64,000 nt of DNA from positions 1 to 64,000 of the IMG/VR virus record IMGVR_UViG_3300021963_000021. One strand, given 5' to 3'. Positions 1 through 64,000 of this stretch are shown here, in pieces. How positions within the stretch are numbered: position 1 is the first letter of the stretch; each line of letters opens with the position of its first letter. The translations under genes and the position numbers were made by a program. Under the pieces are notes generated by a model. It worked only from the letters and a program-made list of their open reading frames with translations. It was not told the origin of the DNA and made no database searches.

Positions 1-2
1 AC

Positions 3-182
3 AAACGGGCTTCCACGGCCCGGGCTGCTGTGACTCGATACCGGAACGAACTGGAGAAAGGATATCGAAGCTATCCTAGGATCCTGGGCTGCTGCTCATA
101 TCAAGACTTCGAAGGGATCCTGATGGGGCTCAGAGGAGATGCCCTGAAGATGTGGCAATTTTGCCACAGTAAAACGGGTTGA
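3..182 (+). CDS. partial early hypothetical protein (5' end outside window)
   Basis: Frame 3 is open from the window edge to TGA at 180-182, which lies inside the next -35 box (ggtTGAca). Confidence 0.55.
   Translation, partial: KRASTARAAVTRYRNELEKGYRSYPRILGCCSYQDFEGILMGLRGDALKMWQFCHSKTG
151..168. promoter_or_regulatory. 18-bp palindromic operator-like site TGTGGCAATTTTGCCACA
   Basis: Perfect 8-bp inverted repeat 10 bp upstream of a -35 box; related copies at 1391-1408 and 2128-2145. Confidence 0.6.
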
Positions 183-207
183 CAGCAGCCCAAAACGATC
201 GTACAAT
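179..207 (+). promoter_or_regulatory. sigma70-type early promoter
   Basis: TTGACA-17bp-TACAAT, followed by AGGAGCGAAC and ATG at 235. Confidence 0.85.
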
Positions 208-234
208 ACGAACACTGAAACACTAGGAGCGAAC

Positions 235-528
235 ATGACCTTTGACACACTGAAATCGGGCCCGATCCAAGCTACCGAGGACCTCGATCACTTGATCAAC
301 CAATTGGCCTTCCAGGTACGCAGCACACGCAGCGAGTATGGGTTGACACAGAAGCAGGCGCAAGAGATCTACAATCGATTCAACAGAATCGTAGCGGCCT
401 ATCCCGAGATCCACGGTCGGGTCAGGGAGGCCTGCGACACGGACGATCGCTTCTGGCAACAGCCCGCAGACACACAGCTAAAGTACCTAGACAGCGCAGG
501 GTTATTGGTTGACACTTTGGGCGTTTGA
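235..528 (+). CDS. early hypothetical protein
   Basis: 97-aa ORF with own promoter and AGGAG RBS. Confidence 0.8.
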   Translation: MTFDTLKSGPIQATEDLDHLINQLAFQVRSTRSEYGLTQKQAQEIYNRFNRIVAAYPEIHGRVREACDTDDRFWQQPADTQLKYLDSAGLLVDTLGV

Positions 529-537
529 GCTTATACT
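509..537 (+). promoter_or_regulatory. sigma70-type early promoter
   Basis: TTGACA-17bp-TATACT overlapping the 3' end of the previous ORF. Confidence 0.85.
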
Positions 538-561
538 AGCAGCAACAGTTAGGGAGCAGGG

Positions 562-702
562 ATGGAATACACAGTCTTATACCCAAATGGGCGCCAGCAA
601 CAGTTCTACATCAGATCAGTGGCTGACATGTACGCAGCACTGGGTGGGGGACGTGTTGTAGGACGGCCACACTTGATTTTGGTTGACAAACGGGCAGCTT
701 GA
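562..702 (+). CDS. 46-aa early protein (absent from ORF track): MEYTVLYPNGRQQQFYIRSVADMYAALGGGRVVGRPHLILVDKRAA
   Basis: Translated by hand; preceded by a promoter and GGGAG RBS; fills the gap in the cassette array. Confidence 0.7.
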   Translation: MEYTVLYPNGRQQQFYIRSVADMYAALGGGRVVGRPHLILVDKRAA

Positions 703-711
703 TCATATAAT
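683..711 (+). promoter_or_regulatory. sigma70-type early promoter
   Basis: TTGACA-17bp-TATAAT, perfect consensus. Confidence 0.9.
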
Positions 712-738
712 ACACACACTGAAACAAAGGAGCGAACA

Positions 739-945
739 ATGACAATCACAGTAGCAGAAATGATCCGGGCCCTAAGCGAGTTGCCCCCAGAGGCTGAGTT
801 GGTGGTCACTGAGAGTGGCTACTACAGCTACTCAGAGTTTGCTGAGATCATGCTGCCCGAAGCCTACACTGTGGAAAGCACAGAAGAAGGCCGCACACAG
901 GGCACACAGGTCTACCGTATCGGTCACAGCCACCAAAGCTATTGA
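739..945 (+). CDS. early hypothetical protein
   Basis: 68-aa ORF, AAGGAGCGAAC leader. Confidence 0.8.
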   Translation: MTITVAEMIRALSELPPEAELVVTESGYYSYSEFAEIMLPEAYTVESTEEGRTQGTQVYRIGHSHQSY

Positions 946-949
946 GTGG

Positions 950-978
950 TTGACCGTTTGGCTAAACGGCCGTATAAT
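950..978 (+). promoter_or_regulatory. sigma70-type early promoter
   Basis: TTGACC-17bp-TATAAT. Confidence 0.85.
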
Positions 979-1007
979 ACACACACTAACACAGCAAGGA
1001 GCGAACC

Positions 1008-1214
1008 ATGAAGAACCCAATACAGAAAAACGGCTTTTTTGCCACTCCAGATAGCATGCAGGCCCTGGAAGATCAGATCATGGCATTCACTGGTCAGGAA
1101 CGTATGGTAGCAATGACCGCAGCACTGATGGCTCTGAACTTGGCCAGCAAAATGGTTGACGAAGCTATCCAAAACCAGTATAATACCAGCACAGACAACA
1201 CACAAGGAGCCTAA
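1008..1214 (+). CDS. early hypothetical protein
   Basis: 68-aa ORF, AAGGAGCGAAC leader. Confidence 0.8.
   Translation: MKNPIQKNGFFATPDSMQALEDQIMAFTGQERMVAMTAALMALNLASKMVDEAIQNQYNTSTDNTQGA
1156..1184 (+). promoter_or_regulatory. sigma70-type early promoter
   Basis: TTGACG-17bp-TATAAT inside the previous ORF. Confidence 0.8.
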
Positions 1215-1215
1215 C

Positions 1216-1398
1216 ATGTCAGAACGTTCAGCCGTGTTTCTCTTGGTCACGGGCATACTGGTAACAGCATTCGGCGTAGGCGGCATTGAGTCTAGCTTAG
1301 ATAATCAAGGACTGTTAGCTGGGGTAGCTGTGAGCACTGTGGGCCTACTGATCATGTGGTCGGGCACACTGGGATTGCGCAACAGGGATCTGTTGTAA
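1216..1398 (+). CDS. small two-TM membrane protein (60 aa)
   Basis: ATG 1216 after AAGGAG; two hydrophobic stretches. Confidence 0.75.
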   Translation: MSERSAVFLLVTGILVTAFGVGGIESSLDNQGLLAGVAVSTVGLLIMWSGTLGLRNRDLL

Positions 1399-1408
1399 AA
1401 ATACAACA
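1391..1408. promoter_or_regulatory. 18-bp palindromic operator-like site TGTTGTAAAAATACAACA
   Basis: 7-bp inverted repeat 9 bp upstream of the -35 at 1418. Confidence 0.6.
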
Positions 1409-1417
1409 ACAAATTGG

Positions 1418-1446
1418 TTGACAGGGTGCCTGTTTGAGCTTATAAT
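1418..1446 (+). promoter_or_regulatory. sigma70-type early promoter
   Basis: TTGACA-17bp-TATAAT, perfect consensus. Confidence 0.9.
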
Positions 1447-1476
1447 ATACGCATACTTAGACGTAAGGAGCGAACT

Positions 1477-1791
1477 ATGAAGCTGGAGAACCGCAGGCAC
1501 ATCGTGTATGCTATCAACATAGCGGGTGCTCAGTACATAGGCTGTACCAATGTAGACGCCAAGCTGGGAGTAGCTGGTAGCCTACGTCGACGCATAGCCA
1601 AGCACTGGTATAGACTCAAGGACGACAAGCGCCGCAAGTGGGCTCTGTATCAGGCATTGGCCACACTGCCCAGCAAGGATGCGGTACCAGCAGAAGTCAT
1701 AGTGGTAGCCGCTAGCAAAGCAGAGGGCCATGCTGAAGAGCAAAGGCTAATTAAGTTATTGGATCCCAAATTGAATTCAGACAAGGACTGA
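1477..1791 (+). CDS. GIY-YIG nuclease family protein
   Basis: IVY...YIG motif, conserved Arg helix, Glu and C-terminal LN. Confidence 0.7.
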   Translation: MKLENRRHIVYAINIAGAQYIGCTNVDAKLGVAGSLRRRIAKHWYRLKDDKRRKWALYQALATLPSKDAVPAEVIVVAASKAEGHAEEQRLIKLLDPKLNSDKD

Positions 1792-1792
1792 T

Positions 1793-2068
1793 ATGAATGA
1801 CAAAGACTACACCGAGTACGACAATCAAGAAGAAGCAGAGATAGCACAGATAGCTAACTTGAATGCCAACACTGCTGCTATCAACGCAGCACGTGCACAG
1901 CTGGCTAAGCAAGCTGAGCAGCCTAGCGCAGAAGAGTGCGAGGACTGCGGCGAAGACATCCCCAAGGCACGTCGAGAGATGATCTTAGGCGTACAACGCT
2001 GCGTCTCATGCCAGGATATCTGGGAACGACGCCGAAGGATGTATGGCACTGGACCTCAAGACGAGTGA
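1793..2068 (+). CDS. TraR/DksA C4-type zinc finger protein
   Basis: CEDCGEDIPKARR...GVQRCVSCQ signature. Confidence 0.85.
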   Translation: MNDKDYTEYDNQEEAEIAQIANLNANTAAINAARAQLAKQAEQPSAEECEDCGEDIPKARREMILGVQRCVSCQDIWERRRRMYGTGPQDE

Positions 2069-2127
2069 TGGTGGTGATGGTGGTGGTCAGCCATCGATAG
2101 GGGTGGGGGGCATAGTGTATATGCTAG

Positions 2128-2145
2128 TGTTGCTATTTTACAACA
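2128..2145. promoter_or_regulatory. third 18-bp palindrome TGTTGCTATTTTACAACA
   Basis: Same TGT(T/G)G-N8-C(A/C)ACA pattern as 151-168 and 1391-1408. Confidence 0.5.
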
Positions 2146-2251
2146 GGTATGGGTACAGAATCACCACCTTGAAAAGAAAAGTACTCCACCACAATTTTTT
2201 GCGCAGCTGGTTTTTTTCCCTGTAGACCCATTTCGGGCTATATACTAGCTT

Positions 2252-2326
2252 ATGTACGCACCAATAGAATACGATCTTATTTTAGTAGAAATCTTACTAG
2301 AACTGTTATCACAAGGTAAATTATGA
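2252..2326 (+). CDS. putative 24-aa micro-ORF MYAPIEYDLILVEILLELLSQGKL
   Basis: ATG 5 nt after TATACT (2241-2246); ATGA overlap with the next micro-ORF. Confidence 0.35.
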   Translation: MYAPIEYDLILVEILLELLSQGKL

Positions 2327-2394
2327 TCCGTCCCGCATATGTGGTTGTAGCTGTAATGCTTGTAGCGTTTATAGCCATACATCTATATCTATAA
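2323..2394 (+). CDS. putative 23-aa hydrophobic peptide MIRPAYVVVAVMLVAFIAIHLYL
   Basis: ATGA-coupled to the previous ORF; single TM-like helix. Confidence 0.35.
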   Translation: MIRPAYVVVAVMLVAFIAIHLYL

Positions 2395-2619
2395 GTAGCT
2401 CTTAGCAGTCAGTATCTTTAGATTACTGTCTGTGAGCATGACCAAGGCTATCAGCTCTTTAGGCACGTAAAAGTCAACGCAGCCTAGCATTCCACTATGC
2501 GCAGCACCACCTTTTGACTGTATCAAACTCCATAGATACTCTGGATCCACTGAGCAGTAGTATGGATCATAGTGTACACAATATAGTGTGATTGGTAGTG
2601 TATATGTCGACGGCCCCAT
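2389..2619 (-). CDS. hypothetical protein
   Basis: 76-aa ORF with TTGACA-17bp-TATAGT promoter (2653-2625) 5 nt before ATG. Confidence 0.65.
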   Translation of the reverse strand: MGPSTYTLPITLYCVHYDPYYCSVDPEYLWSLIQSKGGAAHSGMLGCVDFYVPKELIALVMLTDSNLKILTAKSYL

Positions 2620-2767
2620 CGCTTACTATATAGCACTGTAGATCGACTGTCAAGAGATCCCACGGGGCCAAGAGGAGAAATTTTGCTAACCGTTTTGCAG
2701 CTTGCGCTGCGCTTCGCTAGCTAAAAACCGCTTGCACCGCTTCGCGGATATCTACTTTAGCGGGTCG

Positions 2768-3307
2768 TCAAGTCCAGAGATCAAAGTTGACCAAACACCT
2801 AGGGCCTGTTGTACTAGGGCTACCTGCGTGTAGGATCTTGCCGTCAAACATGACTACACGGCCTTTTTTGGGTGTAACACGTTTGACTATCTGCCTATTG
2901 TTGTCAAAGAACACAGTGTCTCCATCTGCGTCATTGACATAGTAAATGACCACTGTGTGTGCGCCTGGCAGATCCTGATGCGGGTGGAAATGCGTTAGTG
3001 TAGTTGCTGTGGGCGTGGCAATGAATATACGTGCTACTATGATGTCTTTCAGTGTGAGATTGCTCTGTGCGCAGGCTGCTTGTGCTATCATGCCAAAGTT
3101 AGCTAATTCTCTGCTCTGCGCAGTGTTGCTTTTTAATATGTGTACAAAACTCAAAGGTGAATATTCTGGGGTTTCAGCAGTGGGCTCCCATTGGCAACGG
3201 AACTCCACTGTGGGATGTATGAACTCATCACTGCTGCGGCCCAAGCAGATCAGCTCAAAGTAATCCTGTAGATATCCAGGTATTAGATCATCCCAGACTG
3301 TGATCAT
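2768..3307 (-). CDS. 2OG-Fe(II) oxygenase
   Basis: HxD (HQD), YYVNDADGDT, distal His (LHAG) and Arg (PRCLVN). Confidence 0.85.
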   Translation of the reverse strand: MITVWDDLIPGYLQDYFELICLGRSSDEFIHPTVEFRCQWEPTAETPEYSPLSFVHILKSNTAQSRELANFGMIAQAACAQSNLTLKDIIVARIFIATPTATTLTHFHPHQDLPGAHTVVIYYVNDADGDTVFFDNNRQIVKRVTPKKGRVVMFDGKILHAGSPSTTGPRCLVNFDLWT

Positions 3308-3894
3308 TAGGCAATCACTACAGTGTCAGCTACAGCCACTTCTTCAGCAAATAGGCCGTCGTAGTAAATGCGCATGTCTATGGTGTGTCCTGAGACCGCA
3401 GCAGCATCTAGGGTTTTGGTTATCACAGCTTGATTTTCGTTGACTGTGACACCTGCGCTGAGATCGTTGTCAGTGAAGTCTCCGCTGACCACAGTGCCGT
3501 CTGCCACATAGTAGATCACATCACCGTTGGCCACGCCCTGTGTGGTAATGGTCCAGGTAATGGTGTCTCCCACAGCAGCTGAACTGACATCTGCGGCGAT
3601 TTCGTAGCCCTGCCAACTGATCAGGATGTTTTCGTCAGCACCGCCCGTGGCGTAGAAACCCAAATCTATGCCCGCAGTGCCTGGTGCTGAACCATCATAG
3701 ACACGATATTCTTTGCGGCGCAGCCAGGCTTCTATGGTGTCTCGAGTTTCCACAGTTATGGTAACTTCTTTGGTAAACTTGCGATCTTTAGCTCGTTGAT
3801 CTATTAGGTTTAGTATTAGTCCGTAACGCTCGTCTAGTTCAGCGTCATCGAATTCCGAAGCAGCTTTGGCTCTGCTCTGTGCGGCTGTGCTCAT
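3307..3894 (-). CDS. putative virion protein with C-terminal Ig/Calx-beta-like domain
   Basis: Beta-rich Thr/Val/Asp C-terminal half; TAAATA late box at 3926-3931. Confidence 0.5.
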   Translation of the reverse strand: MSTAAQSRAKAASEFDDAELDERYGLILNLIDQRAKDRKFTKEVTITVETRDTIEAWLRRKEYRVYDGSAPGTAGIDLGFYATGGADENILISWQGYEIAADVSSAAVGDTITWTITTQGVANGDVIYYVADGTVVSGDFTDNDLSAGVTVNENQAVITKTLDAAAVSGHTIDMRIYYDGLFAEEVAVADTVVIA

Positions 3895-3941
3895 GTGTCT
3901 TTTCCTTAAGGCAAATTGATGGAAATATTTAGTGCCTGATC

Positions 3942-3970
3942 TTGACAGGCGTTGCTAAAAGTGGTATAAT
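3942..3970 (+). promoter_or_regulatory. sigma70-type promoter
   Basis: TTGACA-17bp-TATAAT, perfect consensus. Confidence 0.9.
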
Positions 3971-4002
3971 TAAACATGTAATAACTCTTCTAGGAGAACC
4001 TA

Positions 4003-4689
4003 ATGTTTTACAATGACAGTATTGGAACTTATAAAACTGCTGAGCAGATCAACTCAGCGATGATGCGTGTGTACAATCACATGTGCCTAGCAGTCTGTAC
4101 TTCGGCTGCGGTTGCTGGACTCACAGCCTCCAGCACTGCTCTAATGGCAGTTCTGTTTGGCACAGCTCTAAAGTGGGTCATCATCTTTGCTCCCTTGGTA
4201 GCTATCTTTGCCTTTGCTTGGGCAGCAGATCGTTTGGACCGAACGGGGTTGATCCTATTCCTACACGGTTTTGCTGCGCTGATGGGTCTTAGTATGAGCA
4301 CCATATTTGTGGTCTTTACCATGGGCAGTATCTTTTCAGCATTCATGGGTGCCGCAATCTTGTTTGCTGTGCTCAGTGGCTATGGATACTTTACCAAACG
4401 CAGTCTAGATGGTCTTGGGCAGTTTATGTTTATTGGTTTGATCGCTATCGTTATAGCATCAGTCATTAACATTTTCATAGGCAGCACTGTGATGGCCACA
4501 GTGATTTCAGCATTGGCTATCATCATCTTCTTGGGCTTGACGGCCTATGACACACAGAAGATCCGTGAGATCATCTCAGTGGGCGGTGATACAGGACGTG
4601 AAGAAGTCATTGGCGCACTGACGCTGTACTTGGACTTTATCAACCTGTTTATGAACCTACTACAGTTGATTGGCGTTAAACGTGATTGA
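4003..4689 (+). CDS. Bax inhibitor-1/YccA family 7-TM protein
   Basis: Seven hydrophobic helices; TAYDTQKI and ALTLYLDFINLF motifs. Confidence 0.9.
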   Translation: MFYNDSIGTYKTAEQINSAMMRVYNHMCLAVCTSAAVAGLTASSTALMAVLFGTALKWVIIFAPLVAIFAFAWAADRLDRTGLILFLHGFAALMGLSMSTIFVVFTMGSIFSAFMGAAILFAVLSGYGYFTKRSLDGLGQFMFIGLIAIVIASVINIFIGSTVMATVISALAIIIFLGLTAYDTQKIREIISVGGDTGREEVIGALTLYLDFINLFMNLLQLIGVKRD

Positions 4690-4701
4690 TTGATCAGTGA
4701 C

Positions 4702-4729
4702 AAAAAAGCCCGCTTCGGCGGGCTTTTTT
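4702..4729. terminator. bidirectional intrinsic terminator
   Basis: AAAAAAGCCCGC-TTCG-GCGGGCTTTTTT between convergent genes. Confidence 0.9.
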
Positions 4730-5405
4730 ATTGGTCTATACTAAGCTCTTGATCCTGTAGCCTACGTATGCGATCTGCCATTTTATCTATAAGCCCTACA
4801 CGGCGTAGCTGCTTGAATACTAGATTTTCCACTGACCATTCTCCGGCACGAGCCAGTCCTGATTTGCGCATCTGTGTGATCTTGGTTTTCACACGTTCTA
4901 GACGATCTAGTTCGTTAGAGTCCAGTGCTTCGCCTATACCCCAGGCTAGACTCTGATACTTGGCACTCACAGCACGATCGTCTATCTTGGGTTTGGTCTT
5001 TGTGGGCACTGTGAGCCATTCATTTTTATTGATGCTGTATATGCCTGTTGAGTGATGTGGCTCATCTTCGCCCTGTACATAACACTCTACCGGTAGTCCG
5101 CGGACAGTGATTTCGTGTTCATCGCTCCACAGGCTCTTTTTAGCTGAATACAGTTCGCGTTCTTCTTCTGTGGGTATACCTGGAACTATTACATGTAGAT
5201 CTAGGTCTGAATACTGATTCCATGTGTAGTTGGCATTTGACCCTGTGACTGTGAGATCTACAACTTCTACCTCTACGCCTAGGAAATCAATGAATGCTTC
5301 TGCGATCTTGTGCAGTGCTTGATCGACATCGGGCTGTAGCTCAGTGCCATTCCAAATTTTTGGATTTAAGGTCTTGTTAACCGTGATTAGATCGCTGGCT
5401 CGCAT
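4728..5405 (-). CDS. Pol-beta superfamily nucleotidyltransferase
   Basis: hG[S]-x-DxD motif (TGSNANYTWNQYSDLDLH) and third acidic residue (PVECY). Confidence 0.75.
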   Translation of the reverse strand: MRASDLITVNKTLNPKIWNGTELQPDVDQALHKIAEAFIDFLGVEVEVVDLTVTGSNANYTWNQYSDLDLHVIVPGIPTEEERELYSAKKSLWSDEHEITVRGLPVECYVQGEDEPHHSTGIYSINKNEWLTVPTKTKPKIDDRAVSAKYQSLAWGIGEALDSNELDRLERVKTKITQMRKSGLARAGEWSVENLVFKQLRRVGLIDKMADRIRRLQDQELSIDQ

Positions 5406-5789
5406 TTAGACTCCGTAGCGATTCTTTCGGGGCTTGGCCACTGGACTGACATTGTTGATGCTGCCTAGTTCGTGACTGTCTAGATCACCGTCGTTGAGAT
5501 CATGCCATGTAGCACCTACAGCTTTATAGGCCAACTTCAACATGTTGACTTCTTCTTGTGTGTAGGGATTGTTAAACTTGTGCTTGCCAATCCAGGATTT
5601 TGGATCTATGTCTGGTTTGGTTTTTCCGTCAGTCATTGCCAGAGCCATGCCTAGTCTAAACATGGTGTAATCTGAATTAGCGTGTTCTGCGTCGGAATAT
5701 AGGTGTGCGCCCACTGTGCTACGCTGCTGACGTTTGGTCAGCTTGGCCTGGGCTACTTCACTTAGAACTGTTATTTCTTTTGCTCGCAT
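5406..5789 (-). CDS. late hypothetical protein, possibly head-internal
   Basis: GATAAATA 4 nt upstream; N-terminus MRAKEITVLSE. Confidence 0.7.
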   Translation of the reverse strand: MRAKEITVLSEVAQAKLTKRQQRSTVGAHLYSDAEHANSDYTMFRLGMALAMTDGKTKPDIDPKSWIGKHKFNNPYTQEEVNMLKLAYKAVGATWHDLNDGDLDSHELGSINNVSPVAKPRKNRYGV

Positions 5790-6049
5790 CCATTATTTAT
5801 CAGCCTAAGGTGTGTGCTGCGATATATGAATTCTTGGTCTACAACATCGTTGAATGTTTCTAAGACCAGCTGATTGATCTTGGTTTTTGGATCTACGTAA
5901 AGATAGCTCTGTGCGAGTTTAGCATCTAGATCTCGTATCCAACGACTGAGATCTAGACCAAGATGCTGTGCTGCTTCAGCCCAGGCTATTTTAAACTCTT
6001 TGCTGGTAGTGTCTGTCCACTGATATAGTATGTGCTTGTTACACTTCAT
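5771..6049 (-). CDS. hypothetical protein
   Basis: 92-aa ORF overlapping helicase stop. Confidence 0.55.
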   Translation of the reverse strand: MKCNKHILYQWTDTTSKEFKIAWAEAAQHLGLDLSRWIRDLDAKLAQSYLYVDPKTKINQLVLETFNDVVDQEFIYRSTHLRLINNGCEQKK

Positions 6050-7469
6050 CGCTAGAACCCAAACCGTTAATAAACTGCCTTAGTTTGGTTGATTCTACGA
6101 TTGCCTTGACTTTGCCTACTTCTACGCCTTTAGTGGGATCCTGTACGACCCCGTCATCATCTACTACTGTGCTGTTACGACTTTTGATTTGAGAAATTAT
6201 GCTTGAACTACGTTGTGAGCCTGCTTCATCTGATTGTTGATCTTCTGGAAGATCTGCGATACGCAATGTATCAATGTTGAAATCTAGATCTAGTTTTTGT
6301 CCAACACCACTGCTACTACGTGTCTTCATTAACTGGATCTGATAACGACCACGTTCACGCATAGCACGGCTTGTAAAGATACCAAACACGTTATCCGCAG
6401 TTTGAATCTTACTTAGACCACCTGAAATGTGACTGTGATCGAATTCTACTTCTTCTACAGCGCCACGATTCAACTGTGCGGCTGTGACCAACAATACCTG
6501 TTTTTCCATAGCCAAGTTACGCAATTCTTCTGACACATACTTGTCTTTGATAAACAGATTTTCTGCGGAGATCTTTTTACCTATGGGCATCAATAAGTCC
6601 AAATAGTCAACTAAAAGTACGTCTACTTTCTTGCCCATTTGTATTTCATATTCTTTTAGATACGCACGAATATCGTTGGTAGTTTTACCCGATGGCATGT
6701 ATTTGACCTGGAACATACCTGACTTCTTGCCTACTAGTTTGACTTTCATTTCAACATCGTCAATGTTCTTAAAAATGTCTTTGGTAGTCACACCTGTAAG
6801 CATCGAGTCAATACGCATAGATACCAGTGCTTCTGAAAGTTCTAATGTAAGGTACACAACATTAAGACCCATCGTAGCCCAGTTAACACCTAGATTGGCT
6901 AAGAACAAAGATTTGCCAGCACCAGATCCACCTGCCCAAATATTCAGTTCGCCTCTGTTCATACCACCAAACAGTTTACGATCCAAAGTACTCCAACCTG
7001 TAGATACCTGCCCGTTCTTGTCTTTGAGTCCCATCAGTCGTGCTCTAGGATCAGCAAAGTAGTTAGTACCCATGTCTCGAGCAAGGCCGATCTGTACAGC
7101 TTCTTTAACCAGTGCTTCTACCTGTCCGTAGTCTTTCTTTTCTAAAAGATCTGCTGATTTAATAATCGCACGTTCTAGACTCTTATGACGAGTAAACTGT
7201 TCAAAGTCATCTAAGAACCAATCCATGTGGCCGTCTTTGAGTTCACCTGGATGTGCTAGTTCAGTCTTACAGGCCGCATTGACCATGTTATATTCTGGCA
7301 GCACAGAATATTGCTCTGCGTATTGATGTACGAACTCTGCTGCTTCTTGTAGTTTGCGATCAAATAATGTGTGATCAAAAATGCCTTGGCAACGCACAAA
7401 TGTTTCTGCGTCAGCTAACATTATTTCAAGATAGAGTTTTTGTACGTCGTAGTCGTATTCTTTTATCAT
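6039..7469 (-). CDS. dnaB: DnaB/gp41-like replicative helicase
   Basis: Walker A GGSGAGKS, Walker B LLVDYLD, TAAQLNR, QLMKTR. Confidence 0.92.
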   Translation of the reverse strand: MIKEYDYDVQKLYLEIMLADAETFVRCQGIFDHTLFDRKLQEAAEFVHQYAEQYSVLPEYNMVNAACKTELAHPGELKDGHMDWFLDDFEQFTRHKSLERAIIKSADLLEKKDYGQVEALVKEAVQIGLARDMGTNYFADPRARLMGLKDKNGQVSTGWSTLDRKLFGGMNRGELNIWAGGSGAGKSLFLANLGVNWATMGLNVVYLTLELSEALVSMRIDSMLTGVTTKDIFKNIDDVEMKVKLVGKKSGMFQVKYMPSGKTTNDIRAYLKEYEIQMGKKVDVLLVDYLDLLMPIGKKISAENLFIKDKYVSEELRNLAMEKQVLLVTAAQLNRGAVEEVEFDHSHISGGLSKIQTADNVFGIFTSRAMRERGRYQIQLMKTRSSSGVGQKLDLDFNIDTLRIADLPEDQQSDEAGSQRSSSIISQIKSRNSTVVDDDGVVQDPTKGVEVGKVKAIVESTKLRQFINGLGSSDEV

Positions 7470-8426
7470 TTAACTATTATACTGTAATTCAAGATGTTTT
7501 ACAATACCTAAGTTACAGTTTATTCTCTGATTGGTGGTCAACAATGCTGCGCCGATAGCTGAACTACCGTCGCCGGGATCAGGCAATGACCATATACCTT
7601 TCCACTGTCTATTCAGCTTCTTGTTATACTTGCTGTTCATAGCACATCCGCCCATATAGACTAGATTGTCTATTGATGTATAAGAGTGTGCCAAGGCCAT
7701 AACCCAGTCTACCTGTTCTTCGAATACAGTCTGTACAGCAGCAGCAATATCAGCACGATTCTCGTCAGTGACTGGTTCGTCCCAATCCCATACACCTCTG
7801 TGTAGATTTCTATTCAGTGTCATAGGCGCATCAAAATAACCTTTGACTTTGAAATAGTATCTTTTGAAATCACCTTGATCACTGAGTTGCTGAAGCAGAT
7901 GCTCTTCTGCCAGTGGCTTGAATCCTATCAGTTTGGTGAATGCTGAGTAGAACAGGCCTAGACTGTTGGGATAAGATGCTGACCATAGTTTGGTTAATTT
8001 AGTGCCACTGCCTAACCAGATGCTGGCCGATTCCCATTCTCCAATAGCGTCTAACACTACTACTATTGCTTGATTAAATGGGCTGGTAAAAAAACCCGCA
8101 GCAGCATGTGATTTGTGGTGCGGGTGATATACTACTTTAGGATATCTTAGATTCATTGATCTTAGATAGTTGCTCGGCATCACTGACATATCCATGGCAG
8201 CATCCCATTGTCCCGCATACAACTGACGTGTCTTTTTAACCAACGGACGTTCGTACCAAGCGATAGTAGATGGACCTCGATAGCCACTGTAGTCAATGGC
8301 TTCTTTGACCATTTCTGACGTTAGGCGATCGCTGGAGTTATTCCTAATCCAATGTACGGTATCCTTGCCGCCTACTACAGCAATACTAGATCCGTGATTT
8401 AATGCGTTTACGCCCCAGACTATCAT
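7470..8426 (-). CDS. carbamoyltransferase N-terminal (Kae1-like) domain only
   Basis: HGSSIA, HHKSHAAA, DAIGE, SLGLFYS, GGCAMN, PGDGSSAIGAA; no C-terminal YrdC-like domain. Confidence 0.85.
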   Translation of the reverse strand: MIVWGVNALNHGSSIAVVGGKDTVHWIRNNSSDRLTSEMVKEAIDYSGYRGPSTIAWYERPLVKKTRQLYAGQWDAAMDMSVMPSNYLRSMNLRYPKVVYHPHHKSHAAAGFFTSPFNQAIVVVLDAIGEWESASIWLGSGTKLTKLWSASYPNSLGLFYSAFTKLIGFKPLAEEHLLQQLSDQGDFKRYYFKVKGYFDAPMTLNRNLHRGVWDWDEPVTDENRADIAAAVQTVFEEQVDWVMALAHSYTSIDNLVYMGGCAMNSKYNKKLNRQWKGIWSLPDPGDGSSAIGAALLTTNQRINCNLGIVKHLELQYNS

Positions 8427-8512
8427 TTATAGATAAAAGGATCGCGCTTACGCAGTTCACGTATCCTTCTCCTGTACTTGATATAATTGATTAACTTTCT
8501 AAATAAGTTCAT
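8423..8512 (-). CDS. 29-aa basic peptide MNLFRKLINYIKYRRRIRELRKRDPFIYK (absent from ORF track)
   Basis: ATGA overlaps at both ends (primase stop and carbamoyltransferase start). Confidence 0.75.
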   Translation of the reverse strand: MNLFRKLINYIKYRRRIRELRKRDPFIYK

Positions 8513-9504
8513 TTAACTTTTCTCTCGAACTGCTTCATATATAGATTTATCTTGATAGCACCACTGACAGCAGTATTCATGGCATCTACCATAACAAACA
8601 ATTTTCCGTATTTTGCCACAGCATCTGCGCAGTCTTTGACATCCGCATCCCAATTAGGAAATGCCACATGCCAATCATACTTTAATGCGTCTTTGATTAG
8701 ACTAGCACCTGCTCGATCTTGATCAGGAATAACAATCACAGTCTTACCTAGTTTGTTAATCAATCTTGCTTGTTCTTCTGATATCTCGTTGTGTAGTAGT
8801 GCTAGTCCTTGTACAGCAAGAGCATCAAATGGACCTTCTACAACAAATACATACTCTTGTTCTTGTGTAACACTATCCATGTTAAACACAAAATGCGGCT
8901 GTTGTTCACTGAGATATTTTGGCTTGCCTTCTTTGATCTTTCTGGCAGTCCATCCTACTATTCTTCCTGTGTATTTGAACGGTATGATTACACGCTCATC
9001 CATGCCATCTAAAGGACTCCAATAATATTCGCCTAATGGATCAATGCCCCTGCCAACAAGATAGTTAACTACGTTTGCTAGTTTTTGATCAGTATCTGCG
9101 TCCAGTTCTTGATCAATCCATTCGCTTAACAATAGACTACCTTCTGGTAAAGGTTTATCTGGAAATACTACTAGCTCTCTTTTTTGTTCTTTTACTTCAG
9201 GAGCTTCTGCTCTAAGAGCTTCGAATACCATCTTGTTGATATCGTCTTCAGGAGCACCTAACCAACGCATGAAGTTTTTTAGTTTTTGACCGATCTGTCT
9301 GCCTGGTTTCCAACTGGCTGTATATCCGCAGTTGAAACAGTTAAAGACTAGTCCTTCAGAAAATATCACACCACCACGTTGACGATTGTCTGCGGTATGC
9401 CCTCTATGATGACAACAGGGAGCATTGAAGCTAACCCATCCACTGGGTGTTTTTTTGCTTCGATGCGGTAAATGTTGTTTGAATATATCGACTACCAGAC
9501 TCAT
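8509..9504 (-). CDS. DNA primase (gp61/DnaG-like)
   Basis: Zn finger (CFNCG), IIPF...GWTAR, PKYL, TOPRIM VEGPFDA and PDQD. Confidence 0.9.
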   Translation of the reverse strand: MSLVVDIFKQHLPHRSKKTPSGWVSFNAPCCHHRGHTADNRQRGGVIFSEGLVFNCFNCGYTASWKPGRQIGQKLKNFMRWLGAPEDDINKMVFEALRAEAPEVKEQKRELVVFPDKPLPEGSLLLSEWIDQELDADTDQKLANVVNYLVGRGIDPLGEYYWSPLDGMDERVIIPFKYTGRIVGWTARKIKEGKPKYLSEQQPHFVFNMDSVTQEQEYVFVVEGPFDALAVQGLALLHNEISEEQARLINKLGKTVIVIPDQDRAGASLIKDALKYDWHVAFPNWDADVKDCADAVAKYGKLFVMVDAMNTAVSGAIKINLYMKQFERKVK

Positions 9505-9510
9505 GTATAC

Positions 9511-9539
9511 ATTTTAATATCTGTATAGCACTTTGTCAA
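9511..9539 (-). promoter_or_regulatory. sigma70-type promoter for primase (leaderless)
   Basis: TTGACA-17bp-TAAAAT, 6 nt before ATG, no SD. Confidence 0.75.
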
Positions 9540-10296
9540 TAGTCCCGGTAGCCGGAGTGTGTTTTATTCTTAGATTATTCCAAACGCCAGTGACGTTATG
9601 GTATGTAAGCCCACTGTTACTGTAGTTTATGCTGTCGATATCAACCCATTCTACTGGATTGGTTGAATTGTCCAAACTGCCCTGTATTGTTATCGAACCG
9701 GTGTAGTTTGTTAGATAAAATGCGAATGTGTGTAGGCCTGCGTTGGAGTTAAACTGCGGCTTGGCATCAAATAGATCGCTGGTATACCAACTAACTGGAT
9801 CTCCCATAAGATCAAACCCACCAGATTCAAAATTTGTTACTGTTTGACTGTCTACAGGCTCTCCAGTAATGCTGCCTTCGACGTCTATTCTGCCAATAGC
9901 TGAAAATTGTGTATCACCGTACAATGGAGTCTTGACACCGTTGGTATCTATAGTGTAAGCGGAGAATAGATAATGTCCGTGCTCTAGATCCGCCATGTCT
10001 GCTTCTGTTAGGACTACATATACTTTGCCAAGTGTGCTATCATACACCGAGCAGGTCTTTTGTTTTATCAACTCATTTGATTCAGGTAATATAACATTGA
10101 ATACTACTTCATACCCAGTAATGTTTTTTGCTTTTTGGTCAGAATTACGTACCTGTAATTCAAGACGATTATCTACTCCACGGTAGACTTTGAATGTTCT
10201 TTGATACACTTTTCTATACCTCTCTGTTGTCCAAGAGCCGAGATTTGTGTAGACGTCGATCTTGTTTGGATATAAATAACACGGATTGAGCTGCAT
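9514..10296 (-). CDS. putative structural protein (two beta-sandwich domains)
   Basis: Beta-rich 260 aa; GATAAATA late box at 10317-10324. Confidence 0.55.
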   Translation of the reverse strand: MQLNPCYLYPNKIDVYTNLGSWTTERYRKVYQRTFKVYRGVDNRLELQVRNSDQKAKNITGYEVVFNVILPESNELIKQKTCSVYDSTLGKVYVVLTEADMADLEHGHYLFSAYTIDTNGVKTPLYGDTQFSAIGRIDVEGSITGEPVDSQTVTNFESGGFDLMGDPVSWYTSDLFDAKPQFNSNAGLHTFAFYLTNYTGSITIQGSLDNSTNPVEWVDIDSINYSNSGLTYHNVTGVWNNLRIKHTPATGTIDKVLYRY

Positions 10297-10325
10297 GTTG
10301 TGGCCCTAATAATAGATATTTATCG

Positions 10326-10697
10326 ATGAGAATCAGCGAGCACTTACAACAAAACTTCCCATTTATCACAGTGATCACGTATGTGGATCAGGAATTTGTG
10401 GGCATAATAATAAATCAAGACGCACAAATAACCAGTATCTACGACTATTCTAGTTTAAAGACAGAATCTGAAAAACAGAAGTTTTTAGAGCTTGGTGAAG
10501 TTTGGTGGTGGGAATCAAATAGACAGATTCCTATTAACATTTTCTTATCTAAAGAAATGTATGAATTCCGATACATTATAAGGAATTTTACAACCAAAGA
10601 TGTAAAGGTCTTGTTTGGACCAGTTACAAGTCTAAATGATATTATGACCAAACGAGTGAAAAGAAAAAGTATCACTCTTATTCGCAAAGCAAAATAG
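10326..10697 (+). CDS. hypothetical protein
   Basis: 123-aa ORF; TATAAATA at 10271-10278. Confidence 0.75.
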   Translation: MRISEHLQQNFPFITVITYVDQEFVGIIINQDAQITSIYDYSSLKTESEKQKFLELGEVWWWESNRQIPINIFLSKEMYEFRYIIRNFTTKDVKVLFGPVTSLNDIMTKRVKRKSITLIRKAK

Positions 10698-11267
10698 TTA
10701 CTGAAATCCGTAACTTATTGTTTCACATATTAAGTTCATCTGTACCACCACCGCCGTAGCATAGGCAATAGCATGTGACTTCTTAAAGAAGTATTCATCG
10801 CTGGCAGGCTTTACCCACACCTCGTCTTCTACATCTTTCCAGCTCTTCCCTATCAAATGCCTCTTTGCTGGCCTGATCATAGCCAGTACTGCCGCAAGCT
10901 GCGGAATTGTTTTCGGCTTCATTGTTCTTAAGATAGAACCATGTCCGTTGACGTGAAAGAGCATACTGCTGAAATCGTCTTGTTCGAGTAAATCCCATAA
11001 CGGCTCCGTGTTCATTAGAATTTCTAAATGCTCTTCTGAGCGTACCTCTTTGTAAATTCCAACGTTTAAAAAATCAATCTTGAAGTAGCCTTGATCTTCC
11101 GCTTCTTCATAGGGAATAGCACATAGACCTGTCGGAGCATGTACAGGAACAGTATGTAGATATACACCTGTGTTGTGTACAGCCATATCTTTGCGACTAG
11201 CCTTGATATGTTTAATATGTGCTAGTGCTTGATTTCTATCAGCAAAGTCTATGTCTATGTCTGGCAT
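10698..11267 (-). CDS. miniature family-C DNA polymerase (DnaE palm-like) protein
   Basis: PDIDIDF, HNTGV, KIDFL, IRP, FKKSHAIAYA motifs in DnaE order within 189 aa. Confidence 0.85.
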   Translation of the reverse strand: MPDIDIDFADRNQALAHIKHIKASRKDMAVHNTGVYLHTVPVHAPTGLCAIPYEEAEDQGYFKIDFLNVGIYKEVRSEEHLEILMNTEPLWDLLEQDDFSSMLFHVNGHGSILRTMKPKTIPQLAAVLAMIRPAKRHLIGKSWKDVEDEVWVKPASDEYFFKKSHAIAYATAVVVQMNLICETISYGFQ

Positions 11268-11497
11268 TATTGTAACCTTGTGGTTTCAAAAAGTAATAAC
11301 GGTAGTGTGTCTTGTAAAAATTGTGCGTATTCTTCTGCGTCTTCGAAATCTTCAAAGCCTGTAAATTTTAGATATACAGCTGGTTCCTCTTCGCCTACTT
11401 CGATTTCAATGCCTATGTCATCTCTTGAAATAAATTCTTCGTTTTCTTGTAGTTCTTCTACTTCAACTTCTACCTGCTCAGTTTTCTTTTTTGTCAT
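11267..11497 (-). CDS. acidic hypothetical protein
   Basis: 76 aa, Glu-rich, TAATG-coupled on both sides. Confidence 0.7.
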   Translation of the reverse strand: MTKKKTEQVEVEVEELQENEEFISRDDIGIEIEVGEEEPAVYLKFTGFEDFEDAEEYAQFLQDTLPLLLFETTRLQ

Positions 11498-12171
11498 TAA
11501 GGCACCTTGGCTTCCTTTAGAACCTCTTTCACTAGCTCAAGATCGCCTGGAGCACTTTTAAATCTGCGACTCCAGTGGTCTGGGTCTAGCATAGGAGATA
11601 CTATTTCTATTTGTTCGTTATTTAACTTGGTAAGCATCTGTCGACCACTTTTACAGTTTAAAATAAACCAAGGACTTACCAATCCTTCTTTTATATGTTT
11701 AGTTGCTCTGTTTAAATTTACATACAAAAAATAATGTTCCCATTGTGCTGAATTTTCTTCAGCCCATTCTAACATTGTAGTCATGGTTCGTTGTATAGCA
11801 CCATCTGCTGGCTCAGTCTTTATTAGCTCAGTGATATAATGATCATACAATTCATCACGACACCAATGATCTAATTTTATTCCACTACGAATAACATAGT
11901 CAATAAATCTCTCTGGATATACAGGATTAGCATTGACTAAAAAACTACCAAATTTTACAAAAGCGTTATAGTATGGGCTTTCTACGAACTCATCGAAGTT
12001 TTTGTGTTTGCCCTTTTGAACCAAATCATAGAATTTTTGATAAGCAATTAACGCAGCCTGTACATGTTTTTCATTGCGACTGAGATGGCGTCTTTTCTTT
12101 TCGCAGATATGTACAGCCAGAGTTTTTTCTCTAGTAAAGTCTTTACCGCAATACACACACTGATAGGTCAT
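11497..12171 (-). CDS. zinc-finger protein (CxxC...H-x-C)
   Basis: YQCVYCGKDF...LAVHIC N-terminus. Confidence 0.75.
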   Translation of the reverse strand: MTYQCVYCGKDFTREKTLAVHICEKKRRHLSRNEKHVQAALIAYQKFYDLVQKGKHKNFDEFVESPYYNAFVKFGSFLVNANPVYPERFIDYVIRSGIKLDHWCRDELYDHYITELIKTEPADGAIQRTMTTMLEWAEENSAQWEHYFLYVNLNRATKHIKEGLVSPWFILNCKSGRQMLTKLNNEQIEIVSPMLDPDHWSRRFKSAPGDLELVKEVLKEAKVP

Positions 12172-12656
12172 ATTAGATCTTTAATCGCCCTTTCATCTAG
12201 ACCGTGATCTCTAGCCAGTTCCTTGACTTCTTTATCTGTCATTAGTTTTGCTAACACTTCAACATCATCAATCTTCATGTTAGGATTCATAATCATTAAG
12301 AATCTTGCTTTCTTAGAACTGCCGTCACTCTTTCTTTCTAGTTTAATCCATTCGTGGAATTGTGTTTTTTTACTTTCGTGACAGCACATACACAGCAGAG
12401 TCCACAGAAGTTTAGAATCTTCTTTGGCTAGCACCGCATAATTCTTGTTGTAGAATTCGTTAACGATAATGACAAAGTGTTCTTGTAGTTCTCTATTGCT
12501 GGTCTTACAACTACTGATATATCTATTAAGATTCCACAAGTCACCTTTGATTTCTTTTCGGCCTTCATCTGTGGCAGCGTCCCACAGTTCTTTCAATCCC
12601 ATGTCTACCGCTGGGATCATGTCTTTAAAAAGATCTACGTGTTTATTTCTGCCCAT
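12168..12656 (-). CDS. hypothetical replication protein (possibly gp62 clamp-loader-small-subunit-like)
   Basis: Helical 162 aa with LNRYIS and FHEWIK segments; family assignment tentative. Confidence 0.45.
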   Translation of the reverse strand: MGRNKHVDLFKDMIPAVDMGLKELWDAATDEGRKEIKGDLWNLNRYISSCKTSNRELQEHFVIIVNEFYNKNYAVLAKEDSKLLWTLLCMCCHESKKTQFHEWIKLERKSDGSSKKARFLMIMNPNMKIDDVEVLAKLMTDKEVKELARDHGLDERAIKDLI

Positions 12657-12903
12657 GTTCTTTACTCAGTTCGTATACTAGTATAGCATGATCAATTGCC
12701 TTTTGTAAAGCGGGATTAGTTCTTGCTTCTCGCATCATATCGACCCATTTAAAGGATCTCCAATTATTTTCTCGAGTTTCTTGTTTCTTATAATCCCATC
12801 CGATTGCTATTCTTGTGCTCGGGTCTGCTCCAAATTCTCTAGCGTAGACTGTGTCGTCTACACGTTCATATATGTAGGTTGCTCCAGGTTTAAGTGTCCC
12901 CAT
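12643..12903 (-). CDS. hypothetical protein
   Basis: 86-aa coupled ORF. Confidence 0.75.
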   Translation of the reverse strand: MGTLKPGATYIYERVDDTVYAREFGADPSTRIAIGWDYKKQETRENNWRSFKWVDMMREARTNPALQKAIDHAILVYELSKEHGQK

Positions 12904-13246
12904 TATTTCTATACCCTATAGTTTCTCTTTCGATATCATTATGATCAAATTCTGCCCAATACAATTCAAACATGACTCCGTCTGTAATGGCTTCAAACTG
13001 ATGATATTCTCCGGGCGCAACCTTAGTATATTGCCCTGCTTTAAGTAACGTTGTGTCAACAAGATCATAATCATTCTTCCAAACTCGAATAATCATTTCT
13101 CCTTTTTCAACAAAGAATCCGTTCCATTTATATTTGTGTTTATGCTTTGAGCATACGCCACCAGCATTAACTTCAATACGATGAAATTCTAATACTCCGT
13201 TAGCTTCTAGGAGTTCAGTAACTCCCCATATTTTTCCTGCTCTCAT
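12890..13246 (-). CDS. cupin-fold protein (sugar isomerase-like)
   Basis: KIWG, CSKHKH, PGEYHQF...ELY cupin motifs. Confidence 0.8.
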   Translation of the reverse strand: MRAGKIWGVTELLEANGVLEFHRIEVNAGGVCSKHKHKYKWNGFFVEKGEMIIRVWKNDYDLVDTTLLKAGQYTKVAPGEYHQFEAITDGVMFELYWAEFDHNDIERETIGYRNNGDT

Positions 13247-13749
13247 AATATTTTATCAAGTTGTATTACTTCGCTTTGTCTAGAAATTTCTTTTACGAAA
13301 TAGGCACATGGCGGATTAGGACCTTCACGCAACGGCACTGTTAGTAATTGATTATTTTTCATCTTTGGAAAATACCATTTAACATCCTGATAGATGTTTA
13401 CAATTTCCACTGATGCGTATTCTACTTTGAATCCTTTAATAGGATTAAACAGCATAGCATCAAATCCACGTTCATTGATACTGGTCAATGGCAATACTTC
13501 CGGATCCATTCCGCAGTCTTTGTCCCCAACTAGCATAGCCCAATCCAATGGCATTTGTACTTCATACCCGCCAATCTTTAATACGATGGCCGGCGAATTA
13601 AATGATTCCAGGAAGATAAGTGGTATAAAAAAGAAATCAGGTTCTGTAGGATTAGAATTATCTAATACCGAAAACCGTGTGTCATCTTCTATTTCTTCTG
13701 GTAGATCGTTTAAATCAAACGATTTATTTTCTAATGTTAGTATTCTCAT
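13243..13749 (-). CDS. hypothetical protein
   Basis: 168-aa all-beta-looking ORF coupled to the helicase. Confidence 0.75.
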   Translation of the reverse strand: MRILTLENKSFDLNDLPEEIEDDTRFSVLDNSNPTEPDFFFIPLIFLESFNSPAIVLKIGGYEVQMPLDWAMLVGDKDCGMDPEVLPLTSINERGFDAMLFNPIKGFKVEYASVEIVNIYQDVKWYFPKMKNNQLLTVPLREGPNPPCAYFVKEISRQSEVIQLDKIL

Positions 13750-15203
13750 ATTGTTACCTTGGTTATATTGAAAGGATATTGAGCATCCTTGTAAAATTTC
13801 TTGCGTTCTGTTAAGTGGCGTTTAGCGTATTTGGTGCCGCCTGTTATGTCCCAAATCTGTACAAAATCTTTGTCCTCTGCTTTGCGAATACCTCGTCCTA
13901 TGCTCTGTATGACCCTTACAAAAGATTTGCCAGGTTCAATAAGTATAAGATTAAAAATGCGAGGAATGTTAATCCCCACGGCGGCAACACCATAAGTAGC
14001 AACAATGATCTTATCATCCACAGATCGTACTTCATCGTATGTTTCTTTCCTGTCTTTGGTTTTTACAGATCCGCTAATAAAATCTGCTTCTGGTAATCTT
14101 TCACATAACATTTTGCCTGTTTCGATTCTATCAATTAATACAAGCGTGTTTCCTGTAGCAGCAATGTTTTTAATTTTATTAGCTATCCAATCAACTCTTT
14201 CGGAATCAGTTACTAGATATTTTAATTCCTCAGGATATGACCGGAACTCTTTGATTTCAATAGTCTGTAATACTTCAACGTGACACTCTGCCAACACACC
14301 TTTTTGTTGTAGATCGTGAGCAGAGATACTGTTAATAACTGGCCCTATACTGGCTAACAGACTTGTAAATTCAAATTTTTCTTTAGGAATAGTTCCTGTC
14401 AACCCCCAACGTATTGGGCAATTTGCTAGATCTCTAGTGAGAATATTTTTTAATACTTCTGCTTTGGCTTGATGTACTTCGTCGACAATGATAGCAGCAA
14501 CGTCTTGAAAAAATTCCGCCAATGTCAGCAGTTCAGGATCGTCTTTGCTTTTCTTATCTAATACATTAAGACTCTGCCAAGTACAGATAGTGTGTATTTT
14601 TCCTAGTTCTTTGCGGTCGCCGTAATACACACCTACATCTAGTCCAACGGTTCTAAAATCTTCTTCTGTCTGTTCAACTAACGACTTGTTAGGAACGATA
14701 ACGATAGATCTTCCATATTTTTCACAACAGTGACTTAGTGTAGCAGTGGTAATAGTTTTACCTGCTCCTGTGGCAATTTCTTGAAGGCATTGCGGATTTT
14801 CTAAAAACTTGTTAACAGCATCATATTGATAGTCACGCAGTATAATCGGCTGTCCTTCTGCCGGGTGTCCCTTGGGCCAAACCTTACCTTTGTCTGCCCA
14901 ATAGGTTTCTGTGACCTTAGTGAACTCTAGACTTACCGAAGACCTATGATCTTCGAATTCTACATCATAACCGTCTTTAGTGACGATATCTAATATCTCT
15001 GGTAAGTGGCACATATAGCCTGTACCGCCTATGCCAAAGAAGGCAACAGTACCATCCCAACGTCCGAGACGATAGGAAGGTTGATATCTAGCCCACGGAA
15101 CGTCAATCTTAAACTTGTTGGCTAACTTTCGTCTAGTTTCTAGTGCCAACCCTTCGAATTTAATGTTTACTTCATCTTTTATTATTAGTTTACAATTCGA
15201 CAA
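13746..15203 (-). CDS. uvsW: UvsW-like SF2 DNA helicase
   Basis: LRDYQ, ATGAGKT, DEVH, GLTGT, QSIGRGIR. Confidence 0.9.
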   Translation of the reverse strand: MSNCKLIIKDEVNIKFEGLALETRRKLANKFKIDVPWARYQPSYRLGRWDGTVAFFGIGGTGYMCHLPEILDIVTKDGYDVEFEDHRSSVSLEFTKVTETYWADKGKVWPKGHPAEGQPIILRDYQYDAVNKFLENPQCLQEIATGAGKTITTATLSHCCEKYGRSIVIVPNKSLVEQTEEDFRTVGLDVGVYYGDRKELGKIHTICTWQSLNVLDKKSKDDPELLTLAEFFQDVAAIIVDEVHQAKAEVLKNILTRDLANCPIRWGLTGTIPKEKFEFTSLLASIGPVINSISAHDLQQKGVLAECHVEVLQTIEIKEFRSYPEELKYLVTDSERVDWIANKIKNIAATGNTLVLIDRIETGKMLCERLPEADFISGSVKTKDRKETYDEVRSVDDKIIVATYGVAAVGINIPRIFNLILIEPGKSFVRVIQSIGRGIRKAEDKDFVQIWDITGGTKYAKRHLTERKKFYKDAQYPFNITKVTI

Positions 15204-16389
15204 TCTTTAGGTCCTTATTAACAGACGGCTTCACCTTGCCGATATAAAAAACTGTGTGATGTGAATTAATCATAGAGCTAGCGACTATGTTAGTCTGCGG
15301 GTATAGCGAATTACTTATCACAATCTTCGGTGAAAAATCACCCTTCAACATCCACTTTGGCGGTTTGTGTTGGCAAATAAAAATCTTTCCAGACTCTACA
15401 CTTCCGCCTAAATTATTTTCTTTGACCCATTGATTGAACTCGGTTCCTTCTGGATCTTCCTTGGGGAATCTGAAACACACCCTCATGCCTTCGATACCAA
15501 GATTTTCGGCCTGAAAATGGTAAAATATGTTCTTGACCCAATCAATGGCATCATGGCTTCGATCAAGAAAAATCACAATAGGGTATGCGTTTAACTCTTT
15601 GATCAGGTTGGCAATTTTTTTAATGTCACTGGTCCAGAACTTGGTTTCCATGGTTGAAAAAATCTCAAAAATTTTGGATTTTTCTTGAGATTTTGCCACC
15701 GGAAATCCCATGGTTTTTGCTAGGTGTAGATCTTCAATCAACTGACCACTTTTGTGGTTTTCAAAATATGTAAGAGCGTTGGCGTTGGCGTTGACTAACA
15801 AAATATTTTTATCTTCGATAACACAGTGTGGTGACAAATCCACTTCATCACTCCATATTTCTTCGACCTGTTCCACAAGATTTATGAAATTTTCACTGAA
15901 TTCAAATTCGTTCTTTTTGCCATACTCATACAAGCGAATATGATTGATATCATGTAACGCAGCCTTTTGAACTTTTTGTTCGTTGTCCCATACTGTGGGA
16001 GTTTTACCTCTGCTGTCGGCAAATTCTTTCTGAAAATTTTCCTTTAAACTAAATGGAAAACGTATGTGTACGTAGGTCTTTCCGTCTTCTTCAAATTCTA
16101 TAGAAATTCTTTTACTATAGTCGATTTCTCTAAAAGGATTTTTCCATAAAGGATTATCTATCAACTCACCGATTTCTTTGCCTAGGCTAATTTCAAGATC
16201 TTTTCGATATTTTCTAACCAGTTTTAACATAAAGTCGGCCTGGCGTTTAGTAATGCCACTTCCACTGTCAAGAGCATGTTGGAAACTCATCACAGGAGAC
16301 GCATCGGCATGCCAAAAAGAAATTTGGCCAGCGTTTACTAGTTTTGCTAATTCAAGAAAAGCGTCTTCAATAAATCTTGTCGTTGACAT
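15190..16389 (-). CDS. hypothetical protein
   Basis: 399-aa ORF; TTGATC-17bp-TAATAT promoter 6 nt before ATG. Confidence 0.75.
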   Translation of the reverse strand: MSTTRFIEDAFLELAKLVNAGQISFWHADASPVMSFQHALDSGSGITKRQADFMLKLVRKYRKDLEISLGKEIGELIDNPLWKNPFREIDYSKRISIEFEEDGKTYVHIRFPFSLKENFQKEFADSRGKTPTVWDNEQKVQKAALHDINHIRLYEYGKKNEFEFSENFINLVEQVEEIWSDEVDLSPHCVIEDKNILLVNANANALTYFENHKSGQLIEDLHLAKTMGFPVAKSQEKSKIFEIFSTMETKFWTSDIKKIANLIKELNAYPIVIFLDRSHDAIDWVKNIFYHFQAENLGIEGMRVCFRFPKEDPEGTEFNQWVKENNLGGSVESGKIFICQHKPPKWMLKGDFSPKIVISNSLYPQTNIVASSMINSHHTVFYIGKVKPSVNKDLKIVEL

Positions 16390-16461
16390 TTTACTATATT
16401 AACATCTTGCTTGCCAGAGATCAAGAATTTTCTGTGATTTTTTTGACTCAATAAATATCGT

Positions 16462-17277
16462 ATGGAAAGAAAAATTGCCGTAGTCACTACATTCAACGAT
16501 CGTGGGCGTATTCAGTATGCTCAAAAAATGATAAACAGCTTCTGCCAAAATTGGCCTAAAGAAGTAACACTATATCTGTACCCTGAGGACACAAATCCCC
16601 AGGTTCCAGCCCATGATAGAATACGTCTTGTGGATCTTGGTACTGGAGTACCGGACCTAAAAGCATTTAAAGACAAATGGAAAGACGTACCTCATGCCAA
16701 TGGCGACATTTCTGGCGTCCCAAGACTGGCATCTAGAAAAGACAGCCATAAACCATTCAAGTGGGATGCGGTAAGATTCGCACATAAAGTGTATTCTATA
16801 TTTCATTGTGCTAAAAATTGTGATGCTGACGTGTTGATATGGATGGATGCTGATATGGTTTGCCATAGCCCTATTACTTTAGAAAAAATCAACGAAATGA
16901 TTCCAGAAGGTGCTGATCTTTGTTATCTAGGAAGGAAGGGCAAGTTCTCAGAATGTGGCCTGTATTCAATGAATCTACGATCTCCTATGGTAAAAACGTT
17001 TCTACAAGAATTTCAAAGAATGTACGACGACGCAGAGCACGGAATTTTTTATCTTGACGAATGGCACGATAGTTTTGTGTTCGATGCTGTCAGACAAAAA
17101 ATGCCATTTCTACAACAGGTAGATTGGAGCAACGGAATTATCACCGGAGAAGGCCATCCGTTAATTAACAGCAAATGGGGTGCCTATCTTGACCATCTCA
17201 AAGGTGACAGAAAAGCTCAAGGCAAGAGTCATTTGAAAGATTTAAAAGTAAAAAGACAAGAAGCATACTGGCAATGA
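16462..17277 (+). CDS. GT-A fold glycosyltransferase
   Basis: FAHKV, IWMDAD (DxD), WHDS, HLKG; TAAATA 4 nt upstream. Confidence 0.75.
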   Translation: MERKIAVVTTFNDRGRIQYAQKMINSFCQNWPKEVTLYLYPEDTNPQVPAHDRIRLVDLGTGVPDLKAFKDKWKDVPHANGDISGVPRLASRKDSHKPFKWDAVRFAHKVYSIFHCAKNCDADVLIWMDADMVCHSPITLEKINEMIPEGADLCYLGRKGKFSECGLYSMNLRSPMVKTFLQEFQRMYDDAEHGIFYLDEWHDSFVFDAVRQKMPFLQQVDWSNGIITGEGHPLINSKWGAYLDHLKGDRKAQGKSHLKDLKVKRQEAYWQ

Positions 17278-17882
17278 TATTAGATACACAACCAAAAACT
17301 TTTGTAATCGCAATTAAAGGACATCCCATTAGCGAAAAACAACTCCAAGAATGTTTAGATACTGCTAAAGCATACAACTGGAGTGTAGAAGTGTTTTGGG
17401 GTGTAAATGGCAAAACAATTACACCAGAAACTTGGCTTTCGGAAGGTCTAACTCCTAGATTAGATAAACCAACAATGGGCTCGCTTGGTGTACAAGGTTG
17501 CTTTTTGAGTCATTATTCGTTATGGAAACGTTGTGTAGAACTCAACGAACCTATCATCATTTTTGAACACGATGCGTTGATCCAAGGCAACTGGATTCCT
17601 ATAAATTTAGACAACGCTGTGGTAAAATTACATAGATATTACAAGCCAAAAAATCTTAAATTTGATGATGACTCGGGTCTATGGTCTCCATCGGGGCATG
17701 CCTATTGTATTTCTCCAACACACGCAACAATTTTAATTAATTTTGTAAAACAAGTAGGTGCGTTTGAAGTAGATAGGGTGTTAGGTGATAAAGTTATACC
17801 AGTAATACACCTAGGAAAGCCTTCATTAGTCGAAAGACAAGATTCTTATTCAACAACAAATAATTTAGAGGAACACCTATGA
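17274..17882 (+). CDS. glycosyltransferase family 25
   Basis: GCFLSHYSLW, IIIFEHDA, AYCISP. Confidence 0.85.
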   Translation: MILDTQPKTFVIAIKGHPISEKQLQECLDTAKAYNWSVEVFWGVNGKTITPETWLSEGLTPRLDKPTMGSLGVQGCFLSHYSLWKRCVELNEPIIIFEHDALIQGNWIPINLDNAVVKLHRYYKPKNLKFDDDSGLWSPSGHAYCISPTHATILINFVKQVGAFEVDRVLGDKVIPVIHLGKPSLVERQDSYSTTNNLEEHL

Positions 17883-18499
17883 AAGAACCTAGAGTTGAGA
17901 ACAGAGAAGGATGGGTGTGGCCTGTTCAAGATGTAAAATGTTGGGAGTGGTTACAGGCTGAAAAAGATCTTCCTAACTTGATTTCTTCTTACTGTGCTAA
18001 TAAACGTGTAGTCGTACAGGCAGGAGGAAACTGTGGCTTTTATGTTAAACCCTATGCTCAGATGTTTGAGACCGTTTATACATTTGAACCAAATTCATTG
18101 AATTTTTATTGCCTAACTAATAATGTATGGGAAGGAAATGTTGTTAAAATTCAAGCCTGCTTAGGTGATTCTCATAATTCAGTTGGGTTAACTTATAAAA
18201 AAGTAAATTCTGGAGTGAGTAGAGTACACGGCGAAGGGATATTTCCCACTTTCAAGATTGACGACTTAGGTTTATCAAATTGTGACCTAATACATCTGGA
18301 TATCGAAGGCTACGAAATGTTTGCGTTAAAAGGCGGCATAGAAACCATCAAAGAATTCAAGCCAATAATTGCTTTAGAATGGCTAGATCATAATAATCAA
18401 TTTGGCATTAGCGCAGACGACATACTTAATTGGTTAACAGAGTTAGGATACAAAGAAATTGCTTCTTTATACCACGAAAAGGTCTTTTCAGCATCATGA
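17879..18499 (+). CDS. FkbM-family methyltransferase
   Basis: VQAGGNCG, FEP, LDIEGYE, PIIALE. Confidence 0.85.
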   Translation: MKEPRVENREGWVWPVQDVKCWEWLQAEKDLPNLISSYCANKRVVVQAGGNCGFYVKPYAQMFETVYTFEPNSLNFYCLTNNVWEGNVVKIQACLGDSHNSVGLTYKKVNSGVSRVHGEGIFPTFKIDDLGLSNCDLIHLDIEGYEMFALKGGIETIKEFKPIIALEWLDHNNQFGISADDILNWLTELGYKEIASLYHEKVFSAS

Positions 18500-20016
18500 A
18501 ATCATTTATTATTCATTTATCAAAGATACCAGCTTCCTTAAAAACTGCGTTAGATGTTAAACAACAATTAGAGTCGTTTGGTATGGAAGCCGAACTGTTC
18601 GAAGGGTCGTACGGCAACGAAGTAAAAGAAAGATATGCCAGGGAAGGTCGTCGATATCATCCTTGGAATTTTAAAAATGGTCCTGAAAATCCGTTTCCTG
18701 AAGAATTTCGTGACAGCCAACAAAACCCAGGAGAAATGGGCTGCTTTGACAGCCATTATCGCTTGTGGGAAAAATGTGTAGAACTCAACGAGCCTATTTT
18801 AATTTTTGAAGATGACGTAATTTTTGAAAGACCATACCTTCCTGTAACATTTAATGAAGTATTGATTACAGTTTTTGGAAATTTAACCAAGTCAGCAAAA
18901 TATTTTCACTATTATACATCGCCGACTGGAGATCCTCGGGCTGAGTGGTACGGCCAGGCATCTATGCCAGGTACTCCGGGATATGCTATCAAACCATCGG
19001 CTGCTAAAAAACTTGTAGAAATGTATAAAAACACTTGGTTGCCATCAGACAATGCTATGATGATAAACATTGTAGGTATACAAGTACATAGTCATGTCAT
19101 GGGCAGAGCATTGATAGCCGAAGATGGCAAAAAATCATTGGTTCGAGGAAAAAATAATTTTTGGGGAAAGCAGGAAATGAAAAAGAAGGTGTTAATCACA
19201 GGTAACTCCGGATATATTGGCTCACATCTTACACAACTGTTAGTAAAAGATTCAAACATTGAGATACATGGACTAGATAAGAACGACCCGATAAAACCTG
19301 TTTCAAAATTTTTCCATAGAGACATTACACACGATACTGAATGGTATATTGAACACGAGTACGACTGTGTTATACATCTCGCAGCAGAAGTAGCTGTAGG
19401 AAGAAGTGTAGAAACACCAACATTGTATTATCAAACCAATACAATTGGTACACTCAATGTTCTTAAGAAAATAAAAACCAAGAGATTAGTGATAGCATCG
19501 ACAGGTGCTGCTGCGGGTATGGGAAGTCCTTACGGAATCAGCAAACGAGCTATGGAAGATATTGTTTTTGAATATTGTAAAACTCATAATATTCCATTTA
19601 CAATTTTTAGATTTTACAATGTTACCGGTAGCGACGGAATAGAACCAACTAATCCAGATGGGCTGTTTGCTAGCTTAATCGCTGCTACTAAGACTGGCAA
19701 TTTTACAATCTTTGGTAATGATTATAACACAGAAGACGGCACATGTATCAGAGATTATACACATGTCAATGAAATATGCCATTCAGTAGTCGAAGCAATA
19801 GATAAGTCAACTAATCAAATAGAAAATCTAGGGCACGGTGTTGGCACTAGTGTAACACAGATGGTAGATATCTTTAAAAGAGTGAACGGTGCTGATTTTA
19901 ATGTTACTATAGGATCTCGTAGAGAAGGTGATCTTGAAAGAAGCGTACTAACTAATCCTTCACCTTTTATGAAAAAACTTTATCCTATTGAAGATCTATT
20001 AACAATGAAAAAATAA
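18496..20016 (+). CDS. GT25 glycosyltransferase fused to NAD-dependent epimerase (GalE-like)
   Basis: N-terminal GCFDSHY/FEDD; C-terminal ITGNSGYIG, YGISK, FRFYNV, DGTCIRDY; ATGA overlap at 18496. Confidence 0.85.
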   Translation: MKSFIIHLSKIPASLKTALDVKQQLESFGMEAELFEGSYGNEVKERYAREGRRYHPWNFKNGPENPFPEEFRDSQQNPGEMGCFDSHYRLWEKCVELNEPILIFEDDVIFERPYLPVTFNEVLITVFGNLTKSAKYFHYYTSPTGDPRAEWYGQASMPGTPGYAIKPSAAKKLVEMYKNTWLPSDNAMMINIVGIQVHSHVMGRALIAEDGKKSLVRGKNNFWGKQEMKKKVLITGNSGYIGSHLTQLLVKDSNIEIHGLDKNDPIKPVSKFFHRDITHDTEWYIEHEYDCVIHLAAEVAVGRSVETPTLYYQTNTIGTLNVLKKIKTKRLVIASTGAAAGMGSPYGISKRAMEDIVFEYCKTHNIPFTIFRFYNVTGSDGIEPTNPDGLFASLIAATKTGNFTIFGNDYNTEDGTCIRDYTHVNEICHSVVEAIDKSTNQIENLGHGVGTSVTQMVDIFKRVNGADFNVTIGSRREGDLERSVLTNPSPFMKKLYPIEDLLTMKK

Positions 20017-20018
20017 TT

Positions 20019-20651
20019 ATGTCAGATAATTTAGAAGAAATATGGTCAAAGTCAATGGCCGAAAACAGTCAGCTAGGATTGGAATCTATTAGCGGTGTTG
20101 GCTCAACATTAAGATACACTGAAAATCTAAGAAAAGAATTGCCACATCTGATTGAAAAATTTTCTATTAAATCTATATTCGACGCACCGTGCGGTGATAT
20201 GAATTGGATGAATGTGTTTTTAAATGAGCACCCTATAAAATATATCGGCGGCGACATAGTTAATCAAGTAGTAGATAGTAATCAACAGTACACTAATAAT
20301 CTTACTAAAGTAGTGAAATTAGACATTACAACTGACCCGTTTCCTTCGGCAGATTTATGGATTTGTAGAGACTGCTGGTTTCATTTGCCAGATGAAAAGA
20401 TATTTTTATCTATTGATAATTTTTTAAAATCAGATATTAAATTTTTGTTGACTACTACACATATCAACACTGGATTTAATAATTCCGATTTAGCTACTGT
20501 TGGATTTAAATTAATAGATCTTTTTTCTTCTCCATATAATTTTCCAAAACCTTTATACAAAATTACAGACTACTACGGAAAAAAATTACCTAGAGAAATG
20601 GTGTTGTTTAGCAAAGAACAATTAGTAGCATGGAAAAAATCCCAAGAATAA
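20019..20651 (+). CDS. class I SAM-dependent methyltransferase
   Basis: SGVGS, FDAPCGD, YIGGDIV, CRDCWFHL. Confidence 0.8.
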   Translation: MSDNLEEIWSKSMAENSQLGLESISGVGSTLRYTENLRKELPHLIEKFSIKSIFDAPCGDMNWMNVFLNEHPIKYIGGDIVNQVVDSNQQYTNNLTKVVKLDITTDPFPSADLWICRDCWFHLPDEKIFLSIDNFLKSDIKFLLTTTHINTGFNNSDLATVGFKLIDLFSSPYNFPKPLYKITDYYGKKLPREMVLFSKEQLVAWKKSQE

Positions 20652-21304
20652 TTTATTGTTTTTGGTTCGGGCCAGAAATGTCTGCTGATCGAGCTAGGTG
20701 CTTTCAAAGCATTACACAACACTCTAAAGTTGATGTAAAATTAATAACTGAGAACAATCTTAAAAATTATCTAACAACACCAATACACGACGGTTTCAAA
20801 TATCTAAGCTCAACTCATAAATCAGATTATCTCAGATCCTATTTCATGTATCATTATGGTGGAGGATACACTGATATTAAACAGTGCGATTTTGACTGGA
20901 ATCCTTATTTTGATTGTTTAGAAAACAGCGATAAGTCGTTTATCGGATGTCCGCAGTACAGCCCGAAACATATTGCTTATCGACCCTACAAAGAGTTTTA
21001 TAATGATCTTATTGGGTGTACTAATTTTATTTTTAAAAAACAATCAAAGTTTGGAAAACTTTGGTATGATCAAACAAATTATGTAATGGATTTAAAACTA
21101 GCTGCGTTAAAAAATAATCCAGGGACATATCATCATCGAGCGATTTTAGGTGGAGTACAAGGTATACCTGATATTTTTAATGAATCAAAATATCCGCTGA
21201 CTTGGAATGAATTACTGGGACAAATTTTTCATAAACTTCAATACGAAAATCGTGAAGATTATATGATTGGAACACCGTTCCCAAATATAGAAAATTATCG
21301 CTGA
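20630..21304 (+). CDS. GT32/capsular polysaccharide synthesis-like glycosyltransferase
   Basis: IPRIIYCFW, SDYLR, YGGGYTDI. Confidence 0.8.
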   Translation: MEKIPRIIYCFWFGPEMSADRARCFQSITQHSKVDVKLITENNLKNYLTTPIHDGFKYLSSTHKSDYLRSYFMYHYGGGYTDIKQCDFDWNPYFDCLENSDKSFIGCPQYSPKHIAYRPYKEFYNDLIGCTNFIFKKQSKFGKLWYDQTNYVMDLKLAALKNNPGTYHHRAILGGVQGIPDIFNESKYPLTWNELLGQIFHKLQYENREDYMIGTPFPNIENYR

Positions 21305-22236
21305 ATAAATTTTTTCATATGATCCCAGCATTCGCCGGATCTTAATTCGTCAAACTTCCAGTGTGACATTGCTAGTCGCTCAACCCAGGCCTGTCTATCT
21401 GGCATCCACGGATTTTCCATCTTAGAAAGATCTGTATTGGCAATATCTCTACATTGACTGTTTGTCGGATCAGTAACAAACACCGGATATCCTTCTATAG
21501 CTGCTCCGACCACTGGACTAGAATTATGATTCACCGCAGCCCAACAGTTTTTTAAATCGTCTAATAGGTTTTCATTGTGACTCAATGTAACACCGTAGTC
21601 AAATTTAATTTTACACAAGGGACCGCCGGCTTTAACAATTCGTTTAGTTTCTTTATCTCCTGGGTGTAGTCTAATTACTATAGGTCTACTACTGTATTTT
21701 CTAATCTCTTTGATAGTATTCACAGCCCAGTCTTGATTATTTAGACCTCTCATAGACCATCCGCCATTTCTCTGTAAGCATAGTAATATATGGCTTCCGG
21801 TTTCTCTGTAGTCTTTGAGTTGTAGGTTTAAATCTTTGCTGATCGACTTCCACCGTTCTGGATTTACTTCAGTATCGCAGTAAATGCCCGTGTTAGGAAA
21901 AATTCCATTAAAACTGTATCTAAGATAATGATAAGGATTAGTTGTGTCTGCGTAAAGGAATAGATTACTGTCTACACCTACAACATATCTTGAATGCTCT
22001 AGTTGATTTTTTATAACTCTGGCTCTTAGATCACCGTGAGGGCTTGTTGGCTGTCCGTCAGCGACCCACCCTTGTATAACCGCAACATCAGCAGCAGAAT
22101 AGACCGAGTAGTTGTTAATATCAAATACTGTTTCGCCTTTAGCTCTGGCACCTTGGGCAAATAATCTCAAGATATCCATTTTTTCTTGATTCTTATTGTT
22201 AGGCACTGACTTGTGATATACTGCTAAAAGTGTCAT
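21295..22236 (-). CDS. GT-B-like capsule biosynthesis protein (KpsS-like)
   Basis: ILLCLQ, IRLHP, NSSPVVGAAIEGYPV. Confidence 0.65.
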   Translation of the reverse strand: MTLLAVYHKSVPNNKNQEKMDILRLFAQGARAKGETVFDINNYSVYSAADVAVIQGWVADGQPTSPHGDLRARVIKNQLEHSRYVVGVDSNLFLYADTTNPYHYLRYSFNGIFPNTGIYCDTEVNPERWKSISKDLNLQLKDYRETGSHILLCLQRNGGWSMRGLNNQDWAVNTIKEIRKYSSRPIVIRLHPGDKETKRIVKAGGPLCKIKFDYGVTLSHNENLLDDLKNCWAAVNHNSSPVVGAAIEGYPVFVTDPTNSQCRDIANTDLSKMENPWMPDRQAWVERLAMSHWKFDELRSGECWDHMKKFIQR

Positions 22237-23024
22237 TGTGTTAACATCCTTAACGCTGTTCCGTTATTCATTTCTGTGACATGAAACTGTCCGTATGCCA
22301 AGTGGCATCCCCATGCGTATAATTTATCCTGCGATGGATAGTAAGGTTCGTTTATACTAGATAGGTCTTGACTTGCCACAGGCATGGCAGCATTAGCAGG
22401 TGCTAGCGTAAAGGCTGGAATTCCATGAAAAATACTTTCGATAGCAGCTACGCTATTATATGTAACTAGAGCAAACACATCGTCATCTAATGCCTGCTGT
22501 AGTGTATTATGTGATATTCTATCTATTCTTTGTTTTGCTCGTTCTCTTACGACTATCGGTCTGTCAGTGTATTGTTTTATAGTGTCTATGGTGTTTTGTA
22601 CCCATGTTTCTTTGTCTACACCATAAAATTTACAGGGTTTTTCATCTGGCGCTGCTATAAGAATCTTCCTACCAGACTTTTTCCAAGGATTAAATGTTTT
22701 ATTAAATTGCTTGAATCTGTCGTCTGGCCTTGGAATTATATCTGTATGCTGTAGATTGTTTTTAACTATGCGATGCCAATATTTCCATCCGTTGGGATTC
22801 TTATTAGTTTTTTCGTTACCAAAATATCCAGTGTCAACATAGTAAAAATCTCTGTTGTCGTCCCAACACTGTTTCATTAATTTATATTTGAGTATTCCTC
22901 TAATGACTATCGGATCAGTGCTGTCTTCGTAAGTAAAATTACTAGAGTTCATAGGCTGAAACCCAGAACCTCGAGCAAAATTATTAATGTATTCGTCTTG
23001 GCCGTTCTTACTTAAAAATATCAT
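22233..23024 (-). CDS. GT-B-like capsule biosynthesis protein (paralogous fold)
   Basis: DTGYF, RPIVVR, YNSVAAIESIFHGIP. Confidence 0.65.
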   Translation of the reverse strand: MIFLSKNGQDEYINNFARGSGFQPMNSSNFTYEDSTDPIVIRGILKYKLMKQCWDDNRDFYYVDTGYFGNEKTNKNPNGWKYWHRIVKNNLQHTDIIPRPDDRFKQFNKTFNPWKKSGRKILIAAPDEKPCKFYGVDKETWVQNTIDTIKQYTDRPIVVRERAKQRIDRISHNTLQQALDDDVFALVTYNSVAAIESIFHGIPAFTLAPANAAMPVASQDLSSINEPYYPSQDKLYAWGCHLAYGQFHVTEMNNGTALRMLTQ

Positions 23025-23700
23025 GTTGTTGACAGTATTCTGTAAGTATTCGCTCTCTGTGCCATTCGTCTCCCATTGGAGTACCTGCGTATTGATAAAA
23101 ACTAGGTGTACCTAGTGTGTAGTGTAGTAGTTTCGCATCAGGATTTGGACCGTATTCATCGGGCAACCAATTCCATTCTTTAGGAAGTTCTCCTATGCGT
23201 TTGTCATCCAGCCATGAAAATCTATGTAATACAGAACCTGGAGAGTTTTGTACAAACTCAGGTGTTAATTTACGATTAGGGAAACTAGCACAATTCCACA
23301 TTATCACACTAGACCAATTTTTTCTAGGATAGTCTTCGTTTTTACTTCCTAGATATTTTTCTTTTGCTTTGGTTTTATAGTCATGCTTTACGACCATAAC
23401 GTCTTTGTCGATTTGTTTTGATTCCCACAGCTCATTGATGTCGCCGCGTAGAATCATGTCACCGTCAATGAATATTGCCCAGCCTTGCCAACGCATTAGA
23501 TAAGGCACAAGAAATCTACTATAAATGAATGAGTTGCTGCCGTCAGTATGTGTTTCTGTATAGTCTTTAAACAGGTTAAGTGATACAGGAATAATAGCTA
23601 CAGGTTTGGAAGAATGCCTAATAATACTGTTAACACAGGTATGATAAGCAATAGCTTCTCTTGGATCATATCCAATGAATACCGGTATGATGTCTGTCAT
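23008..23700 (-). CDS. glycosyltransferase family 8-like
   Basis: FIGYD, SRFLVP, FIDGD, RKNWSS, EWNWL, LHYTLG. Confidence 0.85.
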   Translation of the reverse strand: MTDIIPVFIGYDPREAIAYHTCVNSIIRHSSKPVAIIPVSLNLFKDYTETHTDGSNSFIYSRFLVPYLMRWQGWAIFIDGDMILRGDINELWESKQIDKDVMVVKHDYKTKAKEKYLGSKNEDYPRKNWSSVIMWNCASFPNRKLTPEFVQNSPGSVLHRFSWLDDKRIGELPKEWNWLPDEYGPNPDAKLLHYTLGTPSFYQYAGTPMGDEWHRERILTEYCQQHDIFK

Positions 23701-24458
23701 TTTCTTTCTATGTCCTCTTCTTCGCAGCGTTCACCGTATTGTATTTCGACAATTTTACACGGTGTGTCATAGGGGTTGTGTACTCTATGCCAGTCGCCTA
23801 CTGGAATTGATATTTGTTGATGTGTTGTCAGTTCTTTGCTAGGTAACGCATAACCGCTTGGCATCTGTTGCTCGACTACACATTTACCATCAGCTACATG
23901 CCAAAACTCGTGTCTTAGACTATGCCGTTGAAGGCTGATACCTTTTCCGGGTTCAATGGTTAGCTCTTTTACTTTACACCCTGGGATCTCATGTAGTACA
24001 CGATAGTAGCCCCAGGAGCGGTGTGTCTTAGGTGCTTTCCACTCCTGTAGGATCCAACTGCTTGAGTTAGACTTATCAAACCCGCCAACTCCGAACACGA
24101 ACGATAAATGTTCGTCTTTGAAATCCATTTCTGGAATATCAAGGTGTGTTCTATCTCCACCGTTGGCAAAAACAATTTTATGATCTGGCCAAGTCTGTCT
24201 AGCTAGCTTAATAGCGTGTTTAGCACTACCGTCATCGTCATTGAATTCTAAAACAAAATCTACATCTTTTATATTTTTAATAATATTCAATCGCTCAGTG
24301 AGCGGCATAAATGGCGCACCCTTTTTGCGTGTTAGCCACGCATCAGAATTTACGCCCACAACCAGTACATCGCCTAGTTGTTTTGCTGCTTTGATATAAG
24401 AAAGATGTCCGGAATGAAGCGGATCGAAACCGCCGGTTATTAGCACGAGTGTTTTCAT
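23697..24458 (-). CDS. cytidylyltransferase-like nucleotidyltransferase fused to mannose-6-phosphate-isomerase cupin
   Basis: GGFDPLHSGH (HIGH), NGGDR, SSS; C-terminal RSWG, SLQRH, EIQYG...EEDIER. Confidence 0.88.
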   Translation of the reverse strand: MKTLVLITGGFDPLHSGHLSYIKAAKQLGDVLVVGVNSDAWLTRKKGAPFMPLTERLNIIKNIKDVDFVLEFNDDDGSAKHAIKLARQTWPDHKIVFANGGDRTHLDIPEMDFKDEHLSFVFGVGGFDKSNSSSWILQEWKAPKTHRSWGYYRVLHEIPGCKVKELTIEPGKGISLQRHSLRHEFWHVADGKCVVEQQMPSGYALPSKELTTHQQISIPVGDWHRVHNPYDTPCKIVEIQYGERCEEEDIERK

Positions 24459-24496
24459 GCTAATATTTATATGTGTATATTATAGGGGAATGATAC

Positions 24497-24952
24497 TTAG
24501 AGTGTAGCATCTTCCATGCCAGCTACTCGCAATTTAACTATATTTGTTAGTTGCCATTGTTTCTGGTCAAGAGCTTTGACAATGCCCAACCATTTGTTAC
24601 GTAGTAGGGCAAATTCATTGATAATTTTTTCAAAGTCAACTACATCTGCTTCGCCATCTACAAACTTTTCACAGTCTCTAGATGACAAAGCACGTTGGTA
24701 GTTTTCTAAGTATTTTCTAAAATGCTGACTCTTTAATCGACGAAGTTCAATGTTTAGATATTCAAGAATCGCTTCAATCTCTTGTAATTGATTAAAGCGA
24801 TGCTCAACGATACCGGGCATATTTGCCGAGGCACGTTCAACATTTCCATGGATTTTACATTCCATTTTCGCTGCTTGTAATTCTGCTTCGTAGTATACAG
24901 CAGCATCAGGGATGTTGCTAATATCCTTGGAAATCTTATCGTACCAGTTCAT
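24497..24952 (-). CDS. uvsY: UvsY-like recombination mediator
   Basis: Coiled-coil 151 aa downstream of recA; T4-like gene order. Confidence 0.7.
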   Translation of the reverse strand: MNWYDKISKDISNIPDAAVYYEAELQAAKMECKIHGNVERASANMPGIVEHRFNQLQEIEAILEYLNIELRRLKSQHFRKYLENYQRALSSRDCEKFVDGEADVVDFEKIINEFALLRNKWLGIVKALDQKQWQLTNIVKLRVAGMEDATL

Positions 24953-25191
24953 TAGTCCTCGTCATCATAACGATCATCATCAGTCTCGTCGCTATATGTT
25001 TCGCCATCAAGTGCGTAATCAATAGCATTGTCGAGATAGGGATCAATACCTAAAAGATTGTCGAGCGTTGATTCTTTAATTCCATAGTCTAACAGAGTAT
25101 TAACAAAGTCTGCTGCTACATCCTTTTTGAATTTTTCTGGAATGTGTTCGCTCATCACGTTCCAAATATCGGCAATCAAATCTTCTTTCAT
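24952..25191 (-). CDS. acidic hypothetical protein
   Basis: 79-aa coupled ORF. Confidence 0.7.
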   Translation of the reverse strand: MKEDLIADIWNVMSEHIPEKFKKDVAADFVNTLLDYGIKESTLDNLLGIDPYLDNAIDYALDGETYSDETDDDRYDDED

Positions 25192-26255
25192 TCAGTTGGC
25201 TCCATTTCGGCTTGAGTAGTTACCTCTGCTTGCGCTACTAGTTCGGGCTTCTTGGCGATATCGTTCATGACCATGTCTAGTTTTTCTCCAGTCCATGCCT
25301 TACGATATTCAAGATGTACTACACCATCGAGGTCAACATATTTAAGTCGATTGCCTTCTTTTTTCAAGATACCTTTTGCTTCAAACAGATCAACAAGACC
25401 GCTGTATGGATTCATACCTGTCTCATAAGGAATCTTAACCTGTACACTTTCAAAAGGTTTGGCATAACGTGTCTTCATGATCTTACATGCGGCACGAATA
25501 CCTAATACTTCACTGACCTTGTTGCCATCTTCGTCTTCTTTGAGTTTAAGTTTCTTCATAGCAACAACGATACTTGAAGCGTAGATAAACCCTTGACCAC
25601 CTGAGATCTTGTCATCTGGATCAAACATATCTTGTGAAGCGTATGTGTGATTAGTTGCTACTAGACCAATGTTCAGTGACCCAAACATATTAACACAGTT
25701 ACGAACAAGTGCTGTCAGTGCTTTAGGCTTACGGCCCATATCACCTTTTAGATCACCTGCTTCAAACTGATTTACGTCTGTGGGTGTTAGCAACATACCT
25801 AATGAGTCGAGTACAAACAAGACCTTAGGACGAGTTTCTTCTGGCATTGTTTTATATTCAGCGACAAATTCTGTAATAGTTTTTGCCACGTCGTCAATCA
25901 TAGCCATGTTAAGTTTTAACAACTTATCTTCTGCTGTATCGACACCTAGAGCCTTAAGCCAATCTTCGTCAAGTGCGTTTTCGCTGTCGATTAGGATCGG
26001 ATAAATGCCCTGTGCCTGTGCTGCCTTGATAAGGTTGCCAGAACAAATATATGATTTGCCTGCGCCTGATTCACCAGCGAATACAGTAACTTTACCTAGC
26101 GGAACTCCACGATTGAAATCTCCACTGATAAGATAATTTAAGGCATAGTTGCCTGTTGAGATCCAATCTGTTGGATCGTTAAAGCCAATGCTAAGACCTT
26201 CAATGCTCTTAGTGATCGACTTTCTAAATTTAGAAATATCAAATGCTTTAGTCAT
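25188..26255 (-). CDS. uvsX: RecA/UvsX recombinase
   Basis: GESGAGKS, IDSE, LDSLG, TNHTY, SGG, KTR; start at the TAATG overlap. Confidence 0.92.
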   Translation of the reverse strand: MTKAFDISKFRKSITKSIEGLSIGFNDPTDWISTGNYALNYLISGDFNRGVPLGKVTVFAGESGAGKSYICSGNLIKAAQAQGIYPILIDSENALDEDWLKALGVDTAEDKLLKLNMAMIDDVAKTITEFVAEYKTMPEETRPKVLFVLDSLGMLLTPTDVNQFEAGDLKGDMGRKPKALTALVRNCVNMFGSLNIGLVATNHTYASQDMFDPDDKISGGQGFIYASSIVVAMKKLKLKEDEDGNKVSEVLGIRAACKIMKTRYAKPFESVQVKIPYETGMNPYSGLVDLFEAKGILKKEGNRLKYVDLDGVVHLEYRKAWTGEKLDMVMNDIAKKPELVAQAEVTTQAEMEPTE

Positions 26256-26446
26256 TATTGATCCAACTCCATTGAATTCCATTCTTTGATTACTGCGATA
26301 ACCTCGTCTTCGGTACTACACATAGTCTTTGTGGTTTTCCATTCTTCTTTTTTATCGCGGCCACCAATTTCAACCATCCAACCATTGTCGTAACGGTTAA
26401 GAGTAATTGATTCGTTTACCTTTGCCAGTTTGTTTAATTTTGCCAT
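26255..26446 (-). CDS. hypothetical protein
   Basis: AAGGAG RBS before ATG 26446. Confidence 0.75.
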   Translation of the reverse strand: MAKLNKLAKVNESITLNRYDNGWMVEIGGRDKKEEWKTTKTMCSTEDEVIAVIKEWNSMELDQ

Positions 26447-26465
26447 TCTGATCTCCTTTAGTGAC

Positions 26466-26495
26466 AAGAGAGTACGGGCTCACGCCCGCACTCTT
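26466..26495 (-). terminator. stem-loop after gp32 (terminator/stabiliser)
   Basis: GAGTGCGGGC-GTGA-GCCCGTACTC with GNRA loop, short U tract. Confidence 0.65.
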
Positions 26496-26504
26496 ATTTT
26501 ATTG

Positions 26505-27488
26505 TTATTGCTTTTGACGGTTACGAATCATGGCAAGGATGTCTTGCGCACGACTGTTATTGTCTGAGCTAGGAGCAGATGCTTCTGGTTGTGGTGCTGG
26601 CGCTGGACGAGCTGCCACTGGTGCCGGTTCGTCATCACCGTCATCAACTGGTGCTGCTACTGCTGCCTTTTTAGCAACATTAGGATCACCTGTTTGCTGA
26701 CTCATGCCAGCTGGCTTGAAGTATTGACCCCAACGATCCATGTCGTAGGCTTCGCCGTCGACAGAGGCTTCAAACATTTCCTTGATTACCTTCAACTCAA
26801 CATCAGTTGGCTTCTTAGGTAGGAAATCCTTGAGGTTAAACAGTCCATGCTTTTCGATAGCCGCTGTTTCTTCAGGAGATAGAGCACGTTCGTTACGGCT
26901 CCACTTTGATGTGCTGTAATCAGCATAGCCGCCCTTTGATGTCTTAGCAATGCGGAAATCCACACCGTGTAAGAAATCAGTTGGAAGCTCGTTGAGCTCT
27001 GGATCCATCAATGCGGAACGGATGATCTGATAGATCTGAGGTCCGATGATAAATCTGCGGATTGGGTTTTCTGGTGTCGTATCTTCAGCGATAGGACTCT
27101 TGACTACATACCCTTGGAAAATGTAAGAACGTTTCTTCCAGTACTTACGACCCATTTCTTCCAATGATTTGTCTTTGAACCAGCCACGTACTTCGCTTAG
27201 AATAGGACATGTTTCATTCCACATTTCCATACAAGGAACTTGTACTTGTACTGGCTTGCTGCCTGTATCGCCTTTAACACCGGCGAATGGCAGTTTGATC
27301 ATCGCACGTTCTGCCCAGAAGAATGTGTTTGACGAATCACCGTCTGGTAAAAAGCGAATAGTAGCTTCTTTACCTTCTTCCATATTCCAGTGGGGATAGA
27401 TTGCGTTGTCGCCTCCGCTGCTTGATTTGCCGCCTTGGCCTGCTTGTGCTTCTTGAAGTTTCGCACGAATTTCTGCTAATGATGCCAT
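26505..27488 (-). CDS. gp32-like single-stranded DNA binding protein
   Basis: IRFLP, C...CP, KIGPQI-like segment, G.DF.I.K...YADY..S.W; Pro/Ala/acidic tail. Confidence 0.88.
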   Translation of the reverse strand: MASLAEIRAKLQEAQAGQGGKSSSGGDNAIYPHWNMEEGKEATIRFLPDGDSSNTFFWAERAMIKLPFAGVKGDTGSKPVQVQVPCMEMWNETCPILSEVRGWFKDKSLEEMGRKYWKKRSYIFQGYVVKSPIAEDTTPENPIRRFIIGPQIYQIIRSALMDPELNELPTDFLHGVDFRIAKTSKGGYADYSTSKWSRNERALSPEETAAIEKHGLFNLKDFLPKKPTDVELKVIKEMFEASVDGEAYDMDRWGQYFKPAGMSQQTGDPNVAKKAAVAAPVDDGDDEPAPVAARPAPAPQPEASAPSSDNNSRAQDILAMIRNRQKQ

Positions 27489-27601
27489 TTTAAATTGCCT
27501 CCTTTAATATGCCTTAAAATGTATGCCTTGTACGCATAGTATTATTATGCGCTTTTTATTTATCAAGGTCAATATGTTTATCAAATATTTTTTCACCAAA
27601 C

Positions 27602-27630
27602 AAAAAACCTGGATTTTTTAAGTCCAGGTT
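27602..27630 (-). terminator. intrinsic terminator
   Basis: AACCTGGA...TCCAGGTTTTTT on the minus strand. Confidence 0.7.
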
Positions 27631-27658
27631 CGTTGTACTTTTTAAAGTATTTGGTTTG

Positions 27659-29539
27659 TTATAGGCCTGATAAAGATTTGATTCTTGCCAATTCGCTGTT
27701 TTCTGCTGAATTCTGTAACATCTGATCGCCTGTTATTTTTCTTTGATCAAGTCTATTAATCATTTCTTGAGCAATTTGTCCAGCACGGTCGCCGTACTTC
27801 TTAGCAACCATAGTTACTACTGCTGTTGGGCCTTTAGGAAATTCTTCATTTTGTTTGTCGTAGAATGAGCCAATAAATTGTGCTAATTCATTCATGTTTA
27901 AAGATTCTTGTTGTCCAGAACGCTTACGGAAATCGCGAGCGTGTCTGTCGTCATGTTTTTTAGGATCTGGTAAACGGTACTTGTCTGTGCCTTTGCCTCT
28001 CATGCTTGGTGGTAGATCGTAGTCGTCTTGCTTGTCATACTCTGGGTGATTAGGGTCGCTGGCTTCCTCGTACTCGTCGTTAGCATAACCGTAATCTTCA
28101 TCAGATCCAAACCCTGCTGAAGCCAACGCATAGTTGTCGTCAGTTTCGCCACCTTCATCGCTGCCGTCTGGCATTTCCATATCGCCAAAGTCTAGTTCGT
28201 CAACAACTTCAGGAGCATTGTCCTGTAACCATTGATATACTAGCGGACGTACACATGTGTCAGCATCTTCTTTTGCTGCTGCTTTGATTTCCTGATGTAG
28301 TTGTGGATCGTCAATAATTCCTTTTAGACTGCTGATAGCATTTTGACCATCAACACCTGCTGGGAAATGCTCTCCTACTAATTTCTGTAAAGCATCAATA
28401 GCAGAAGAACGTTCTTCTTCGTCATTACTTTGAATTGCTGATTCTTCTCCTAGGTTCATAACCCAAGATTCGAAATTGCCAAAGTCATTTTCAAATGTAT
28501 GTTCTGTTTCTAGATCTTGTTGTACAGTCTCCTGTGTCATTGCGACTATGTCGTCGTAGCCTAATCCGTTGTCGCCCTCTCTCATCAAATTATAGATGAC
28601 TGGGAATACACTCTTGATATCTTCTTTGAAGTTTTTAACGGTAAATTTGTTTGTTAGGTCTTCGATTACATCCTGTGGTACTTCTTCTTGAACTTGTGAT
28701 TGGAAACTTTCTTTGAAATTATGGTAGTAATTTTTTCCTGCTAGTCTTTTAATTTCTTCTCTTAGTCTGTTTAATGCCTGGCCAGTTCTTTCAACAATGT
28801 CATTAGTATCAGAATTCATTAGATCATTACGAACAACATAGTTGCCAAAATTCTTTAGTTGAGCAATTTGTTCGCTCATATTGATTATGTGTCTACCAAT
28901 GTCGTCGTATGGTAGGCCGCCCTCTTGAACGTGTCTCTGCATAGCACGAGCACCTGCTAGGTGTATGAACGGATATTTAAAACGTTCACCTTGACCATTT
29001 TCAATGAACATAGCACTGATGTGTCTAGTTCTAGCACCTGGGCTAGTTTCGTCCACTTTCTGATTGTGCTTGATGATCAGTGTTGTGTTTTCTAGTTTCT
29101 GATAGCTGGTCTTTGTGCTACCGTACATGCCTTCTTTCATAATTGATTCTCCAACGGGCGATGAATATTGTGTTAGGAAAGCGTAATCACGCTTGTCCAA
29201 GTTGTCTTTTGAAATGTCTCTGGTATCAAAGCTCATTAGCCTTCTTTTAGCGAATTCTCGTAGTCCTCTTAAGAATCCGTACCAGTTGCCTTTTTGCTCA
29301 TGATCCATTTGTTCGCTAATACCTGTGCTGTAGTAGACCTTCATGTTTGAAGGCTCAGCAAGGCTAATACTTACATGGCCAACGGGATTTTCTCCCTCCA
29401 TGTAGTCAAAATCAAAAAACACAGCTTCTTCTGGATTAATAGTAACTTCGCCAGTTTCTTTACCTAATTTTAGGCCAGAAAAACGACTACGTATTTTGTA
29501 GAACAAGTCCGTGCTTACACTTTTAAGGTTATCTTCCAT
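27659..29539 (-). CDS. large acidic late protein (putative prohead core/internal protein)
   Basis: GATAAATA 5 nt before ATG 29539; acidic low-complexity segments; C-terminal ELARIKSLSGL. Confidence 0.6.
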   Translation of the reverse strand: MEDNLKSVSTDLFYKIRSRFSGLKLGKETGEVTINPEEAVFFDFDYMEGENPVGHVSISLAEPSNMKVYYSTGISEQMDHEQKGNWYGFLRGLREFAKRRLMSFDTRDISKDNLDKRDYAFLTQYSSPVGESIMKEGMYGSTKTSYQKLENTTLIIKHNQKVDETSPGARTRHISAMFIENGQGERFKYPFIHLAGARAMQRHVQEGGLPYDDIGRHIINMSEQIAQLKNFGNYVVRNDLMNSDTNDIVERTGQALNRLREEIKRLAGKNYYHNFKESFQSQVQEEVPQDVIEDLTNKFTVKNFKEDIKSVFPVIYNLMREGDNGLGYDDIVAMTQETVQQDLETEHTFENDFGNFESWVMNLGEESAIQSNDEEERSSAIDALQKLVGEHFPAGVDGQNAISSLKGIIDDPQLHQEIKAAAKEDADTCVRPLVYQWLQDNAPEVVDELDFGDMEMPDGSDEGGETDDNYALASAGFGSDEDYGYANDEYEEASDPNHPEYDKQDDYDLPPSMRGKGTDKYRLPDPKKHDDRHARDFRKRSGQQESLNMNELAQFIGSFYDKQNEEFPKGPTAVVTMVAKKYGDRAGQIAQEMINRLDQRKITGDQMLQNSAENSELARIKSLSGL

Positions 29540-29550
29540 GTTAATATTTA

Positions 29551-31137
29551 TCAAAATCCACTGCTGACAAAGATAGGCATAGGCATCTGATCTTCGGTTA
29601 ATCTTTCTGTCATTTTTTCATAAATCTGCGGATCCCAATCACTTAGGACTTCAGCCATGCGGCAGATCAACAAAGTAGATGACACTAAGTCATCGTGCTC
29701 ACCTGTTTTAGCACCAAATCCCACACCGTGTGCTACGAACGTTTTGAGCTCTGAAACTAAGGGCTTGCTGTGTATCTTCATTTTATATGTTTCAAGCATA
29801 TTTTTAAACACAGCGCAGGCAGCAATTTTAGTACGGTGTGTGGTATTGAACCCTTTACGGAACTTACGTACATGACCCTTACGTATAGGCTCGCTTAAGA
29901 ATAGCCCTGGAAAGTTTTCCTCACCAATATCGCTAATTACTACCAGTGCTGCTTCGCCTAATGTGTTGTTTTCTACAGAATAGTAAATTTGAGGAGTTCC
30001 GCCTTTTTCAGCACCACGATCTTGTATGTACTTACAAATCTCTCTCATGTGCTTGACCTGCTGTTGTATCGGTGTTAGGTTATGATGCCACTCTGCTACC
30101 TGAGTCATACTAGGCATTTCAAATACCTGTATAGCACCATAGTCTCCGCCTGTACCTAAGCTAGGATCGAGTGCGACTAGATATGTTGCTCGCGGATCAA
30201 CATCTTTGTACCAGCGTGTTTGCCCCATAGTCATTACAGGGTCAACACCTTTAATTTCCGCCAGCTTTACTGCGTTGATCAATGTTTCATCAAAGATCAA
30301 GAATTCGCAGTCAAATTCTCTGCGGAATCGTTCGTCACCAATCTTAGCACGTTCTATCTTAGCCCATGCTTCATCGCGATCTGGATGTTCTGCCCAGTGA
30401 GCAAAATACGAATAAAATCCGTTGGTTCCTAATTTTTGTTCGTTGCCAAACTCGTCAAACTTTTTGTTGGCTTCAGTCCAAATCAACGCAAACTGATCTT
30501 CGTCTGAGTTTGGTGTTGATGTGATAATACATTTACCACCTGTTGATAATGTTGGCGATAACGCAGTCCAGAACTCTTTAGCTTTCTCTGGGGGCTGTAC
30601 GAACGCAAACTCATCGCAGTAAATTAAAGAAAGAGACTTACCACGACCGGTGTTTTCTGTAGTAGTGGTAGCTTGGATTCTTGCTCCGTTATCGTATTCA
30701 ATAGTGTTCCTATTGTAACTGTAGACACCAGCACGAATAAAATCAGGTAAATTTTCATAGCCATACCTATAACGATTCATAATATCCTGCGCACCTTCAT
30801 ATTTGTGAGCAGCAATTAGAACTTGTGCTTCTGGTACAAACATTGTGTACCATAACAGATAACCTGTAGCACAGGTTGTTTTGCCCATCTGACGAGGTAA
30901 CATAGCAATACATTGCTTGTTTTCGTGGTAGGCCTGTATTAGACGTTCCTGGTATTCGTAGGGAACGAACGGGATCGATCCACGAACAGGATGTTGTATT
31001 TTAAGAAAGTTTTTACAAAAATAAAGTGGGCCCGTAACAGGATCCATACATGCTTCTAAGTGCTTAACTTCTTCTAGCGTGTATCTTTGTTTTGCGTGGG
31101 CCTTTTTGATTAAAACGCCATCAAGTGATTTTGCCAT
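29551..31137 (-). CDS. terL: terminase large subunit (gp17-like)
   Basis: YEYQ, PRQMGKT, YCDEFAF, TSTPN, ALDPS.G.GGD, HDDLV. Confidence 0.95.
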   Translation of the reverse strand: MAKSLDGVLIKKAHAKQRYTLEEVKHLEACMDPVTGPLYFCKNFLKIQHPVRGSIPFVPYEYQERLIQAYHENKQCIAMLPRQMGKTTCATGYLLWYTMFVPEAQVLIAAHKYEGAQDIMNRYRYGYENLPDFIRAGVYSYNRNTIEYDNGARIQATTTTENTGRGKSLSLIYCDEFAFVQPPEKAKEFWTALSPTLSTGGKCIITSTPNSDEDQFALIWTEANKKFDEFGNEQKLGTNGFYSYFAHWAEHPDRDEAWAKIERAKIGDERFRREFDCEFLIFDETLINAVKLAEIKGVDPVMTMGQTRWYKDVDPRATYLVALDPSLGTGGDYGAIQVFEMPSMTQVAEWHHNLTPIQQQVKHMREICKYIQDRGAEKGGTPQIYYSVENNTLGEAALVVISDIGEENFPGLFLSEPIRKGHVRKFRKGFNTTHRTKIAACAVFKNMLETYKMKIHSKPLVSELKTFVAHGVGFGAKTGEHDDLVSSTLLICRMAEVLSDWDPQIYEKMTERLTEDQMPMPIFVSSGF

Positions 31138-31151
31138 AACTTTATTTACAG

Positions 31152-31179
31152 AAAAAAATAGGCTCCGAAGAGCCTATTT
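31152..31179 (-). terminator. intrinsic terminator
   Basis: AAATAGGCTC-TTCG-GAGCCTATTTTTTT. Confidence 0.88.
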
Positions 31180-31194
31180 GGATCACATATCTTA

Positions 31195-31680
31195 TTATTG
31201 ATTCTTGTGTTCAGCTAACTGAGCAAGCAGTTGTGCTTTAATGCTATTAACTAGATCATCGCCTTCGCCCATGGCACGTGGATTATCGCCACCTGCTGCT
31301 GCCGGATAACCTTTCTTAGGCTTGTGCATGTCGTTGCCATCTGGAATAGAAGCAGAAATATCTTTATAATCTGGGCTAGGATGTGTTGTAGCATCATCGA
31401 AACCGTCTTCTAGTTCTTCTCTATCTCTCATACCAATTTTCATGATAGGATTTGTCATTGTCGGCAAAGGCATATCATTTTTTGGCATCATATCTGGGTT
31501 AACTTTAGTCATTAACTTTAGTAGACTTTCGATATTGTCCATGCCTTGTGCGTTTAGACTAACACTCATGCTAGGTGGAGTTGCTGGCGGAGTTGGGGAA
31601 CTCATAGGCATTTCACCGCATTCTGCGATGACACCTTTGTCGATGTCATGAATGCGTTTATATAGATCGTTAAAGTTCAT
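31195..31680 (-). CDS. putative head-internal/core protein
   Basis: Pro/Met-rich low complexity with IAE and LEE sites. Confidence 0.55.
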   Translation of the reverse strand: MNFNDLYKRIHDIDKGVIAECGEMPMSSPTPPATPPSMSVSLNAQGMDNIESLLKLMTKVNPDMMPKNDMPLPTMTNPIMKIGMRDREELEDGFDDATTHPSPDYKDISASIPDGNDMHKPKKGYPAAAGGDNPRAMGEGDDLVNSIKAQLLAQLAEHKNQ

Positions 31681-32243
31681 TATTTGCTCCCAACGGCACT
31701 CTTAGCACCGGCTTTGTCTTCTTTGTGTTTAGGTAATTTGTACTCTACATGCTGGCCTTCATCTTTTTTACGTGCTTTTGATTCTTTAGCAAGATTCTTT
31801 AAAAATGAAGTATTGTAGTCATCGCCAAAATAATCCTTGCTGCGAATCTTTTCTGGGTCTGATAATTCTTTGTTTAATAGTGCGTCGCCACTTGGATTTT
31901 CTACATCAAAGTATGGTTGTAGATCTTCTCCTAGACTACGTACACGGAAATGGCTTTCTGGCATGCCAGTAACCTCACGTACACGTACAGCAATCTGTTG
32001 TGAAGTTACAGGATAGTCGCATTCTGCTTCAAACACAGTAACTTCGATATTTTTTAGGTCGGGGAAATCCAAAGCAGTTGGGCGTATTGGAGTTTCGCTT
32101 GATTTAGCTACTTTTGAGCAGTTAAATTTAGCAAGGCCACCTTTTACTTTGTCTTCAAACCCTTCAGCAAGACTACCTGCTACCTTAATATGAAAGGTAT
32201 AGGTTTTTTTGCTTTCGGTTAGGTAATCTTTCAATGTCTTCAT
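31680..32243 (-). CDS. putative prohead core protein
   Basis: N-terminus MKTLKDYLTES resembles the T4 capsid-targeting sequence; TAAATA 5 nt upstream. Confidence 0.6.
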   Translation of the reverse strand: MKTLKDYLTESKKTYTFHIKVAGSLAEGFEDKVKGGLAKFNCSKVAKSSETPIRPTALDFPDLKNIEVTVFEAECDYPVTSQQIAVRVREVTGMPESHFRVRSLGEDLQPYFDVENPSGDALLNKELSDPEKIRSKDYFGDDYNTSFLKNLAKESKARKKDEGQHVEYKLPKHKEDKAGAKSAVGSK

Positions 32244-32251
32244 ACTCATAT

Positions 32252-32731
32252 TTATTCTTTTCCTGAAAGTTTTTTAAGTAGCTCATTACGGTCAGTTATA
32301 ACAAACCCTTGCCCGTTTAGGACGTTTCCGTCCTCGTCACCGGCATCTTTGTCTATTTTGAGCTTTTTAAGTTTAAGCTCTACTGCTTTGAGCTTTTTAT
32401 CAATCTTCGCTGACTTGGCATCTATGGCATTTTTAAGCATAGTGCCCGCAACTTCTAAAATTCGACCGCTGTAACGTACTTCTACGTTCATGCCCAAATC
32501 CATAAGATCGTCGTAGGCATCTTCGGCCTTTTTTGCCAATGCGTCTAGGTCTTTTTCGTCTAGAGTGTCTAGGTCATCTATAGGGGGCAATGATCCGGCT
32601 ATTTGATCAATTTCTCTATAGCTGCGTTCTAGACTGCGTACTTCTTCTTTAGTTTCTTCGACTTGAGGTACAACTTCCTGAATGTTTTCAGGGCTATCTA
32701 GATTAAAGAGTTCTTCAAGTTTTTTAGTCAT
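32252..32731 (-). CDS. terminase small subunit (gp16-like)
   Basis: Helical; RILEV motif and C-terminal FVITDRNELLKKL; near terL and gp4. Confidence 0.6.
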   Translation of the reverse strand: MTKKLEELFNLDSPENIQEVVPQVEETKEEVRSLERSYREIDQIAGSLPPIDDLDTLDEKDLDALAKKAEDAYDDLMDLGMNVEVRYSGRILEVAGTMLKNAIDAKSAKIDKKLKAVELKLKKLKIDKDAGDEDGNVLNGQGFVITDRNELLKKLSGKE

Positions 32732-32738
32732 ACTTTAC

Positions 32739-33179
32739 TTATCTGCGTTTTGAGCCTTTATGGAAAATATCATCTTCGTTGACTACACGAAATTTGATAC
32801 CCTGCTGCTTACACCAAGCAGTAGCAGCTTCCCATTTGGCTAGATTTTTGATATACTGTTCTTGGTTATACAAGCTCTTGCCCACACGTTCTTTTAACGT
32901 ATGGTTACTGGGCTTAACTTCTACAACTTCGGCATGTGTTGATTTATTTTTGTCTACATATACTACAAAAAAATCAGGAACATACACGGTGTACTTGCCA
33001 GTTAACGGATCTTTATATGGAATCTGTATGCTTTCGCTGGCCCAGTTTTGTACTCCTGGATGCTCGTCTAACATTCTCATAAAAACAAATTCCCAACTGC
33101 TTCTAGCCAGCGGGCGTCTTTTCCCTATATATTTGTCAGGGTTTTTTAGAGTATACGGTCCTTGGGCAAATTTTGGCAT
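32739..33179 (-). CDS. head completion nuclease (gp4/TnsA-like)
   Basis: NPDKY, RSSWE, WASE..IPY, YVPDF, EVKP, NLAKW. Confidence 0.88.
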   Translation of the reverse strand: MPKFAQGPYTLKNPDKYIGKRRPLARSSWEFVFMRMLDEHPGVQNWASESIQIPYKDPLTGKYTVYVPDFFVVYVDKNKSTHAEVVEVKPSNHTLKERVGKSLYNQEQYIKNLAKWEAATAWCKQQGIKFRVVNEDDIFHKGSKRR

Positions 33180-33556
33180 TAGGCTAAGATGTTTCTTGTT
33201 TGGAATTGATTTTCGACTGTAGCAAATCTAAATCCCAATACTGATGTTACAGATCTATTTTGATTTAATACTGTGCTTACAATAGACGAAAGTTGTAGTT
33301 CTTGTAGACCTTTTAATGTGTCCAATAACGCATATACTGGAATGTTTTCTTGTTTGGCCTGTTTTAGCAATATTATCGACGTGATAATTGATGCTTGGTC
33401 GCCGAACCCCTTAGATCGAAGATATCCTACAGTAGAATCAACATCACTGGCGTTGTATTCTTCACCTTTGTTTGCGTAGTTGTTGAAATATGTTTTTGAA
33501 AAATCTGAACTGTCTGTCGACGGCGGTGCTGGTAAATTTGATAACACTGTTTTCAT
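33179..33556 (-). CDS. hypothetical protein
   Basis: 125-aa ORF within tail operon. Confidence 0.7.
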   Translation of the reverse strand: MKTVLSNLPAPPSTDSSDFSKTYFNNYANKGEEYNASDVDSTVGYLRSKGFGDQASIITSIILLKQAKQENIPVYALLDTLKGLQELQLSSIVSTVLNQNRSVTSVLGFRFATVENQFQTRNILA

Positions 33557-33557
33557 A

Positions 33558-34652
33558 TTATCTTACTCCGGGGAAGGACACACCGGGGAGACCGGATGTA
33601 CTGTTTGGCAAGGCAACAGAACCTTGTAGTATGTTTTGTGCGTCGGCTGCTAGACTTTCTGGACTGATGCTAGCGAGGCTCTTATAGAGGTTTACAGCTC
33701 GTATCGCAGAACTTAATAAATCTCCCGGTGAACCGGCGTCATCGACATAGAACCCTCTGAAAATAATGCTAGCATCGAATATTACTTCGGCACCAGCATC
33801 GGCTAAGATACCTAATGGGCCAAACAGTTGTCCTTGACCAGCTCCTCCGCTAATAGTCAACGGGCTCGGAACTTTATCATAATGAACCAACTGGAATCCT
33901 TTTGGTTCTTTGCCTTTAATAACTCTGCCGGTTCCATATCTAACAGATTCATAGGCAAGCTGCATTGTAATTTCACCTGTACCGTTGCTTTCTGAACTAT
34001 TAACTTGACCATGAGACATACTAACAATATGCGGTTTTATCAATGTATAAGAATTAAAAGTTTTCTTAGCCATTGTGTATATTGTTATAGAATTAAAGAA
34101 CGGCATGTTTGTTCCGTCAGAGTCTAATCCATAACGCTGAGCTTTTAGCTCTTCGCCGAGATGACTGTCATACATGCCTGCGCCTACACCGGTTGATCCG
34201 TTGGAATGATATCCTACATTCAAACTGTCAATGGTTCCAATAAATCTTTCAGGCGAATAATAACCATAATACAAAGCCATCATAGCATTAACAATACCAG
34301 CGTTATCATCATGTAAGCTAATACTAATAGGATCGTATTTGATATCTTTGTAAATTATTTTTTTCTTATTATATTGATTTTTAAAATCATAATCATAAGT
34401 CATTTTGGGAAGGTCTGCGCTCTTGACTAACATCCCTGCTTCTAGCTGATGTTTAAATTTCCAGTCTGATCCTCGCATTGCTTCTTTTTCTATATCAAAG
34501 AATATATGATACGAAAACTTAGTACGTGGAGCTCTCGACATGCTATAATCGGTAAACAACCGAGCAGCATGACGGGCATCGCCAAGGTTACCCTTGGGAT
34601 TTAATATGCCTTGTCCAAAACCTTCTAAAAATCTATCGAATTGATCTGCCAT
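33558..34652 (-). CDS. tail tube-like baseplate/tube initiator protein
   Basis: LPK...QYN...YDPISISLHDD tube fold; follows the tube gene. Confidence 0.65.
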   Translation of the reverse strand: MADQFDRFLEGFGQGILNPKGNLGDARHAARLFTDYSMSRAPRTKFSYHIFFDIEKEAMRGSDWKFKHQLEAGMLVKSADLPKMTYDYDFKNQYNKKKIIYKDIKYDPISISLHDDNAGIVNAMMALYYGYYSPERFIGTIDSLNVGYHSNGSTGVGAGMYDSHLGEELKAQRYGLDSDGTNMPFFNSITIYTMAKKTFNSYTLIKPHIVSMSHGQVNSSESNGTGEITMQLAYESVRYGTGRVIKGKEPKGFQLVHYDKVPSPLTISGGAGQGQLFGPLGILADAGAEVIFDASIIFRGFYVDDAGSPGDLLSSAIRAVNLYKSLASISPESLAADAQNILQGSVALPNSTSGLPGVSFPGVR

Positions 34653-34668
34653 AATATTATTTAGTCGT

Positions 34669-34700
34669 AAAAAAAGCCCGACTTTAAATCGGGCTTTCTT
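34669..34700 (-). terminator. intrinsic terminator after tail tube
   Basis: AAAGCCCGA...TCGGGCTTTTTTT. Confidence 0.85.
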
Positions 34701-34715
34701 TGAGTTTTAGTGCTA

Positions 34716-35357
34716 TTAAGTGCTACCGCCACCAGTTGATAAGCTACCAATTGATCTAGCACCGATGCTTCTACCAATACCATCGACGCCGCCGCCTTTG
34801 TATTGGATAGCGTTGTCGTATCTAATCGCTAGCGTAACTTGTGCTGGCTCATTAGTTGTATAGTTTAGATCACCGTAGTCGATGTTTTGAACAAAGCAAC
34901 CATAGCACTCAAATGTTTCAAGAGTGTTTGGTGTTTGTGTACCGTTACCACCATCTAGGACTTCGATTACTGTTGTAAACTTGTAATCTTGTCCTGAAGC
35001 AGCACCAGACTGTTCGAAAAAGTCAAATTGCTTTTGAATCTGCTCACCACACAATCTTTGAATAGCGCCAGTAGCGTCATCGCGGATGTTAAGCGTTAGT
35101 GGTTCCCAGTTATGACGTCCTGCTAGATAAACTCTAGAGTTGTAAACTGGAAGTTCGATTTCTTCGAAGTTAATCTTTGGACGTGTAATGTCCATGACTT
35201 GCTTTGTAAGCTCTGTGGGCACCGTACCGTTAGCACCGAAGCCCTGTAGTGTAACCCTAAATCTATATTTTAGTTTAGGCATCAGCAGACCTTGGCTCGC
35301 TGATGAAGCATCAGTTGCTAAGGGTACTGTTAGTTTTGATAATGTTGAAATTGCCAT
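34716..35357 (-). CDS. tail tube protein (gp19-like)
   Basis: RFRV, AGRHNWEPLTLNIRDD, YGDLNY, IRYDNA. Confidence 0.88.
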   Translation of the reverse strand: MAISTLSKLTVPLATDASSASQGLLMPKLKYRFRVTLQGFGANGTVPTELTKQVMDITRPKINFEEIELPVYNSRVYLAGRHNWEPLTLNIRDDATGAIQRLCGEQIQKQFDFFEQSGAASGQDYKFTTVIEVLDGGNGTQTPNTLETFECYGCFVQNIDYGDLNYTTNEPAQVTLAIRYDNAIQYKGGGVDGIGRSIGARSIGSLSTGGGST

Positions 35358-35395
35358 GTCTTCTTGCTCCGGGTAATGTTATTTATCACGGAATC

Positions 35396-35417
35396 AAAGG
35401 GGTCATATGACCCCCTT
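35396..35417. terminator. hairpin after sheath gene
   Basis: AAGGGGTCA-TA-TGACCCCCTT. Confidence 0.55.
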
Positions 35418-35419
35418 AA

Positions 35420-38400
35420 TTACGATGCTCTCGCTCCCTGTATTTCTCCTGTGTTCTTCAATCTTAATGGAATGTAAATGAACTCAATTGCCTTGACTGG
35501 CTCAATTGCGATATCTACATATAGCTCATTACGATCGATTCTTGCTGGAGTATTGTTTGTTTCGTCACAAACTACAGCGTAGTCATAGATAGCTCTTAGG
35601 CCAACTAGTTCTAGCAACAGACTTTCAATAGCCTGCTTGATCTCATCACGTGTGATCTTGTCGTTTGGTTCAAACACATAAGGTTTAGCTAGTTTGTTTA
35701 GCTGACTTCTTAGGAATACTACTAGACGAGCTACGTTAATTCTATCAAGTGCTGAATTACCAGCTGAACGTGTTCGTTGACCGTAGTTTACTAGTCCAAC
35801 ACCATTAAAGAATGTTAATGGATTGATCTTAACTCCGTATAACGCATCACGTTGTCCTTCAGTTAAGCTAACAGACTTAAATTCGCCTGTGGTCTTATCA
35901 ACGTATCCGACTGATGTAGCATTAGTGATAGCACCTCTGCGTAGACCAGCTGGAGCAAACCATGGATAGCTAACTTGATCGCTTAGGGCGATTGTTTTAA
36001 GCATCATGTGGCTTGCTGGAACAACGACTGTGTTACCAGTGTTGTCGTTAGTTAAACCACTTGGATAAAATACTGCTGAGTAAGCGTCATATGTTACAAG
36101 ACCAGTATCACCGTTGTCAGTAGCACCATTTTCGTTATTACCCCAAGCAACTAGCGATGCTGTGTCGGATGGTAATCTTAGTGGTGTGTCGCCAACAACA
36201 AATGCTGTGCCTCCACGATCATTGTTAAGATCTACTAGATTCTGTAGAACTTCTGGATAACCTGGGCAAGCAATTAGATTGAAGCTGCGTACTTCGTCTT
36301 CACGCATTTCTTGGTTTGTAGAAATAGCTTCTTTCAATGCCTGTACAACTACTCTGCGTTGTGCTTTACGGCCAAAATCTTCACCGGACATAGTTACCCA
36401 ACGTGATGGGAAGTAATCAATCATTGATTGATCGCCCTGTCTTGGGTTATCATCTTCAGTGTTAATATAGTTTTCTCTGTATACCTTGACGTTGAAACCA
36501 CTTCTACGTGTGTTCCATAACAAGATACCTTTTGGATATAGATCTGGATCTGGAGCATCTGGATCTAGGAAGTCGCTTGTTAATAGGTCTAGTATATCTG
36601 CTGCTGTGCCAGACTCTGTGCCAGCTCCTGGACCAGTTGTCCAACGAGCATCAGCAAACACAACACCTTCTTCAGATGTGCTGTCTGATGTATCAATAGC
36701 AGTCCATTTTAGGGTGTCTGTATTCCAACGATAGATAACTGGGTAGTTTTCTAAGTCGCTAGTGTCAATCCATAGATCGCCTGCTTGTAGATTAGTTACA
36801 CCGTCGCTTTGTTTTACTGGTTTTGTAGCACCAATTAGTGGACCAGTTGGGTCTGCTAATGGAAACTCGTTTTGATAACCGACCCATGTATTGCCGTCGT
36901 GTACCATGATATCAACTTCGCTGATAGCACTTGAATACCAATATTGACCGTCCGCTGGGTCATTCAATGGAGGATCCATATCTGCTACATAGCCAGTTAG
37001 CGTTGCTGCTAATGGCAACCAACCGCTGGCAATGAAATCGTATGTTTCGCCTTGTGGAGCAGGGTATAAGTTTACAGAACCTTCCCATGCGCCAGATGAA
37101 CCGTTGTAGTCAAATCCGCTAAATCCAATATCTGTAAACACGTTGCTAGTGTCAAGAATTCTAAATTCTCCACCTAGCTTATGAGAAATAGTAACCTTGT
37201 TGTTGCTTACAGTTGCTTCGATATTTGCTAGCTCGGAGTTGTTAATTGCCTGAGCAATAGCATTTGCGTTTGCTGCTCCGTCGCCTGCTACTGAAGTAAA
37301 TGTAACAGTGATTGGACTAGGAGTACCTGTTTCACCAGATGGTGTTCCTAGCAATCTGCTGCCAAGCACACTTTCTCTAATTGTGAATGACTTAGACACT
37401 GACGTACTAAATGTAGAATCAGTGATCTGTCCTGAGGTAATTGAAACAGCGCCAGATGTGCGTCTTGTGAATAATTTGAAAGCAGCAGTCTGGGGTGTAG
37501 CATCGTACCCAGTGTCTTCTGTGTAGTTATATTGAACATATAAAGTGTCTTTGACAATATTCTGTCCGCCAGCAATTTTGTCAATGCCATATACCGCAGC
37601 ATGGCCGCTAGCATATAACGGAGCAGTAACTTCTACCCATGCTTTAGATGTGTCATTCCACTTCTTAACTCTCCAACGAGCACCTTGATTTGGTTCAGTT
37701 GCCTTGACCCAAACAGAACCTGTTGGGCGTGGTTTTTGTGAACTTGTTTTCCACTGAGGAACACTAGTGTGTGCTGCTATTGATAGATCCGGAGCATAGT
37801 ATTGTCCTGCGGCAAATCCAAAAATGTCTGCGATAGTAATTGCTGGATTCTCAGAACTAGTTTCGAACATGATAGAAGCAGCGCCTTCTGAGTCGCCTGG
37901 GCCATCTGTTTGATCGATAACAAAGAACGATACCTTGTTGTTTACAACACCTGCTCTTACACCCTGGATAGCATATCCATTGATTGTGTTAGCAAGATTT
38001 TGTGCTGTTTGGCCACCTACGCCAACTGTAACAGCCACGCCGTTAACAATAAATTTATATGCGTCATTGATATTCGCATACCCAGCTACAGTAGCAGTAA
38101 CAGTTGGGGAAGTACCTCTCCAACCTGGTGTACCAATTAGGTGCCATGCTGCTGATGATGTTGATTGTGTATAATTTTTGCCTTTGTAGTAGTATCTGAT
38201 AACATCAGTTTCTGCTACTACTGCGTAGTCACCGACTTTACCTACTCCGCTTGCTGGAGCACCGTTGTCAATTTTGTCGCTGTCAGACGCTGAGAGAACG
38301 ATTGGAGTCTTAGCAACAAACTTCTGTCCGCCTAGATCGGCCGGGGTAGCATCCCACTCTAGTAGACCCCATTTTGTGCTTTGTGTATCGAGCCACCACT

Positions 38401-38800
38401 GTCCGTTGGAAGCTTCTGAACCTGGTACTGTTTCTGTGCCAGTTAAGTCATCTAGATTAATATCTGCTCTTGCGATATATGCTGTGTTGGAAATACCTAA
38501 AAAGCTATATGCTGCTTGTAGACCGTATTCGTTTTGTTCGTCTCCGTTTCTTGGGTTTCCAGAGACTGTCTTTTTAAATGTAGGTGTTCCGTAAAATTCA
38601 GCCAACTCGCGTTGACTTGAAACACGGTATACCTTACCTATGTTTGCTGCTAGGGTACCTTTTGCTATTCCGGTGCCACTAGCGTTTGATTTATTCTGTG
38701 CGGTGGCTACAACAATAAGAGGAGTTGTTCCAGCTTCTGCTGGAGTATAAAAACTCTCGTCGTTTACGGTAACCTGTACGCCTGGTGATGTTAGAGCCAT
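35420..38800 (-). CDS. tail sheath protein (gp18-like) with large insertion
   Basis: SPGVQV, PWFAPAG..RG, LDRINVARL, FEPND, P.KAIEFI. Confidence 0.95.
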   Translation of the reverse strand: MALTSPGVQVTVNDESFYTPAEAGTTPLIVVATAQNKSNASGTGIAKGTLAANIGKVYRVSSQRELAEFYGTPTFKKTVSGNPRNGDEQNEYGLQAAYSFLGISNTAYIARADINLDDLTGTETVPGSEASNGQWWLDTQSTKWGLLEWDATPADLGGQKFVAKTPIVLSASDSDKIDNGAPASGVGKVGDYAVVAETDVIRYYYKGKNYTQSTSSAAWHLIGTPGWRGTSPTVTATVAGYANINDAYKFIVNGVAVTVGVGGQTAQNLANTINGYAIQGVRAGVVNNKVSFFVIDQTDGPGDSEGAASIMFETSSENPAITIADIFGFAAGQYYAPDLSIAAHTSVPQWKTSSQKPRPTGSVWVKATEPNQGARWRVKKWNDTSKAWVEVTAPLYASGHAAVYGIDKIAGGQNIVKDTLYVQYNYTEDTGYDATPQTAAFKLFTRRTSGAVSITSGQITDSTFSTSVSKSFTIRESVLGSRLLGTPSGETGTPSPITVTFTSVAGDGAANANAIAQAINNSELANIEATVSNNKVTISHKLGGEFRILDTSNVFTDIGFSGFDYNGSSGAWEGSVNLYPAPQGETYDFIASGWLPLAATLTGYVADMDPPLNDPADGQYWYSSAISEVDIMVHDGNTWVGYQNEFPLADPTGPLIGATKPVKQSDGVTNLQAGDLWIDTSDLENYPVIYRWNTDTLKWTAIDTSDSTSEEGVVFADARWTTGPGAGTESGTAADILDLLTSDFLDPDAPDPDLYPKGILLWNTRRSGFNVKVYRENYINTEDDNPRQGDQSMIDYFPSRWVTMSGEDFGRKAQRRVVVQALKEAISTNQEMREDEVRSFNLIACPGYPEVLQNLVDLNNDRGGTAFVVGDTPLRLPSDTASLVAWGNNENGATDNGDTGLVTYDAYSAVFYPSGLTNDNTGNTVVVPASHMMLKTIALSDQVSYPWFAPAGLRRGAITNATSVGYVDKTTGEFKSVSLTEGQRDALYGVKINPLTFFNGVGLVNYGQRTRSAGNSALDRINVARLVVFLRSQLNKLAKPYVFEPNDKITRDEIKQAIESLLLELVGLRAIYDYAVVCDETNNTPARIDRNELYVDIAIEPVKAIEFIYIPLRLKNTGEIQGARAS

Positions 38801-38908
38801 TCCGTTCTCTCCTGATGGGTTAAAACTTTGTATAGATATTTAGCGCCATTTGGTAAAAATACACTGTTATAACCCTAGGAAAAGGGATAAAAAAGGGTAA
38901 GTATGTAT

Positions 38909-39244
38909 ATGAGACCTTTATGCGAATGCGGTTTAAGACCCTCTGCGGTTAACTACCATAAAAATGGTAAAACTTTTTACAGGTCAAGATGCGAAACTTG
39001 CCTAAAGAAAGGTAAATTTCACGGTATACCTAAATGGTATAGAGTTGGGTATAGATTAAAGAGTCAGTGTGACAAATGCGGTTTTAAAAGCCCGCATAAG
39101 GAAGTATTTGCTGTCTATCATGTAGACGAAAATTTAGATAATTGTAGACCCAGCAATCTTAAAACAGTATGCGCTAACTGCCAGCGCATACTTGCTAAAG
39201 AAGGTATTAAATGGAAACAGGGAGATCTAATTGCTGATTTTTAA
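38909..39244 (+). CDS. HNH-like zinc-binding protein
   Basis: CECG, CETC, CDKCG, H.DENLDN...NL..VCANC; TAAGTA 5 nt before ATG 38909. Confidence 0.7.
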   Translation: MRPLCECGLRPSAVNYHKNGKTFYRSRCETCLKKGKFHGIPKWYRVGYRLKSQCDKCGFKSPHKEVFAVYHVDENLDNCRPSNLKTVCANCQRILAKEGIKWKQGDLIADF

Positions 39245-39854
39245 TCAAACTCTCGGACTGCTTAAAGAGTTCATCTATAGTACCGTTGTTATCTACGATC
39301 AGATCGAAATCGGTATCAGCCCATGCCCATTCGCTTGCGTGTACTTTGTGAATACTGGTCATAGCTTCTAAAGCCATTTTATCCCCTTGGCAGGCTAGTC
39401 GAGCTGTGTCAAACCAAATAGGTTCTTCACCGCGAACTACTCTAACTACAAATCCACCAGCATTTTTAATAGCTTTTACTTCATTGGGGAATCTAACATC
39501 GCTGATAACAACGTTGTCTTGTGTTTTTCTTAACTTGTTTTCTAAGCTGGCAATCCAAATATCATCGTGGAAGCTCTGGCGGCAGACTTCTGTCCCCCAG
39601 TACTGTAATACCCAACGTGGCGTTAAGTGAGGCATCCCCATACGCTGCGCCCACCACGGATCTACCTGTTCTCGCCACTCACGTGCTTCTTTAGTACGTC
39701 CTTCAAGCAGTACACGATCCCAGCCAAACACAGCAGCAACGGCATCTTTTAGTGTGCCGGCAAAACTATCACGACGGAACTCGTGGAAGTTAACAAGATA
39801 GTCTGCTATCGTGTCTTTTCCTGTTCCAATAAAACCGCAGATTCCTATGATCAT
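39207..39854 (-). CDS. deoxynucleoside monophosphate kinase
   Basis: GFIGTGKDT, LQYWGTE, ISDVRFPNE, HASE. Confidence 0.92.
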   Translation of the reverse strand: MIIGICGFIGTGKDTIADYLVNFHEFRRDSFAGTLKDAVAAVFGWDRVLLEGRTKEAREWREQVDPWWAQRMGMPHLTPRWVLQYWGTEVCRQSFHDDIWIASLENKLRKTQDNVVISDVRFPNEVKAIKNAGGFVVRVVRGEEPIWFDTARLACQGDKMALEAMTSIHKVHASEWAWADTDFDLIVDNNGTIDELFKQSESLIKNQQLDLPVSI

Positions 39855-39905
39855 AAAAAAGCCCTCTATTTGTTATATAATAAAGGGCTTTTAGTTCTGT
39901 GTCAA
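39855..39905 (-). promoter_or_regulatory. sigma70 promoter overlapping a terminator-like hairpin
   Basis: TTGACA-17bp-TATTAT; 14-bp stem AAAAGCCCTTTATT / AATAGAGGGCTTTT. Confidence 0.7.
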
Positions 39906-39912
39906 GAGTGGC

Positions 39913-40677
39913 TTAGCCAATCACAAATGTGTATCCTGCGTTAGCTGTACCTGGTACAAAGTTCACTAGTTCCGCTGTCAATCTTTCGATATCTGCTTGG
40001 GCTTCTTGTTTGAGGGCTGCTCCGTTGAGCTGTGTGCCTCCCTGTGGGCCTGCTATGCTGGCAAATTTTTCACGAGCTTGTCCTAACATCATCTTACAGT
40101 TAGCCAAAGTATAATCTTTGATCCAGATATTAGCATAAGTGTCTGTAAGTATAGCGTGGTCTGGCCGTGTGTTGTATACCCAAAGCATGATCTCTTCATC
40201 GGATCTTGGTCTTTGGTGAATAGTTAATTTGTGTGATTGAGCGTGCCATGTAAACTGAATAAAACTGCCAAACATTTTGCCCACACGTTCTTGATAGCCA
40301 GCAAAAAGTTCGTATGTTAACAGCCCGCCCATATTTGTTGAGCTTAACAAATAAGTGTTTGTATAGGCCAAGTTAAACGGCTCAAAAACAGTACCACCGT
40401 TTCCGCCGCCCGATCGAGATCCTATAGATCTTCTATACGCTTCTCTAACTACCTGTATTTCTTTAGGTAGTATGTATTCGTTTTGATCTATTTCCAGCTT
40501 CAAAAATGCGAAACTTTCTTCCACTGAATTATCACCGCGTTGTCTGAATATAGCAAGAGATCTATCCAGCGCAGTTGTATAATGTATAGGGTCTAGCTCT
40601 ACATCAACCATACCGTCGCCCAACATGGTTTTACAGTAATCGTAGACTTTTTGTTTTTCTTGATCTATTTGGCTCAT
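39913..40677 (-). CDS. neck/head-tail adaptor protein (gp13-like)
   Basis: LG...VDVEL, WIKDY, REKF...GPQGGTQLNG. Confidence 0.85.
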   Translation of the reverse strand: MSQIDQEKQKVYDYCKTMLGDGMVDVELDPIHYTTALDRSLAIFRQRGDNSVEESFAFLKLEIDQNEYILPKEIQVVREAYRRSIGSRSGGGNGGTVFEPFNLAYTNTYLLSSTNMGGLLTYELFAGYQERVGKMFGSFIQFTWHAQSHKLTIHQRPRSDEEIMLWVYNTRPDHAILTDTYANIWIKDYTLANCKMMLGQAREKFASIAGPQGGTQLNGAALKQEAQADIERLTAELVNFVPGTANAGYTFVIG

Positions 40678-40682
40678 GCTAG

Positions 40683-40703
40683 TATTTATTACAGCGGTAA
40701 ATA
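40683..40703. promoter_or_regulatory. back-to-back T4-type late promoters
   Basis: TATTTA (40683-40688, minus) and TAAATA (40698-40703, plus) between divergent neck genes. Confidence 0.75.
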
Positions 40704-40710
40704 TATGACT

Positions 40711-42027
40711 ATGCCAAGACTCAGTTTATACAAGCCCGAAAAAGGCAACGATTACAGATTTTTTGACCGTAATATTTGGGAGATGTTCCAAGTAGGCGGT
40801 ACGGATGTGCTGCTACACAAGTATGTAGGGCCAGGTGCTCCTGCTCCTGGTGAAAGCAGCCCTACAATACCGAACTATACCAGCGGTATTCCTGAACTAC
40901 AAATACAAGATCTTTTGTTTTTAGAAAACAGAGATCGTAAGTATGACCCAGATATCTATCTTATGAGGGGCATATACAACATACAAGACATAGACTTTAA
41001 CCTAAGTCAGTTTGGTCTATTCTTACAAAATGACGTAATTTTTATTACATTCCATATCAACGACACTATAGAAAAAATAGGTCGTAAAATTATGGCAGGT
41101 GATGTTCTCGAGTTGCCCCATTTGAAGGACGATCATGCTCTTAATGATCTTAAATTTGCTCTAAAAAGATTTTATGTCATAGAAGAAGTTAACAGAGCAG
41201 CTGAAGGGTTTTCAGCTACTTGGTATCCTCACTTGTATAGAGCCAAATGTAAACCTTTAGTAGACAGTCAAGAGTTTAAACAGATATTAGATGGAATCGC
41301 CGATACTGAAAACTTCAAAGGCACATACAACCCAGCCGCAACATACTATCCTGATGATGTTGTTACTGGCCCAGACGGTAGAAAATACACAGTGACCGCA
41401 CAGGTAACTGGAATTGCTCCTCCTAACAGTACCTACTACAGAGATGCCGATACCTTAAGAGAAATAATGAGCACCTACGAAAAAGAAATGCAGATCACAA
41501 ACGCAGTTTTAGATCAAGCAGAAGCAGATGCTCCAAGAAGTGGCTACGACACATCTATGTTCTATACTGTGCCGTTAGATGAAAATGGTAAAATAAAACT
41601 AAACACAGTAGATAAAGATACAGTTACCGCAGACAATGCTGATCCTAACGCAGGCAGTGACGCTAGTATGATTGTTGCTTCTCCAGTTAAAGACGGATAC
41701 CAAAGCTATCACGAAGATGGTATTACACCAAATGGTGCTCCTTTTACCAGTGGTATAGCATTCCCTCAGACGCCAGTCGAAGGACAATTTTGCCTAAGAA
41801 CAGATTATTTTCCAAAGAGACTGTTTAGATATAACGGAACACGTTGGGTCAAATACGAAGATAATGTACGAATGACTATGAGTAACAATGGAACAGATTC
41901 CGCTGATACTAGACTTAATCAGAAAGGTACATTTATTAACAATAACACAGTATCTACTATTGACGGAAAACAAATACAAGAGAAACAAAGCCTTAGCAAG
42001 GCACTACGACCAAAGGCAGATGAATAA
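40711..42027 (+). CDS. neck protein (gp14-like)
   Basis: DLLFLENRDRKY, LSQFGLF, GDVLELP; start 40705 or 40711. Confidence 0.75.
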   Translation: MPRLSLYKPEKGNDYRFFDRNIWEMFQVGGTDVLLHKYVGPGAPAPGESSPTIPNYTSGIPELQIQDLLFLENRDRKYDPDIYLMRGIYNIQDIDFNLSQFGLFLQNDVIFITFHINDTIEKIGRKIMAGDVLELPHLKDDHALNDLKFALKRFYVIEEVNRAAEGFSATWYPHLYRAKCKPLVDSQEFKQILDGIADTENFKGTYNPAATYYPDDVVTGPDGRKYTVTAQVTGIAPPNSTYYRDADTLREIMSTYEKEMQITNAVLDQAEADAPRSGYDTSMFYTVPLDENGKIKLNTVDKDTVTADNADPNAGSDASMIVASPVKDGYQSYHEDGITPNGAPFTSGIAFPQTPVEGQFCLRTDYFPKRLFRYNGTRWVKYEDNVRMTMSNNGTDSADTRLNQKGTFINNNTVSTIDGKQIQEKQSLSKALRPKADE

Positions 42028-43460
42028 TGGATTTCTTTTATGACGGTCAGATAAGACGCTACATTACACAATTTATGCGTATCTTTATCGGTTTTAGTTA
42101 TAAGGCCGGTGACAATACGTTGAAACAGGTGCCAGTTATGTACGGTGATCTTAGCAAACAGGTAGCTAACGTGATCAGAGAAAACTCAGGAAACAAACTT
42201 CCTAGTGTTCCTCGTATTGCCTGTTATGTAACAGCATTGGAATTAGACAGATCTAGACTAGCAGACCCGTCATTTATTTCAAAAGTAAACATAAGAGAAC
42301 GTGCTTATGACTACGACGATGAAGGTAAACCAGTCTATCAAAACTATCAAGGTGGCGGTTATACTGTTGAAAGATTAATGCCGACACCGTTTTTATTAAC
42401 TATGCGCTGTGATTTATGGACATCTAATACTGATCAAAAATTACAGTTGTTAGAACAGATGTTGGTATTGTTTAATCCTAGCCTAGAAGTACAGACCACC
42501 GACAATTACATTGACTGGACCAGTCTAAGCACAATCATGCTACAGTCTACAACATTTAGTTCTAGATCTATTCCTCAAGGAACAGAGGAAGATATAGACA
42601 TCTGTACTTTAGATTTTGAAATGCCTATATACATTTCTCCGCCTGTCAAGGTTAAGAAGCTAGGCGTTATACAAAATATTATTATGAATATGTTTAATGA
42701 ATCTGGAGACATAAGACCATTAAACGAATTAGCTTATAATTTCTCAGATGCTCAAGGCGCAAACATTTATTCAACTGCTGTTACTCCTGGCGGATACGGA
42801 GTTCTACTAGTTGCTGATAAATCAGTAACAGGTGCTGATATGGGAACTTATTACGTTTCTGTACTCGAAGCCAACGAAGCATTGCGAGACCTAGGTCTTG
42901 AATTGCCATTGAAGTCCGGTGATCGACTTGACTGGAATAAGGTCATACTACAGTACATGAACTATCGTCCAAACATAAGTCGAATAAGATTTTTACAACC
43001 AAGTGGCAGTGAAATCGTAGGTACATTTGCCATTAACGAGTTAGATCCAACATATTTGGTTGTTGAGTTTGACAACGATACATTGCCTCCAAACAATATA
43101 CCTCACATAACTTCTATAATAAATCCTCAGACATTTAATCCCGTGACAACATTTGGATCAAAGGCAGCTATTGCTACTGGAACACGATATCTTATATTAG
43201 AGGATATCGGCAATGCTATAAATCAAGATGGTCCAGATGGGTGGAAAGGCCTAGGCAACGAAGATCTTATCGCATCAGCTAACGATATTATAGAGTGGAA
43301 CGGAGCAAAATGGATCGTGTCTTTAGATGCTTCCGCAACTACTACAACAAAATATGTCACCAATTTAAGAACCAAAATACAATATAAGTGGGACGGAGAT
43401 CAGTGGCTCAAGAGTTTTGAGGGCGAATACACTGCCGGTTATTGGAGTTTTGATTTCTAA
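42027..43460 (+). CDS. tail terminator/sheath stabiliser (gp15-like)
   Basis: FFYDGQIRRY, VPVMYG, PTPF, QLLEQ...FNP. Confidence 0.85.
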   Translation: MDFFYDGQIRRYITQFMRIFIGFSYKAGDNTLKQVPVMYGDLSKQVANVIRENSGNKLPSVPRIACYVTALELDRSRLADPSFISKVNIRERAYDYDDEGKPVYQNYQGGGYTVERLMPTPFLLTMRCDLWTSNTDQKLQLLEQMLVLFNPSLEVQTTDNYIDWTSLSTIMLQSTTFSSRSIPQGTEEDIDICTLDFEMPIYISPPVKVKKLGVIQNIIMNMFNESGDIRPLNELAYNFSDAQGANIYSTAVTPGGYGVLLVADKSVTGADMGTYYVSVLEANEALRDLGLELPLKSGDRLDWNKVILQYMNYRPNISRIRFLQPSGSEIVGTFAINELDPTYLVVEFDNDTLPPNNIPHITSIINPQTFNPVTTFGSKAAIATGTRYLILEDIGNAINQDGPDGWKGLGNEDLIASANDIIEWNGAKWIVSLDASATTTTKYVTNLRTKIQYKWDGDQWLKSFEGEYTAGYWSFDF

Positions 43461-43477
43461 AACAGATACATAATAGC

Positions 43478-43864
43478 ATGCAAAAACATGCTGGCATACT
43501 GTTTATTTCTAAAAAATCTTCTAGGATCTTCCTGTTGTTAGATGACGGGAAGTGGTCTGTGCCTACATTCGTTCGGGCCAAGTCAGTAATAGAAGATGCT
43601 CAACCAGTCATCGATTCTTTCTATGAAAAAGAATCTAGACTAATACCTATCGAATTATATCTGAGTCAAGACCAAGGGTTTGAATATTCAACCTACATCT
43701 GTTTGATCGAAGATGATTTTATTGCTAAAAATGGCGATACTTATTGTTGGGCTTCGTTACAGAATCTTCCAAAAAACATACACACTGGTCTAAAATCTAC
43801 TCTAACAAATAAAATTATTCAAACAAAGATTGACACTATTTTATTAATGGGGAAGAATGAATGA
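43478..43864 (+). CDS. NUDIX-fold-like protein lacking the Nudix box
   Basis: AGILF...FLLL...W start and YCW...LP.N.H end; no REUxEE. Confidence 0.5.
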   Translation: MQKHAGILFISKKSSRIFLLLDDGKWSVPTFVRAKSVIEDAQPVIDSFYEKESRLIPIELYLSQDQGFEYSTYICLIEDDFIAKNGDTYCWASLQNLPKNIHTGLKSTLTNKIIQTKIDTILLMGKNE

Positions 43865-44118
43865 GTGTGTTGTCTATAAAAAATAATCCTCAATTTCAAA
43901 AGGATCTTGATCGATTCACAGAAGTTATAAATCAGCTTGATGGTGTCAAAAAGAATGAAGCTGAAAAACTGTTAAAAAGATTTATAGAGGCTATAAAAAG
44001 AATCGACGACACACTAGTAAATGTCAGTCTTGCTCCTGTTGATTATTCTTTTCACGTAGAAGCAAGAAGAGAACTAAAAAAGATTAGGCTCGATTTAGAA
44101 AATCTTTTACAGAAATAA
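43861..44118 (+). CDS. helical hypothetical protein
   Basis: 85-aa ATGA-coupled ORF. Confidence 0.65.
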   Translation: MSVLSIKNNPQFQKDLDRFTEVINQLDGVKKNEAEKLLKRFIEAIKRIDDTLVNVSLAPVDYSFHVEARRELKKIRLDLENLLQK

Positions 44119-44956
44119 ATCGATAATCGCCGATCACTGATTTTAATTTTTCTATATCAGCACAGGTATACTTTTGATATTGTCCTTCTAATTCGAAAGG
44201 AAACTCTATTTCTTTTATCGAAGCATCGTATTTCTTAGCAACAAGCTCAGCTACATCTTTAAAAGAAACTACTGCGCCTGTACCTAAATTGAATATGCCA
44301 CTGTGCCAATGGCCCACTGATAGTTTAATATTAACTATATCCTCTACGCAGATAAAGTCTCTTAGAAAATTCTCACTGCCTTTGAACACAAATACACTGC
44401 CTTCTACCTGCGCCTGTTGAGAAAACTTGTGTATAGGACTCGCCTGTGACCCTTTGTGCTTTTCACCGTTGCCGTAGACATTGAAGTATCTCCAGCCCTG
44501 TAACTTAGCTCTAGGGTTTTCTAATAATTTGATAGCTGTGTAGTAATCTATATCAGCTTTGCTTTGTGCGTACAAGGATCTAGGATCAAGAGGTTGATTT
44601 TCTTTAAAGCTCGGGCCGCTGCCATACACACTGGCAGAGCTAGCATATGACAAAAGAAAATCATGCTCGATTGCTTTATCTATAAGAAAAAATGTAGGAT
44701 TTTTATTTTTTCTTTGTATTAGATTTTTATCACGCTCTGTTGTACTAGATATCGCACCTTCGTGATATACTACTTCAACTGTGTGCCACTGATTGAAATT
44801 GTTATAGAACTCGTCAACAGTATGCCATTCAGAATAGGCCAGTTCTATATTAGCACGAGCATCATCGACACAGATAATGTCAGTGCGTCCTAGAGCATTT
44901 AATCCACGAACTAGATTAGATCCTATAAATCCTGCTGCGCCAGTGACTACAATCAT
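44084..44956 (-). CDS. hldD: ADP-L-glycero-D-manno-heptose 6-epimerase
   Basis: IVVTGAAGFIGSNLV, GAISSTTE, YASSASVYG, YAQSK, RYFNVYG..E.HKG.QAS. Confidence 0.9.
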   Translation of the reverse strand: MIVVTGAAGFIGSNLVRGLNALGRTDIICVDDARANIELAYSEWHTVDEFYNNFNQWHTVEVVYHEGAISSTTERDKNLIQRKNKNPTFFLIDKAIEHDFLLSYASSASVYGSGPSFKENQPLDPRSLYAQSKADIDYYTAIKLLENPRAKLQGWRYFNVYGNGEKHKGSQASPIHKFSQQAQVEGSVFVFKGSENFLRDFICVEDIVNIKLSVGHWHSGIFNLGTGAVVSFKDVAELVAKKYDASIKEIEFPFELEGQYQKYTCADIEKLKSVIGDYRFISVKDFLNRA

Positions 44957-45444
44957 CCCAGTGTCTGCTCCAACCAAGTCTTACAATTAGGCCAACTTCT
45001 GTAAATGTGTGCCCTACCACCAGCTCTAATCCATTCTTCGCAGTTACTATTGCGATCGTCAATTAAAATGTCACCTGGTTCTCTACAGTGCATGTATTTT
45101 TCGTAACTGTAAGGGCCAAGAAACACAGGTATGTGTGGAAAATGTTCTTGTGCCCAAAATACTTTATCCTGAGGTGCCCAGGGCATGTCGTTGCCTTTGG
45201 GAATAGCACTGAGAAAATAGAGACCGCAGCCTGTAATTGATTTATATGTTGTTACCCAATTGACTAATTCATATGCGCCTTCTTTGATTGGAAGTTTGCT
45301 GTACATACGCTGATCATCTTTGAGCCTACGCCAAGTTGAGTCAGGTAAAAGGTCACCGTCTTTAAACAAAGGTGCTTTTAGATAATCTCTAGCGTAGCCA
45401 TACCAATCAGCTACAACATCATCCATGTCTAGATATATGTTCAT
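44953..45444 (-). CDS. HAD-family phosphatase (5'(3')-nucleotidase-like)
   Basis: YLDMDDVVAD, DK..W, ILIDD..SN..EW..AGG. Confidence 0.8.
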   Translation of the reverse strand: MNIYLDMDDVVADWYGYARDYLKAPLFKDGDLLPDSTWRRLKDDQRMYSKLPIKEGAYELVNWVTTYKSITGCGLYFLSAIPKGNDMPWAPQDKVFWAQEHFPHIPVFLGPYSYEKYMHCREPGDILIDDRNSNCEEWIRAGGRAHIYRSWPNCKTWLEQTLG

Positions 45445-45833
45445 GATTTTTCTGCGTTTTCAAAAATCTGTTTCTGACTGTCACCTGGGATAATTCTGTA
45501 ATTGTCCTCTACACTGTCAGCAGTACTGACTTCAAACAGCATGGCATTGTCTGTTAATGCTTCTAGTTGGTGCGGCTGTAATGGAGGGTTATGCCATGTG
45601 TCGCCTTCGCTGAGATCTTTTTCAAACAGCACCGCACGTTCTGTATCTATCCAACGGACTTTAAACTTGCCGCTGTTAACAAACCATGTTTCGTCTTTGT
45701 CTTTATGGAAGTGCATAGAAAATTTATTTCCTGCCTTAGTAAAGCACAGTATTTTTCCGCAGTATTTTTCGTTGGTGGCAAATATTAATTCGTATCCCCA
45801 GCCTTTTTCTTGATAACCTTGTAATTGTGTCAT
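45441..45833 (-). CDS. cupin-fold sugar isomerase-like protein
   Basis: KGWG.E, SMHFH..KDET, PH, EVST...EDNYR..PGD. Confidence 0.82.
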   Translation of the reverse strand: MTQLQGYQEKGWGYELIFATNEKYCGKILCFTKAGNKFSMHFHKDKDETWFVNSGKFKVRWIDTERAVLFEKDLSEGDTWHNPPLQPHQLEALTDNAMLFEVSTADSVEDNYRIIPGDSQKQIFENAEKS

Positions 45834-46579
45834 TTTATTTCCTCTATTTTTGGAGCATAACAACCTACGTGCTGTACTGTTATTGACGCAGCGTTGTTGG
45901 CAAATTCTACTGCCGTTTTAATTTCTTTTGTTTCTAGATACATGTAGGCTAACGCAGATAAAAAAGTATCGCCTGCGCCTGTAACATCAACTACTTCAAC
46001 TGAGGGAGCAGGGGAAGAAATGTCATGATGCTTTATTATTGCGCCTTTAGCACCTTTGGTAACTATCAGTCCTGTACATTCAGATTTGATTTTACTATAT
46101 TCTAATTCATTGATCTTAACCCATGCGCCTTGTAATCGTTCTAGATCTGTTTTCTTTGTGTCAACAAACACAGGAATTCTAGTAGCTATGGCTTCCTCAA
46201 TAACATCGTAGGATACCGTACCTTTGTCGTAGTCGCTGATAACAATAGCATCATAGACTTTAGGTATTGCTGTCACAAACTCAATTGGGGTTGAGCTGGC
46301 ATCATTGTCTATTCTAACAATCTGTTGTTTACTGCGTATATCTATCAAGCGTGTCTTGGTTGAGCAGTCGCCGTGTAAGAAGTTAACTTCGCAGCCCAGT
46401 GCTTCTAGATTACGAGCAACATTGCCGGCCATACCTGGTTTTTGTTCTTCATGACTAAACTTAAACACAGGCACAGGTGCTTCCGGACTGATGCGATCCA
46501 CAGTGCCGTATTGATATATGTCAAGACAATTATCGCCGATCAATAATATCTTGTATCTTTTTTGTTGTTGAATAACCAT
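45830..46579 (-). CDS. D-glycero-D-manno-heptose-7-phosphate kinase (HldA/RfaE domain I, PfkB family)
   Basis: RISPEAPVP, GMAGNVA.N, SDYDKG, DVTGAGDT. Confidence 0.9.
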   Translation of the reverse strand: MVIQQQKRYKILLIGDNCLDIYQYGTVDRISPEAPVPVFKFSHEEQKPGMAGNVARNLEALGCEVNFLHGDCSTKTRLIDIRSKQQIVRIDNDASSTPIEFVTAIPKVYDAIVISDYDKGTVSYDVIEEAIATRIPVFVDTKKTDLERLQGAWVKINELEYSKIKSECTGLIVTKGAKGAIIKHHDISSPAPSVEVVDVTGAGDTFLSALAYMYLETKEIKTAVEFANNAASITVQHVGCYAPKIEEIK

Positions 46580-46925
46580 CGATTCTTTCAAAAAATTCTA
46601 TCCTTTTACAGACCTCTTCGCCTACTATAGGTTTTCCCTGCCAATCGGCACCCTTGACCATTACATCACAGTCTGCGATAAGATTTCTTAATTCGGTATC
46701 TGTTTCGAAAACTTTAACATCTGATACAGCTCTAAGGCTTTTTAACATTTTAGTACGTTCAAATTGATTATTAATTGGCCGACTGTGACCTTTTAATCTG
46801 CGTACACGCTCGTCAGAATCTATGCCCACGATTACCTCGTTACCGAGGCTCTGTGCGTATTCTAATAGTTCAATGTGTCCGACATGAAGTATGTCAAAGG
46901 TGCCATTCACAAAAACACGAGTCAT
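46530..46925 (-). CDS. heptose-1-phosphate nucleotidyltransferase (HldC/RfaE domain II)
   Basis: NGTFDILHVGH, LKG..RPIN...R, KGADW, GYSTT. Confidence 0.9.
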   Translation of the reverse strand: MTRVFVNGTFDILHVGHIELLEYAQSLGNEVIVGIDSDERVRRLKGHSRPINNQFERTKMLKSLRAVSDVKVFETDTELRNLIADCDVMVKGADWQGKPIVGEEVCKRIEFFERIDGYSTTKKIQDIIDRR

Positions 46926-46964
46926 ACTATATTTTAGTATAGTACGACCCGGTTTGTCAACGGA

Positions 46965-49900
46965 TTAGGCTTGCGCTTCTGCCCAACGTAGAATAATGTT
47001 AGCTGGTGTAGCTGTTCCAGATACCTTATACACGTTGATAGCCAAAACGTCTGGTCCGTTCGGGAATGTACCACGTCCGCCTAACGCAGTTGTAGTCAAT
47101 TCTTTAAGTTCGCCTAGGTTCAACGCATCAGTTGATCCTGGGTTTGTAATGAACGAGAAGATCGTTTCGCCCGGTAGCGCATATGGTGGTAAACCAAATT
47201 GGAACTGTACTGTGGTAGACCCTCCAGTAACCACAACGTTAGTAGTTTGTGTAAAGGTTACTGTATAATATGGCGTTCCTGAGAATGTCTGTAATGTGCT
47301 CACTGACTGTACACGAGTACCAGCAGGGAATTTGGTTTCAGTTGTGGCAACTTCAGTGTTAGCCGATGCTCCAGACGATTCCCACGATGCTTGTGTAAAG
47401 TAAATCGTAGAAGTGTTAGCAGTTGACTGTGCTAGCTGGAATGTGATGTTATTGGTGTTGCTAATTGCGCTGGTCGATGCTCTACTAAATGACAGTGTAT
47501 AATACAGTGTAGTATTAAATGTCACTGTTCCGCTAGCAGACACAACGGCTGTATTTCCTGCGTTAAATGTCACAGCATAATAACTAGTACCAGCAAATGT
47601 TCTCAGTGTGCTCACAGAGCTAATTTGAGTACCGCCGCCAAATTTAGCATCGTTAGTTGTCTGACCTGCGATAATATCAACAGGTAACGCAGCCCAACTT
47701 GACTGTTGGAAGAAGTGTATAGTATTTCCAATTGCTCTAGTACCAGCAAATCTAAATGATACTGTCGAGTTATTATTAACTTGACGGAGTGTTGATGTGC
47801 TAAAGCTCACGGTGTAAAACCCACCACTTGGGCCTGTTACTGCTGTAACATAAGTTCCATCAACAAACAACGACGTATCATTAGTAAAGATATCAGTAGC
47901 AGTAGTAGAACCTTGTAGTGCTGCCCACGAAGCCTGTAAGAAATATAACACATTGCTTGGAGCACCAATAGTAAACGCAGATACTGATGTTGATTGTAAT
48001 AATGGTAAAGTAGTTGCTGTTGGATTTGGGCTGTCTGTCTTGCCAGATACTGTAGTACCCGACGGAAACTTAACGTCATTAACAGATTGTCCTACCACGG
48101 CAGCAATGCTGTCCCAACTGGTTCTTGTCACATAAGCAATAGTAGTACCGCTAGATCTATTAAATGCTGCGCCAGTTGGCACAGTGGCATTACCAGTTAC
48201 AGTACCTAATGCTGTAGCAGTAGTAAATGTATACGAGCCACCACCTGCCCAGTTAACAGAACCGCCAGGAGCAATCTGTGCGAAGCTAGGCTGTCCACCT
48301 TGCGCTAGTCCGTTTAATTTACCCCAGGTAATATCTCCTGGGTTAGTTGGATAGTTTTGTGGATTCAACACACCTTCAATAACCACTCCGCCAGTGCCTG
48401 CGTCTGAAGCGATTGAAATCTCTTTCAATAACAACTGCGCTCTGTTTAACAGTTCACGCTCGCCTAGATCTCCAACAACAGCGTTAGACACGCTAGGTGC
48501 TAGTCGAATCAAGAACACAGTCTTTTTAGTAGTCGAAATTGAGTTACCAGTTGATGTATAACTGAATAGATAACCGCGGTCTTCGTCAAATCTACCGTCT
48601 GTCAAGAACGCAGAACCCCAGTGACTAATCAAAGGTGTTGTTGTATTTGTTAATAATATTACACCTGTTCTTGATGTATGTGATGTAGCTATACCTGCTC
48701 GGTAACTTCTTAACGCACCAGATTGATAGTTAGTTAACTGTGCTGCTCGAGTAGCGCCAGTTAAGGCTGTCGCTGTTTTACCTGAGTAACTGATTAATTC
48801 ATTATCGACATAAACTACACCCGTGTCTGGATAGAACTGAGTGTCTTCAATAGGAATAGTTGTGTCTAAGGCAGTTATGTCAGCAGTTAGTCTTTCAGCT
48901 GGGCCATAGTTAGCTACCTCGTATCGCACTGGCAAGTTACCAGTTCTCATGAACGCTTCTGAGTTCACGTTACTGTTACGCATACGATGAGCAAAAACAA
49001 AGTTACCATCTCCGCCACGTAGCATAAAGTCAATAAATCCAGCACCGTACCAAGTATATTGGATACCGATCATCTGCATTTTTGTAATATCAACATCGTA
49101 GCCGCTAGGACCGGTACCGTCTAGTCTGTCTCTATTGAACTGACTCTGAGGGACACGTTTATCAAACACCAAACAGATCTTAGTTCCGCTGACTGCGCTG
49201 ACTCCTCTGAAGTCTGGATTCACAGTCATTGAAGTGTTAGATGCTACCGCCGTGACTACGTGAGTCATTCCCTTAACTACCACAAAGTCGCCTGCTTTGA
49301 CTTGATCTAAGAATCGAGAGTTACTACCAGTTATGGTATTACTACCAGGCAATATAGAAATCGTGCCAGCTAGCTGCTTGGTAGCAGTTCTTTGTACAAC
49401 TGCTAGTTCAGTGCCGTTATATTCCCAAAACACACCGTTTTGATCATCAAACGCACCTGCTCTAACTACTGCGCCTTTCCAATTTAACGTTGATACCTGA
49501 CAGCTGAATCCTAGTGTTGGAATTTTTGAACCTAATCGTCTAACTGCCTTAACTCGGAACACTCGTTCACTGACAATTTCGTCAACTGTGTAATCTTCAC
49601 CAGGATAAAATTCATTACCACTGTCATATCCTGGAGTATCTACTCCAGTGATACGCACCACAGCACCTGCTTGGAATCCGTGATCGTTTTCGTCTAGAGT
49701 AATTGTTATAGTAGAACCGACTTCCACTCCATCAGAGACAATATTCTGTATGTCGTAACTAGGGGCAAATAGCGCACCGGTGGTGTACATCATGCCTTTA
49801 CCAGATTGGTAACGAATGTATTTTTTACTTTGACGTATTGCCTGTACACCGTGCTGCGGACCGCCTGTGCCTAGTTGTACACCACCGTCGAAGGGTCTAT

Positions 49901-52900
49901 GTGTAAAGAAGCTGTCTGGTCTAGCATAGACTCTACCAGTAATAGTGCCAGCAATAGTACCCGATGCTCTGGCCTGATAGCTTAGAGCTGTTGCTGTTGG
50001 TATTGAAGTTGCTGTATATGATCCGCCGGCAAGTGTATGATTGTTAGAACCGTTGTCTGAAGATGGCACAACAATAAAGGCTCCGCCCGGTGGTATACCA
50101 TGCGCTGCTAAGAAATCTATACGTATCGTTGCCAACGCAGCATACGTCAATGTCGTTGATGAAGGCACAGCTCCTGTTGTGAATTCACTGACAGTGATTG
50201 CTGAATACAGCGAGAATGTAGTACCTGCTGAAGCAGTATGCGATCCTACAGTTATGTTAACAACTCCGCCTAGGGTAACATTTGAAACAGTTAGAACAAC
50301 ATCGTTAGTTGGACTTGCGCCACCAAGGGTAGCACCTGATAACTGTATCTTATTACCGATGTAATAATTAGTCCCGCCAGTTGCTGCTACTACAGAACTG
50401 TATGCGCTGCTAGATCTTGTTAGATTAAATGTTGCTCCGTTGCCTCTAGAAGCTGTGTTTGTTCCAGCCACTCCTGTGTAGGTAATTTGATAACTGGCAG
50501 TTCCAGAAACGCTAGCTTCTGTAATCGCGCCAGACTGGTTACTTGCTGCGCCTGTTACAGAGAAGTTTGTTATACCGCCAGTGACATTAGCTGCTGTCAC
50601 TGTGATTGTTAAATCGTTGGCTGTTGTTGAACCACCTAACTGTGTACCGTAGATCGTTAATGTATCTGCGGAATTATAACCAGATCCTGGGTTTGTTAGA
50701 GTCACAAAATATTCAGTGCCGTTCCTGATAACAGTAAATGTCGCTGCTGACCCAGTACCAGAAGTCAGGTCTTGAATAATGCTAGTGTAAGTAGCTGAAA
50801 CTTTAGATACTGTAATAGTAGCGTTATTTGACGGTGTTGATCCGTAGGTAAATGTTGTCCCAGGAACTGTAAACGATTCACCTGCTGAATAATTTGAACC
50901 GGCAGTGGTAACGTTAACTGTATAAGCGTTGCTGCGAGTTATTGAAAACACAGCACCTGTGCCTGCTGCCGAAGTTGTATAAACAGTGCTATCAATGCCA
51001 GTTACTGTTTGATTAGCAATGGCAAGAGCTGTTCCTTGGATCACTGTCACGGCTGAGATAGCACTGCCTGATAATGTTTCAACGTTTAGATACAGGTCGT
51101 TGGCTGTGGATGTTCCACCGAGATCTGTACCTAGTATTACGATAGTGTCACCAACAGCGTATCCGGATCCTCCGGCATTAACTGTTACTGTAGAATAGTT
51201 AGTAGTGTTATCTCGCAAGACATTAAATGTTGCGCTAGATCCTGTGCCTACAACGTTAGTACCTGCTATACCTAGATAGTTAACATTATTACCTTTGATG
51301 CTAGCAGTCAAAGGATCTGTAAACACTAATGTAAGGCCCTGTATATCCGAAATGAATATGTTATTACCTGATCCGTCGTTGACTGCTAGACCAATTTGTA
51401 CACCGACTGTGCTGGTCACATCAACTTGTGTAGTTCCAGAAGGATAATCGGCGGTCAATAAAGGTGTTGTCACAACACCTCCAGTACCAAGCACTGAAGT
51501 TATCTGTGAACCTACACCGAGATTCGTACCGGTTATAGGAGCACCAATTTCTGGTGCTGTGCCTGTGAACGCAAATCTATTAGAACCACTCGGTGCTGCT
51601 AATGATGTTGTCACTGTACCGCTAGTACCGTTGCTGATAACGGAAAATGTTGGTGTACCAATTTCAGCACCAGTATAAAAACCGCCTTGACGTACCTGTG
51701 AAAATGCTGTGGCCAATGCTGTGGGATTGCTCGATCCTACTCGTGCTTTGGCATAGTATGTAAATGATTTAGTAGTCGGTACTGAAGTAACAATAAATGA
51801 CCCCTCAGCACGTGAAACTCCACTGATAGCCTGAGTAAGACCTCTCACAGTAATAGGCTGACCAACAGCAAATCCGTGTACAGCGTTTGTCGTTACTGTA
51901 ATCAAACTGCCGCCGATGCCACTGGTGCCCACTGACGCATCTGAAACAATGCTAACTATATCTTGATCAGTACCCGGGACTTCATAGATACTTGGATATC
52001 CTCTCGCTACTGCGATAGCCTGCCACTTGGTTGGCTGTAAGCCGTATTCAAAGTCAGCGTCAAGCATGGCCTGCGGCGGAGCAACACGCATACGTTCAAT
52101 AGCATCTGTGCCAAAGTCGTATGGACGTACTGACATATCTTTGGTTTCTACAAATATCTGTATCTCATCATCTTCGGTCATTGAAGATGTGTCACAGTTT
52201 AATTTAATAGTCGTTACACCGTCAGTGGCCTGTAAGAATTTTACAAAGTCCTCGTCTTCAACAGTCTCTTGTGTAACGGTTCCGCCGATAGCAGGATTAG
52301 AGAAATTATAAATGATTACGTTTGCGGTCGTGTTTGTGATCAATAATAGATCATCACTACCAGCTTTACCTTGGAATTTAATTCTACCATAGGTGTTTGG
52401 AATTGCTGCTGCTAACAAGCTCAGACCGCCAGGAATAACAGTTAACACTATATTAGATAGTTCTACAATTCTCGCGGCAGCTCCTGCTTCTGGAGATCCA
52501 GTCAATACAACCTGAGGTGTAGATGTCTGGTATGGTACAGTTCTATATGAAGGATACGAAGGCAACGAACTAGTGCCAACCAACAATAGATTAATTAATA
52601 AATCCGATAACGCAGTGATTCGTGTTGTAGCACCTGTTTCAGCGAACGGAGATGTTCTAACCTGAGCATAGGTATTCTGGAATGACGGAGCAGCTATACC
52701 TGTTAAAATATAGTTGTTTATAGTGTTTCTTAAAAACGTATGAGCATAAGCTTCTGGATATCTATCGCCGTCAACTTGTGCTTCGTTTCCATAATAGTAT
52801 TTTGATACAACACGATATGTTTCTTCATTTCCATTGTATTGTAAGTCATAGATGTATGCGTCGATAACATAACCGGAATCTCTAATACACTTAGCACTGT

Positions 52901-54791
52901 CAAATGTATATCCTTGGAAATCTACCACGCTGTTAACTATAGTTGTCTTAGCCGATGCTATAGCTGTCTTAGCTGTTTGTAGTGCTGTGACAGCAAAAGT
53001 CACGCTAGGTACAGTTCTTGCTATTCCGCTTAGATATGAATTAGCCTGTGACTGTGTTGTACAGGCAACTACATCTTTGGTTATCTGTACCAGACCCTCT
53101 AATATTGTAGTTTCAGTATTGCTGGCGTTTGCGCCAGTTATTGTCTGAGACAGTGTATTTGGTGTAGACCCAGTGACTGTTTTTGTTATAGATATACCTT
53201 GAACAATTTGACCTATTATAGTTTTCAGTCTTCCGTAGGCATCTACAGTCTGTAATCTATGCGTTGGATCAATGCCCGGAGCTCCGTTAGCAAAACCATA
53301 GAAGAAGAATTTTGCTTGGTCATAGGTCGCAGCATTGCCACCATATAGAATATCATAACATAGCGCATCAATGGCATATTTGACATCTCGAGTACACTTA
53401 GCTTCGTCGTGATTATGTGTGGGATATGCGTCAGCTACCCAAGCATTGACTTCTGCTGCTATAAAGTTTTTGTTGGCAATCAGTTTGTCTTTGGCTGCGA
53501 TTTGATTTGCTGTGGCCGAACTTGGATTTGTGAACGTCACTGTATCAGCATTAGCTCTGCCGTTAGTAGCAATATCTCTAACTTCACTAAAGAAATTATT
53601 AGATCTTGTAACTGCTAGTGTACTTGCTGAAACACCGGCTAGTGCTGCTACTTCTAGTCCGGCTCTACGAATAGTATCTAACACGATAAAATCGTTGTCA
53701 AGAGCATTGTATTCTGCTAGTCCAAGGAACACAGCATTATAATTAGTGCCTAGGGCTATGTCGTATTGAACACCATCTATTAGATAACCAATATCTCGAA
53801 CACACTTGCTGGCTGTATCGATTTGATCTTGTATCCAAGCAGTGACTTCATATTGTAGATATTGTTTGTTAGCAGTTAACAAACGAACTGCTTCGTCGTA
53901 ATCTTCTGTGCCTACAATATTTTCAATGATATTGCTGTTAATTCTTTCTCGAACAAATCGATGTGCTTCAACTTCAGCTTGGCCGCTGCCGTCAACTTGT
54001 AGAGTATCTCCGTCGTAATAGACCTTAACAATATCCGTGATTGCTTCTGTACCGTCGTATCTTAAATCGTTTAGATACGCATCAAGTACAAATCCAAAAT
54101 CTCTTTCGCACTTGGCATTGCTGTAAGTGTAGTTTTCGTAGGTAGATGCTTTATATTGTATAGTCGGTAATGCGCTGAGTCCAGTGCTAATTACATCTTT
54201 GGTTATTTGTATTAATGTAGAAACTTTAGCAAATGATTGTACTTCAGCAGATGGTCCAGTTCTATACTGTGTGTAAGTTCCCTGATAAGAAGAAGCCGCA
54301 GTAGTTGTTAGGATGTTATTCTGTATGAGAGAATTTAAAAATGTGTAGGCCGCAACTTCTGGGGTTCTTGGTCCGTCAATTTGTGGACTAGATCCAATCC
54401 AGTAGTAGGTCGCTATTCTTCTAGTTTCTTCGTTACCGCCATATCGCAGATCATGGATATAGGCATTGATATTATTGGTTACGTCATTTAGACACTTTGT
54501 TGCGTCATAGGTATAACCGGAAAATGGTGCTATGCTGTTTGTTATCTGATACTGTATCCAAGCAACAACTTCATATTTCATATAGTTGATATTATTGGTC
54601 AGTAAGCGATAAGCTTCTGGATAGTAGTTAAACGCAGTATCAACAGTTATTCTTCTGTTGATGAATGCTGATAACTCTTTCTTTAGATGTTCTTTGTTAG
54701 CTGCTATGCTGGCATAGGCACTTGGAAACAAGTTATCAGTGTAACTTATTCCCGGTCTAAAAACGTAATTATTAATTTTTTTCTTTGCCAT
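46965..54791 (-). CDS. giant virion fibre/baseplate protein (2608 aa): N-terminal helical KCxRD repeats, Thr/Ser/Gly beta-repeats, lectin-like domain
   Basis: Five KCx(R/N)D repeats; about four GSGY..GD.I.I.GT.LGG repeats; RQSKKYIRYQSGK...YTWYGAG domain; lies among tail genes. Confidence 0.75.
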   Translation of the reverse strand: MAKKKINNYVFRPGISYTDNLFPSAYASIAANKEHLKKELSAFINRRITVDTAFNYYPEAYRLLTNNINYMKYEVVAWIQYQITNSIAPFSGYTYDATKCLNDVTNNINAYIHDLRYGGNEETRRIATYYWIGSSPQIDGPRTPEVAAYTFLNSLIQNNILTTTAASSYQGTYTQYRTGPSAEVQSFAKVSTLIQITKDVISTGLSALPTIQYKASTYENYTYSNAKCERDFGFVLDAYLNDLRYDGTEAITDIVKVYYDGDTLQVDGSGQAEVEAHRFVRERINSNIIENIVGTEDYDEAVRLLTANKQYLQYEVTAWIQDQIDTASKCVRDIGYLIDGVQYDIALGTNYNAVFLGLAEYNALDNDFIVLDTIRRAGLEVAALAGVSASTLAVTRSNNFFSEVRDIATNGRANADTVTFTNPSSATANQIAAKDKLIANKNFIAAEVNAWVADAYPTHNHDEAKCTRDVKYAIDALCYDILYGGNAATYDQAKFFFYGFANGAPGIDPTHRLQTVDAYGRLKTIIGQIVQGISITKTVTGSTPNTLSQTITGANASNTETTILEGLVQITKDVVACTTQSQANSYLSGIARTVPSVTFAVTALQTAKTAIASAKTTIVNSVVDFQGYTFDSAKCIRDSGYVIDAYIYDLQYNGNEETYRVVSKYYYGNEAQVDGDRYPEAYAHTFLRNTINNYILTGIAAPSFQNTYAQVRTSPFAETGATTRITALSDLLINLLLVGTSSLPSYPSYRTVPYQTSTPQVVLTGSPEAGAAARIVELSNIVLTVIPGGLSLLAAAIPNTYGRIKFQGKAGSDDLLLITNTTANVIIYNFSNPAIGGTVTQETVEDEDFVKFLQATDGVTTIKLNCDTSSMTEDDEIQIFVETKDMSVRPYDFGTDAIERMRVAPPQAMLDADFEYGLQPTKWQAIAVARGYPSIYEVPGTDQDIVSIVSDASVGTSGIGGSLITVTTNAVHGFAVGQPITVRGLTQAISGVSRAEGSFIVTSVPTTKSFTYYAKARVGSSNPTALATAFSQVRQGGFYTGAEIGTPTFSVISNGTSGTVTTSLAAPSGSNRFAFTGTAPEIGAPITGTNLGVGSQITSVLGTGGVVTTPLLTADYPSGTTQVDVTSTVGVQIGLAVNDGSGNNIFISDIQGLTLVFTDPLTASIKGNNVNYLGIAGTNVVGTGSSATFNVLRDNTTNYSTVTVNAGGSGYAVGDTIVILGTDLGGTSTANDLYLNVETLSGSAISAVTVIQGTALAIANQTVTGIDSTVYTTSAAGTGAVFSITRSNAYTVNVTTAGSNYSAGESFTVPGTTFTYGSTPSNNATITVSKVSATYTSIIQDLTSGTGSAATFTVIRNGTEYFVTLTNPGSGYNSADTLTIYGTQLGGSTTANDLTITVTAANVTGGITNFSVTGAASNQSGAITEASVSGTASYQITYTGVAGTNTASRGNGATFNLTRSSSAYSSVVAATGGTNYYIGNKIQLSGATLGGASPTNDVVLTVSNVTLGGVVNITVGSHTASAGTTFSLYSAITVSEFTTGAVPSSTTLTYAALATIRIDFLAAHGIPPGGAFIVVPSSDNGSNNHTLAGGSYTATSIPTATALSYQARASGTIAGTITGRVYARPDSFFTHRPFDGGVQLGTGGPQHGVQAIRQSKKYIRYQSGKGMMYTTGALFAPSYDIQNIVSDGVEVGSTITITLDENDHGFQAGAVVRITGVDTPGYDSGNEFYPGEDYTVDEIVSERVFRVKAVRRLGSKIPTLGFSCQVSTLNWKGAVVRAGAFDDQNGVFWEYNGTELAVVQRTATKQLAGTISILPGSNTITGSNSRFLDQVKAGDFVVVKGMTHVVTAVASNTSMTVNPDFRGVSAVSGTKICLVFDKRVPQSQFNRDRLDGTGPSGYDVDITKMQMIGIQYTWYGAGFIDFMLRGGDGNFVFAHRMRNSNVNSEAFMRTGNLPVRYEVANYGPAERLTADITALDTTIPIEDTQFYPDTGVVYVDNELISYSGKTATALTGATRAAQLTNYQSGALRSYRAGIATSHTSRTGVILLTNTTTPLISHWGSAFLTDGRFDEDRGYLFSYTSTGNSISTTKKTVFLIRLAPSVSNAVVGDLGERELLNRAQLLLKEISIASDAGTGGVVIEGVLNPQNYPTNPGDITWGKLNGLAQGGQPSFAQIAPGGSVNWAGGGSYTFTTATALGTVTGNATVPTGAAFNRSSGTTIAYVTRTSWDSIAAVVGQSVNDVKFPSGTTVSGKTDSPNPTATTLPLLQSTSVSAFTIGAPSNVLYFLQASWAALQGSTTATDIFTNDTSLFVDGTYVTAVTGPSGGFYTVSFSTSTLRQVNNNSTVSFRFAGTRAIGNTIHFFQQSSWAALPVDIIAGQTTNDAKFGGGTQISSVSTLRTFAGTSYYAVTFNAGNTAVVSASGTVTFNTTLYYTLSFSRASTSAISNTNNITFQLAQSTANTSTIYFTQASWESSGASANTEVATTETKFPAGTRVQSVSTLQTFSGTPYYTVTFTQTTNVVVTGGSTTVQFQFGLPPYALPGETIFSFITNPGSTDALNLGELKELTTTALGGRGTFPNGPDVLAINVYKVSGTATPANIILRWAEAQA

Positions 54792-54800
54792 TTTTCTCTC

Positions 54801-55352
54801 TTAGGCTCCAAACGCTACCGCAAAAGCGACAACGGAATTGTCTACATAATCTTTTCTTGCCGGATTGGCTGCTAATGTAGGAACAGGGATTAGCATACCA
54901 TCGACAAATGTCACTATACCACTTATATCTGCCCCAGACGCTGAAATTTCAGCGTTGTCAGCATTTAAACTTCCTGGGGAGACACCATTACTTACCACAT
55001 CTATTTGGTAGGCCGTGACCTGTCCTGGCGTTAGTGTACCAATATCTACATTATTAATAGTTCCTCTGGTCAAGCTGTTAATAACTACACGACCAGAAAC
55101 AACTGAAACTCTGTTTACCCCACTGCTTCTTAAATATACATCGCCATTAGTTTGTAACTGAGACAACACACCTATAGTTTCAAGGCTGCTGTTTTTAATT
55201 GTGTTGCTAAGGGCAGTTAAATCAGTTGAGAATGGATTGCCATAAGAACCTATGCTGAGAGTATTTGCGGTAAGATTACCGTTCTCATCAACATAGAACC
55301 CTGGACTTTTAAATCCAAAATCTGACTTTAATGTTTTTTGTCCTACAGTCAT
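54801..55352 (-). CDS. short fibre-like virion protein
   Basis: TINNVDIG, ARKDYVD motifs typical of fibre shafts; late box 55366-55371. Confidence 0.6.
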   Translation of the reverse strand: MTVGQKTLKSDFGFKSPGFYVDENGNLTANTLSIGSYGNPFSTDLTALSNTIKNSSLETIGVLSQLQTNGDVYLRSSGVNRVSVVSGRVVINSLTRGTINNVDIGTLTPGQVTAYQIDVVSNGVSPGSLNADNAEISASGADISGIVTFVDGMLIPVPTLAANPARKDYVDNSVVAFAVAFGA

Positions 55353-55368
55353 AGTTTATCCAGAGTAT

Positions 55369-56922
55369 TTATAGCCTGCCCACAACCACTTCTATAACGC
55401 CTTCGACGCCATCAAAGTTTTCTAGAGCCTTGCCGATTACGGTTCCGACTTTTGGGTCACTTGAAGGTCTAGCATATCCACCACCACTTGCGACCATCAT
55501 ATCACCTTTGTGGATTTTTCCTCGAACTTTACATGGCACACGCCCTTGTAATGCCAACGGAACTACATGTTTGCCTTCTAAATGACCATTCATTAAATGC
55601 GCAGGCTGTGTAGAAACAATGCCTGCTACACGTCTTGTTTCGTCTGATGCTACGGTTACTTCATAGTCTCCGCCAAATTCTAATACTGTTCCGGGTTCGT
55701 AGGCAGCATCTGCCAAATAATTTTCTGCCAAGTCCGCCCATTGTGCTTGTGTTGATGTAACTGTAAGAACATCAGTTGCTGTATTCAATGTCACTGTGCT
55801 CTTAGCATAAAGAGACTGCCCAGATACAGAGTCTGTTCCTGTAGAAAGCACCAACGGATATGAGCCAGTACTAACAGCCTGTACAATTACAGCCTGTGCT
55901 GTTCCGCCACTTCCGCCTCCACCACCAGAGGACGAAAAGGTTATAGTATCAGAAGCAGCATTGGTAGTAATAGTCATGCCTGTGCCTGCTACAAATGTCA
56001 ACGTGTCACTTGCTCTTTCAGCTATGACATTGGATTGTCCAGATACCGCAATAGTAGTAAAAGAATTACCAGAAGATACTGTTCCGCCACCTCCGCTGCT
56101 AGATCCGCTGCTGCCTGTGTTGGTAATAGTAATTGAATCCGTCAATGGATCTGTAATAATACTGATTCCAGTACCGGCAACTAGTGTAACTCTATCATTT
56201 GGTGTTTCGGCTACTACATCAGATTCGCCTGCTACAGATATTTTATTAAAATAGGTAAATGCCTGACCACCTATAGTCGAACCTGCGGGTACTTCTATGG
56301 CATTTGAACCTGTGCTAGATATTACTGCGCCATTTAGATTTAACACACCACCTAGGTATAAATTGTCCCAAGGTGCTGCTGCGGTCCCAAGATCGTGAAC
56401 AAATCCTAAATCTGGAATTATATCTCTGTCAACAGCGCCTAGATTTATAGTCGAACCACCTCCAGATATAGGAGGTCCACCTGGTGTTGGGTCAGGTACT
56501 AAAAAGGTAGGACTCTGAGGACGCTCAATGGCATTAAGAACTCCAGAGTAATGTGCTCTATATATGGCTTTCAGACCGTTGTAGTCAGCAATTTTTGGTG
56601 ATAGTTTCAGTGACAGATAACTGTCGTTGACTTCTACAGACACATCAACTAATTCGTCATCAATAGCTACACGACCAACAATAGAATAGTTGGCATAATC
56701 GGGTCTAGCTACAACTAGGACTTGAAGTGTTTCTTTTTTGTTAGAATTAAATTCTAAAGAAATTTGATAGCTAGCACTGGCAAAGTCGCCTACATACCAG
56801 CGATCAATTTCAGTAGAATCAAAGATTTGAATCCAGGGCCCTTTGTGGAGAAAATTGACCCCATTTTTAAACTGTAGGGTATTTTTTACATTAGGTATAA
56901 AATAATTGTTAAAATCGGTCAT
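55369..56922 (-). CDS. tail fibre protein with C-terminal chaperone/peptidase-like domain
   Basis: Duplicated IAVSGQS.V.A....DTLT.VAGTG repeat; ADLAENY...GRVPCKV...IGKALE C-terminus. Confidence 0.8.
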   Translation of the reverse strand: MTDFNNYFIPNVKNTLQFKNGVNFLHKGPWIQIFDSTEIDRWYVGDFASASYQISLEFNSNKKETLQVLVVARPDYANYSIVGRVAIDDELVDVSVEVNDSYLSLKLSPKIADYNGLKAIYRAHYSGVLNAIERPQSPTFLVPDPTPGGPPISGGGSTINLGAVDRDIIPDLGFVHDLGTAAAPWDNLYLGGVLNLNGAVISSTGSNAIEVPAGSTIGGQAFTYFNKISVAGESDVVAETPNDRVTLVAGTGISIITDPLTDSITITNTGSSGSSSGGGGTVSSGNSFTTIAVSGQSNVIAERASDTLTFVAGTGMTITTNAASDTITFSSSGGGGGSGGTAQAVIVQAVSTGSYPLVLSTGTDSVSGQSLYAKSTVTLNTATDVLTVTSTQAQWADLAENYLADAAYEPGTVLEFGGDYEVTVASDETRRVAGIVSTQPAHLMNGHLEGKHVVPLALQGRVPCKVRGKIHKGDMMVASGGGYARPSSDPKVGTVIGKALENFDGVEGVIEVVVGRL

Positions 56923-56966
56923 AGCTCGCTCGGGGTTATTATGTATTTAACAGATTTTATCCATAA

Positions 56967-56993
56967 TAAAAAACCCCCTTGCGGGGGTCTTTA
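56967..56993 (-). terminator. intrinsic terminator
   Basis: ACCCCC-GCAA-GGGGGTTTTTT. Confidence 0.88.
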
Positions 56994-56994
56994 A

Positions 56995-58821
56995 TTAGCT
57001 ATTTGCTATTTTTACCAACTTACCGTATTCTGGCAAGTATAGGTATTCAATATCGCTGCGTACTAGCGTATCTATAGCATCATCTAGTGTTTCTACTAGT
57101 GGGTCGCCACCTAAATTAAAGCTGGTGTTAAACAAGATAGGAATACCTGTTTCTTCTTTGAATGCTTTGATTAGATCATAGTAATGTTTGTTTTGCTCTT
57201 GTGTAACTGTCTGTATACGACAAGTGCCATCAACGTGAATAATACTTGGGATCTTTTCAGCAATACCGGGCTTACAATTTACAGCATACATCATGTGAGG
57301 GCTTGAACCCATTCCTCGCAGATCAAACCACTCATGAACATCGTCTTGTAGAATAGATCCTGCGAAGGGTCTAAAATACTCGCGACGTTTGACCATGTTT
57401 ACGAAGTCTTTTCCATCTTCAAAAGTTGGATCAAAAAGCACACTTCTGTTACCAAGTGCTCTAGGACCGTTCTCACTGCGTCCTTGGAAAATAGTAACAA
57501 TATTTTTTTCACGCAACAATTTAACAACATCTTTATGTGTAGCATCAGTCATTGTTCCGTCTGCAAACTTAACTTTTTCTTCTATTTCATCGACAGTGTA
57601 GATCTGTTCTGGGCCAAGATACAGCGTATCTAACTTGTGAACAGTCATGTTATCATCTAAAGCATGCCAGAACATCAAAGCAGCACCCATAGCAGTACCA
57701 GCATCATTGGAAATTGGTTCTACATAAATTTCGATGCCGTCTTTTTCTAAATGTTCTAGATAGAAATAATTGGCCACACAGTTTAGGCCGTAGCCGCCAC
57801 TGATAACTACACGCTTCTTGCCGCTCATTGCTGAGGCTTTACGAATCAAATTCAGTACCTGTTCCTGTGTCTGAGTTTGTACAGCATAGGCCAAGTCTCT
57901 TCTATTCTGTAGTGTAGTCACATCAGTTTTTTCATCTGTAGGATTTTCATCTAAGAATTCAAACATATCTGCGTTAACTGTAGAACTTGACGGATACATT
58001 GGTATGATCAAATTTCTATTTGACACAGGAAACTTTGCGTTAGATTCAAACAGCGGAGGAATCTTATCGTTAGGTTTACCATATGGAAATAGTCCCATAG
58101 TTTTTCCAGCTTCGATAGCTGAAAATCCACAGTACTCAGTTACACCTTCGTAGGTCTTAACAATGCCAGCACGGTCTGTTACCCATGCTTCGTGTGTTTC
58201 GCCCTGTTCACCAAATTGGTCAGAAGCTAACTTGTCATAATACTGCGCAGGAATACCTTCTCTAGTTCCATAGTGTTTATACAATGTTTTAAACTGTGAA
58301 GGATAGTTACAGTCAACAATAGATTCTACTTCATACGACCATATCTGTTGTCCGTTAAATGACAGTGGAATAAAAGTTCCTGCTCCGTCAACAATAAGTG
58401 CTACAGCATCTTCCCATCCTGAACGATAAAACGCACAGGCAGCATGTAGTTTGTGATGCATAAAGCTGAGATCAATAATCTGTGGGTGATTATAGATATT
58501 GGCTTTACGATCAATTAATCCCATCTTACGAGCTAGACCAGTATAGACATCGTCACCGGTATAGTCGACTCTGCCAGCTGTGTCGCCAAGTTTTTGTGTG
58601 TGAGCAATGATCAAATAATCTAACTTGTCTGTATATTCTAAAATTTTCATTATAGACGCATACGGACCGCCGTCATACTTGTGTCTTGTTAGTCGTTCTT
58701 CCTCAATAGAAAATACGATTTCACCATCTTTTAATAAGCAAACACCAGCATTATGGCCACGAGCTACGGCTGCGATCCAACCGCTTTTTAATCTTGGAGT
58801 TAAATCTTGTTGTTCGTTCAT
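56995..58821 (-). CDS. carbamoyltransferase (NodU/CmcH family), full length
   Basis: EEERLTR.K, HHKLHA, DGAG, GKTMGL, GPRALGNRS, KRREYFRPFA, HVDGT.R.Q, NTSFN. Confidence 0.93.
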   Translation of the reverse strand: MNEQQDLTPRLKSGWIAAVARGHNAGVCLLKDGEIVFSIEEERLTRHKYDGGPYASIMKILEYTDKLDYLIIAHTQKLGDTAGRVDYTGDDVYTGLARKMGLIDRKANIYNHPQIIDLSFMHHKLHAACAFYRSGWEDAVALIVDGAGTFIPLSFNGQQIWSYEVESIVDCNYPSQFKTLYKHYGTREGIPAQYYDKLASDQFGEQGETHEAWVTDRAGIVKTYEGVTEYCGFSAIEAGKTMGLFPYGKPNDKIPPLFESNAKFPVSNRNLIIPMYPSSSTVNADMFEFLDENPTDEKTDVTTLQNRRDLAYAVQTQTQEQVLNLIRKASAMSGKKRVVISGGYGLNCVANYFYLEHLEKDGIEIYVEPISNDAGTAMGAALMFWHALDDNMTVHKLDTLYLGPEQIYTVDEIEEKVKFADGTMTDATHKDVVKLLREKNIVTIFQGRSENGPRALGNRSVLFDPTFEDGKDFVNMVKRREYFRPFAGSILQDDVHEWFDLRGMGSSPHMMYAVNCKPGIAEKIPSIIHVDGTCRIQTVTQEQNKHYYDLIKAFKEETGIPILFNTSFNLGGDPLVETLDDAIDTLVRSDIEYLYLPEYGKLVKIANS

Positions 58822-59762
58822 TTCTTATGTTTTCCTAAAACAGCATCAACGACATAATCTATAATTTCAGGCGTCATTGACATTAGATTTTCATGCTTTC
58901 TATCTATACGTTCGTCCATTGTAATACGTATAGGGCTGTATTCACGCAGTTCTTCGCCCATGTCTAATACATTAAAGTTTTTGGCATTAGGATATGAAAC
59001 GTTTATAGGATAGGTAGAACCAAATACCACAGTTGATGGCTTATCCATTGCGTAGGCCAAGTGCTGGCCTAGACTATCACAACCTAAGAAATGATCTGCG
59101 TATTTGATTACAGCAGCCCATTGACGTATACTGATATTTTCAGGGAACGCAATTTCATCTTTGATAGTTTTTTCTTGAGTTAGGTCTAGTTTTATTTCGC
59201 TCATCATTATTACAGCAAATCCTTTTTCCTGTAACTTCTGTATGATTTTCTTAACATCTTTGTATTCAATACTGCGAGCAGTTCTGTCTACAAACGATTC
59301 GTCGAGATATTCTATGCCTCTACCAAACGGCTGGAATACAATTACTTTTTCTTTTTTTAATTTCTTTTTAACTTCAGCAATTAGTTGACGACCGGCAATT
59401 AATTCATCCTTGCTGAGTCTCAACGTAGGTCTTGGTAATTCTCTAATACCCTGCTTGTTTAATTCGATATCAATGGCTTGGCTAATACTACATTTTTGAT
59501 TGTAATATTCCCAGACACGATACGGTTCAATTGTGTAGATATCTTTGTCTTTGAGTTTCTCTACGAACAGATTCTTGTGCCAAACGTCATAGGTTCTAGC
59601 ATCAAGGGTGGGGTGTCCTTTAAACACATCTGTGCCACCTTCGCAAACGATAATAAAATCTTTATCTCCGGACTCTTGTTCGTACTTTTCAAAAGCAGGT
59701 ACTGAACAAAGCATACGGCCTGCGCCGCCATTAATAAAGAATGCTTTAGAGCGTTTTTCCAT
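58818..59762 (-). CDS. GT9-like (ADP-heptose-type) glycosyltransferase
   Basis: GGAGR, VFQPFG, IKYADHFLGCDSLGQHLA, STVVFGST. Confidence 0.7.
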   Translation of the reverse strand: MEKRSKAFFINGGAGRMLCSVPAFEKYEQESGDKDFIIVCEGGTDVFKGHPTLDARTYDVWHKNLFVEKLKDKDIYTIEPYRVWEYYNQKCSISQAIDIELNKQGIRELPRPTLRLSKDELIAGRQLIAEVKKKLKKEKVIVFQPFGRGIEYLDESFVDRTARSIEYKDVKKIIQKLQEKGFAVIMMSEIKLDLTQEKTIKDEIAFPENISIRQWAAVIKYADHFLGCDSLGQHLAYAMDKPSTVVFGSTYPINVSYPNAKNFNVLDMGEELREYSPIRITMDERIDRKHENLMSMTPEIIDYVVDAVLGKHKK

Positions 59763-59769
59763 TTATACT

Positions 59770-59830
59770 CCAAGAAAATAGGTTCTGTGTACTATGTATC
59801 AAACAATAATAACACAGAACCTATTCTTGG
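59770..59830 (-). promoter_or_regulatory. RBS-overlapping hairpin with late-promoter-like GATACATA in its loop
   Basis: 14-bp perfect inverted repeat 59777-59790 / 59812-59825, extended by CCAAG/CTTGG. Confidence 0.6.
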
Positions 59831-59840
59831 TTCAAGTATT

Positions 59841-60485
59841 TTAATAGAAAGTTGGTAAGTCGCTTGGGAAAGGAATCTTCCAGTGATCTACATCAGCATA
59901 TGTAGTTTCAAGGTTTTGTAGCCATTCTAAATGGTCTTCCATTTTTTGAATGTCTTCAGCGGAATACATCATTTCTGCTGCGTGTGCCAATGATCTTTCT
60001 ACAGACTCAATTAGACTTGGGATTGAAGCTAAGAAACTTGCTCTTGAGTTTGCGTGTTCACGGAATCTCGGTCCAACAAATGCTCCGTTGATATATTTCA
60101 TATCGTTAGTCCAACGACATTGACCTAGCGCACCCTGTTTCTGATCATAATGGTATGTGTATGTTCCACCAGGTACTTCTTCTTCATACGTTGGAATTTC
60201 TTCTACATACTCGTACTGATTAGTTAGGTACGCACATTGATATGTGTATTCGTCTGCGTCAATTTTGTAAAAAGTAGTTGCTGGATCGTCATCAACTAAA
60301 TCTTCAAAATTTAAATCCGCCTCAGTTTCGGCTCGTCTAGCGATGTATTTTATCTCGCCAGTTGCGTCAATAACGCAAATAGCAAGGTATCTTGAACCGG
60401 TATAAACAGCATTCACTGTGTTATTGTTAACAGTGGTAGTCTTATATGGCTCATCTGGTAGTAAAAAAGTAAATGCTTTTCTCAT
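59841..60485 (-). CDS. putative tail fibre assembly/chaperone protein
   Basis: Acidic; C-terminal W...L...WKIPFP resembling Tfa-like ends; follows the Cys-rich genes. Confidence 0.5.
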   Translation of the reverse strand: MRKAFTFLLPDEPYKTTTVNNNTVNAVYTGSRYLAICVIDATGEIKYIARRAETEADLNFEDLVDDDPATTFYKIDADEYTYQCAYLTNQYEYVEEIPTYEEEVPGGTYTYHYDQKQGALGQCRWTNDMKYINGAFVGPRFREHANSRASFLASIPSLIESVERSLAHAAEMMYSAEDIQKMEDHLEWLQNLETTYADVDHWKIPFPSDLPTFY

Positions 60486-60507
60486 AATCGTCCTCTAAAT
60501 CTATTTA

Positions 60508-61470
60508 TCAAAAGAATCTAATGCGTACAGCACCATGACCGCCACGTCCTGCGTGATCTCTATGGTCTGGACAAGGTCTCGGTGCCCACCCACCAATTCC
60601 CGGTGGAATGTAAGGAGTACAGCCCTGCATTTCATAACAGCCACATGCTCGGTCTGAACGCCAGCAGTAACTCATTGGAATTCCTACCTGCGGACTTCTT
60701 GACATAGCAGCCACAGCATTCATGGACTGCATTTTTCCTTGACCGTTCATACCGTTTGAGTGTCTGTTATCGTCCTCGGTTTGCCAAGAAGCAGCACCAC
60801 CGTTACAGCCGTATAATCCAGGAGGCGCAGCGACCCAATACTGGAAGCAACAGGTACATGTTGGTTGACATCCGTTAAACGATGTACAACTAAATGCGCC
60901 ACAGCAGTTAACATCGCCGCCAAATCCGCAGGCAATCCAAATACCTGAGAAGTAATTACAGATCAAACCGCAGTTATCATTATATGGTCCACGAGCACAA
61001 TAGCCGTTAGCAGCAAAACAGCAGAACAAAGAAGTACCTGTTGAGCAGAAAGAACGGCCGCCTGCCCCACCTTGGGCGCACATACAGCCGTTAGCACCAG
61101 CGGCTCCTTGCCAACATAGGGCAGTTGAATCTGAACATCCTCGGAAACAGATAGCATCTGCGTTACCGCAGCTCATTCCAACACCGCCGCAGATAGTTTT
61201 ACCTGCGCAAACTGATATTGTTCTCTTAGAATACGCACCAGCATTACCTGGCAATCCGCCACCGCAGCAGCACATACGAGCACCACTACCACCGGCACCC
61301 CATATTTCTATGACTGCTGTGCCTGTGCCTGGTGCTATCCAGCAAAATCCTGTACATAAGTTAGTGTAAAAAGTAGATGGCGTATAGACCCAGATTCTAC
61401 CCTGTTGGATATTGTCTTCTTCTCTACCTATTGATCGCTGTCTAACCAGCATTTGTAATGATGACGGCAT
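60508..61470 (-). CDS. Gly/Cys-rich virion protein, paralog A
   Basis: EIWGAGGSG...GGHGAVRIRF glycine-rich domain; about 33 Cys in 320 aa. Confidence 0.75.
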   Translation of the reverse strand: MPSSLQMLVRQRSIGREEDNIQQGRIWVYTPSTFYTNLCTGFCWIAPGTGTAVIEIWGAGGSGARMCCCGGGLPGNAGAYSKRTISVCAGKTICGGVGMSCGNADAICFRGCSDSTALCWQGAAGANGCMCAQGGAGGRSFCSTGTSLFCCFAANGYCARGPYNDNCGLICNYFSGIWIACGFGGDVNCCGAFSCTSFNGCQPTCTCCFQYWVAAPPGLYGCNGGAASWQTEDDNRHSNGMNGQGKMQSMNAVAAMSRSPQVGIPMSYCWRSDRACGCYEMQGCTPYIPPGIGGWAPRPCPDHRDHAGRGGHGAVRIRFF

Positions 61471-63283
61471 TGTTTTCTCTCTGTTATTCTAAGAAATTAT
61501 TTCTTGTACCTGCTGCCACGAATCTAATACGCACAGCACCATGACCTCCGCGACCACCCACGTCACGAACATCTGGGCAACCTCTTCCAGCATAACCAGG
61601 AAATCCTGGTGGCATATAAGGTATACAGCCGTTGGATTCTTGACATCCGCATGAACGGCCACCTGTCCAACAGTTGTTATTCATGAATCCCATGCTTGGA
61701 CTCTTGCTGGCGATTCCAAGTCCGGGAAATATTCCGTTAAGTCCTGTTCCTGACCAGTTTTCTGAAGCGTTATCTGCGTCCATTGTGTAGGTAATAACTG
61801 CGCCGCCAGTGCCAAACTTGCCAGGTGGTGTTGCTACGTGATATTGTGTAGCACACGGACATTGTGGTAAGCAACCAAAGAAACTAGTACAGCTAAATCC
61901 ACCAAAACAGTTGATGTCGCCACCGTAGGCCTGAGCACAGCAACCGCCTGTGCCTGGACCATAGTTACAGATAATTCCGCAGCCTGTGCCACCTAATTGT
62001 GTACCGCAGAAGCTGCCTGCTATAAAGCAGCAATAAGGAGCAGTACCTGTAGTACAATAACTTGTACCACCGCGGCCACCTTGAGCACACATACAACCGT
62101 TAGTTGTACTGCTAAACCAACAGGCCTGTGTAGGATCCGAACAACCACGGAAACATAATCCGTCTGTGTTACCGCAGCTAAATCCCACTGTTCCACAGAT
62201 TTTACAGCCAGTGGCCACGGCGAAAGAACGTTTAGCATAAGCGCCAGGATTACCCGGAAGTCCAGCGCCGCAGCAGCACATACGAGCACCACTACCACCA
62301 GCACCCCATAATTCTAATGTTACACAACCTGCGCTAGGCGCTGTCCAGCAAAATCCTGTACAGAAATTTGTTCTTACGTTACCTGGGCTCCATGCCCAAA
62401 CACGACCTTGTTCGAGGTTTTCCTCTTCATCTGCGATGAAGTTTAATTTTGTTCTTATTAATCCTCTAAAACTTGTAGGCATCTTAGAATCCCTCGATAA
62501 ATTTAATTCTGATCATACCGTGTCCGCCTCGGCGTCCTTGATCTCTAACACCTGGACACGGAGCTCCTGCTGATCCTGGATGTCCTGGAGGTATATGTCC
62601 AGAACAACCTTCGTTTTCATAACAGCCGCAACCACCACCGAAGCCCCAGTTATATGCGAACGGAATACCTGAGTTTGGTTTTTTACTTGCTGCTGACAGC
62701 GCAGAAACGTGTTGGTGTGCGCCTTGACCGGACCAGTTTGAGAATTCGTTACCATCTTCTGTGGTAAACACAGCAACACCACCGCATTTAGCATATTGTC
62801 CCGGTGGAATGGCTACATGATAGTGGAAGGAACATGGACATTGTGGTAAGCACCCAGCAAATAGCGTACAGCTAAAACCACCGCAGCGATTAACGTCACC
62901 GCCAAAACCACAGCCAATCCAAGCACCGCCGAAGTAGTTACAGATCAAACCACAGTTATCGTTGTATGGACCACTGAAACAGAACCCTTGGTTGACAAAG
63001 CAACAGAACAAGGATGTGCCTGTAGAACACATCTGTCTACCGCCCAAACCACCTTGAGCACACATACAACCGCTTGCTCCGCAGTTTCCGTACCAATATA
63101 ACCCTGAGGCATCCGAACAGCCTTTAAAACATAGTCCTTCGTTACCACAGGCATAACCCACTGAACCGCAGATAAAGCAACCTGCGTTCATTCTTATTGT
63201 TTTCTTAGCATAGCCGCCTGCGTTACCTGGCAATCCGCCACCGCAGCAGCACATACGAGCACCACTACCACCAGCACCCCATA
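61244..63283. repeat. identical DNA blocks shared by the three Cys-rich paralogs
   Basis: 50 bp identical at 61244-61293 and 63223-63272; 43 bp identical at 62268-62310 and 63241-63283. Confidence 0.8.
61484..62482 (-). CDS. Gly/Cys-rich virion protein, paralog B
   Basis: Same framework incl. ARMCCCG. Confidence 0.75.
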   Translation of the reverse strand: MPTSFRGLIRTKLNFIADEEENLEQGRVWAWSPGNVRTNFCTGFCWTAPSAGCVTLELWGAGGSGARMCCCGAGLPGNPGAYAKRSFAVATGCKICGTVGFSCGNTDGLCFRGCSDPTQACWFSSTTNGCMCAQGGRGGTSYCTTGTAPYCCFIAGSFCGTQLGGTGCGIICNYGPGTGGCCAQAYGGDINCFGGFSCTSFFGCLPQCPCATQYHVATPPGKFGTGGAVITYTMDADNASENWSGTGLNGIFPGLGIASKSPSMGFMNNNCWTGGRSCGCQESNGCIPYMPPGFPGYAGRGCPDVRDVGGRGGHGAVRIRFVAAGTRNNFLE

Positions 63284-63458
63284 GCTCAATCACAGCAGTA
63301 CCGCAGGTAGGGGCAATCCAGCACATGGTAAACTGTGAAAAGTCGTTGCCTGGTGTATAAACCCAAACTCTTCCTCTTTCTAAATTTTCTTCAGCGCCTG
63401 CTGAGGTATAGAAAGAGTTAGTCTTGGTTCCTATCAGGCTTTTAAATGATGTTGGCAT
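62484..63458 (-). CDS. Gly/Cys-rich virion protein, paralog C
   Basis: Same framework incl. ARMCCCG. Confidence 0.75.
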   Translation of the reverse strand: MPTSFKSLIGTKTNSFYTSAGAEENLERGRVWVYTPGNDFSQFTMCWIAPTCGTAVIELWGAGGSGARMCCCGGGLPGNAGGYAKKTIRMNAGCFICGSVGYACGNEGLCFKGCSDASGLYWYGNCGASGCMCAQGGLGGRQMCSTGTSLFCCFVNQGFCFSGPYNDNCGLICNYFGGAWIGCGFGGDVNRCGGFSCTLFAGCLPQCPCSFHYHVAIPPGQYAKCGGVAVFTTEDGNEFSNWSGQGAHQHVSALSAASKKPNSGIPFAYNWGFGGGCGCYENEGCSGHIPPGHPGSAGAPCPGVRDQGRRGGHGMIRIKFIEGF

Positions 63459-63500
63459 ATTGTTCTCGCTTCCTGTAAGTTGTGAATATCGCTCGCATCA

Positions 63501-63833
63501 TTAAGCCGATGATACAATCCATCCGTAGTTTGATCCTGTGTACACTAGTGTGATAATAGATCCGTTAATGTCTATTGTTAGATCGTCAGCAATATTCTGT
63601 ATCTTAGCACCATTTCTAGCAACAGTGATGTTGTTAGTAGCTGCTGATGCGCCAATATCAATGATCTGAATAGTGTCATTCAAAAACAGTGTGTTTGATG
63701 CCGGCAGCGTTATGGTAAATGCTGTGCTTGAAGAATTTGCTAAAATTCTGTCGTTTACTGAAGCGTTGAAGGTATTACTAACTTCACGTATAGTAGTACC
63801 TGCTGTTCCAGTTGTTGTGATATATCTTCCCAT
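63501..63833 (-). CDS. small tail-fibre-repeat domain protein
   Basis: FTITLPA...D.IQIID...NNITVARNG.KI...LVY...GW (T4 gp34-like repeat); late box 63851-63856. Confidence 0.75.
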   Translation of the reverse strand: MGRYITTTGTAGTTIREVSNTFNASVNDRILANSSSTAFTITLPASNTLFLNDTIQIIDIGASAATNNITVARNGAKIQNIADDLTIDINGSIITLVYTGSNYGWIVSSA

Positions 63834-63858
63834 TTAAGTCCCCTATGGAATATTTATT

Positions 63859-63999
63859 TTATAACGTAGATGTTTCAAGTCCGAACGCTACGGCACTTAT
63901 GTTTGCTTGGTTACTGTAAACCACCAAAACTTTGCCTGCGTCCATGACTATACCAGTTCTTTCAAGCACACCTTTACCTAAAAGTTCTGTGTCGTATTC
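63859..63999 (-). CDS. partial virion protein (3' end)
   Basis: Open frame EYDTELLGKGVLERTGIVMDAGKVLVVYS...FGLETSTL to TAA at 63859. Confidence 0.65.
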   Translation of the reverse strand, partial: EYDTELLGKGVLERTGIVMDAGKVLVVYSNQANISAVAFGLETSTL

Positions 64000-64000
64000 T

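What the first reader, a model, noticed from the sequence alone, without database searches (positions are those of the whole stretch)
2600..46960. Pervasive leaderless-mRNA architecture for middle and late genes
Seen: a T4-late-like TAAATA box (variants TAAGTA, TACATA) lies only 4-5 nt before the ATG, with no room for an SD, at starts 5789, 16462, 24458, 29539, 31137 (terL), 32243, 32731, 34652, 38909, 40677 and 43478. Sigma70 -10 boxes lie 5-6 nt before the ATG at 2619, 7469 (helicase), 9504 (primase), 16389 and 46925. In contrast, early cassettes, gp32, sheath and tube have leaders with GGAG. Inference: +1 coincides with the start codon. The phage may use leaderless initiation for low-copy proteins and SD-led initiation for high-copy ones, or to resist host translation shut-off.
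Basis: partly seen in the sequence, partly recalled or inferred. Interest (0 to 1): 0.6.

Follow-up and report, generated by a model that had tools for sequence, protein, structure and literature searches.

The report
Promoters abutting start codons: leaderless phage genes
In this 364-kb environmental jumbo phage and hundreds of relatives, about a third of T4-type late promoters and a fifth of host-type promoters sit so close to the ATG that the mRNA should start at the start codon, a conserved and apparently undescribed way of expressing T4-like phage genes without a ribosome-binding site.

Summary
All 16 sites were verified. Genome-wide, the distance from the box to the next gene ATG has two peaks. 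For TAAATA the peaks are 4-5 nt (24 cases) and 16-28 nt with a Shine-Dalgarno (SD) site (about 43). For TTGACA-17-TAnnnT they are 5-7 nt (11) and 22-37 nt.

TAAATA is a T4-type late promoter. The phage encodes a gp55-like sigma, there is no -35 element, and SD-led copies precede sheath, tube, baseplate and fibre genes. T4 geometry (box at -13..-6) puts +1 on the A of the ATG.

The candidates lack an SD and all use ATG. They have a pyrimidine at -1 in 27/33 cases against 76/183 for SD-led genes. Several lie directly after terminators or in divergent gaps of 24-39 nt.

In up to 80 relatives per gene, box and spacing are conserved while the spacer sequence varies. This holds for terL, adaptor, primase and three other genes.

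The limits are these:
- No TSS map exists, and the metatranscriptome contigs are only suggestive.
- "Pervasive" overstates about 8% of genes.
- One-mismatch boxes are not enriched as a class.
- Some sites could also use re-initiation.

PA5oct, CBB, Phosso and T4 lack the pattern. Verdict: a new variant of a known kind.

The parts
31143..31148 (-). TAAATA late-promoter box, 5 nt before the terL ATG at 31137
   Evidence: Of 40 distinct ortholog upstream sequences, 36 keep TAAATA-N4-6-ATG, with 20 different spacer sequences.
31152..31179 (-). Intrinsic terminator (hairpin plus T7) that ends 3 nt before the terL promoter box
   Evidence: The hairpin is kept in relatives through compensatory changes, for example GGCTC/GAGCC, GGCCC/GGGCC and GCATCC/GGGTGC.
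29551..31137 (-). terL gene, a leaderless candidate
   Evidence: 52-53% identity to Phosso and PA5oct terL, aligned from residue 1; no SD, and no other start codon in the ORF.
34658..34663 (-). TAAATA box 5 nt before ATG 34652 (tube-like protein, 33558-34652)
   Evidence: Metatranscriptome contigs end at 34638 (X10) and 34633 (X11), and only a depth-2 contig crosses the start.
34669..34697 (-). Intrinsic terminator directly upstream of the 34652 promoter box
29545..29550 (-). TAAATA box 5 nt before ATG 29539 (virion protein), immediately after the terL stop codon
   Evidence: TAAATA plus about 5 nt plus ATG is kept across all 80 ortholog loci, and the N-terminus shifts so that the spacing is preserved.
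32249..32254 (-). TAAATA box 5 nt before ATG 32243. Its TAA is the stop codon of the upstream gene.
   Evidence: (A/C)TAAATA-N5-ATG in the 65 orthologs. An AAGGA lies 12 nt upstream, so weak SD use on read-through RNA is not excluded.
32736..32741 (-). TAAGTA variant box 4 nt before ATG 32731 (terS-like gene). Its TAA is the stop codon of the upstream gene.
   Evidence: kept in the 64 orthologs with a 4-5 nt spacer. Contig X11 ends at 32710. The variant class as a whole is not enriched.
40683..40688 (-). TAAATA box 5 nt before ATG 40677 (head-tail adaptor)
   Evidence: ATAAATA is 97-100% conserved, the spacing is 5 in 38/38 distinct sequences, spacer columns are 45-79% conserved, and -1 is always C or T.
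40698..40703 (+). TAAATA box of the divergent virion-protein gene. The conserved start is ATG 40711 (7-nt spacer, so a predicted leader of about 2-3 nt). The ATG at 40705 is not conserved.
   Evidence: The two divergent ATGs are 33 nt apart here and 24 nt apart in some relatives, where the two boxes abut as TATTTATAAATA.
16452..16457 (+). TAAATA box 4 nt before ATG 16462
   Evidence: Orthologs have either TAAATA-N5-ATG or TAAATA-N16 containing GGAGG before the ATG.
24464..24469 (-). TAAATA box 5 nt before ATG 24458 (nucleotidyltransferase-like gene)
5794..5799 (-). TAAATA box 4 nt before ATG 5789
43467..43472 (+). TACATA variant box 5 nt before ATG 43478
   Evidence: the 18 orthologs examined keep TA(C/T/G)ATA-N5-ATG with C or T at -1. 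Its status as a promoter is uncertain.
38898..38903 (+). TAAGTA variant box 5 nt before ATG 38909 (HNH-like ORF)
   Evidence: No conservation test was made, so it is uncertain.
9511..9539 (-). Sigma70-type promoter TTGACA-17-TAAAAT, 6 nt before the primase ATG at 9504
   Evidence: It is conserved in 80 relatives whose primase is 43-69% identical, and 1 of 62 distinct sequences has an SD-like word.
7476..7504 (-). TTGTAA-17-TATAAT, 6 nt before the DnaB-like helicase ATG at 7469. The upstream gene's TAA stop abuts the ATG.
   Evidence: Translational coupling is an alternative at this site.
2625..2653 (-). TTGACA-17-TATAGT, 5 nt before ATG 2619
16396..16424 (-). TTGATC-17-TAATAT, 6 nt before ATG 16389. 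This gene is divergent from 16462, and the ATGs are 72 nt apart.
46931..46960 (-). TTGACA-18-TAAAAT, 5 nt before ATG 46925. The promoter fills the 39-nt gap after the stop codon of the 2608-aa ORF.
   Evidence: the phrog profile aligns from residue 1.
35380..35385 (-). Contrast case: TAAATA box 22 nt before the tail-tube ATG at 35357, with GGAG in the leader
38837..38842 (-). Contrast case: TAAATA box 36 nt before the tail-sheath ATG at 38800, with AGGAGA in the leader

Best explanation
The phage uses two promoter classes. Host sigma70-type promoters (TTGACA-17-TAnnnT) serve early and replication genes. T4-type late promoters ((R)A-TAAATA with no -35 element) are read by host RNA polymerase carrying the phage's gp55-like sigma.

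In each class a defined subset is built with the -10-type box 4-6 nt from an ATG. Transcription would then begin at, or within 1-3 nt of, the A of the start codon. The resulting mRNAs have no leader and no Shine-Dalgarno site. They must be translated through recognition of a 5'-terminal AUG, the 70S/IF2-type leaderless pathway known from lambda cI.

The remaining promoters are followed by short SD-containing leaders of 11-30 nt. Abundant proteins (major capsid, sheath, tube, gp32) use the SD-led form. terL, the adaptor, primase, helicase and many small unknown proteins use the leaderless form.

Shown here: the boxes, the spacings, the absence of an SD, the gp55 homologue, and conservation across the clade. 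Inferred: the exact transcription start, the mode of translation, and the expression-level rationale.
For: Spacing and geometry:
- Box-to-ATG spacing has two peaks in both promoter classes, with almost nothing in between.
- The late box and its A/R-rich 5' flank are the same in the leaderless and SD-led sets, and there is no -35 signal.
- The T4 late box lies at -13..-6 (PMC1524935), so +1 falls on the A of the ATG at 5-nt spacing.
- Primase orthologs aligned at the ATG place the -10 box at -12..-7 and the -35 box at -35..-30.

Identity of the promoter:
- A gp55-like sigma lies at G000 110038-110928 (phrog_12791 E = 1.7e-78; T4 gp55 E = 3.4e-7).
- SD-led TAAATA genes encode baseplate, fibre, sheath and tube proteins.

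Features of the candidate starts:
- They have no SD.
- The ATG is usually the first start codon in the ORF.
- There is no credible SD-led start downstream.
- Every candidate starts with ATG.
- Position -1 is a pyrimidine in 27/33 candidates against 76/183 SD-led genes, p = 1.9e-5.

No room for a leader:
- Terminators sit directly before the box at 31137, 34652 and 91856.
- Divergent ATG pairs lie only 24-39 nt apart.

Conservation in relatives:
- Box and spacing are kept while the spacer varies for terL, adaptor, 29539, 32243, 32731 and primase.
- Orthologs of 16462 switch between N5 and N16-with-GGAGG.
- Five large relatives show 2-4-fold enrichment of the pattern over control.

Transcripts: RNA-library contigs end 14-21 nt inside ATGs 34652 and 32731, and depth changes sharply across 34652.
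Against: - No transcription start was mapped. The RNA data are assembled contigs, which cannot define 5' ends.
- One contig (X10 record 2) runs across 31137 and 32731. Another ends 22 nt upstream of 29539. Read-through RNAs covering these starts therefore exist.
- At 4-nt spacing, a rigid T4 geometry would start on the U of AUG.
- At 7469, 29539, 32243 and 32731 an upstream stop codon adjoins or overlaps the box, so re-initiation could deliver ribosomes.
- The 5' ends of the candidates are not less structured than those of SD-led genes.
- The host is unknown, so its ability to translate leaderless mRNA is unknown.
- No gp45-type clamp was detected.
Confidence: 0.8

Rival explanations
1. The genes are translated mainly from longer read-through polycistronic RNAs, by termination-reinitiation or 70S scanning from the upstream cistron. 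On this view the nearby box is a promoter or stop-codon context that matters little for their translation.
For: - The upstream stop abuts or overlaps the box or the ATG at 7469 (TAAATG), 29539, 32243 and 32731.
- RNA contigs bridge 31137 and 32731 in run X10.
- An AAGGA is conserved 12 nt before 32243.
Against: - It cannot apply where a terminator directly precedes the box (31137, 34652, 91856).
- It cannot apply where the neighbouring gene is divergent (40677/40711, 16389/16462, 252941/252981).
- It does not explain why an exact hexamer at an exact distance is conserved while the spacer varies.
- It does not explain the pyrimidine at -1.
- It does not explain the full TTGACA-17-TATAAT geometry kept before primase in 80 relatives.
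Confidence: 0.1
2. TAAATA next to the ATG is an RNA-level element rather than a promoter. It could be an AU-rich translation enhancer for ribosomal protein S1, or an operator for a RegA-like translational repressor.
For: - AU-rich sequences 5' of a start codon can replace an SD in E. coli (general knowledge).
- The box always lies within 10 nt of the AUG in this class.
Against: - The same box, with the same flank, lies 16-28 nt upstream of SD-led late structural genes, ahead of the SD.
- A gp55-type sigma is present.
- The sigma70-type class shows the same abutting geometry with a full -35/-10 pair.
- The hexamer is invariant, unlike loosely defined AU-rich enhancers.
Confidence: 0.05
3. The pattern is chance in AT-rich intergenic DNA, or the start codons are wrongly chosen.
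For: - The raw pattern count is only about 1.7 times the Markov expectation, 25 against 14.8 +/- 4.
- One-mismatch variants are not enriched.
- Two of the 35 hits lie inside longer ORFs.
Against: - The hexamer is depleted 2.6-fold, yet 23 of 24 hits open real ORFs.
- tblastn alignments start at residue 1 in up to 80 relatives per gene.
- Phrog profiles align from residues 1-3.
- The distantly related phages PA5oct, CBB, Phosso and T4 show no enrichment, whereas members of this clade do.
Confidence: 0.03

Closest known systems
Bacteriophage T4 late promoters (TATAAATA at -13..-6, read by gp55 with gp33 and the gp45 clamp)
   Same: - There is a gp55 homologue.
- The box is an A/T-rich -10-type element of 7-8 bp with no -35 element.
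- The first position of the box is poorly conserved, as in other T4-like phages (PMC1524935).
- The box precedes virion genes.
   Different: - In T4 the late box is followed by a leader with an SD. The TAAATA-N4-5-ATG pattern is not enriched in T4, PA5oct, CBB or Phosso.
- Here about a third of the boxes abut the ATG.
- The gp55-like protein is 296 aa, against 185 aa in T4.
- gp33 was not sought.
- No gp45-type clamp was found.
Lambda cI mRNA from PRM, the classic leaderless mRNA
   Same: A sigma70 promoter whose +1 is the A of the AUG, with no SD. The primase, 2619 and 46925 promoters here have this geometry.
   Different: Lambda has one regulatory gene of this kind. Here there are dozens of genes, including structural and packaging genes, and a second, phage-sigma promoter class.
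Thermus phages phiYS40 and Lalka27a, in which most transcripts are leaderless (bioRxiv 10.64898/2026.04.20.719267)
   Same: A phage-wide use of leaderless transcripts across temporal classes, including late promoters with a phage-specific -10 element.
   Different: - In the Thermus phages most transcripts are leaderless, and the host phylum itself favours leaderless mRNA.
- Here a minority is leaderless (about 8% of genes). SD-led genes with strong GGAG sites coexist. The promoter is T4-type, and the host is probably a proteobacterium.
- phiKZ and AR9, jumbo phages with their own polymerases, have no leaderless transcripts (PMC8244752, PMC5312081).
Pseudomonas phage PA5oct and the RaK2/CBB-like jumbo phages, the nearest cultured relatives
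   Same: terL is 43-53% identical, and they belong to the same T4-superfamily core. PA5oct promoters are reported as TTGAC/TATAATA (bioRxiv 10.1101/406421). PA5oct and Phosso also carry bS21.
   Different: There is no enrichment of the abutting pattern. CBB terL has an SD-like leader.

Membership tests
T4-type late transcription system | Phage-encoded gp55-family sigma | tested here: met
   An ORF at G000 110038-110928(-) matches phrog_12791 'sigma factor for late transcription' (E = 1.7e-78), phrog_234 (E = 4e-24) and T4 gp55 (E = 3.4e-7).
T4-type late transcription system | TATAAATA-like box about 8 bp long, without a -35 element, upstream of late (virion) genes | tested here: met
   The box reads (R)A-TAAATA with flat composition upstream. 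It precedes sheath, tube, baseplate wedge and fibre genes. The hexamer is depleted elsewhere in the genome.
T4-type late transcription system | Sliding clamp (gp45) and co-activator (gp33) | tested here: inconclusive
   T4 gp45 protein and Pfam PF02916 found nothing in the genome. gp33 was not searched for. Divergent homologues are possible.
T4-type late transcription system | Transcription starts about 5 nt after the box | not testable with these tools
   Only assembled RNA contigs were available. Raw reads or 5'-end mapping are needed.
Leaderless mRNA | A -10 element placed so that +1 falls on the start codon | tested here: met
   The late box lies 4-5 nt, and the sigma70 -10 box 5-7 nt, before the ATG. 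The primase consensus has the -10 box at -12..-7 relative to the A of the ATG. Pyrimidine at -1 is enriched.
Leaderless mRNA | No Shine-Dalgarno site, and an AUG rather than GUG or UUG start | tested here: met
   31 of the 33 retained candidates have no SD-like word; two have only AGGT. There are 0 GTG/TTG gene starts at 4-5 nt from an exact box. The start is ATG in every ortholog sequence listed.
Leaderless mRNA | Mapped primary 5' end at the start codon, and translation from it | not testable with these tools
   Contig ends at 34633-34638 and 32710 are compatible, but contigs also bridge other sites.
Phage with predominantly leaderless transcripts (phiYS40 type) | Most transcripts are leaderless | tested here: not met
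   About 33 of about 406 genes qualify, which is about 34% of late and about 20% of sigma70-type promoter-gene pairs.

The most novel reading that the evidence does not exclude
A globally distributed clade of T4-superfamily jumbo phages (at least 600 IMG/VR contigs, from freshwater, estuarine and marine samples) runs a deliberate two-mode translation programme. Strong SD leaders serve the abundant proteins. Leaderless mRNAs, made from gp55-type and sigma70-type promoters that abut the ATG, serve catalytic and low-copy proteins. On this reading the phage's own initiation factor IF1, and perhaps its ribosomal protein bS21, retunes host ribosomes to favour 5'-AUG (70S-type) initiation during infection.
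Probability: 0.15. Interest if true: 0.8.

Novelty: new variant of a known kind. Interest (0 to 1): 0.55.

Why it matters
T4-type late transcription is one of the best-studied phage regulatory systems. It has always been described with SD-led messages, and a text search of the held library found no report that links T4-type late promoters or T4-superfamily jumbo phages to leaderless mRNAs.

If the prediction holds, three things follow:
- Gene callers that rely on ribosome-binding-site models will mis-start or miss such genes in a very abundant environmental phage clade. PA5oct terL already looks mis-started.
- The clade offers a natural, conserved set of matched promoters with and without leaders. 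These could be used to study how leaderless initiation sets protein dosage.
- It makes testable the idea that phage-encoded IF1 and bS21 shift the mode of initiation.

The terminator-promoter-ATG module of about 45 nt is also a very compact expression unit.

Tried and rejected
- One-mismatch variants of TAAATA are not enriched at 4-5 nt as a class. TAAGTA and TACATA are therefore accepted only where orthologs conserve them.
- 5'-end folding energy (first 25 or 40 nt) does not differ between leaderless candidates and SD-led genes (p = 0.13 and 0.54), so it does not discriminate.
- The megablast search of the phage collection found no match. A protein search was needed to find relatives.
- The tube-like protein alone retrieved only an identical IMG/VR fragment.
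- The pattern was scanned in PA5oct, Phosso, CBB and T4 and is not enriched there, so it is not a general T4-superfamily trait.
- The T4 gp45 protein and Pfam DNA_PPF searches for a clamp gave no hit. IF3_C also gave none.
- Linking IF1 or bS21 to the architecture did not give a clean correlation. IF1 is in the clade but also in Phosso. bS21 is also in PA5oct and Phosso.
- Host identification through bS21 gave only 46-54% matches, the fullest-length ones mostly to Betaproteobacteria (Methylophilaceae/OM43, Nitrosomonadales, Burkholderiales), with shorter ~50% matches to many Gammaproteobacteria such as Rheinheimera. That is a weak hint only.
- The metatranscriptome contigs are compatible at 34652 and 32731 but bridge 31137 and extend past 29539, so they are not decisive.
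- My simple gene caller (406 genes) and its start picker are rough. Counts that depend on it are approximate.

Full report
**What the window is.** The 64-kb window is the first part of a 363,943-bp IMG/VR virus record rated complete, with about 41% GC. It has no near-identical cultured relative. Its terL is 52-53% identical to that of Sinorhizobium phage Phosso and the Pseudomonas phage PA5oct group, and 43-48% identical to Atu_ph07, CBB, GAP32 and similar phages. It is therefore a T4-superfamily jumbo phage.

PHROG scans assign these genes in the window:

| Coordinates | Assignment |
|---|---|
| 35420-38800 | tail sheath |
| 34716-35357 | tail tube |
| 33558-34652 | tube-like paralogue |
| 32739-33179 | head closure |
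| 32252-32731 | terS-like |
| 29551-31137 | terL |
| 39913-40677 | head-tail adaptor |
| 26505-27488 | gp32-like SSB |
| 25188-26282 | UvsX |
| 6039-7469 | DnaB-like helicase |
| 8509-9504 | primase |

The DNA occurs in marine, estuarine and freshwater metagenomes and in four freshwater metatranscriptomes.

**Checking the observation.** I laid the whole genome in the Python box and asked whether the arrangement exceeds chance. The results were:
- TAAATA occurs 145 times on both strands, against 376 +/- 18 in first-order Markov simulations, so it is strongly avoided.
- The distance from TAAATA to the next ATG has two peaks. There are 24 cases at 4-5 nt, 23 of which open an ORF of at least 50 aa. 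There are about 43 cases at 13-30 nt (mostly 16-28), and those leaders contain GGAG-type SD sites. Almost nothing lies between.
- TTGAC-16..18-TAnnnT sites behave the same way: 11 at 5-7 nt and about 40 at 22-37 nt.
- No GTG or TTG gene start lies 4-5 nt from an exact box.
- One-mismatch variants of the box are not enriched at 4-5 nt.

**What the box is.** The leaderless and SD-led TAAATA sets share the same flank: A at the position before the box and a purine before that. Neither set shows any -35 signal. The box is thus (R)A-TAAATA, the T4 late consensus TATAAATA with the variable first position already noted for other T4-like phages (PMC1524935; PMC2988020).

A gp55-family late sigma is encoded at 110038-110928 on the minus strand. 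SD-led TAAATA genes encode baseplate wedge, tail fibres, virion proteins, sheath and tube. I found no gp45-type clamp by T4 protein or Pfam search and did not look for gp33, so that part of the T4 system is unconfirmed.

**Why the starts should be leaderless.**
1. *Geometry.* The T4 late box occupies -13..-6, so a 5-nt spacer puts +1 on the A of the ATG. For the sigma70 class, 62 distinct primase upstream sequences aligned at the ATG give TTGACA at -35..-30 and TAtAnT at -12..-7.
2. *Start-site dinucleotide.* Position -1 is C or T in 27 of 33 candidates, against 76 of 183 SD-led genes (Fisher p = 1.9e-5). In orthologs it is C or T in 36/36 terL and 38/38 adaptor sequences.
3. *No room for a leader.*
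   - At terL (31137), at 34652 and at 91856, an intrinsic terminator with its T-run ends 3-6 nt before the box.
   - The promoter for 46925 fills the 39-nt gap after a 2608-aa ORF.
   - Divergent start codons lie 72 nt apart (16389/16462), 33 nt apart (40677/40711) and 39 nt apart (252941/252981).
   - In some relatives the adaptor pair is 24 nt apart, with the two boxes abutting as TATTTATAAATA.
4. *The starts are right.* In most of the 35 candidates the ATG is the first start codon in the ORF. No SD is present, and there is no credible SD-led start downstream. Two hits (261688, 299032) lie inside longer ORFs and were dropped. tblastn alignments to relatives begin at residue 1, and PHROG profiles align from residues 1-3.

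**Comparative evidence.** IMG/VR holds at least 595 terL relatives and about 600 adaptor relatives.
- *terL.* Among 40 distinct upstream sequences, 36 have terminator, T-run, TAAATA, N4-6, ATG. The spacing is N5 in 27, N4 in 7 and N6 in 2. There are 20 different spacer sequences, and the hairpin changes are compensatory. The other four carry an SD-led or an overlapping-stop arrangement instead.
- *Adaptor.* ATAAATA is 97-100% conserved and the spacing is 5 in 38/38 sequences, while spacer columns are 45-79% conserved.
- *Other late genes.* Orthologs of 29539 keep the box about 5 nt from the ATG across the 80 loci, with the N-terminus shifting to preserve the spacing. Orthologs of 32243 (65) and 32731 (TAAGTA, 64) also keep box and spacing. 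The SD-led neighbour 31680 keeps its GGGAG.
- *43478.* Its orthologs keep TA(C/T/G)ATA-N5-ATG.
- *Primase.* Its promoter is conserved down to 43% protein identity, and only 1 of 62 sequences contains an SD-like word.
- *16462.* Its orthologs have either TAAATA-N5-ATG or TAAATA-N16 containing GGAGG. This is a natural switch between the two designs.
- *Whole genomes.* Five large relatives show the pattern at 15-38 copies against 6-13 for the reversed control. PA5oct, Phosso, CBB and T4 do not. The trait is therefore specific to this clade.

**Transcript data.** Only assembled contigs of RNA libraries could be laid on 29401-35400, in one call of 6,000 bases.
- Depths differ 40-fold between adjacent contigs, which argues for RNA rather than contaminating DNA.
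- Contigs end at 34638 (X10) and 34633 (X11), just inside ATG 34652, and only a depth-2 contig crosses that start.
- An X11 contig ends at 32710, inside ATG 32731.
- Against this, an X10 contig runs from 29738 to 32837 across 31137 and 32731, and another ends at 29561, upstream of 29539. Read-through RNA therefore exists.

Contigs cannot define ends, so this evidence is compatible with the model but not decisive.

**Mechanism and rivals.**
- *Best explanation (0.8).* Promoters that abut the ATG give leaderless or near-leaderless mRNAs, which are translated by 5'-AUG recognition.
- *Re-initiation from an upstream cistron.* This is plausible as an added route at 7469, 29539, 32243 and 32731. It cannot explain the sites after terminators, the divergent sites, or the conserved promoter geometry.
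- *An RNA-level enhancer or operator reading of the box.* This does not fit, because the same box lies ahead of the SD in late structural genes.
The major capsid gene (ATG 93094) has AGGAGA. Sheath, tube and gp32 have strong SD sites. terL, adaptor, primase and helicase do not. It remains an inference.

**Comparison with what is known.** Leaderless mRNAs are known from lambda cI and are the rule in Thermus phages phiYS40 and Lalka27a. phiKZ has none, and AR9 has long leaders. The PA5oct preprint reports TTGAC/TATAATA promoters and does not contain the word 'leaderless'. Text searches found no paper that links T4-type late promoters or T4-superfamily jumbo phages with leaderless transcripts. 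I therefore rate this a new variant of a known kind.

**Side findings.**
- The phage encodes a full-length IF1 (71 aa; 264590-264775) and ribosomal protein bS21 (292290-292445).
- IF1 and IF2 stimulate leaderless translation in vitro (PMC9031893). Ribosomes that lack bS21 and uS2 favour it (PMC10491246).
- IF1 is also in Phosso, and bS21 is also in PA5oct and Phosso. No specific link to the architecture is shown.
- The closest bacterial matches to bS21 are 46-54% identical. The fullest-length ones are mostly betaproteobacterial; many Gammaproteobacteria give shorter ~50% matches.

No alternative genetic code was used. 

Noticed in passing
G000:C1:264590-264775 (-) and 292290-292445 (-), outside the window: The phage encodes a full-length translation initiation factor IF1 (71 aa; PF01176, 83.5 bits) and ribosomal protein bS21 (PF01165, 58.5 bits). 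No IF3 was found. IF1 is also present in two clade relatives and in Phosso. bS21 is also present in PA5oct and Phosso.
   Followed up: partly
L091:1710-2282 (-) = G000 about 264799-265371: A ClpP-like protease ORF (190 aa, judged by eye from the translation) lies immediately upstream of the IF1 gene.
   Followed up: no
G000:C1:252941 (-) / 252981 (+): Two divergent genes have ATGs only 39 nt apart. Each has TAAATA 4 nt upstream, so they form a back-to-back leaderless promoter pair.
   Followed up: partly
window 40698-40713: The first ATG of the virion-protein ORF (40705) is not conserved in relatives. The conserved start is 40711, 7 nt after a TAAATA box. In some relatives the two divergent boxes fuse into the palindrome TATTTATAAATA.
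   Followed up: yes
L007:356-385 (PA5oct NC_071039.1 128846-128875): The annotated PA5oct terL start lies inside a terminator-like hairpin (AAAAGGGTG..CACCCTTTT plus a T-run). The alignment suggests that the true start is the ATG 27 nt downstream, directly after the T-run.
   Followed up: partly
window 700-1500 (+): There are repeated early cassettes. Each has a near-identical leader, TATAATACACACAC...AAGGAGCGAAC, before a small ORF (ATGs at 739, 1008 and 1477). The first 2 kb is unusually GC-rich (51%) with strong AT skew.
   Followed up: no
whole genome G000: The hexamer TAAATA is 2.6-fold depleted (145 observed against about 376 expected). This fits selection against spurious late promoters.
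   Followed up: yes
L259-L266 (orthologs of window 16389/16462): The same late box drives the ortholog of 16462 either without a leader (N5) or with a 16-nt leader containing GGAGG. This is a natural pair of alternative designs.
   Followed up: partly
L010-L089 (terL relatives): Eight of the 80 relatives replace the terminator-TAAATA-ATG module before terL. Six have an SD-led junction (AAGGAT..CCCC ATG), and two have a junction with the stop codon directly abutting the ATG.
   Followed up: partly
window 46965-54791 (-): This is a 2608-aa ORF of unknown role. Its stop codon lies 39 nt upstream of the leaderless candidate 46925, and that gap is filled exactly by a TTGACA-18-TAAAAT promoter.
   Followed up: no
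loci L092-L107: The fullest-length bacterial matches to the phage bS21 (46-54% identity) are mostly Betaproteobacteria (OM43/Methylophilaceae, Nitrosomonadales, Variovorax, Polaromonas), alongside shorter ~50% matches to many Gammaproteobacteria (Rheinheimera, Alishewanella). Some hits are short MAG contigs that may themselves be phage. This is a weak hint to the host.
   Followed up: partly

What the first reader, a model, noticed from the sequence alone, without database searches (positions are those of the whole stretch)
7470..8512. Hidden 29-aa PFIY peptide couples primase to a half-carbamoyltransferase inside the primase-helicase operon
Seen: an unannotated ORF 8512-8423 (MNLFRKLINYIKYRRRIRELRKRDPFIYK) overlaps both neighbours by ATGA. 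The next gene has only the Kae1-like N-domain of a carbamoyltransferase and ends flush against the helicase start; a full-length paralog sits 49 kb away. Established: the C-terminal YrdC-like domain makes carbamoyl-AMP; small SxtK/DUF5989 proteins ending in PFIY.. accompany bacterial carbamoyltransferases; some phage carbamoyltransferases modify 5hmC. Inference: a split or trans-complemented transferase with a peptide partner or substrate, possibly acting on nascent DNA, or transferring a different acyl group.
Basis: partly seen in the sequence, partly recalled or inferred. Interest (0 to 1): 0.6.

Follow-up and report, generated by a model that had tools for sequence, protein, structure and literature searches.

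The report
Micropeptide-partnered half carbamoyltransferase in jumbo phage
A 29-residue, very basic peptide ending in DPFIYK is a real, strongly conserved gene that always travels with one clade of carbamoyltransferases in phages and bacteria, and in this freshwater jumbo phage its enzyme partner has long ago lost its donor-making half while keeping the catalytic transfer half.

Summary
On the minus strand lie primase (9504-8509), a 29-aa ORF (8512-8423, ATGA overlap at both ends), a 318-aa carbamoyltransferase (CT) with only the Kae1-like N-domain (8426-7470), then the DnaB-like helicase (TAAATG junction). A full-length CT lies at 58821-56995.

The half-gene is not a recent truncation. Half-CTs form one well-supported clade in about 350-kb freshwater jumbo phages. 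dN/dS is 0.08, and the general-base His and four iron ligands are invariant.

The peptide was found in all 68 related half-CT loci. Its D-P-(F/Y)-I-Y codons vary only at third positions.

The same basic tail accompanies the sister full-length CTs in phages and bacteria. In some bacteria it is fused, through a linker predicted to be flexible, to the C-terminus of DUF6071 (SGNH-like) enzymes. Pfam DUF5989/SxtK does not match it, so the likeness rests on motif and gene context.

The primase-helicase position is an insertion; Pseudomonas phage PA5oct has the two genes adjacent. In some relatives the pair sits inside a radical-SAM gene cluster instead. I found no 5hmC pathway genes.

Best reading: a docking micropeptide plus a transfer-only CT that needs carbamoyl-AMP supplied in trans. 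The acceptor is unknown.

The parts
8423..8512 (-). 29-aa basic micropeptide (net charge +9, no transmembrane segment) with the invariant C-terminal D-P-F-I-Y-K. It is translationally coupled (ATGA) to the primase upstream and the half-CT downstream.
   Evidence: ORF and overlaps; conservation in 68/68 half-CT loci, invariant D, P, I, Y; codon positions 1 and 2 invariant, position 3 variable; 15 of 16.3 synonymous sites changed against 5 of 70.7 non-synonymous sites, compared with the L176 relative whose half-CT is 84% identical; charge, hydropathy
7470..8426 (-). Half carbamoyltransferase: the Kae1-like (ASKHA) transfer domain only, 318 aa. The general-base His11 and the Fe ligands His103, His107, Asp126 and Asp286 are retained. 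There is no YrdC-like domain.
   Evidence: Pfam/NCBIfam; best 120 homologs are 307-352 aa, N-domain only; invariant residues mapped onto GdmN H27, H133, H137, D156, D333; AF2 pLDDT 94.6; best folds are the Kae1-like domains of GdmN, NovN, VtdB and TobZ; single clade; dN/dS 0.08
8509..9504 (-). DnaG/Toprim-type primase, the upstream gene of the operon
   Evidence: weak Toprim_2, DNAG_N and Toprim hits; homolog directly upstream in 60/68 loci; the PA5oct gene at this position is annotated 'DNA primase subunit'
6039..7469 (-). DnaB-like replicative helicase. It starts directly after the half-CT stop codon.
   Evidence: DnaB_C E 6e-19; 51% identity to the PA5oct DnaB-like helicase
9511..9539 (-). 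Promoter-like site (11 of 12 consensus matches) just upstream of the primase start. No minus-strand terminator-like site lies within 6039-9504.
   Evidence: This is a consensus match only; the number of promoter-like sites is not above the shuffled expectation.
56995..58821 (-). Full-length class III carbamoyltransferase (608 aa, Kae1-like plus YrdC-like domains). It is the only carbamoyl-AMP-forming domain encoded by the phage and the candidate trans donor.
   Evidence: A full-length CT co-occurs with the half-CT in 4 of 4 near-complete genomes.
58818..59762 (-). Family 9 glycosyltransferase-like gene overlapping the start of the full-length CT, giving that CT a glycan-type context
   Evidence: Glyco_transf_9 E 2.7e-8

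Best explanation
The 29-aa ORF encodes a real micropeptide that is the dedicated small partner of one clade of class III carbamoyltransferases. Its conserved part is a basic stretch followed by a C-terminal (D)P(F/Y)(I/L)Y(K/P) motif. This acts as a short docking tail. It is free in phages and many bacteria, and in other bacteria it is attached by a flexible linker to the C-terminus of the neighbouring DUF6071 (SGNH-like) enzyme. Because the peptide stays with the enzyme after the YrdC-like domain was lost, its binding site should lie on the Kae1-like domain (inferred).

The half-CT arose once, long ago, from a peptide-linked full-length CT. It keeps the complete metal and general-base transfer site. 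It most likely still transfers a carbamoyl (or related acyl) group from an adenylate that it cannot make itself. The only phage-encoded source of that adenylate is the full-length CT 49 kb away, which co-occurs in every near-complete genome (inferred).

The pair was inserted as a cassette between primase and helicase. There it is co-transcribed and translationally coupled, which would give roughly equimolar peptide and enzyme. Its pathway partners are more likely the phage's radical-SAM and sugar-modification genes than the replisome. The acceptor is unknown.

Shown: existence, conservation, linkage, a single ancient domain loss, purifying selection, an intact catalytic site, and natural fusions. 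Inferred: physical binding, the binding site, the trans donor, and the pathway. The confidence given is for the whole statement. For the shown parts alone it would be about 0.9, for physical binding to the Kae1-like domain about 0.6, and for the trans-donor step about 0.35.
For: Peptide
- It is present in 68/68 half-CT loci, almost always with an ATGA overlap onto the CT start.
- D, P, I and Y are invariant, and their codons vary only at position 3.
- Against the relative L176 (half-CT 84% identical), synonymous sites are saturated and there are only 3 conservative residue changes.
- The pair persists where primase and helicase are absent (L008, L009, L036 and others).
- The same tail lies next to about 475-497-aa full-length CTs in viral contigs, in RsoM2USA, in a marine virus and in bacteria from several phyla.

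Fusions
- DUF6071 plus the basic ...DPFIYP, DPFLYP or RDFLYP tail occurs in Magnetococcales, in an Actinobacteria MAG and in Streptomyces. AF2 gives the tail pLDDT below 50, so it is predicted to be flexible.
- DUF5989 is likewise fused to an SGNH/AlgX-like protein in a Planctomycetota MAG (L140), giving a parallel architecture.
- DUF6071-like neighbours occur in 30/46 bacterial loci of the basic-peptide clade against 1/34 loci on the DUF5989 side.

Complex prediction
- ipSAE was 0.44, and the best of 3 controls was 0.00. The tool's verdict was 'weak support'.
- The mark was reached by 58 of 80 solved complexes and 2 of 110 mismatched pairs. A score of 0.60 or under was given by only 7 of those 80, and by both mismatched pairs that passed.
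- The runs agree in 100% of contacts, and the partner's pLDDT is at least 71.
- The calibration holds only roughly here, because my own alignments were used and the partner is under 30 aa.

Half-CT
- It forms one clade of 63 rows (SH-aLRT 99) nested in a 120-row peptide-linked clade (SH-aLRT 100).
- dN/dS is 0.082, against 0.043 for primase and 0.044 for helicase.
- H11, H103, H107, D126 and D286 are invariant. They correspond to GdmN H27, H133, H137, D156 and D333 (PMC9633730).
- In GdmN crystals, AMP, ATP and carbamoyl-AMP bind in the Kae1-like domain.

Donor
- The genome has no second PF16861 match and no PF01300 match.
- A full-length CT is present in 4 of 4 near-complete genomes that carry a half-CT.

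Context
- PA5oct has primase and helicase adjacent.
- In G002 (L036), L008, L009 and L064 the pair lies among radical-SAM genes homologous to those of the G000 240-264 kb cluster.
- The abundant 33-aa form sits with a 491-aa CT amid 5-6 radical-SAM/SPASM genes.
Against: - No direct evidence of translation or binding exists. The complex score counts only as weak support, and no interface was returned.
- RNA-library contigs cover the locus but cannot prove transcription.
- Carbamoyl-AMP is labile, and in TobZ and GdmN it is passed within one protein. Transfer in trans from a 25%-identical CT of another clade is unproven. Co-occurrence in 4 related genomes is weak statistically.
- The full-length sisters also keep the peptide, so the peptide does not compensate specifically for the lost domain.
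- Characterised class III CTs (TobZ, GdmN) work in vitro without any peptide.
- Two related loci (L007, L038) have an interrupted half-CT ORF.
Confidence: 0.5

Rival explanations
1. The peptide is the substrate or a carbamoyl carrier rather than a structural partner. Its flexible C-terminal tail would enter the Kae1-like active site, and Tyr28 (or Lys29) would be carbamoylated. This would parallel HypF, whose Kae1-like domain carbamoylates the C-terminal Cys of HypE. The aryl carbamate would then pass the group on, for example to the SGNH-like DUF6071 enzyme or to a final acceptor.
For: - The Tyr lies one or two residues from the C-terminus and is invariant.
- In the fusion proteins the tail sits on a Pro/Ala-rich linker that is predicted to be disordered, like a swinging arm.
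- Free and fused forms both neighbour a CT.
- The HypF/HypE relay is established knowledge, recalled and not tested here.
Against: - It does not solve the donor problem of the half-CT.
- ATGA coupling gives roughly stoichiometric synthesis, which suits a subunit. This is not decisive.
- In the saxitoxin literature SxtI, acting with SxtJ and SxtK, is assigned a small-molecule acceptor (PMC2679770).
- No chemistry was tested.
Confidence: 0.17
2. The half-CT is a split DNA-modifying enzyme. It would carbamoylate a hydroxylated base (as the 5hmC carbamoyltransferase does) on nascent DNA at the replisome, and the basic peptide would tether it to DNA or to primase and helicase.
For: - The pair is placed between primase and helicase in 60/68 loci and is translationally coupled to primase.
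- The peptide has a net charge of +9.
- A phage CT makes 5-carbamoyloxymethylcytosine and prefers single-stranded DNA (PMC8670742).
- About 10 relatives carry a 2OG-Fe(II) oxygenase between the half-CT and the helicase.
Against: - The genome has no thymidylate-synthase-like hydroxymethylase (PF00303) and no Tet_JBP match. The Tet_JBP search lacked a positive control.
- The characterised enzyme is a full-length 63-kDa protein linked to a TS-like gene.
- The same peptide-CT pair occurs in bacteria and in radical-SAM or DUF6071 contexts with no replication genes.
- PA5oct shows that the replication operon works without the pair.
Confidence: 0.08
3. The half-CT no longer transfers carbamoyl groups. 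With its peptide it would be a nucleotide- or adenylate-binding protein with another role, for example capturing or hydrolysing host threonylcarbamoyl-AMP or carbamoyl-AMP, or using a different acyl-adenylate.
For: - It encodes no adenylate-forming domain of its own.
- The Kae1-like fold binds AMP, ATP and acyl-AMP on its own.
- Its fold neighbours include TsaD, Kae1 and Qri7, which use TC-AMP made by a separate protein.
Against: - The general-base His and all four metal ligands are invariant across a deeply diverged clade. This is expected for a working transferase.
- It scores far below the TsaD/Kae1 family thresholds.
- There is no evidence about any host target.
Confidence: 0.15
4. The peptide is a RiPP precursor matured by the radical-SAM/SPASM enzymes, and the CT is a tailoring enzyme of that pathway.
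For: - The 33-aa form and some half-CT pairs lie inside clusters of 4-6 radical-SAM/SPASM genes.
- The G000 cluster also contains an Asp/Asn hydroxylase-like gene.
- In L173 a CT is fused to a radical-SAM domain.
Against: - Most loci with the peptide have no radical-SAM-like gene nearby: only 4/46 bacterial, 2/19 viral full-length and 5/68 half-CT loci do.
- The motif also occurs as the C-terminal tail of a 270-320-aa enzyme. That does not fit a leader-core precursor.
- The universal link is to the CT, not to radical-SAM genes.
Confidence: 0.05

Closest known systems
SxtK / DUF5989 (Pfam PF19451) small proteins next to O-carbamoyltransferase genes, e.g. sxtI-sxtJ-sxtK of the saxitoxin cluster
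   Same: Both are very small proteins encoded beside a class III CT. Both have an N-terminal amphipathic basic segment and a C-terminal xPF(I/V)Yxx motif. In some genomes both types are fused to the C-terminus of an SGNH-like protein beside the CT. [quoted passage not shown]
   Different: DUF5989 has a central transmembrane helix (19-residue mean hydropathy 2.2-2.8) and ends in ...APFIYTLF. The phage peptide has a charged helix in that position (hydropathy -0.8, net charge +9) and ends in ...RDPFIYK. The Pfam HMM does not match it, and hhalign gives 5% probability. The two types accompany different CT clades.
Class III O-carbamoyltransferases TobZ, GdmN, NovN, VtdB, NodU
   Same: The N-domain is the same Kae1-like transfer domain (Foldseek TMq 0.69-0.79; profile E 3.5e-31 to NovN). 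It keeps the Fe-binding His-His-Asp-Asp residues and the general-base His.
   Different: Those enzymes are two-domain proteins that make carbamoyl-AMP in their own YrdC-like domain. They are active in vitro without a peptide. The half-CT has no YrdC-like domain, and its clade always carries the peptide.
TsaC/Sua5 plus TsaD/Kae1/Qri7 (t6A synthesis), where the adenylate maker and the transferase are separate proteins
   Same: This is a precedent for a Kae1-fold transferase that receives a labile acyl-adenylate made by a separate YrdC-fold protein. Such transferases also depend on small partner subunits (TsaB, Pcc1). It is the next-best fold match.
   Different: The sequence scores are far below the TsaD family thresholds. 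The phage encodes no stand-alone YrdC/Sua5. The partner here is a 29-aa peptide, not a TsaB or Pcc1 fold.
Phage 5-hydroxymethylcytosine carbamoyltransferase (Yang et al. 2021, eLife, PMC8670742)
   Same: It is a phage-encoded class III CT.
   Different: That enzyme is a full-length 63-kDa protein. It is genetically linked to a thymidylate-synthase-like hydroxymethylase, and the paper does not mention a partner peptide. Here there is no TS-like gene, and the enzyme is N-domain only.
HypF-HypE carbamoyl relay in [NiFe]-hydrogenase maturation (recalled, not tested)
   Same: A Kae1-like domain acts on the flexible C-terminal tail of a partner protein. It is a possible model for the invariant near-C-terminal Tyr.
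   Different: The acceptor there is a C-terminal Cys of a 35-kDa protein, and HypF carries its own YrdC-like domain. There is no sequence relationship to the peptide.

Membership tests
Class III O-carbamoyltransferase (TobZ/NodU/GdmN type) | Kae1-like (ASKHA) N-terminal transfer domain, Pfam PF02543 | tested here: met
   PF02543 E 5.5e-32. AF2 pLDDT 94.6, with the best Foldseek hits on GdmN, NovN, VtdB and TobZ.
Class III O-carbamoyltransferase (TobZ/NodU/GdmN type) | YrdC-like C-terminal domain that makes carbamoyl-AMP, Pfam PF16861 | tested here: not met
   The 318-aa protein has no PF16861 match. The only genomic match lies in the 608-aa ORF. The best 120 homologs are all 307-352 aa with PF02543 only.
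Class III O-carbamoyltransferase (TobZ/NodU/GdmN type) | Fe site His-His-Asp-Asp and general-base His in the Kae1-like domain | tested here: met
   H11, H103, H107, D126 and D286 are invariant in 39 sequences. They align to GdmN H27, H133, H137, D156 and D333.
DUF5989 / SxtK (PF19451) | Match to the family HMM | tested here: not met
   There is no hit at E up to 10 for the window peptide or for 5 relatives. The six-frame genome search found none. Transmembrane-type peptides from bacterial CT loci hit at 1e-16 to 1e-25, which serves as a positive control. hhalign probability is 5%.
DUF5989 / SxtK (PF19451) | Single central transmembrane helix | tested here: not met
   The maximum 19-residue Kyte-Doolittle mean is -0.83 for the window peptide (family median -0.63), against 2.2-2.8 in DUF5989.
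DUF5989 / SxtK (PF19451) | C-terminal PF(I/V)Y motif and a gene next to a carbamoyltransferase | tested here: met
   DPFIYK against APFIYTLF. CT adjacency holds for both types.
TsaD/Kae1/Qri7 t6A transferase | Score above the family thresholds (PF00814, TIGR00329, TIGR03723) | tested here: not met
   PF00814 scores 13.5 bits against a cut-off of 24.8. TIGR00329 scores 21.4 against 207.8.
Phage 5hmC carbamoyltransferase system | Two-domain CT co-encoded with a thymidylate-synthase-like dCMP hydroxymethylase (or a TET-type oxygenase) | tested here: not met
   There is no PF00303 match in the complete 364-kb genome; the controls matched in 10 of 14 genomes. There is no PF12851 match, but that search had no positive control.
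RiPP precursor with radical-SAM/SPASM maturase | Precursor peptide consistently co-located with its maturase, and a free leader-core peptide | tested here: not met
   Radical-SAM-like genes lie nearby in only 5/68 half-CT, 2/19 viral full-length and 4/46 bacterial loci. The motif also occurs as the C-terminal tail of DUF6071 enzymes.
HypF/HypE-type carbamoyl relay onto a C-terminal tail | Covalent carbamoylation of a residue in the partner's C-terminal tail | not testable with these tools
   It needs mass spectrometry. The only indirect support is the flexible tail and the invariant Tyr.

The most novel reading that the evidence does not exclude
The DP(F/Y)(I/L)Y tail is a protein-borne carbamoyl carrier. 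The Kae1-like domain would load the invariant tyrosine as an aryl carbamate, and the free or enzyme-tethered tail would deliver the group to a second active site or acceptor. This would be a HypF/HypE-like relay, using tyrosine, that has not been described. It would be widespread in phages and bacteria, and the jumbo-phage half-CT would be a stand-alone loading or unloading module. It would also give SxtK-type proteins their first mechanistic role.
Probability: 0.12. Interest if true: 0.85.

Novelty: new variant of a known kind. Interest (0 to 1): 0.62.

Why it matters
- Small accessory proteins of carbamoyltransferases (SxtJ, SxtK, DUF5989) have had no assigned function since the saxitoxin cluster was described.
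- This locus supplies a natural dissection. The peptide stays with the Kae1-like half after the adenylate-forming half was lost, which points to where the peptide acts.
- Natural fusions to SGNH-like DUF6071 enzymes show that the motif is a modular tail.
- The peptide family is very large (more than 5000 sequence clusters), has no Pfam match, and was not found in the literature searched. Defining it would improve annotation of many phage and bacterial genomes, Streptomyces included.
- A transfer-only CT conserved across a whole clade of about 350-kb freshwater phages implies either a split carbamoylation pathway or a new use of the Kae1 fold in phage biology.

Tried and rejected
- **Recent truncation or relaxed selection.** Rejected. 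The half-CTs form a single deep clade, dN/dS is 0.08, and the catalytic residues are invariant.
- **A hidden C-domain elsewhere.** A six-frame PF16861 search found only the 608-aa gene. There is no PF01300 match. The roughly 200-aa neighbour of the pair in L036 and L064 looked by eye like a Rossmann-type SAM methyltransferase, not a YrdC-like domain.
- **DUF5989 membership.** Rejected.
- **The peptide ORF as a sequence-independent coupling spacer.** Rejected, because of protein-level conservation, its occurrence downstream of some CTs, and its occurrence as fused tails.
- **tblastn of the 29-mer against phage records.** No match. The cause is probably the short, low-complexity query. Homologs were found by reading the loci directly.
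- **The search for homologous proteins with the 29-mer.** It was rerun with a 43-aa relative as the first sequence.
- **DUF6071 in this genome.** No match, but the search had no positive control.
- **The L006 2OG oxygenase in this genome.** No match.
- **Megablast of the locus against phage records.** No match.
- **Intramolecular docking of the fused tail.** AF2 leaves the tail disordered.
- **Reads.** RNA-library contigs cover the locus, but they cannot prove transcription or show strand.

Full report
**1. What is in the sequence**

On the minus strand, four ORFs are packed without spacers:
- A 331-aa Toprim/DnaG-like primase (9504-8509).
- A 29-aa ORF (8512-8423), MNLFRKLINYIKYRRRIRELRKRDPFIYK.
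- A 318-aa protein (8426-7470) that matches only Pfam Carbam_trans_N (E 5.5e-32).
- A 476-aa DnaB-like helicase (7469-6039).

The peptide ATG overlaps the primase TGA, and the peptide TGA overlaps the next ATG (ATGA both times). The half-CT TAA is followed at once by the helicase ATG.

A 608-aa ORF at 58821-56995 has both CT domains and overlaps a GT9-like gene.

The window is the first 64 kb of a 363,943-bp IMG/VR virus record that CheckV rates as complete. Its helicase is 51% identical to that of Pseudomonas jumbo phage PA5oct. Near-identical DNA occurs in freshwater, riverine and estuary metagenomes, and in two runs labelled marine, from 18 studies.

**2. The half-gene is an old, selected family, not a fresh truncation**

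The word-index search returned 6791 relatives. The best 120 are all 307-352 aa, 54-84% identical, and carry PF02543 only.

I fetched 68 related half-CT loci. All lie on contigs that are fragments or whole genomes of the same roughly 350-kb phage clade (CheckV 16-100%).

I built a maximum-likelihood tree of 143 N-domains.
- The half-CTs form one clade of 63 rows with SH-aLRT 99.
- That clade is nested in a 120-row clade (SH-aLRT 100, stem 0.83) of about 475-497-aa full-length CTs from viral contigs and bacteria.
- The 608-aa 'paralog' is only 25% identical and served as the outgroup. It is not the parent of the half-gene.

Against a relative whose half-CT is 84% identical and which has the same gene order (L176), dN/dS is 0.082 for the half-CT, 0.043 for primase and 0.044 for helicase.

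In 39 diverse sequences, H11, H103, H107, D126 and D286 are invariant. A profile alignment to NovN and GdmN, read with the GdmN paper (PMC9633730), identifies them as the general base (H27) and the four iron ligands (H133, H137, D156, D333). That paper also reports that AMP, ATP and carbamoyl-AMP bind in the Kae1-like domain.

AF2 models the protein with pLDDT 94.6. Foldseek places it on the Kae1-like domains of GdmN, NovN, VtdB and TobZ (TMq 0.69-0.79), and then on TsaD, Kae1 and Qri7.

**3. The peptide is a real gene**

All 68 half-CT loci carry it. Nearly all have the ATGA overlap. In L017, L052 and their duplicates it ends 7-8 nt before the CT. In L054 and L063 about 0.7 kb is inserted between the two genes.

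D, P, I and Y of the tail are invariant. Across 56 distinct 39-nt tails, codon positions 1 and 2 of D, P, I and Y never vary, while position 3 does (for example CCT 13, CCA 21, CCG 22).

Against L176, 15 of 16.3 synonymous sites have changed, but only 5 of 70.7 non-synonymous sites (K>R, Y>W, R>K).

It is the only ORF with such a tail in the 364-kb genome.

Contigs from three metatranscriptome libraries span the primase end, the peptide and the CT start with 0-1 differences. This is compatible with one transcript but does not prove it. A promoter-like site precedes the primase, and no terminator-like site interrupts the four genes.

**4. The peptide belongs to the CT, not to the replisome**

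Primase lies upstream in 60/68 loci and helicase downstream in 56/68. Eight loci carry the peptide and half-CT pair elsewhere.

PA5oct has primase and helicase directly adjacent. The pair is therefore an inserted cassette.

In L036 (a 353-kb, 99%-complete relative), L008, L009 and L064, the pair lies among radical-SAM-motif genes. Their homologs in this genome map to a cluster at about 240-264 kb: 37-68% identity for the L036 genes and 23-30% for those of L008 and L064. That cluster holds at least nine Pfam-confirmed radical-SAM genes (two with SPASM), an Asp/Asn-hydroxylase-like gene, an NDP-sugar epimerase/dehydratase and a 2OG oxygenase.

A profile of the peptide finds 5167 clusters in the protein collection. 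They are mostly 33-45 aa, all are named 'hypothetical protein', and none has a Pfam domain. The abundant 33-aa form overlaps (ATGA) a 491-aa full-length CT amid 5-6 radical-SAM/SPASM genes.

The same tail lies next to full-length CTs in several other places:
- A marine virus (L002).
- RsoM2USA, where it is unannotated.
- Viral contigs, where it is sometimes immediately downstream of the CT.
- Bacteria including Reyranella, Edaphobacter, Geodermatophilus and Streptomyces.

Variant tails also occur: DPHLYK, PPMLYK, PRKYIY and DSYIYD.

**5. Relation to DUF5989/SxtK**

More distant CTs (24-30% identical, from Pelagibacterales, Planctomycetota and others) are accompanied by 43-58-aa peptides ending in ...APFIYTLF. 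These are bona fide DUF5989 members (E 1e-16 to 1e-25).

The phage-type peptide does not match that HMM, and hhalign gives 5% probability. It has no hydrophobic span and a net charge of +9. Membership is therefore not met.

The likeness has four parts: small size, a basic amphipathic N-terminus, a PF(I/V)Y end, and a neighbouring CT.

One further parallel is informative. Both types occur fused to the C-terminus of SGNH-like proteins beside the CT.
- DUF6071 plus a basic ...DPFIYP, DPFLYP, NFIYP or RDFLYP tail is found in Magnetococcales, Rubrivivax, an Actinobacteria MAG and six Streptomyces genomes.
- An SGNH/AlgX-like protein plus DUF5989 is found in a Planctomycetota MAG (L140). Two other long ORFs (L154, L150) also end in a DUF5989 match.

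DUF6071-like genes neighbour 30/46 bacterial CTs of the basic-peptide clade, against 1/34 on the DUF5989 side. In the fusions the tail follows a Pro/Ala-rich linker, and AF2 predicts it to be disordered (pLDDT below 50).

**6. Mechanism**

The tail behaves as a modular C-terminal motif that works with the CT. The peptide survived loss of the YrdC-like domain, so its site of action should be the Kae1-like domain (inference).

The ESMFold2-based test gave 'weak support'.
- ipSAE was 0.44, and the best of 3 controls was 0.00.
- The mark was reached by 58 of 80 solved complexes and 2 of 110 mismatched pairs.
- Scores of 0.60 or under were given by only 7 of those 80, and by both mismatches that passed.
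- The runs agree in 100% of contacts, and the partner's pLDDT is at least 71.
- The calibration holds only roughly here, because my own alignments were used and the partner is under 30 aa. No interface was returned.

The half-CT has an intact transfer site but cannot make carbamoyl-AMP. The genome has no second PF16861 match and no YrdC/Sua5 domain. A roughly 600-aa full-length CT is present in all four near-complete genomes that carry a half-CT. Supply of the adenylate in trans is the simplest working model, and t6A synthesis is a precedent for separate maker and user proteins. It is not shown.

A DNA target is unsupported. There is no TS-like hydroxymethylase and no Tet_JBP match (that search had no positive control). 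The characterised 5hmC CT is a full-length enzyme linked to a TS-like gene (PMC8670742).

The carrier or substrate reading, analogous to HypF-HypE, remains open. It is the most novel possibility.

**7. Novelty**

No paper in the searched library contains the tail motifs or describes a peptide-partnered half-CT. I rate it a new variant of a known kind: a CT with an SxtK-like accessory.

It has three new elements:
- A soluble basic tail family.
- Fusions of that tail to DUF6071 enzymes.
- A monophyletic transfer-only CT family in jumbo phages.

Noticed in passing
window 4003-4689 (+): Phage-encoded Bax inhibitor-1/YccA-family membrane protein (PF01027, E 2e-49), the only plus-strand gene in this stretch.
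   Followed up: no
G000 about 240,000-264,000 (outside the window; loci L178, L179): Large cluster with at least nine Pfam-confirmed radical-SAM genes, two of them with a SPASM domain. It also holds an Asp/Asn beta-hydroxylase-like gene, an NDP-sugar epimerase/dehydratase and a 2OG-Fe(II) oxygenase fused to a cold-shock domain. In relative G002 the peptide and half-CT pair sits inside the orthologous cluster.
   Followed up: partly
L182 (PA5oct NC_071039, 143432-151844): In the nearest cultured relative by helicase similarity, primase gp261 is directly followed by helicase gp260. The peptide and half-CT pair is therefore an insertion in the freshwater clade. No PA5oct-type record appeared among the five phage records that matched the half-CT.
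   Followed up: yes
L001 3026-3148 (Ralstonia phage RsoM2USA MG752970, reverse strand): Unannotated ORF in this gap, ending ...IRKQDPFIYK. It lies between two DUF6071 genes and upstream of the full-length CT gp199. A radical-SAM gene lies just upstream.
   Followed up: partly
L104, L114, L116, L119, L120, L124 (Streptomyces); L127, L128, L133: DUF6071 (SGNH-like) proteins carry a Pro/Ala-rich linker and a basic C-terminal ...RDFLYP or ...DPFIYP tail. In Streptomyces the gene lies about 3 kb from the CT on the opposite strand.
   Followed up: partly
L173 5099-7630: An 843-aa ORF that fuses Carbam_trans_N and C to a radical-SAM domain. In sister contigs these are a 491-aa CT and a separate 424-aa radical-SAM gene. 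It could be a true fusion or a frameshift.
   Followed up: no
P0121 (65 aa, one 673-bp contig): One ORF holds two tandem peptide units (...EEDPFIYK, then a second complete unit ending RDPFIYK). The motif is therefore not always at the very C-terminus, or two genes have been joined.
   Followed up: no
L006 5979-6593, and the equivalent gap in L012, L013, L019, L023, L034, L035: In L006 an extra roughly 200-aa 2OG-Fe(II) oxygenase (PF13759) lies between the half-CT and the helicase. About nine other loci have a gap of similar size there, whose content I did not check. No homolog of the L006 gene was found in this genome.
   Followed up: partly
L007 5001-5961; L038 4001-4444: The half-CT reading frame is interrupted in these two contigs. 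This is either assembly error or occasional pseudogenisation.
   Followed up: no
window 60508-61470 (-) and 46965-54791 (-): A 320-aa ORF with a CxxxCxxC motif lies close to the full-length CT and the GT9 gene; it had no Pfam hit. A 2608-aa ORF lies further along. Neither was examined.
   Followed up: no

What the first reader, a model, noticed from the sequence alone, without database searches (positions are those of the whole stretch)
10698..11267. 189-aa miniature family-C polymerase: a compressed DnaE catalytic core
Seen: MPDIDIDF, VHNTGVYL, GYFKIDFLNV, LFHV, LAMIRPAK and YFFKKSHAIAYA. Established: these correspond in order to DnaE motifs PDFDVDF (two catalytic Asp), HAGGVVI, GLVKFDFLGL (third Asp), FQLE, RPGP and YGFNKSHSAAYA, which span roughly 360 aa of a ~1160-aa enzyme. 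All three catalytic Asp are kept while the intervening thumb and finger segments, PHP, HhH and OB domains are absent. The ORF starts right at the motif and is coupled to upstream genes, so it looks like a selected minimal enzyme rather than a random fragment. Inference: a stand-alone nucleotidyltransferase (priming, terminal addition, signal or modified-nucleotide synthesis), or the catalytic subunit of a multi-chain polymerase.
Basis: partly seen in the sequence, partly recalled or inferred. Interest (0 to 1): 0.8.

Follow-up and report, generated by a model that had tools for sequence, protein, structure and literature searches.

The report
Half of a split mini DNA polymerase
This 189-residue phage gene is real and conserved, but it is only the metal-binding half of a two-piece, stripped-down bacterial-type DNA polymerase that was already described in giant phages in 2021, not a complete miniature enzyme.

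Summary
The ORF (10698-11267, minus strand, 189 aa) and all six DnaE-like motifs are confirmed. They map in order onto E. coli DnaE 400-765, including the three catalytic Asp (D401/D403/D555), K553 and the steric-gate His760. The family is large (382 clusters at 50% identity), has a conserved length of about 183-219 aa, and is under strong purifying selection (dN/dS 0.03-0.1). AlphaFold models it with pLDDT 97, and only C-family polymerases match in the PDB. It is not a stand-alone enzyme. It lacks the GRGS nucleotide-binding loop (E. coli 323-393). In every cultured relative checked (RaK2-, PA5oct- and Atu_ph07-like jumbo phages), that loop sits on a separate protein of about 170 aa encoded far away. 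That protein ends exactly where this ORF begins. No intein is involved. Rare 375-aa natural fusions join the two halves with a 9-aa linker. This is the split minimal Pol III alpha that Iyer et al. (Viruses 2021) reported for group 2.2 jumbo phages. The window is the first 64 kb of a 364-kb uncultivated jumbo-phage contig. The partner gene is not in the window, and I could not locate it in the rest of the contig. Verdict: a new member of a known kind. Its biochemistry has not been tested.

The parts
10698..11267 (-). C-terminal unit (Mg2+/template-binding half) of the split minimal Pol III alpha-like polymerase, 189 aa. D3/D5/D7 correspond to E. coli D401/D403/D405, H31-G34 to H511-G514, K63/D65 to K553/D555, R132-P133 to R639-P640, and S164-H165 to S759-H760.
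10326..10697 (+). Convergent 123-aa gene (phrog_11637, function unknown) that abuts the stop of the C-unit. The same convergent pair is conserved in Phosso, Atu_ph07, L262 and beside the fused 376-aa form in L100.
   Evidence: Atlas search uninformative
11267..11497 (-). Upstream 76-aa acidic ORF, translationally coupled to the C-unit by a TAATG overlap. The protein is not conserved in Phosso or L100, so it is context only.
11497..12171 (-). 224-aa protein with an N-terminal C2H2-like zinc-finger motif (phrog_11058), in the same overlapping gene chain. Context only.
8509..9504 (-). DNA primase (phrog_47), downstream on the same strand. Replisome neighbourhood.
   Evidence: synteny
6039..7469 (-). 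DnaB-like replicative helicase (phrog_19, Pfam DnaB_C). Replisome neighbourhood.
13746..15203 (-). SF2 DNA helicase (ResIII/DEAD/Helicase_C; phrog_16), upstream in the same overlapping gene chain.

Best explanation
ORF 10698-11267(-) encodes the C-terminal unit of the two-piece minimal C-family (Pol III alpha/DnaE-like) DNA polymerase typical of RaK2/PA5oct/Atu_ph07-type (group 2.2) jumbo myoviruses. Shown: it carries the palm strands with the three metal-binding Asp and the conserved Lys. It also carries a pared-down finger segment with the RP motif and the Ser-His steric-gate helix. The thumb (about 82 aa), a finger insert of about 88 aa, everything after E. coli residue ~784, and the PHP domain are absent. 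Shown in relatives: the other half of the active site is a separate protein of about 160-185 aa (the N-unit). It holds the GRGS phosphate-binding loop and flanking palm helices (E. coli 323-393), always ends at ...EFL[KR], and is encoded tens to hundreds of kb away beside a GroES-like gene and the clamp loader. Inferred: the two proteins associate non-covalently, since no intein is present, and rebuild a polymerase core of about 360 aa with a composite active site, so neither half is active alone. Inferred from the conserved steric-gate His and the DnaE-type fourth Asp: the enzyme selects dNTPs and copies a DNA template. Inferred from the missing thumb, clamp-binding and exonuclease parts, and from both genes lying in replisome neighbourhoods: it is a distributive accessory polymerase (primer extension/hand-off, gap filling or repair). 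In relatives it works beside a T4-like family B replicase.
For: Family membership: phrog_11778 matches at 3e-64 over the full length. There are 96 phage records, all jumbo myoviruses, and 94 of them cover at least 80% of the query. Synteny of C-unit, convergent small gene, structural gene, primase and DnaB is shared with Phosso and Atu_ph07. Conservation: there are 382 clusters at 50% identity, with full-length members of 183-219 aa, and more than 8000 hits at 90% clustering. D3, D5, K63, D65 and P133 are invariant, and D7, H31, G34, R132, K162 and H165 are at least 90% conserved across 83 diverse members. dN/dS is 0.03 against the nearest relative and the median is 0.11 over 73 pairs. Homology to DnaE: profile against PDB, hhalign, motif positions in E. 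coli DnaE, and an AF2 model with pLDDT 96.9 whose top 14 PDB fold matches are all C-family polymerases. Partner: Atu_ph07 gp316 and homologues in Phosso, PA5oct, RaK2 and SCTP-2. The N-unit shows the same genus counts as the C-unit. Its residues 107-177 align to E. coli 323-393. In 76 uncultivated contigs, N-units are 159-184 aa, and every one of the 15 commonest C-terminal 8-mers printed (42 of the 76 contigs) ends in EFL[KR] or EFMR. Fusion: P0234, P0271 and P0272 (375-376 aa) are N-unit plus a 9-aa linker plus C-unit, sitting at the C-unit locus. The Pfam PF07733 match runs across the junction. The fused model has pLDDT 84 and pTM 0.83, and its top 18 PDB matches are all DnaE/PolC. Literature: Iyer et al. 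2021 describe exactly this split. Catalytic Asp and D405 are covered in PMC3919608, and the H760 steric gate in PMC8485763.
Against: The N-unit is not in the 64-kb window (tblastn; six-frame HMM search). I could not locate it in the remaining 300 kb of the source contig, so its presence in this genome is inferred from relatives. No physical interaction, polymerase activity or expression has been measured for any member, according to literature searches. The C-unit folds confidently on its own, so an independent role is not excluded. No family B polymerase lies in the window. The proposed replisome role rests only on gene neighbourhood.
Confidence: 0.8

Rival explanations
1. Stand-alone miniature nucleotidyltransferase. 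The 189-aa protein by itself catalyses priming, terminal addition or synthesis of a signal or modified nucleotide.
For: All three catalytic Asp and K63 are invariant. The protein is predicted to fold as a compact unit alone, with pLDDT 96.9. The ORF starts exactly at the DxD motif.
Against: The GRGS loop that holds the triphosphate in Pol-beta-type and C-family enzymes is absent and lies on a separate protein. That protein co-occurs in the same cultured phage genera. Natural fusions exist. The split falls inside one Pfam domain. The conserved steric-gate His argues for dNTP use on a template.
Confidence: 0.06
2. The two-piece enzyme is real but is not a templated DNA polymerase. It could be a terminal transferase, a primase-like initiator, or a nucleotide-modifying or anti-defence nucleotidyltransferase.
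For: It has no thumb, no clamp-binding region and no proofreading domain. A family B replicase exists in relatives, so a second replicase is not obviously needed. No biochemistry has been published.
Against: Finger motifs that contact template and incoming dNTP in DnaE are retained and nearly invariant: RP, KSH and the steric-gate His. Fold matches are exclusively C-family polymerases, and CCA-adding enzymes appear only at E>5. Both genes sit in replisome neighbourhoods.
Confidence: 0.1
3. Decaying fragment or catalytically dead remnant of a dnaE gene captured from a host.
For: It covers only about a sixth of DnaE. Its Pfam matches are below threshold: PF17657 at 12.9 bits against a cut-off of 22.
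Against: Length is conserved and catalytic residues are invariant across 382 clusters. dN/dS is 0.03-0.11. Synteny is conserved across distant jumbo phages. The model is highly confident.
Confidence: 0.02
4. Halves of an intein-split dnaE that are joined by protein trans-splicing, as in cyanobacterial DnaE.
For: Two dnaE pieces are encoded far apart.
Against: N-units end directly at EFL[KR], and C-units start within about 10 residues of DxDxD. The fused forms need only a 9-aa linker, and E. coli has 6 residues (394-399) between the aligned ends. There is therefore no room for a ~100-aa IntN or a ~35-aa IntC.
Confidence: 0.01

Closest known systems
Split minimal DNA Pol III alpha of group 2.2 jumbo phages (Iyer, Anantharaman, Krishnan, Burroughs, Aravind, Viruses 2021; PMC7824862); C-terminal unit = phrog_11778
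   Same: Same protein family (phrog_11778 at 3e-64). Same architecture: about 190 aa starting at DxDxD. Same kind of genome: a jumbo myovirus with T4-like core genes and DnaB. Same gene neighbourhood as Atu_ph07 and Phosso.
   Different: This copy comes from an uncultivated 364-kb freshwater or estuarine-type metagenome contig. It is only 54-55% identical to the nearest cultured copies. The partner N-unit has not yet been seen in this genome.
Bacterial DnaE1 (E. coli, Thermus aquaticus, M. tuberculosis Pol III alpha; PDB 2hnh, 3e0d, 5lew)
   Same: It shares the catalytic Asp triad, K553, the DnaE-specific D405, the HxxG strand, the RP motif, the KSH steric-gate helix and the palm/finger fold.
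   Different: It is about 189 aa (about 360 aa with its partner) against about 1160 aa. It has no PHP, no thumb, a truncated fingers domain, and no clamp-binding, OB or tau-binding domains. The active site is divided between two polypeptides.
Cyanobacterial intein-split DnaE (basis: established knowledge, not tested with a tool)
   Same: dnaE is encoded as two separate genes far apart.
   Different: There the split lies elsewhere in a full-length enzyme and is healed by a split intein. Here there are no intein sequences, and the break lies between the GRGS helices and the DxD strand.
Full-length Pol III alpha/PolC of group 3.2 jumbo phages (phage G type) and other phages (phrog_405)
   Same: A C-family polymerase carried by a phage. 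phrog_405 gives a weak match at 3e-7.
   Different: Those are host-like, full-length enzymes with a PHP domain, and they are the phage's main replicase. The mini version accompanies a family B polymerase in relatives.

Membership tests
C-family DNA polymerase (Pol III alpha / DnaE) | Three catalytic Asp (E. coli D401, D403, D555) on palm strands | tested here: met
   D3, D5 and D65 are invariant in 83 diverse homologues. They align to Taq D463/D465/D618 and E. coli D401/D403/D555.
C-family DNA polymerase (Pol III alpha / DnaE) | GRGS phosphate-binding loop in the same polypeptide | tested here: not met
   The 189-aa ORF contains no GRGS. The motif lies on the separate N-unit in relatives.
C-family DNA polymerase (Pol III alpha / DnaE) | Finger helix with the Ser-His steric gate (E. 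coli S759-H760) | tested here: met
   KKSH lies at 162-165, and H165 is at least 90% conserved. Its role is taken from PMC8485763.
C-family DNA polymerase (Pol III alpha / DnaE) | PHP domain, thumb, clamp-binding and OB domains | tested here: not met
   The ORF corresponds only to E. coli ~400-784, with the thumb and a finger insert deleted. No Pfam PHP, HhH or OB hit was found.
C-family DNA polymerase (Pol III alpha / DnaE) | Passes the Pfam gathering score for PF07733 or PF17657 | tested here: not met
   PF17657 scores 12.9 bits against a cut-off of 22, and there is no PF07733 hit. N-units and fused forms do pass PF07733.
C-family DNA polymerase (Pol III alpha / DnaE) | DnaE-type fourth Asp (E. 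coli D405; Asn in PolC) | tested here: met
   D7 is at least 90% conserved. The criterion comes from PMC3919608.
Split minimal Pol III alpha of group 2.2 jumbo phages, C-terminal unit | Full-length match to the ~190-aa phage family that starts at DxDxD | tested here: met
   phrog_11778 matches residues 3-183 to profile positions 8-194 of 197. 94 of 96 phage hits cover at least 80% of the query.
Split minimal Pol III alpha of group 2.2 jumbo phages, C-terminal unit | Separate N-terminal NTP-binding unit encoded elsewhere in the same genome | tested here: inconclusive
   It is absent from the 64-kb window. The other 300 kb of the contig could not be read. The unit is present in Atu_ph07, Phosso, PA5oct, RaK2 and SCTP-2, with matching genus counts.
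Split minimal Pol III alpha of group 2.2 jumbo phages, C-terminal unit | Host genome is a jumbo myovirus with a T4-like replication and recombination core | tested here: met
   The source contig is 363,943 bp. DnaB, primase, UvsX, UvsY, gp32-like SSB, TerL and tail sheath are all in the window.
Split minimal Pol III alpha of group 2.2 jumbo phages, C-terminal unit | Accompanied by a family B DNA polymerase | tested here: inconclusive
   Atu_ph07 PolB gp276/gp277 finds no match in the window.
Intein-split DnaE | IntN at the end of the N piece and IntC at the start of the C piece | tested here: not met
   There are no extra residues at either end. The fused forms have a 9-aa linker, and the gap in E. 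coli is 6 aa.

The most novel reading that the evidence does not exclude
The N- and C-units assemble into a self-sufficient, template-directed, dNTP-selective DNA polymerase of only about 360 residues. That would be the smallest C-family polymerase. It would perform a defined replisome step, such as extending primase products before hand-off to the family B replicase. The split would make activity depend on co-expression of two operons: the primase-helicase side and the clamp-loader side. The independent secondary fusion (375-aa forms) would then be a ready-made single-chain version for study.
Probability: 0.4. Interest if true: 0.6.

Novelty: new member of a known kind. Interest (0 to 1): 0.35.

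Why it matters
If the pair is active, it defines the minimal catalytic core of the bacterial replicase family. That bears on how C-family polymerases arose, which is the argument of Iyer et al. It would also offer a very small engineering scaffold. For this scan the value is mainly corrective. The gene should be annotated as the C-terminal unit of the split minimal Pol III alpha, not as a complete polymerase. Three additions may be new relative to the 2021 description, which I could read only in part: the exact break point (E. coli 393 | 400, inside Pfam PF07733), the conserved steric-gate His, and the rare natural fusions.

Tried and rejected
- Searches for the N-unit partner inside the window found nothing. 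These were tblastn with Atu_ph07 gp316 and an HMM of five N-units against all six frames (best E 0.3).
- I tried several ways to locate the partner in the rest of the source contig.
  - IMG/VR scans with an N-unit alignment, with the C-unit and with a freshwater N-unit did not help. The source contig is not among the returned loci, and the top-80 lists share no contig.
  - An exact look-up of an N-unit from the sister sample led to a different phage contig in the same sample, Ga0222712_10000094.
  - One walking step along the contig reached only 73 kb and showed giant structural genes. I abandoned this route as too slow for the look-up cap.
- A combined alignment of the fused protein with many N- and C-units was misaligned by MAFFT (A3 and A5) and was discarded. 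A 21-row alignment (A6) was used instead.
Those rows were not sent again.
- The promoter and terminator scan was no better than shuffles for promoters.
- The Atlas search for the convergent neighbour was uninformative.
- phmmer of the single protein against PDB sequences found nothing. The family profile was needed.

Full report
**Observation.** The window has one ORF at 10698..11267 on the minus strand (189 aa, ATG start). The finding did not state the strand. The stop of the upstream 76-aa ORF overlaps this start as TAATG. Nine ORFs from 16389 down to 10698 overlap or abut each other.

**What the window is.** An exact look-up places the protein on JGI contig Ga0222712_10000006 (sample 3300021963, 363,943 bp). 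The window is its first 64 kb. No cultured phage matches at the DNA level. The window carries a T4-like core:
- DnaB helicase and primase
- an SF2 helicase
- UvsX, UvsY and a gp32-like SSB
- large terminase, tail sheath and tail tube

The source is therefore an uncultivated jumbo myovirus.

**Family.**
- The protein matches phrog_11778 ('DNA polymerase', profile of 197 positions) over its full length at 3e-64.
- tblastn finds it in 96 phage records, all jumbo myoviruses: Phosso, Atu_ph07, PA5oct-like, RaK2-like, XacN1, SCTP-2 and others. In 94 of them at least 80% of the query is covered.
- Gene order is shared with Phosso and Atu_ph07: C-unit, convergent small gene, virion protein, primase, DnaB.
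- In metagenomes it is very common. More than 8000 clusters at 90% identity were scored, typically 192 aa. An exhaustive HMMER scan found 382 clusters at 50% identity, with full-length members of 183-219 aa that start within about 10 residues of the DxDxD motif.
- Across 83 diverse members (30-67% identical to the query), D3, D5, K63, D65 and P133 are invariant. D7, H31, G34, R132, K162 and H165 are at least 90% conserved.
- Against the nearest relative (L262) there are 42 synonymous and 7 non-synonymous differences, giving dN/dS 0.03. The median over 73 pairs with 0.05<dS<1 is 0.11.

The 'decaying fragment' reading is excluded.

**Relation to DnaE.** The family profile hits Taq, M. tuberculosis and E. 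coli Pol III alpha in the PDB at E 2e-5 to 1e-4. The match comes in three collinear pieces: Taq 460-, 601-705 and 809-824. hhalign aligns residues 51-135 to E. coli 541-642. Using the real E. coli K-12 DnaE sequence, the mapping is as follows.

| C-unit | E. coli DnaE |
|---|---|
| D3 / D5 / D7 | D401 / D403 / D405 |
| H31-G34 | H511-G514 |
| K63 / D65 | K553 / D555 |
| F103 | F609 |
| R132-P133 | R639-P640 |
| S164-H165 | S759-H760 |

- D401, D403 and D555 are the catalytic residues. D405 is DnaE-specific and is Asn in PolC (PMC3919608).
- H760 is the proposed steric gate against ribonucleotides (PMC8485763).
- About 82 residues (the thumb) are missing between D405 and H511.
- About 88 residues are missing between P640 and N757.
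- Everything after about residue 784 is absent, and so is the PHP domain.
- AlphaFold2 with the 83-row alignment gives pLDDT 96.9 and pTM 0.89. The top 14 Foldseek PDB matches are all C-family polymerases, with probability about 1 for the first six and TM 0.39-0.47 normalised to the query.

**Why it is not a complete enzyme.**
- The ORF has no GRGS loop, the element that holds the incoming triphosphate in this fold.
- Atu_ph07 has a second small 'DNA polymerase', gp316 (177 aa), about 183 kb from its C-unit. Homologues are found in cultured phages with the same genus counts as the C-unit. Additional hits are full-length DnaE of unrelated phages.
- Five cultured N-units align well and end in ...GxGRGSxVxSxxLxxIG...EFL[KR]. 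Residues 107-177 align to E. coli 323-393, ending at FERFLN393.
- The C-unit begins at P400-D401. The break therefore falls in the six-residue loop 394-399, inside Pfam domain PF07733. N-units match profile positions about 17-95 of that domain.
- In 76 uncultivated viral contigs the N-unit is 159-184 aa. Every one of the 15 commonest C-terminal 8-mers printed, covering 42 of the 76, ends in EFL[KR] or EFMR.
- The N-unit usually sits upstream of a GroES-like gene and the clamp loader.
- There is no room for intein fragments at either end.

**Natural fusions.** The exhaustive search returned one 375-aa protein whose residues 190-370 match the C-unit. It and two relatives (375-376 aa, 78-81% identical, from different ENA and Logan samples) consist of N-unit, a 9-aa linker and C-unit.
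- In contig L100 the fused gene is followed by the same convergent phrog_11637-like gene that follows the C-unit in the window. The fusion therefore sits at the C-unit locus.
- Its closest relatives are ordinary split units, so the fusion is probably secondary.
- PF07733 matches across the junction: residues 97-207 to profile positions 12-121.
- The AF2 model of the fusion has pLDDT 83.9 and pTM 0.83. Its top 18 PDB matches are all DnaE or PolC, at E 9e-8 to 3e-3 and TM 0.45-0.57.

This is Rosetta-stone evidence that the two proteins form one enzyme.

**Prior knowledge.** Iyer et al. (Viruses 2021, PMC7824862) describe this in group 2.2 jumbo phages. [quoted passage not shown] I found no biochemical study.

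**Mechanism.**
- Shown: the C-unit holds the metal ligands, K63 and the finger motifs. The N-unit of relatives holds the GRGS loop.
- Inferred: the two associate non-covalently into a core of about 360 aa with a composite active site. Neither half alone should be active.
- Inferred from H165 and D7: the enzyme is dNTP-selective and DnaE-like.
- Inferred from the missing thumb, clamp-binding region and exonuclease, and from the neighbourhoods (primase and DnaB for the C-unit, clamp loader for the N-unit): it is a distributive accessory polymerase. Candidate roles are primer extension and hand-off, gap filling or repair, beside the family B replicase.

**Limits.**
- The N-unit and a family B polymerase are not in the window.
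- I could not read the other 300 kb of the contig. Their presence in this genome is inferred from relatives.
Phage specificity is consistent with the data but not proven here.

Noticed in passing
P0234, P0271, P0272; locus L100:519-1649(+): There are rare single-chain forms (375-376 aa) in which the N-unit and C-unit are fused through a 9-aa linker. They sit at the C-unit locus, and their nearest relatives are split. I did not see this in the parts of Iyer et al. 2021 that I could read.
   Followed up: yes
window 10326-10697 (+): A lone plus-strand 123-aa gene (phrog_11637) has a Trp-rich core and a basic tail. Its stop abuts the C-unit stop with no spacer. The convergent pair is conserved in Phosso, Atu_ph07, L262 and beside the fused form. 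Its function is unknown, and a link to the polymerase is possible.
   Followed up: partly
window 1 (contig start); L165 = IMGVR_UViG_3300042350_002797: A related uncultivated contig of 364,554 bp carries its C-unit at about 11.7 kb on the reverse strand. That is almost the same total length and offset as the source contig (363,943 bp; 10.7 kb). Both assemblies may start at a real genome end.
   Followed up: no
window 7470-8426 (-) and 56995-58821 (-): There are two carbamoyltransferase-like genes. One is a short N-domain-only copy wedged between primase and DnaB. The other is a full NodU/Nol-like copy of 608 aa next to a Glyco_transf_9 gene.
   Followed up: no
window 16462-24458: This is a block of glycosyltransferase, epimerase/dehydratase and methyltransferase genes (Glyco_transf_25, Glycos_transf_2, Methyltransf_21, GDP_Man_Dehyd). 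It lies directly upstream of the replication gene chain. Possible targets are sugar modification of the virion, the DNA or the host surface.
   Followed up: no
window 4003-4689 (+) and 2768-3307 (-): A Bax inhibitor-1-like membrane protein (PF01027) and a 2OG-Fe(II) oxygenase are encoded near the contig start.
   Followed up: no
window 46965-54791 (-); contig 64.2-76.6 kb (L263): There are three giant structural proteins of 2608, 2086 and 2028 aa. The latter two lie just beyond the window and carry CBM_5_12 carbohydrate-binding repeats.
   Followed up: no
L093 = Ga0222712_10000094 (same sample): A second, different jumbo phage in the same metagenome carries its own N-unit. The gene order is N-unit, four small ORFs, clamp loader, a small ORF, then PhoH on the opposite strand. 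An identical N-unit protein is listed in 68 index blocks of the contig collection.
   Followed up: partly
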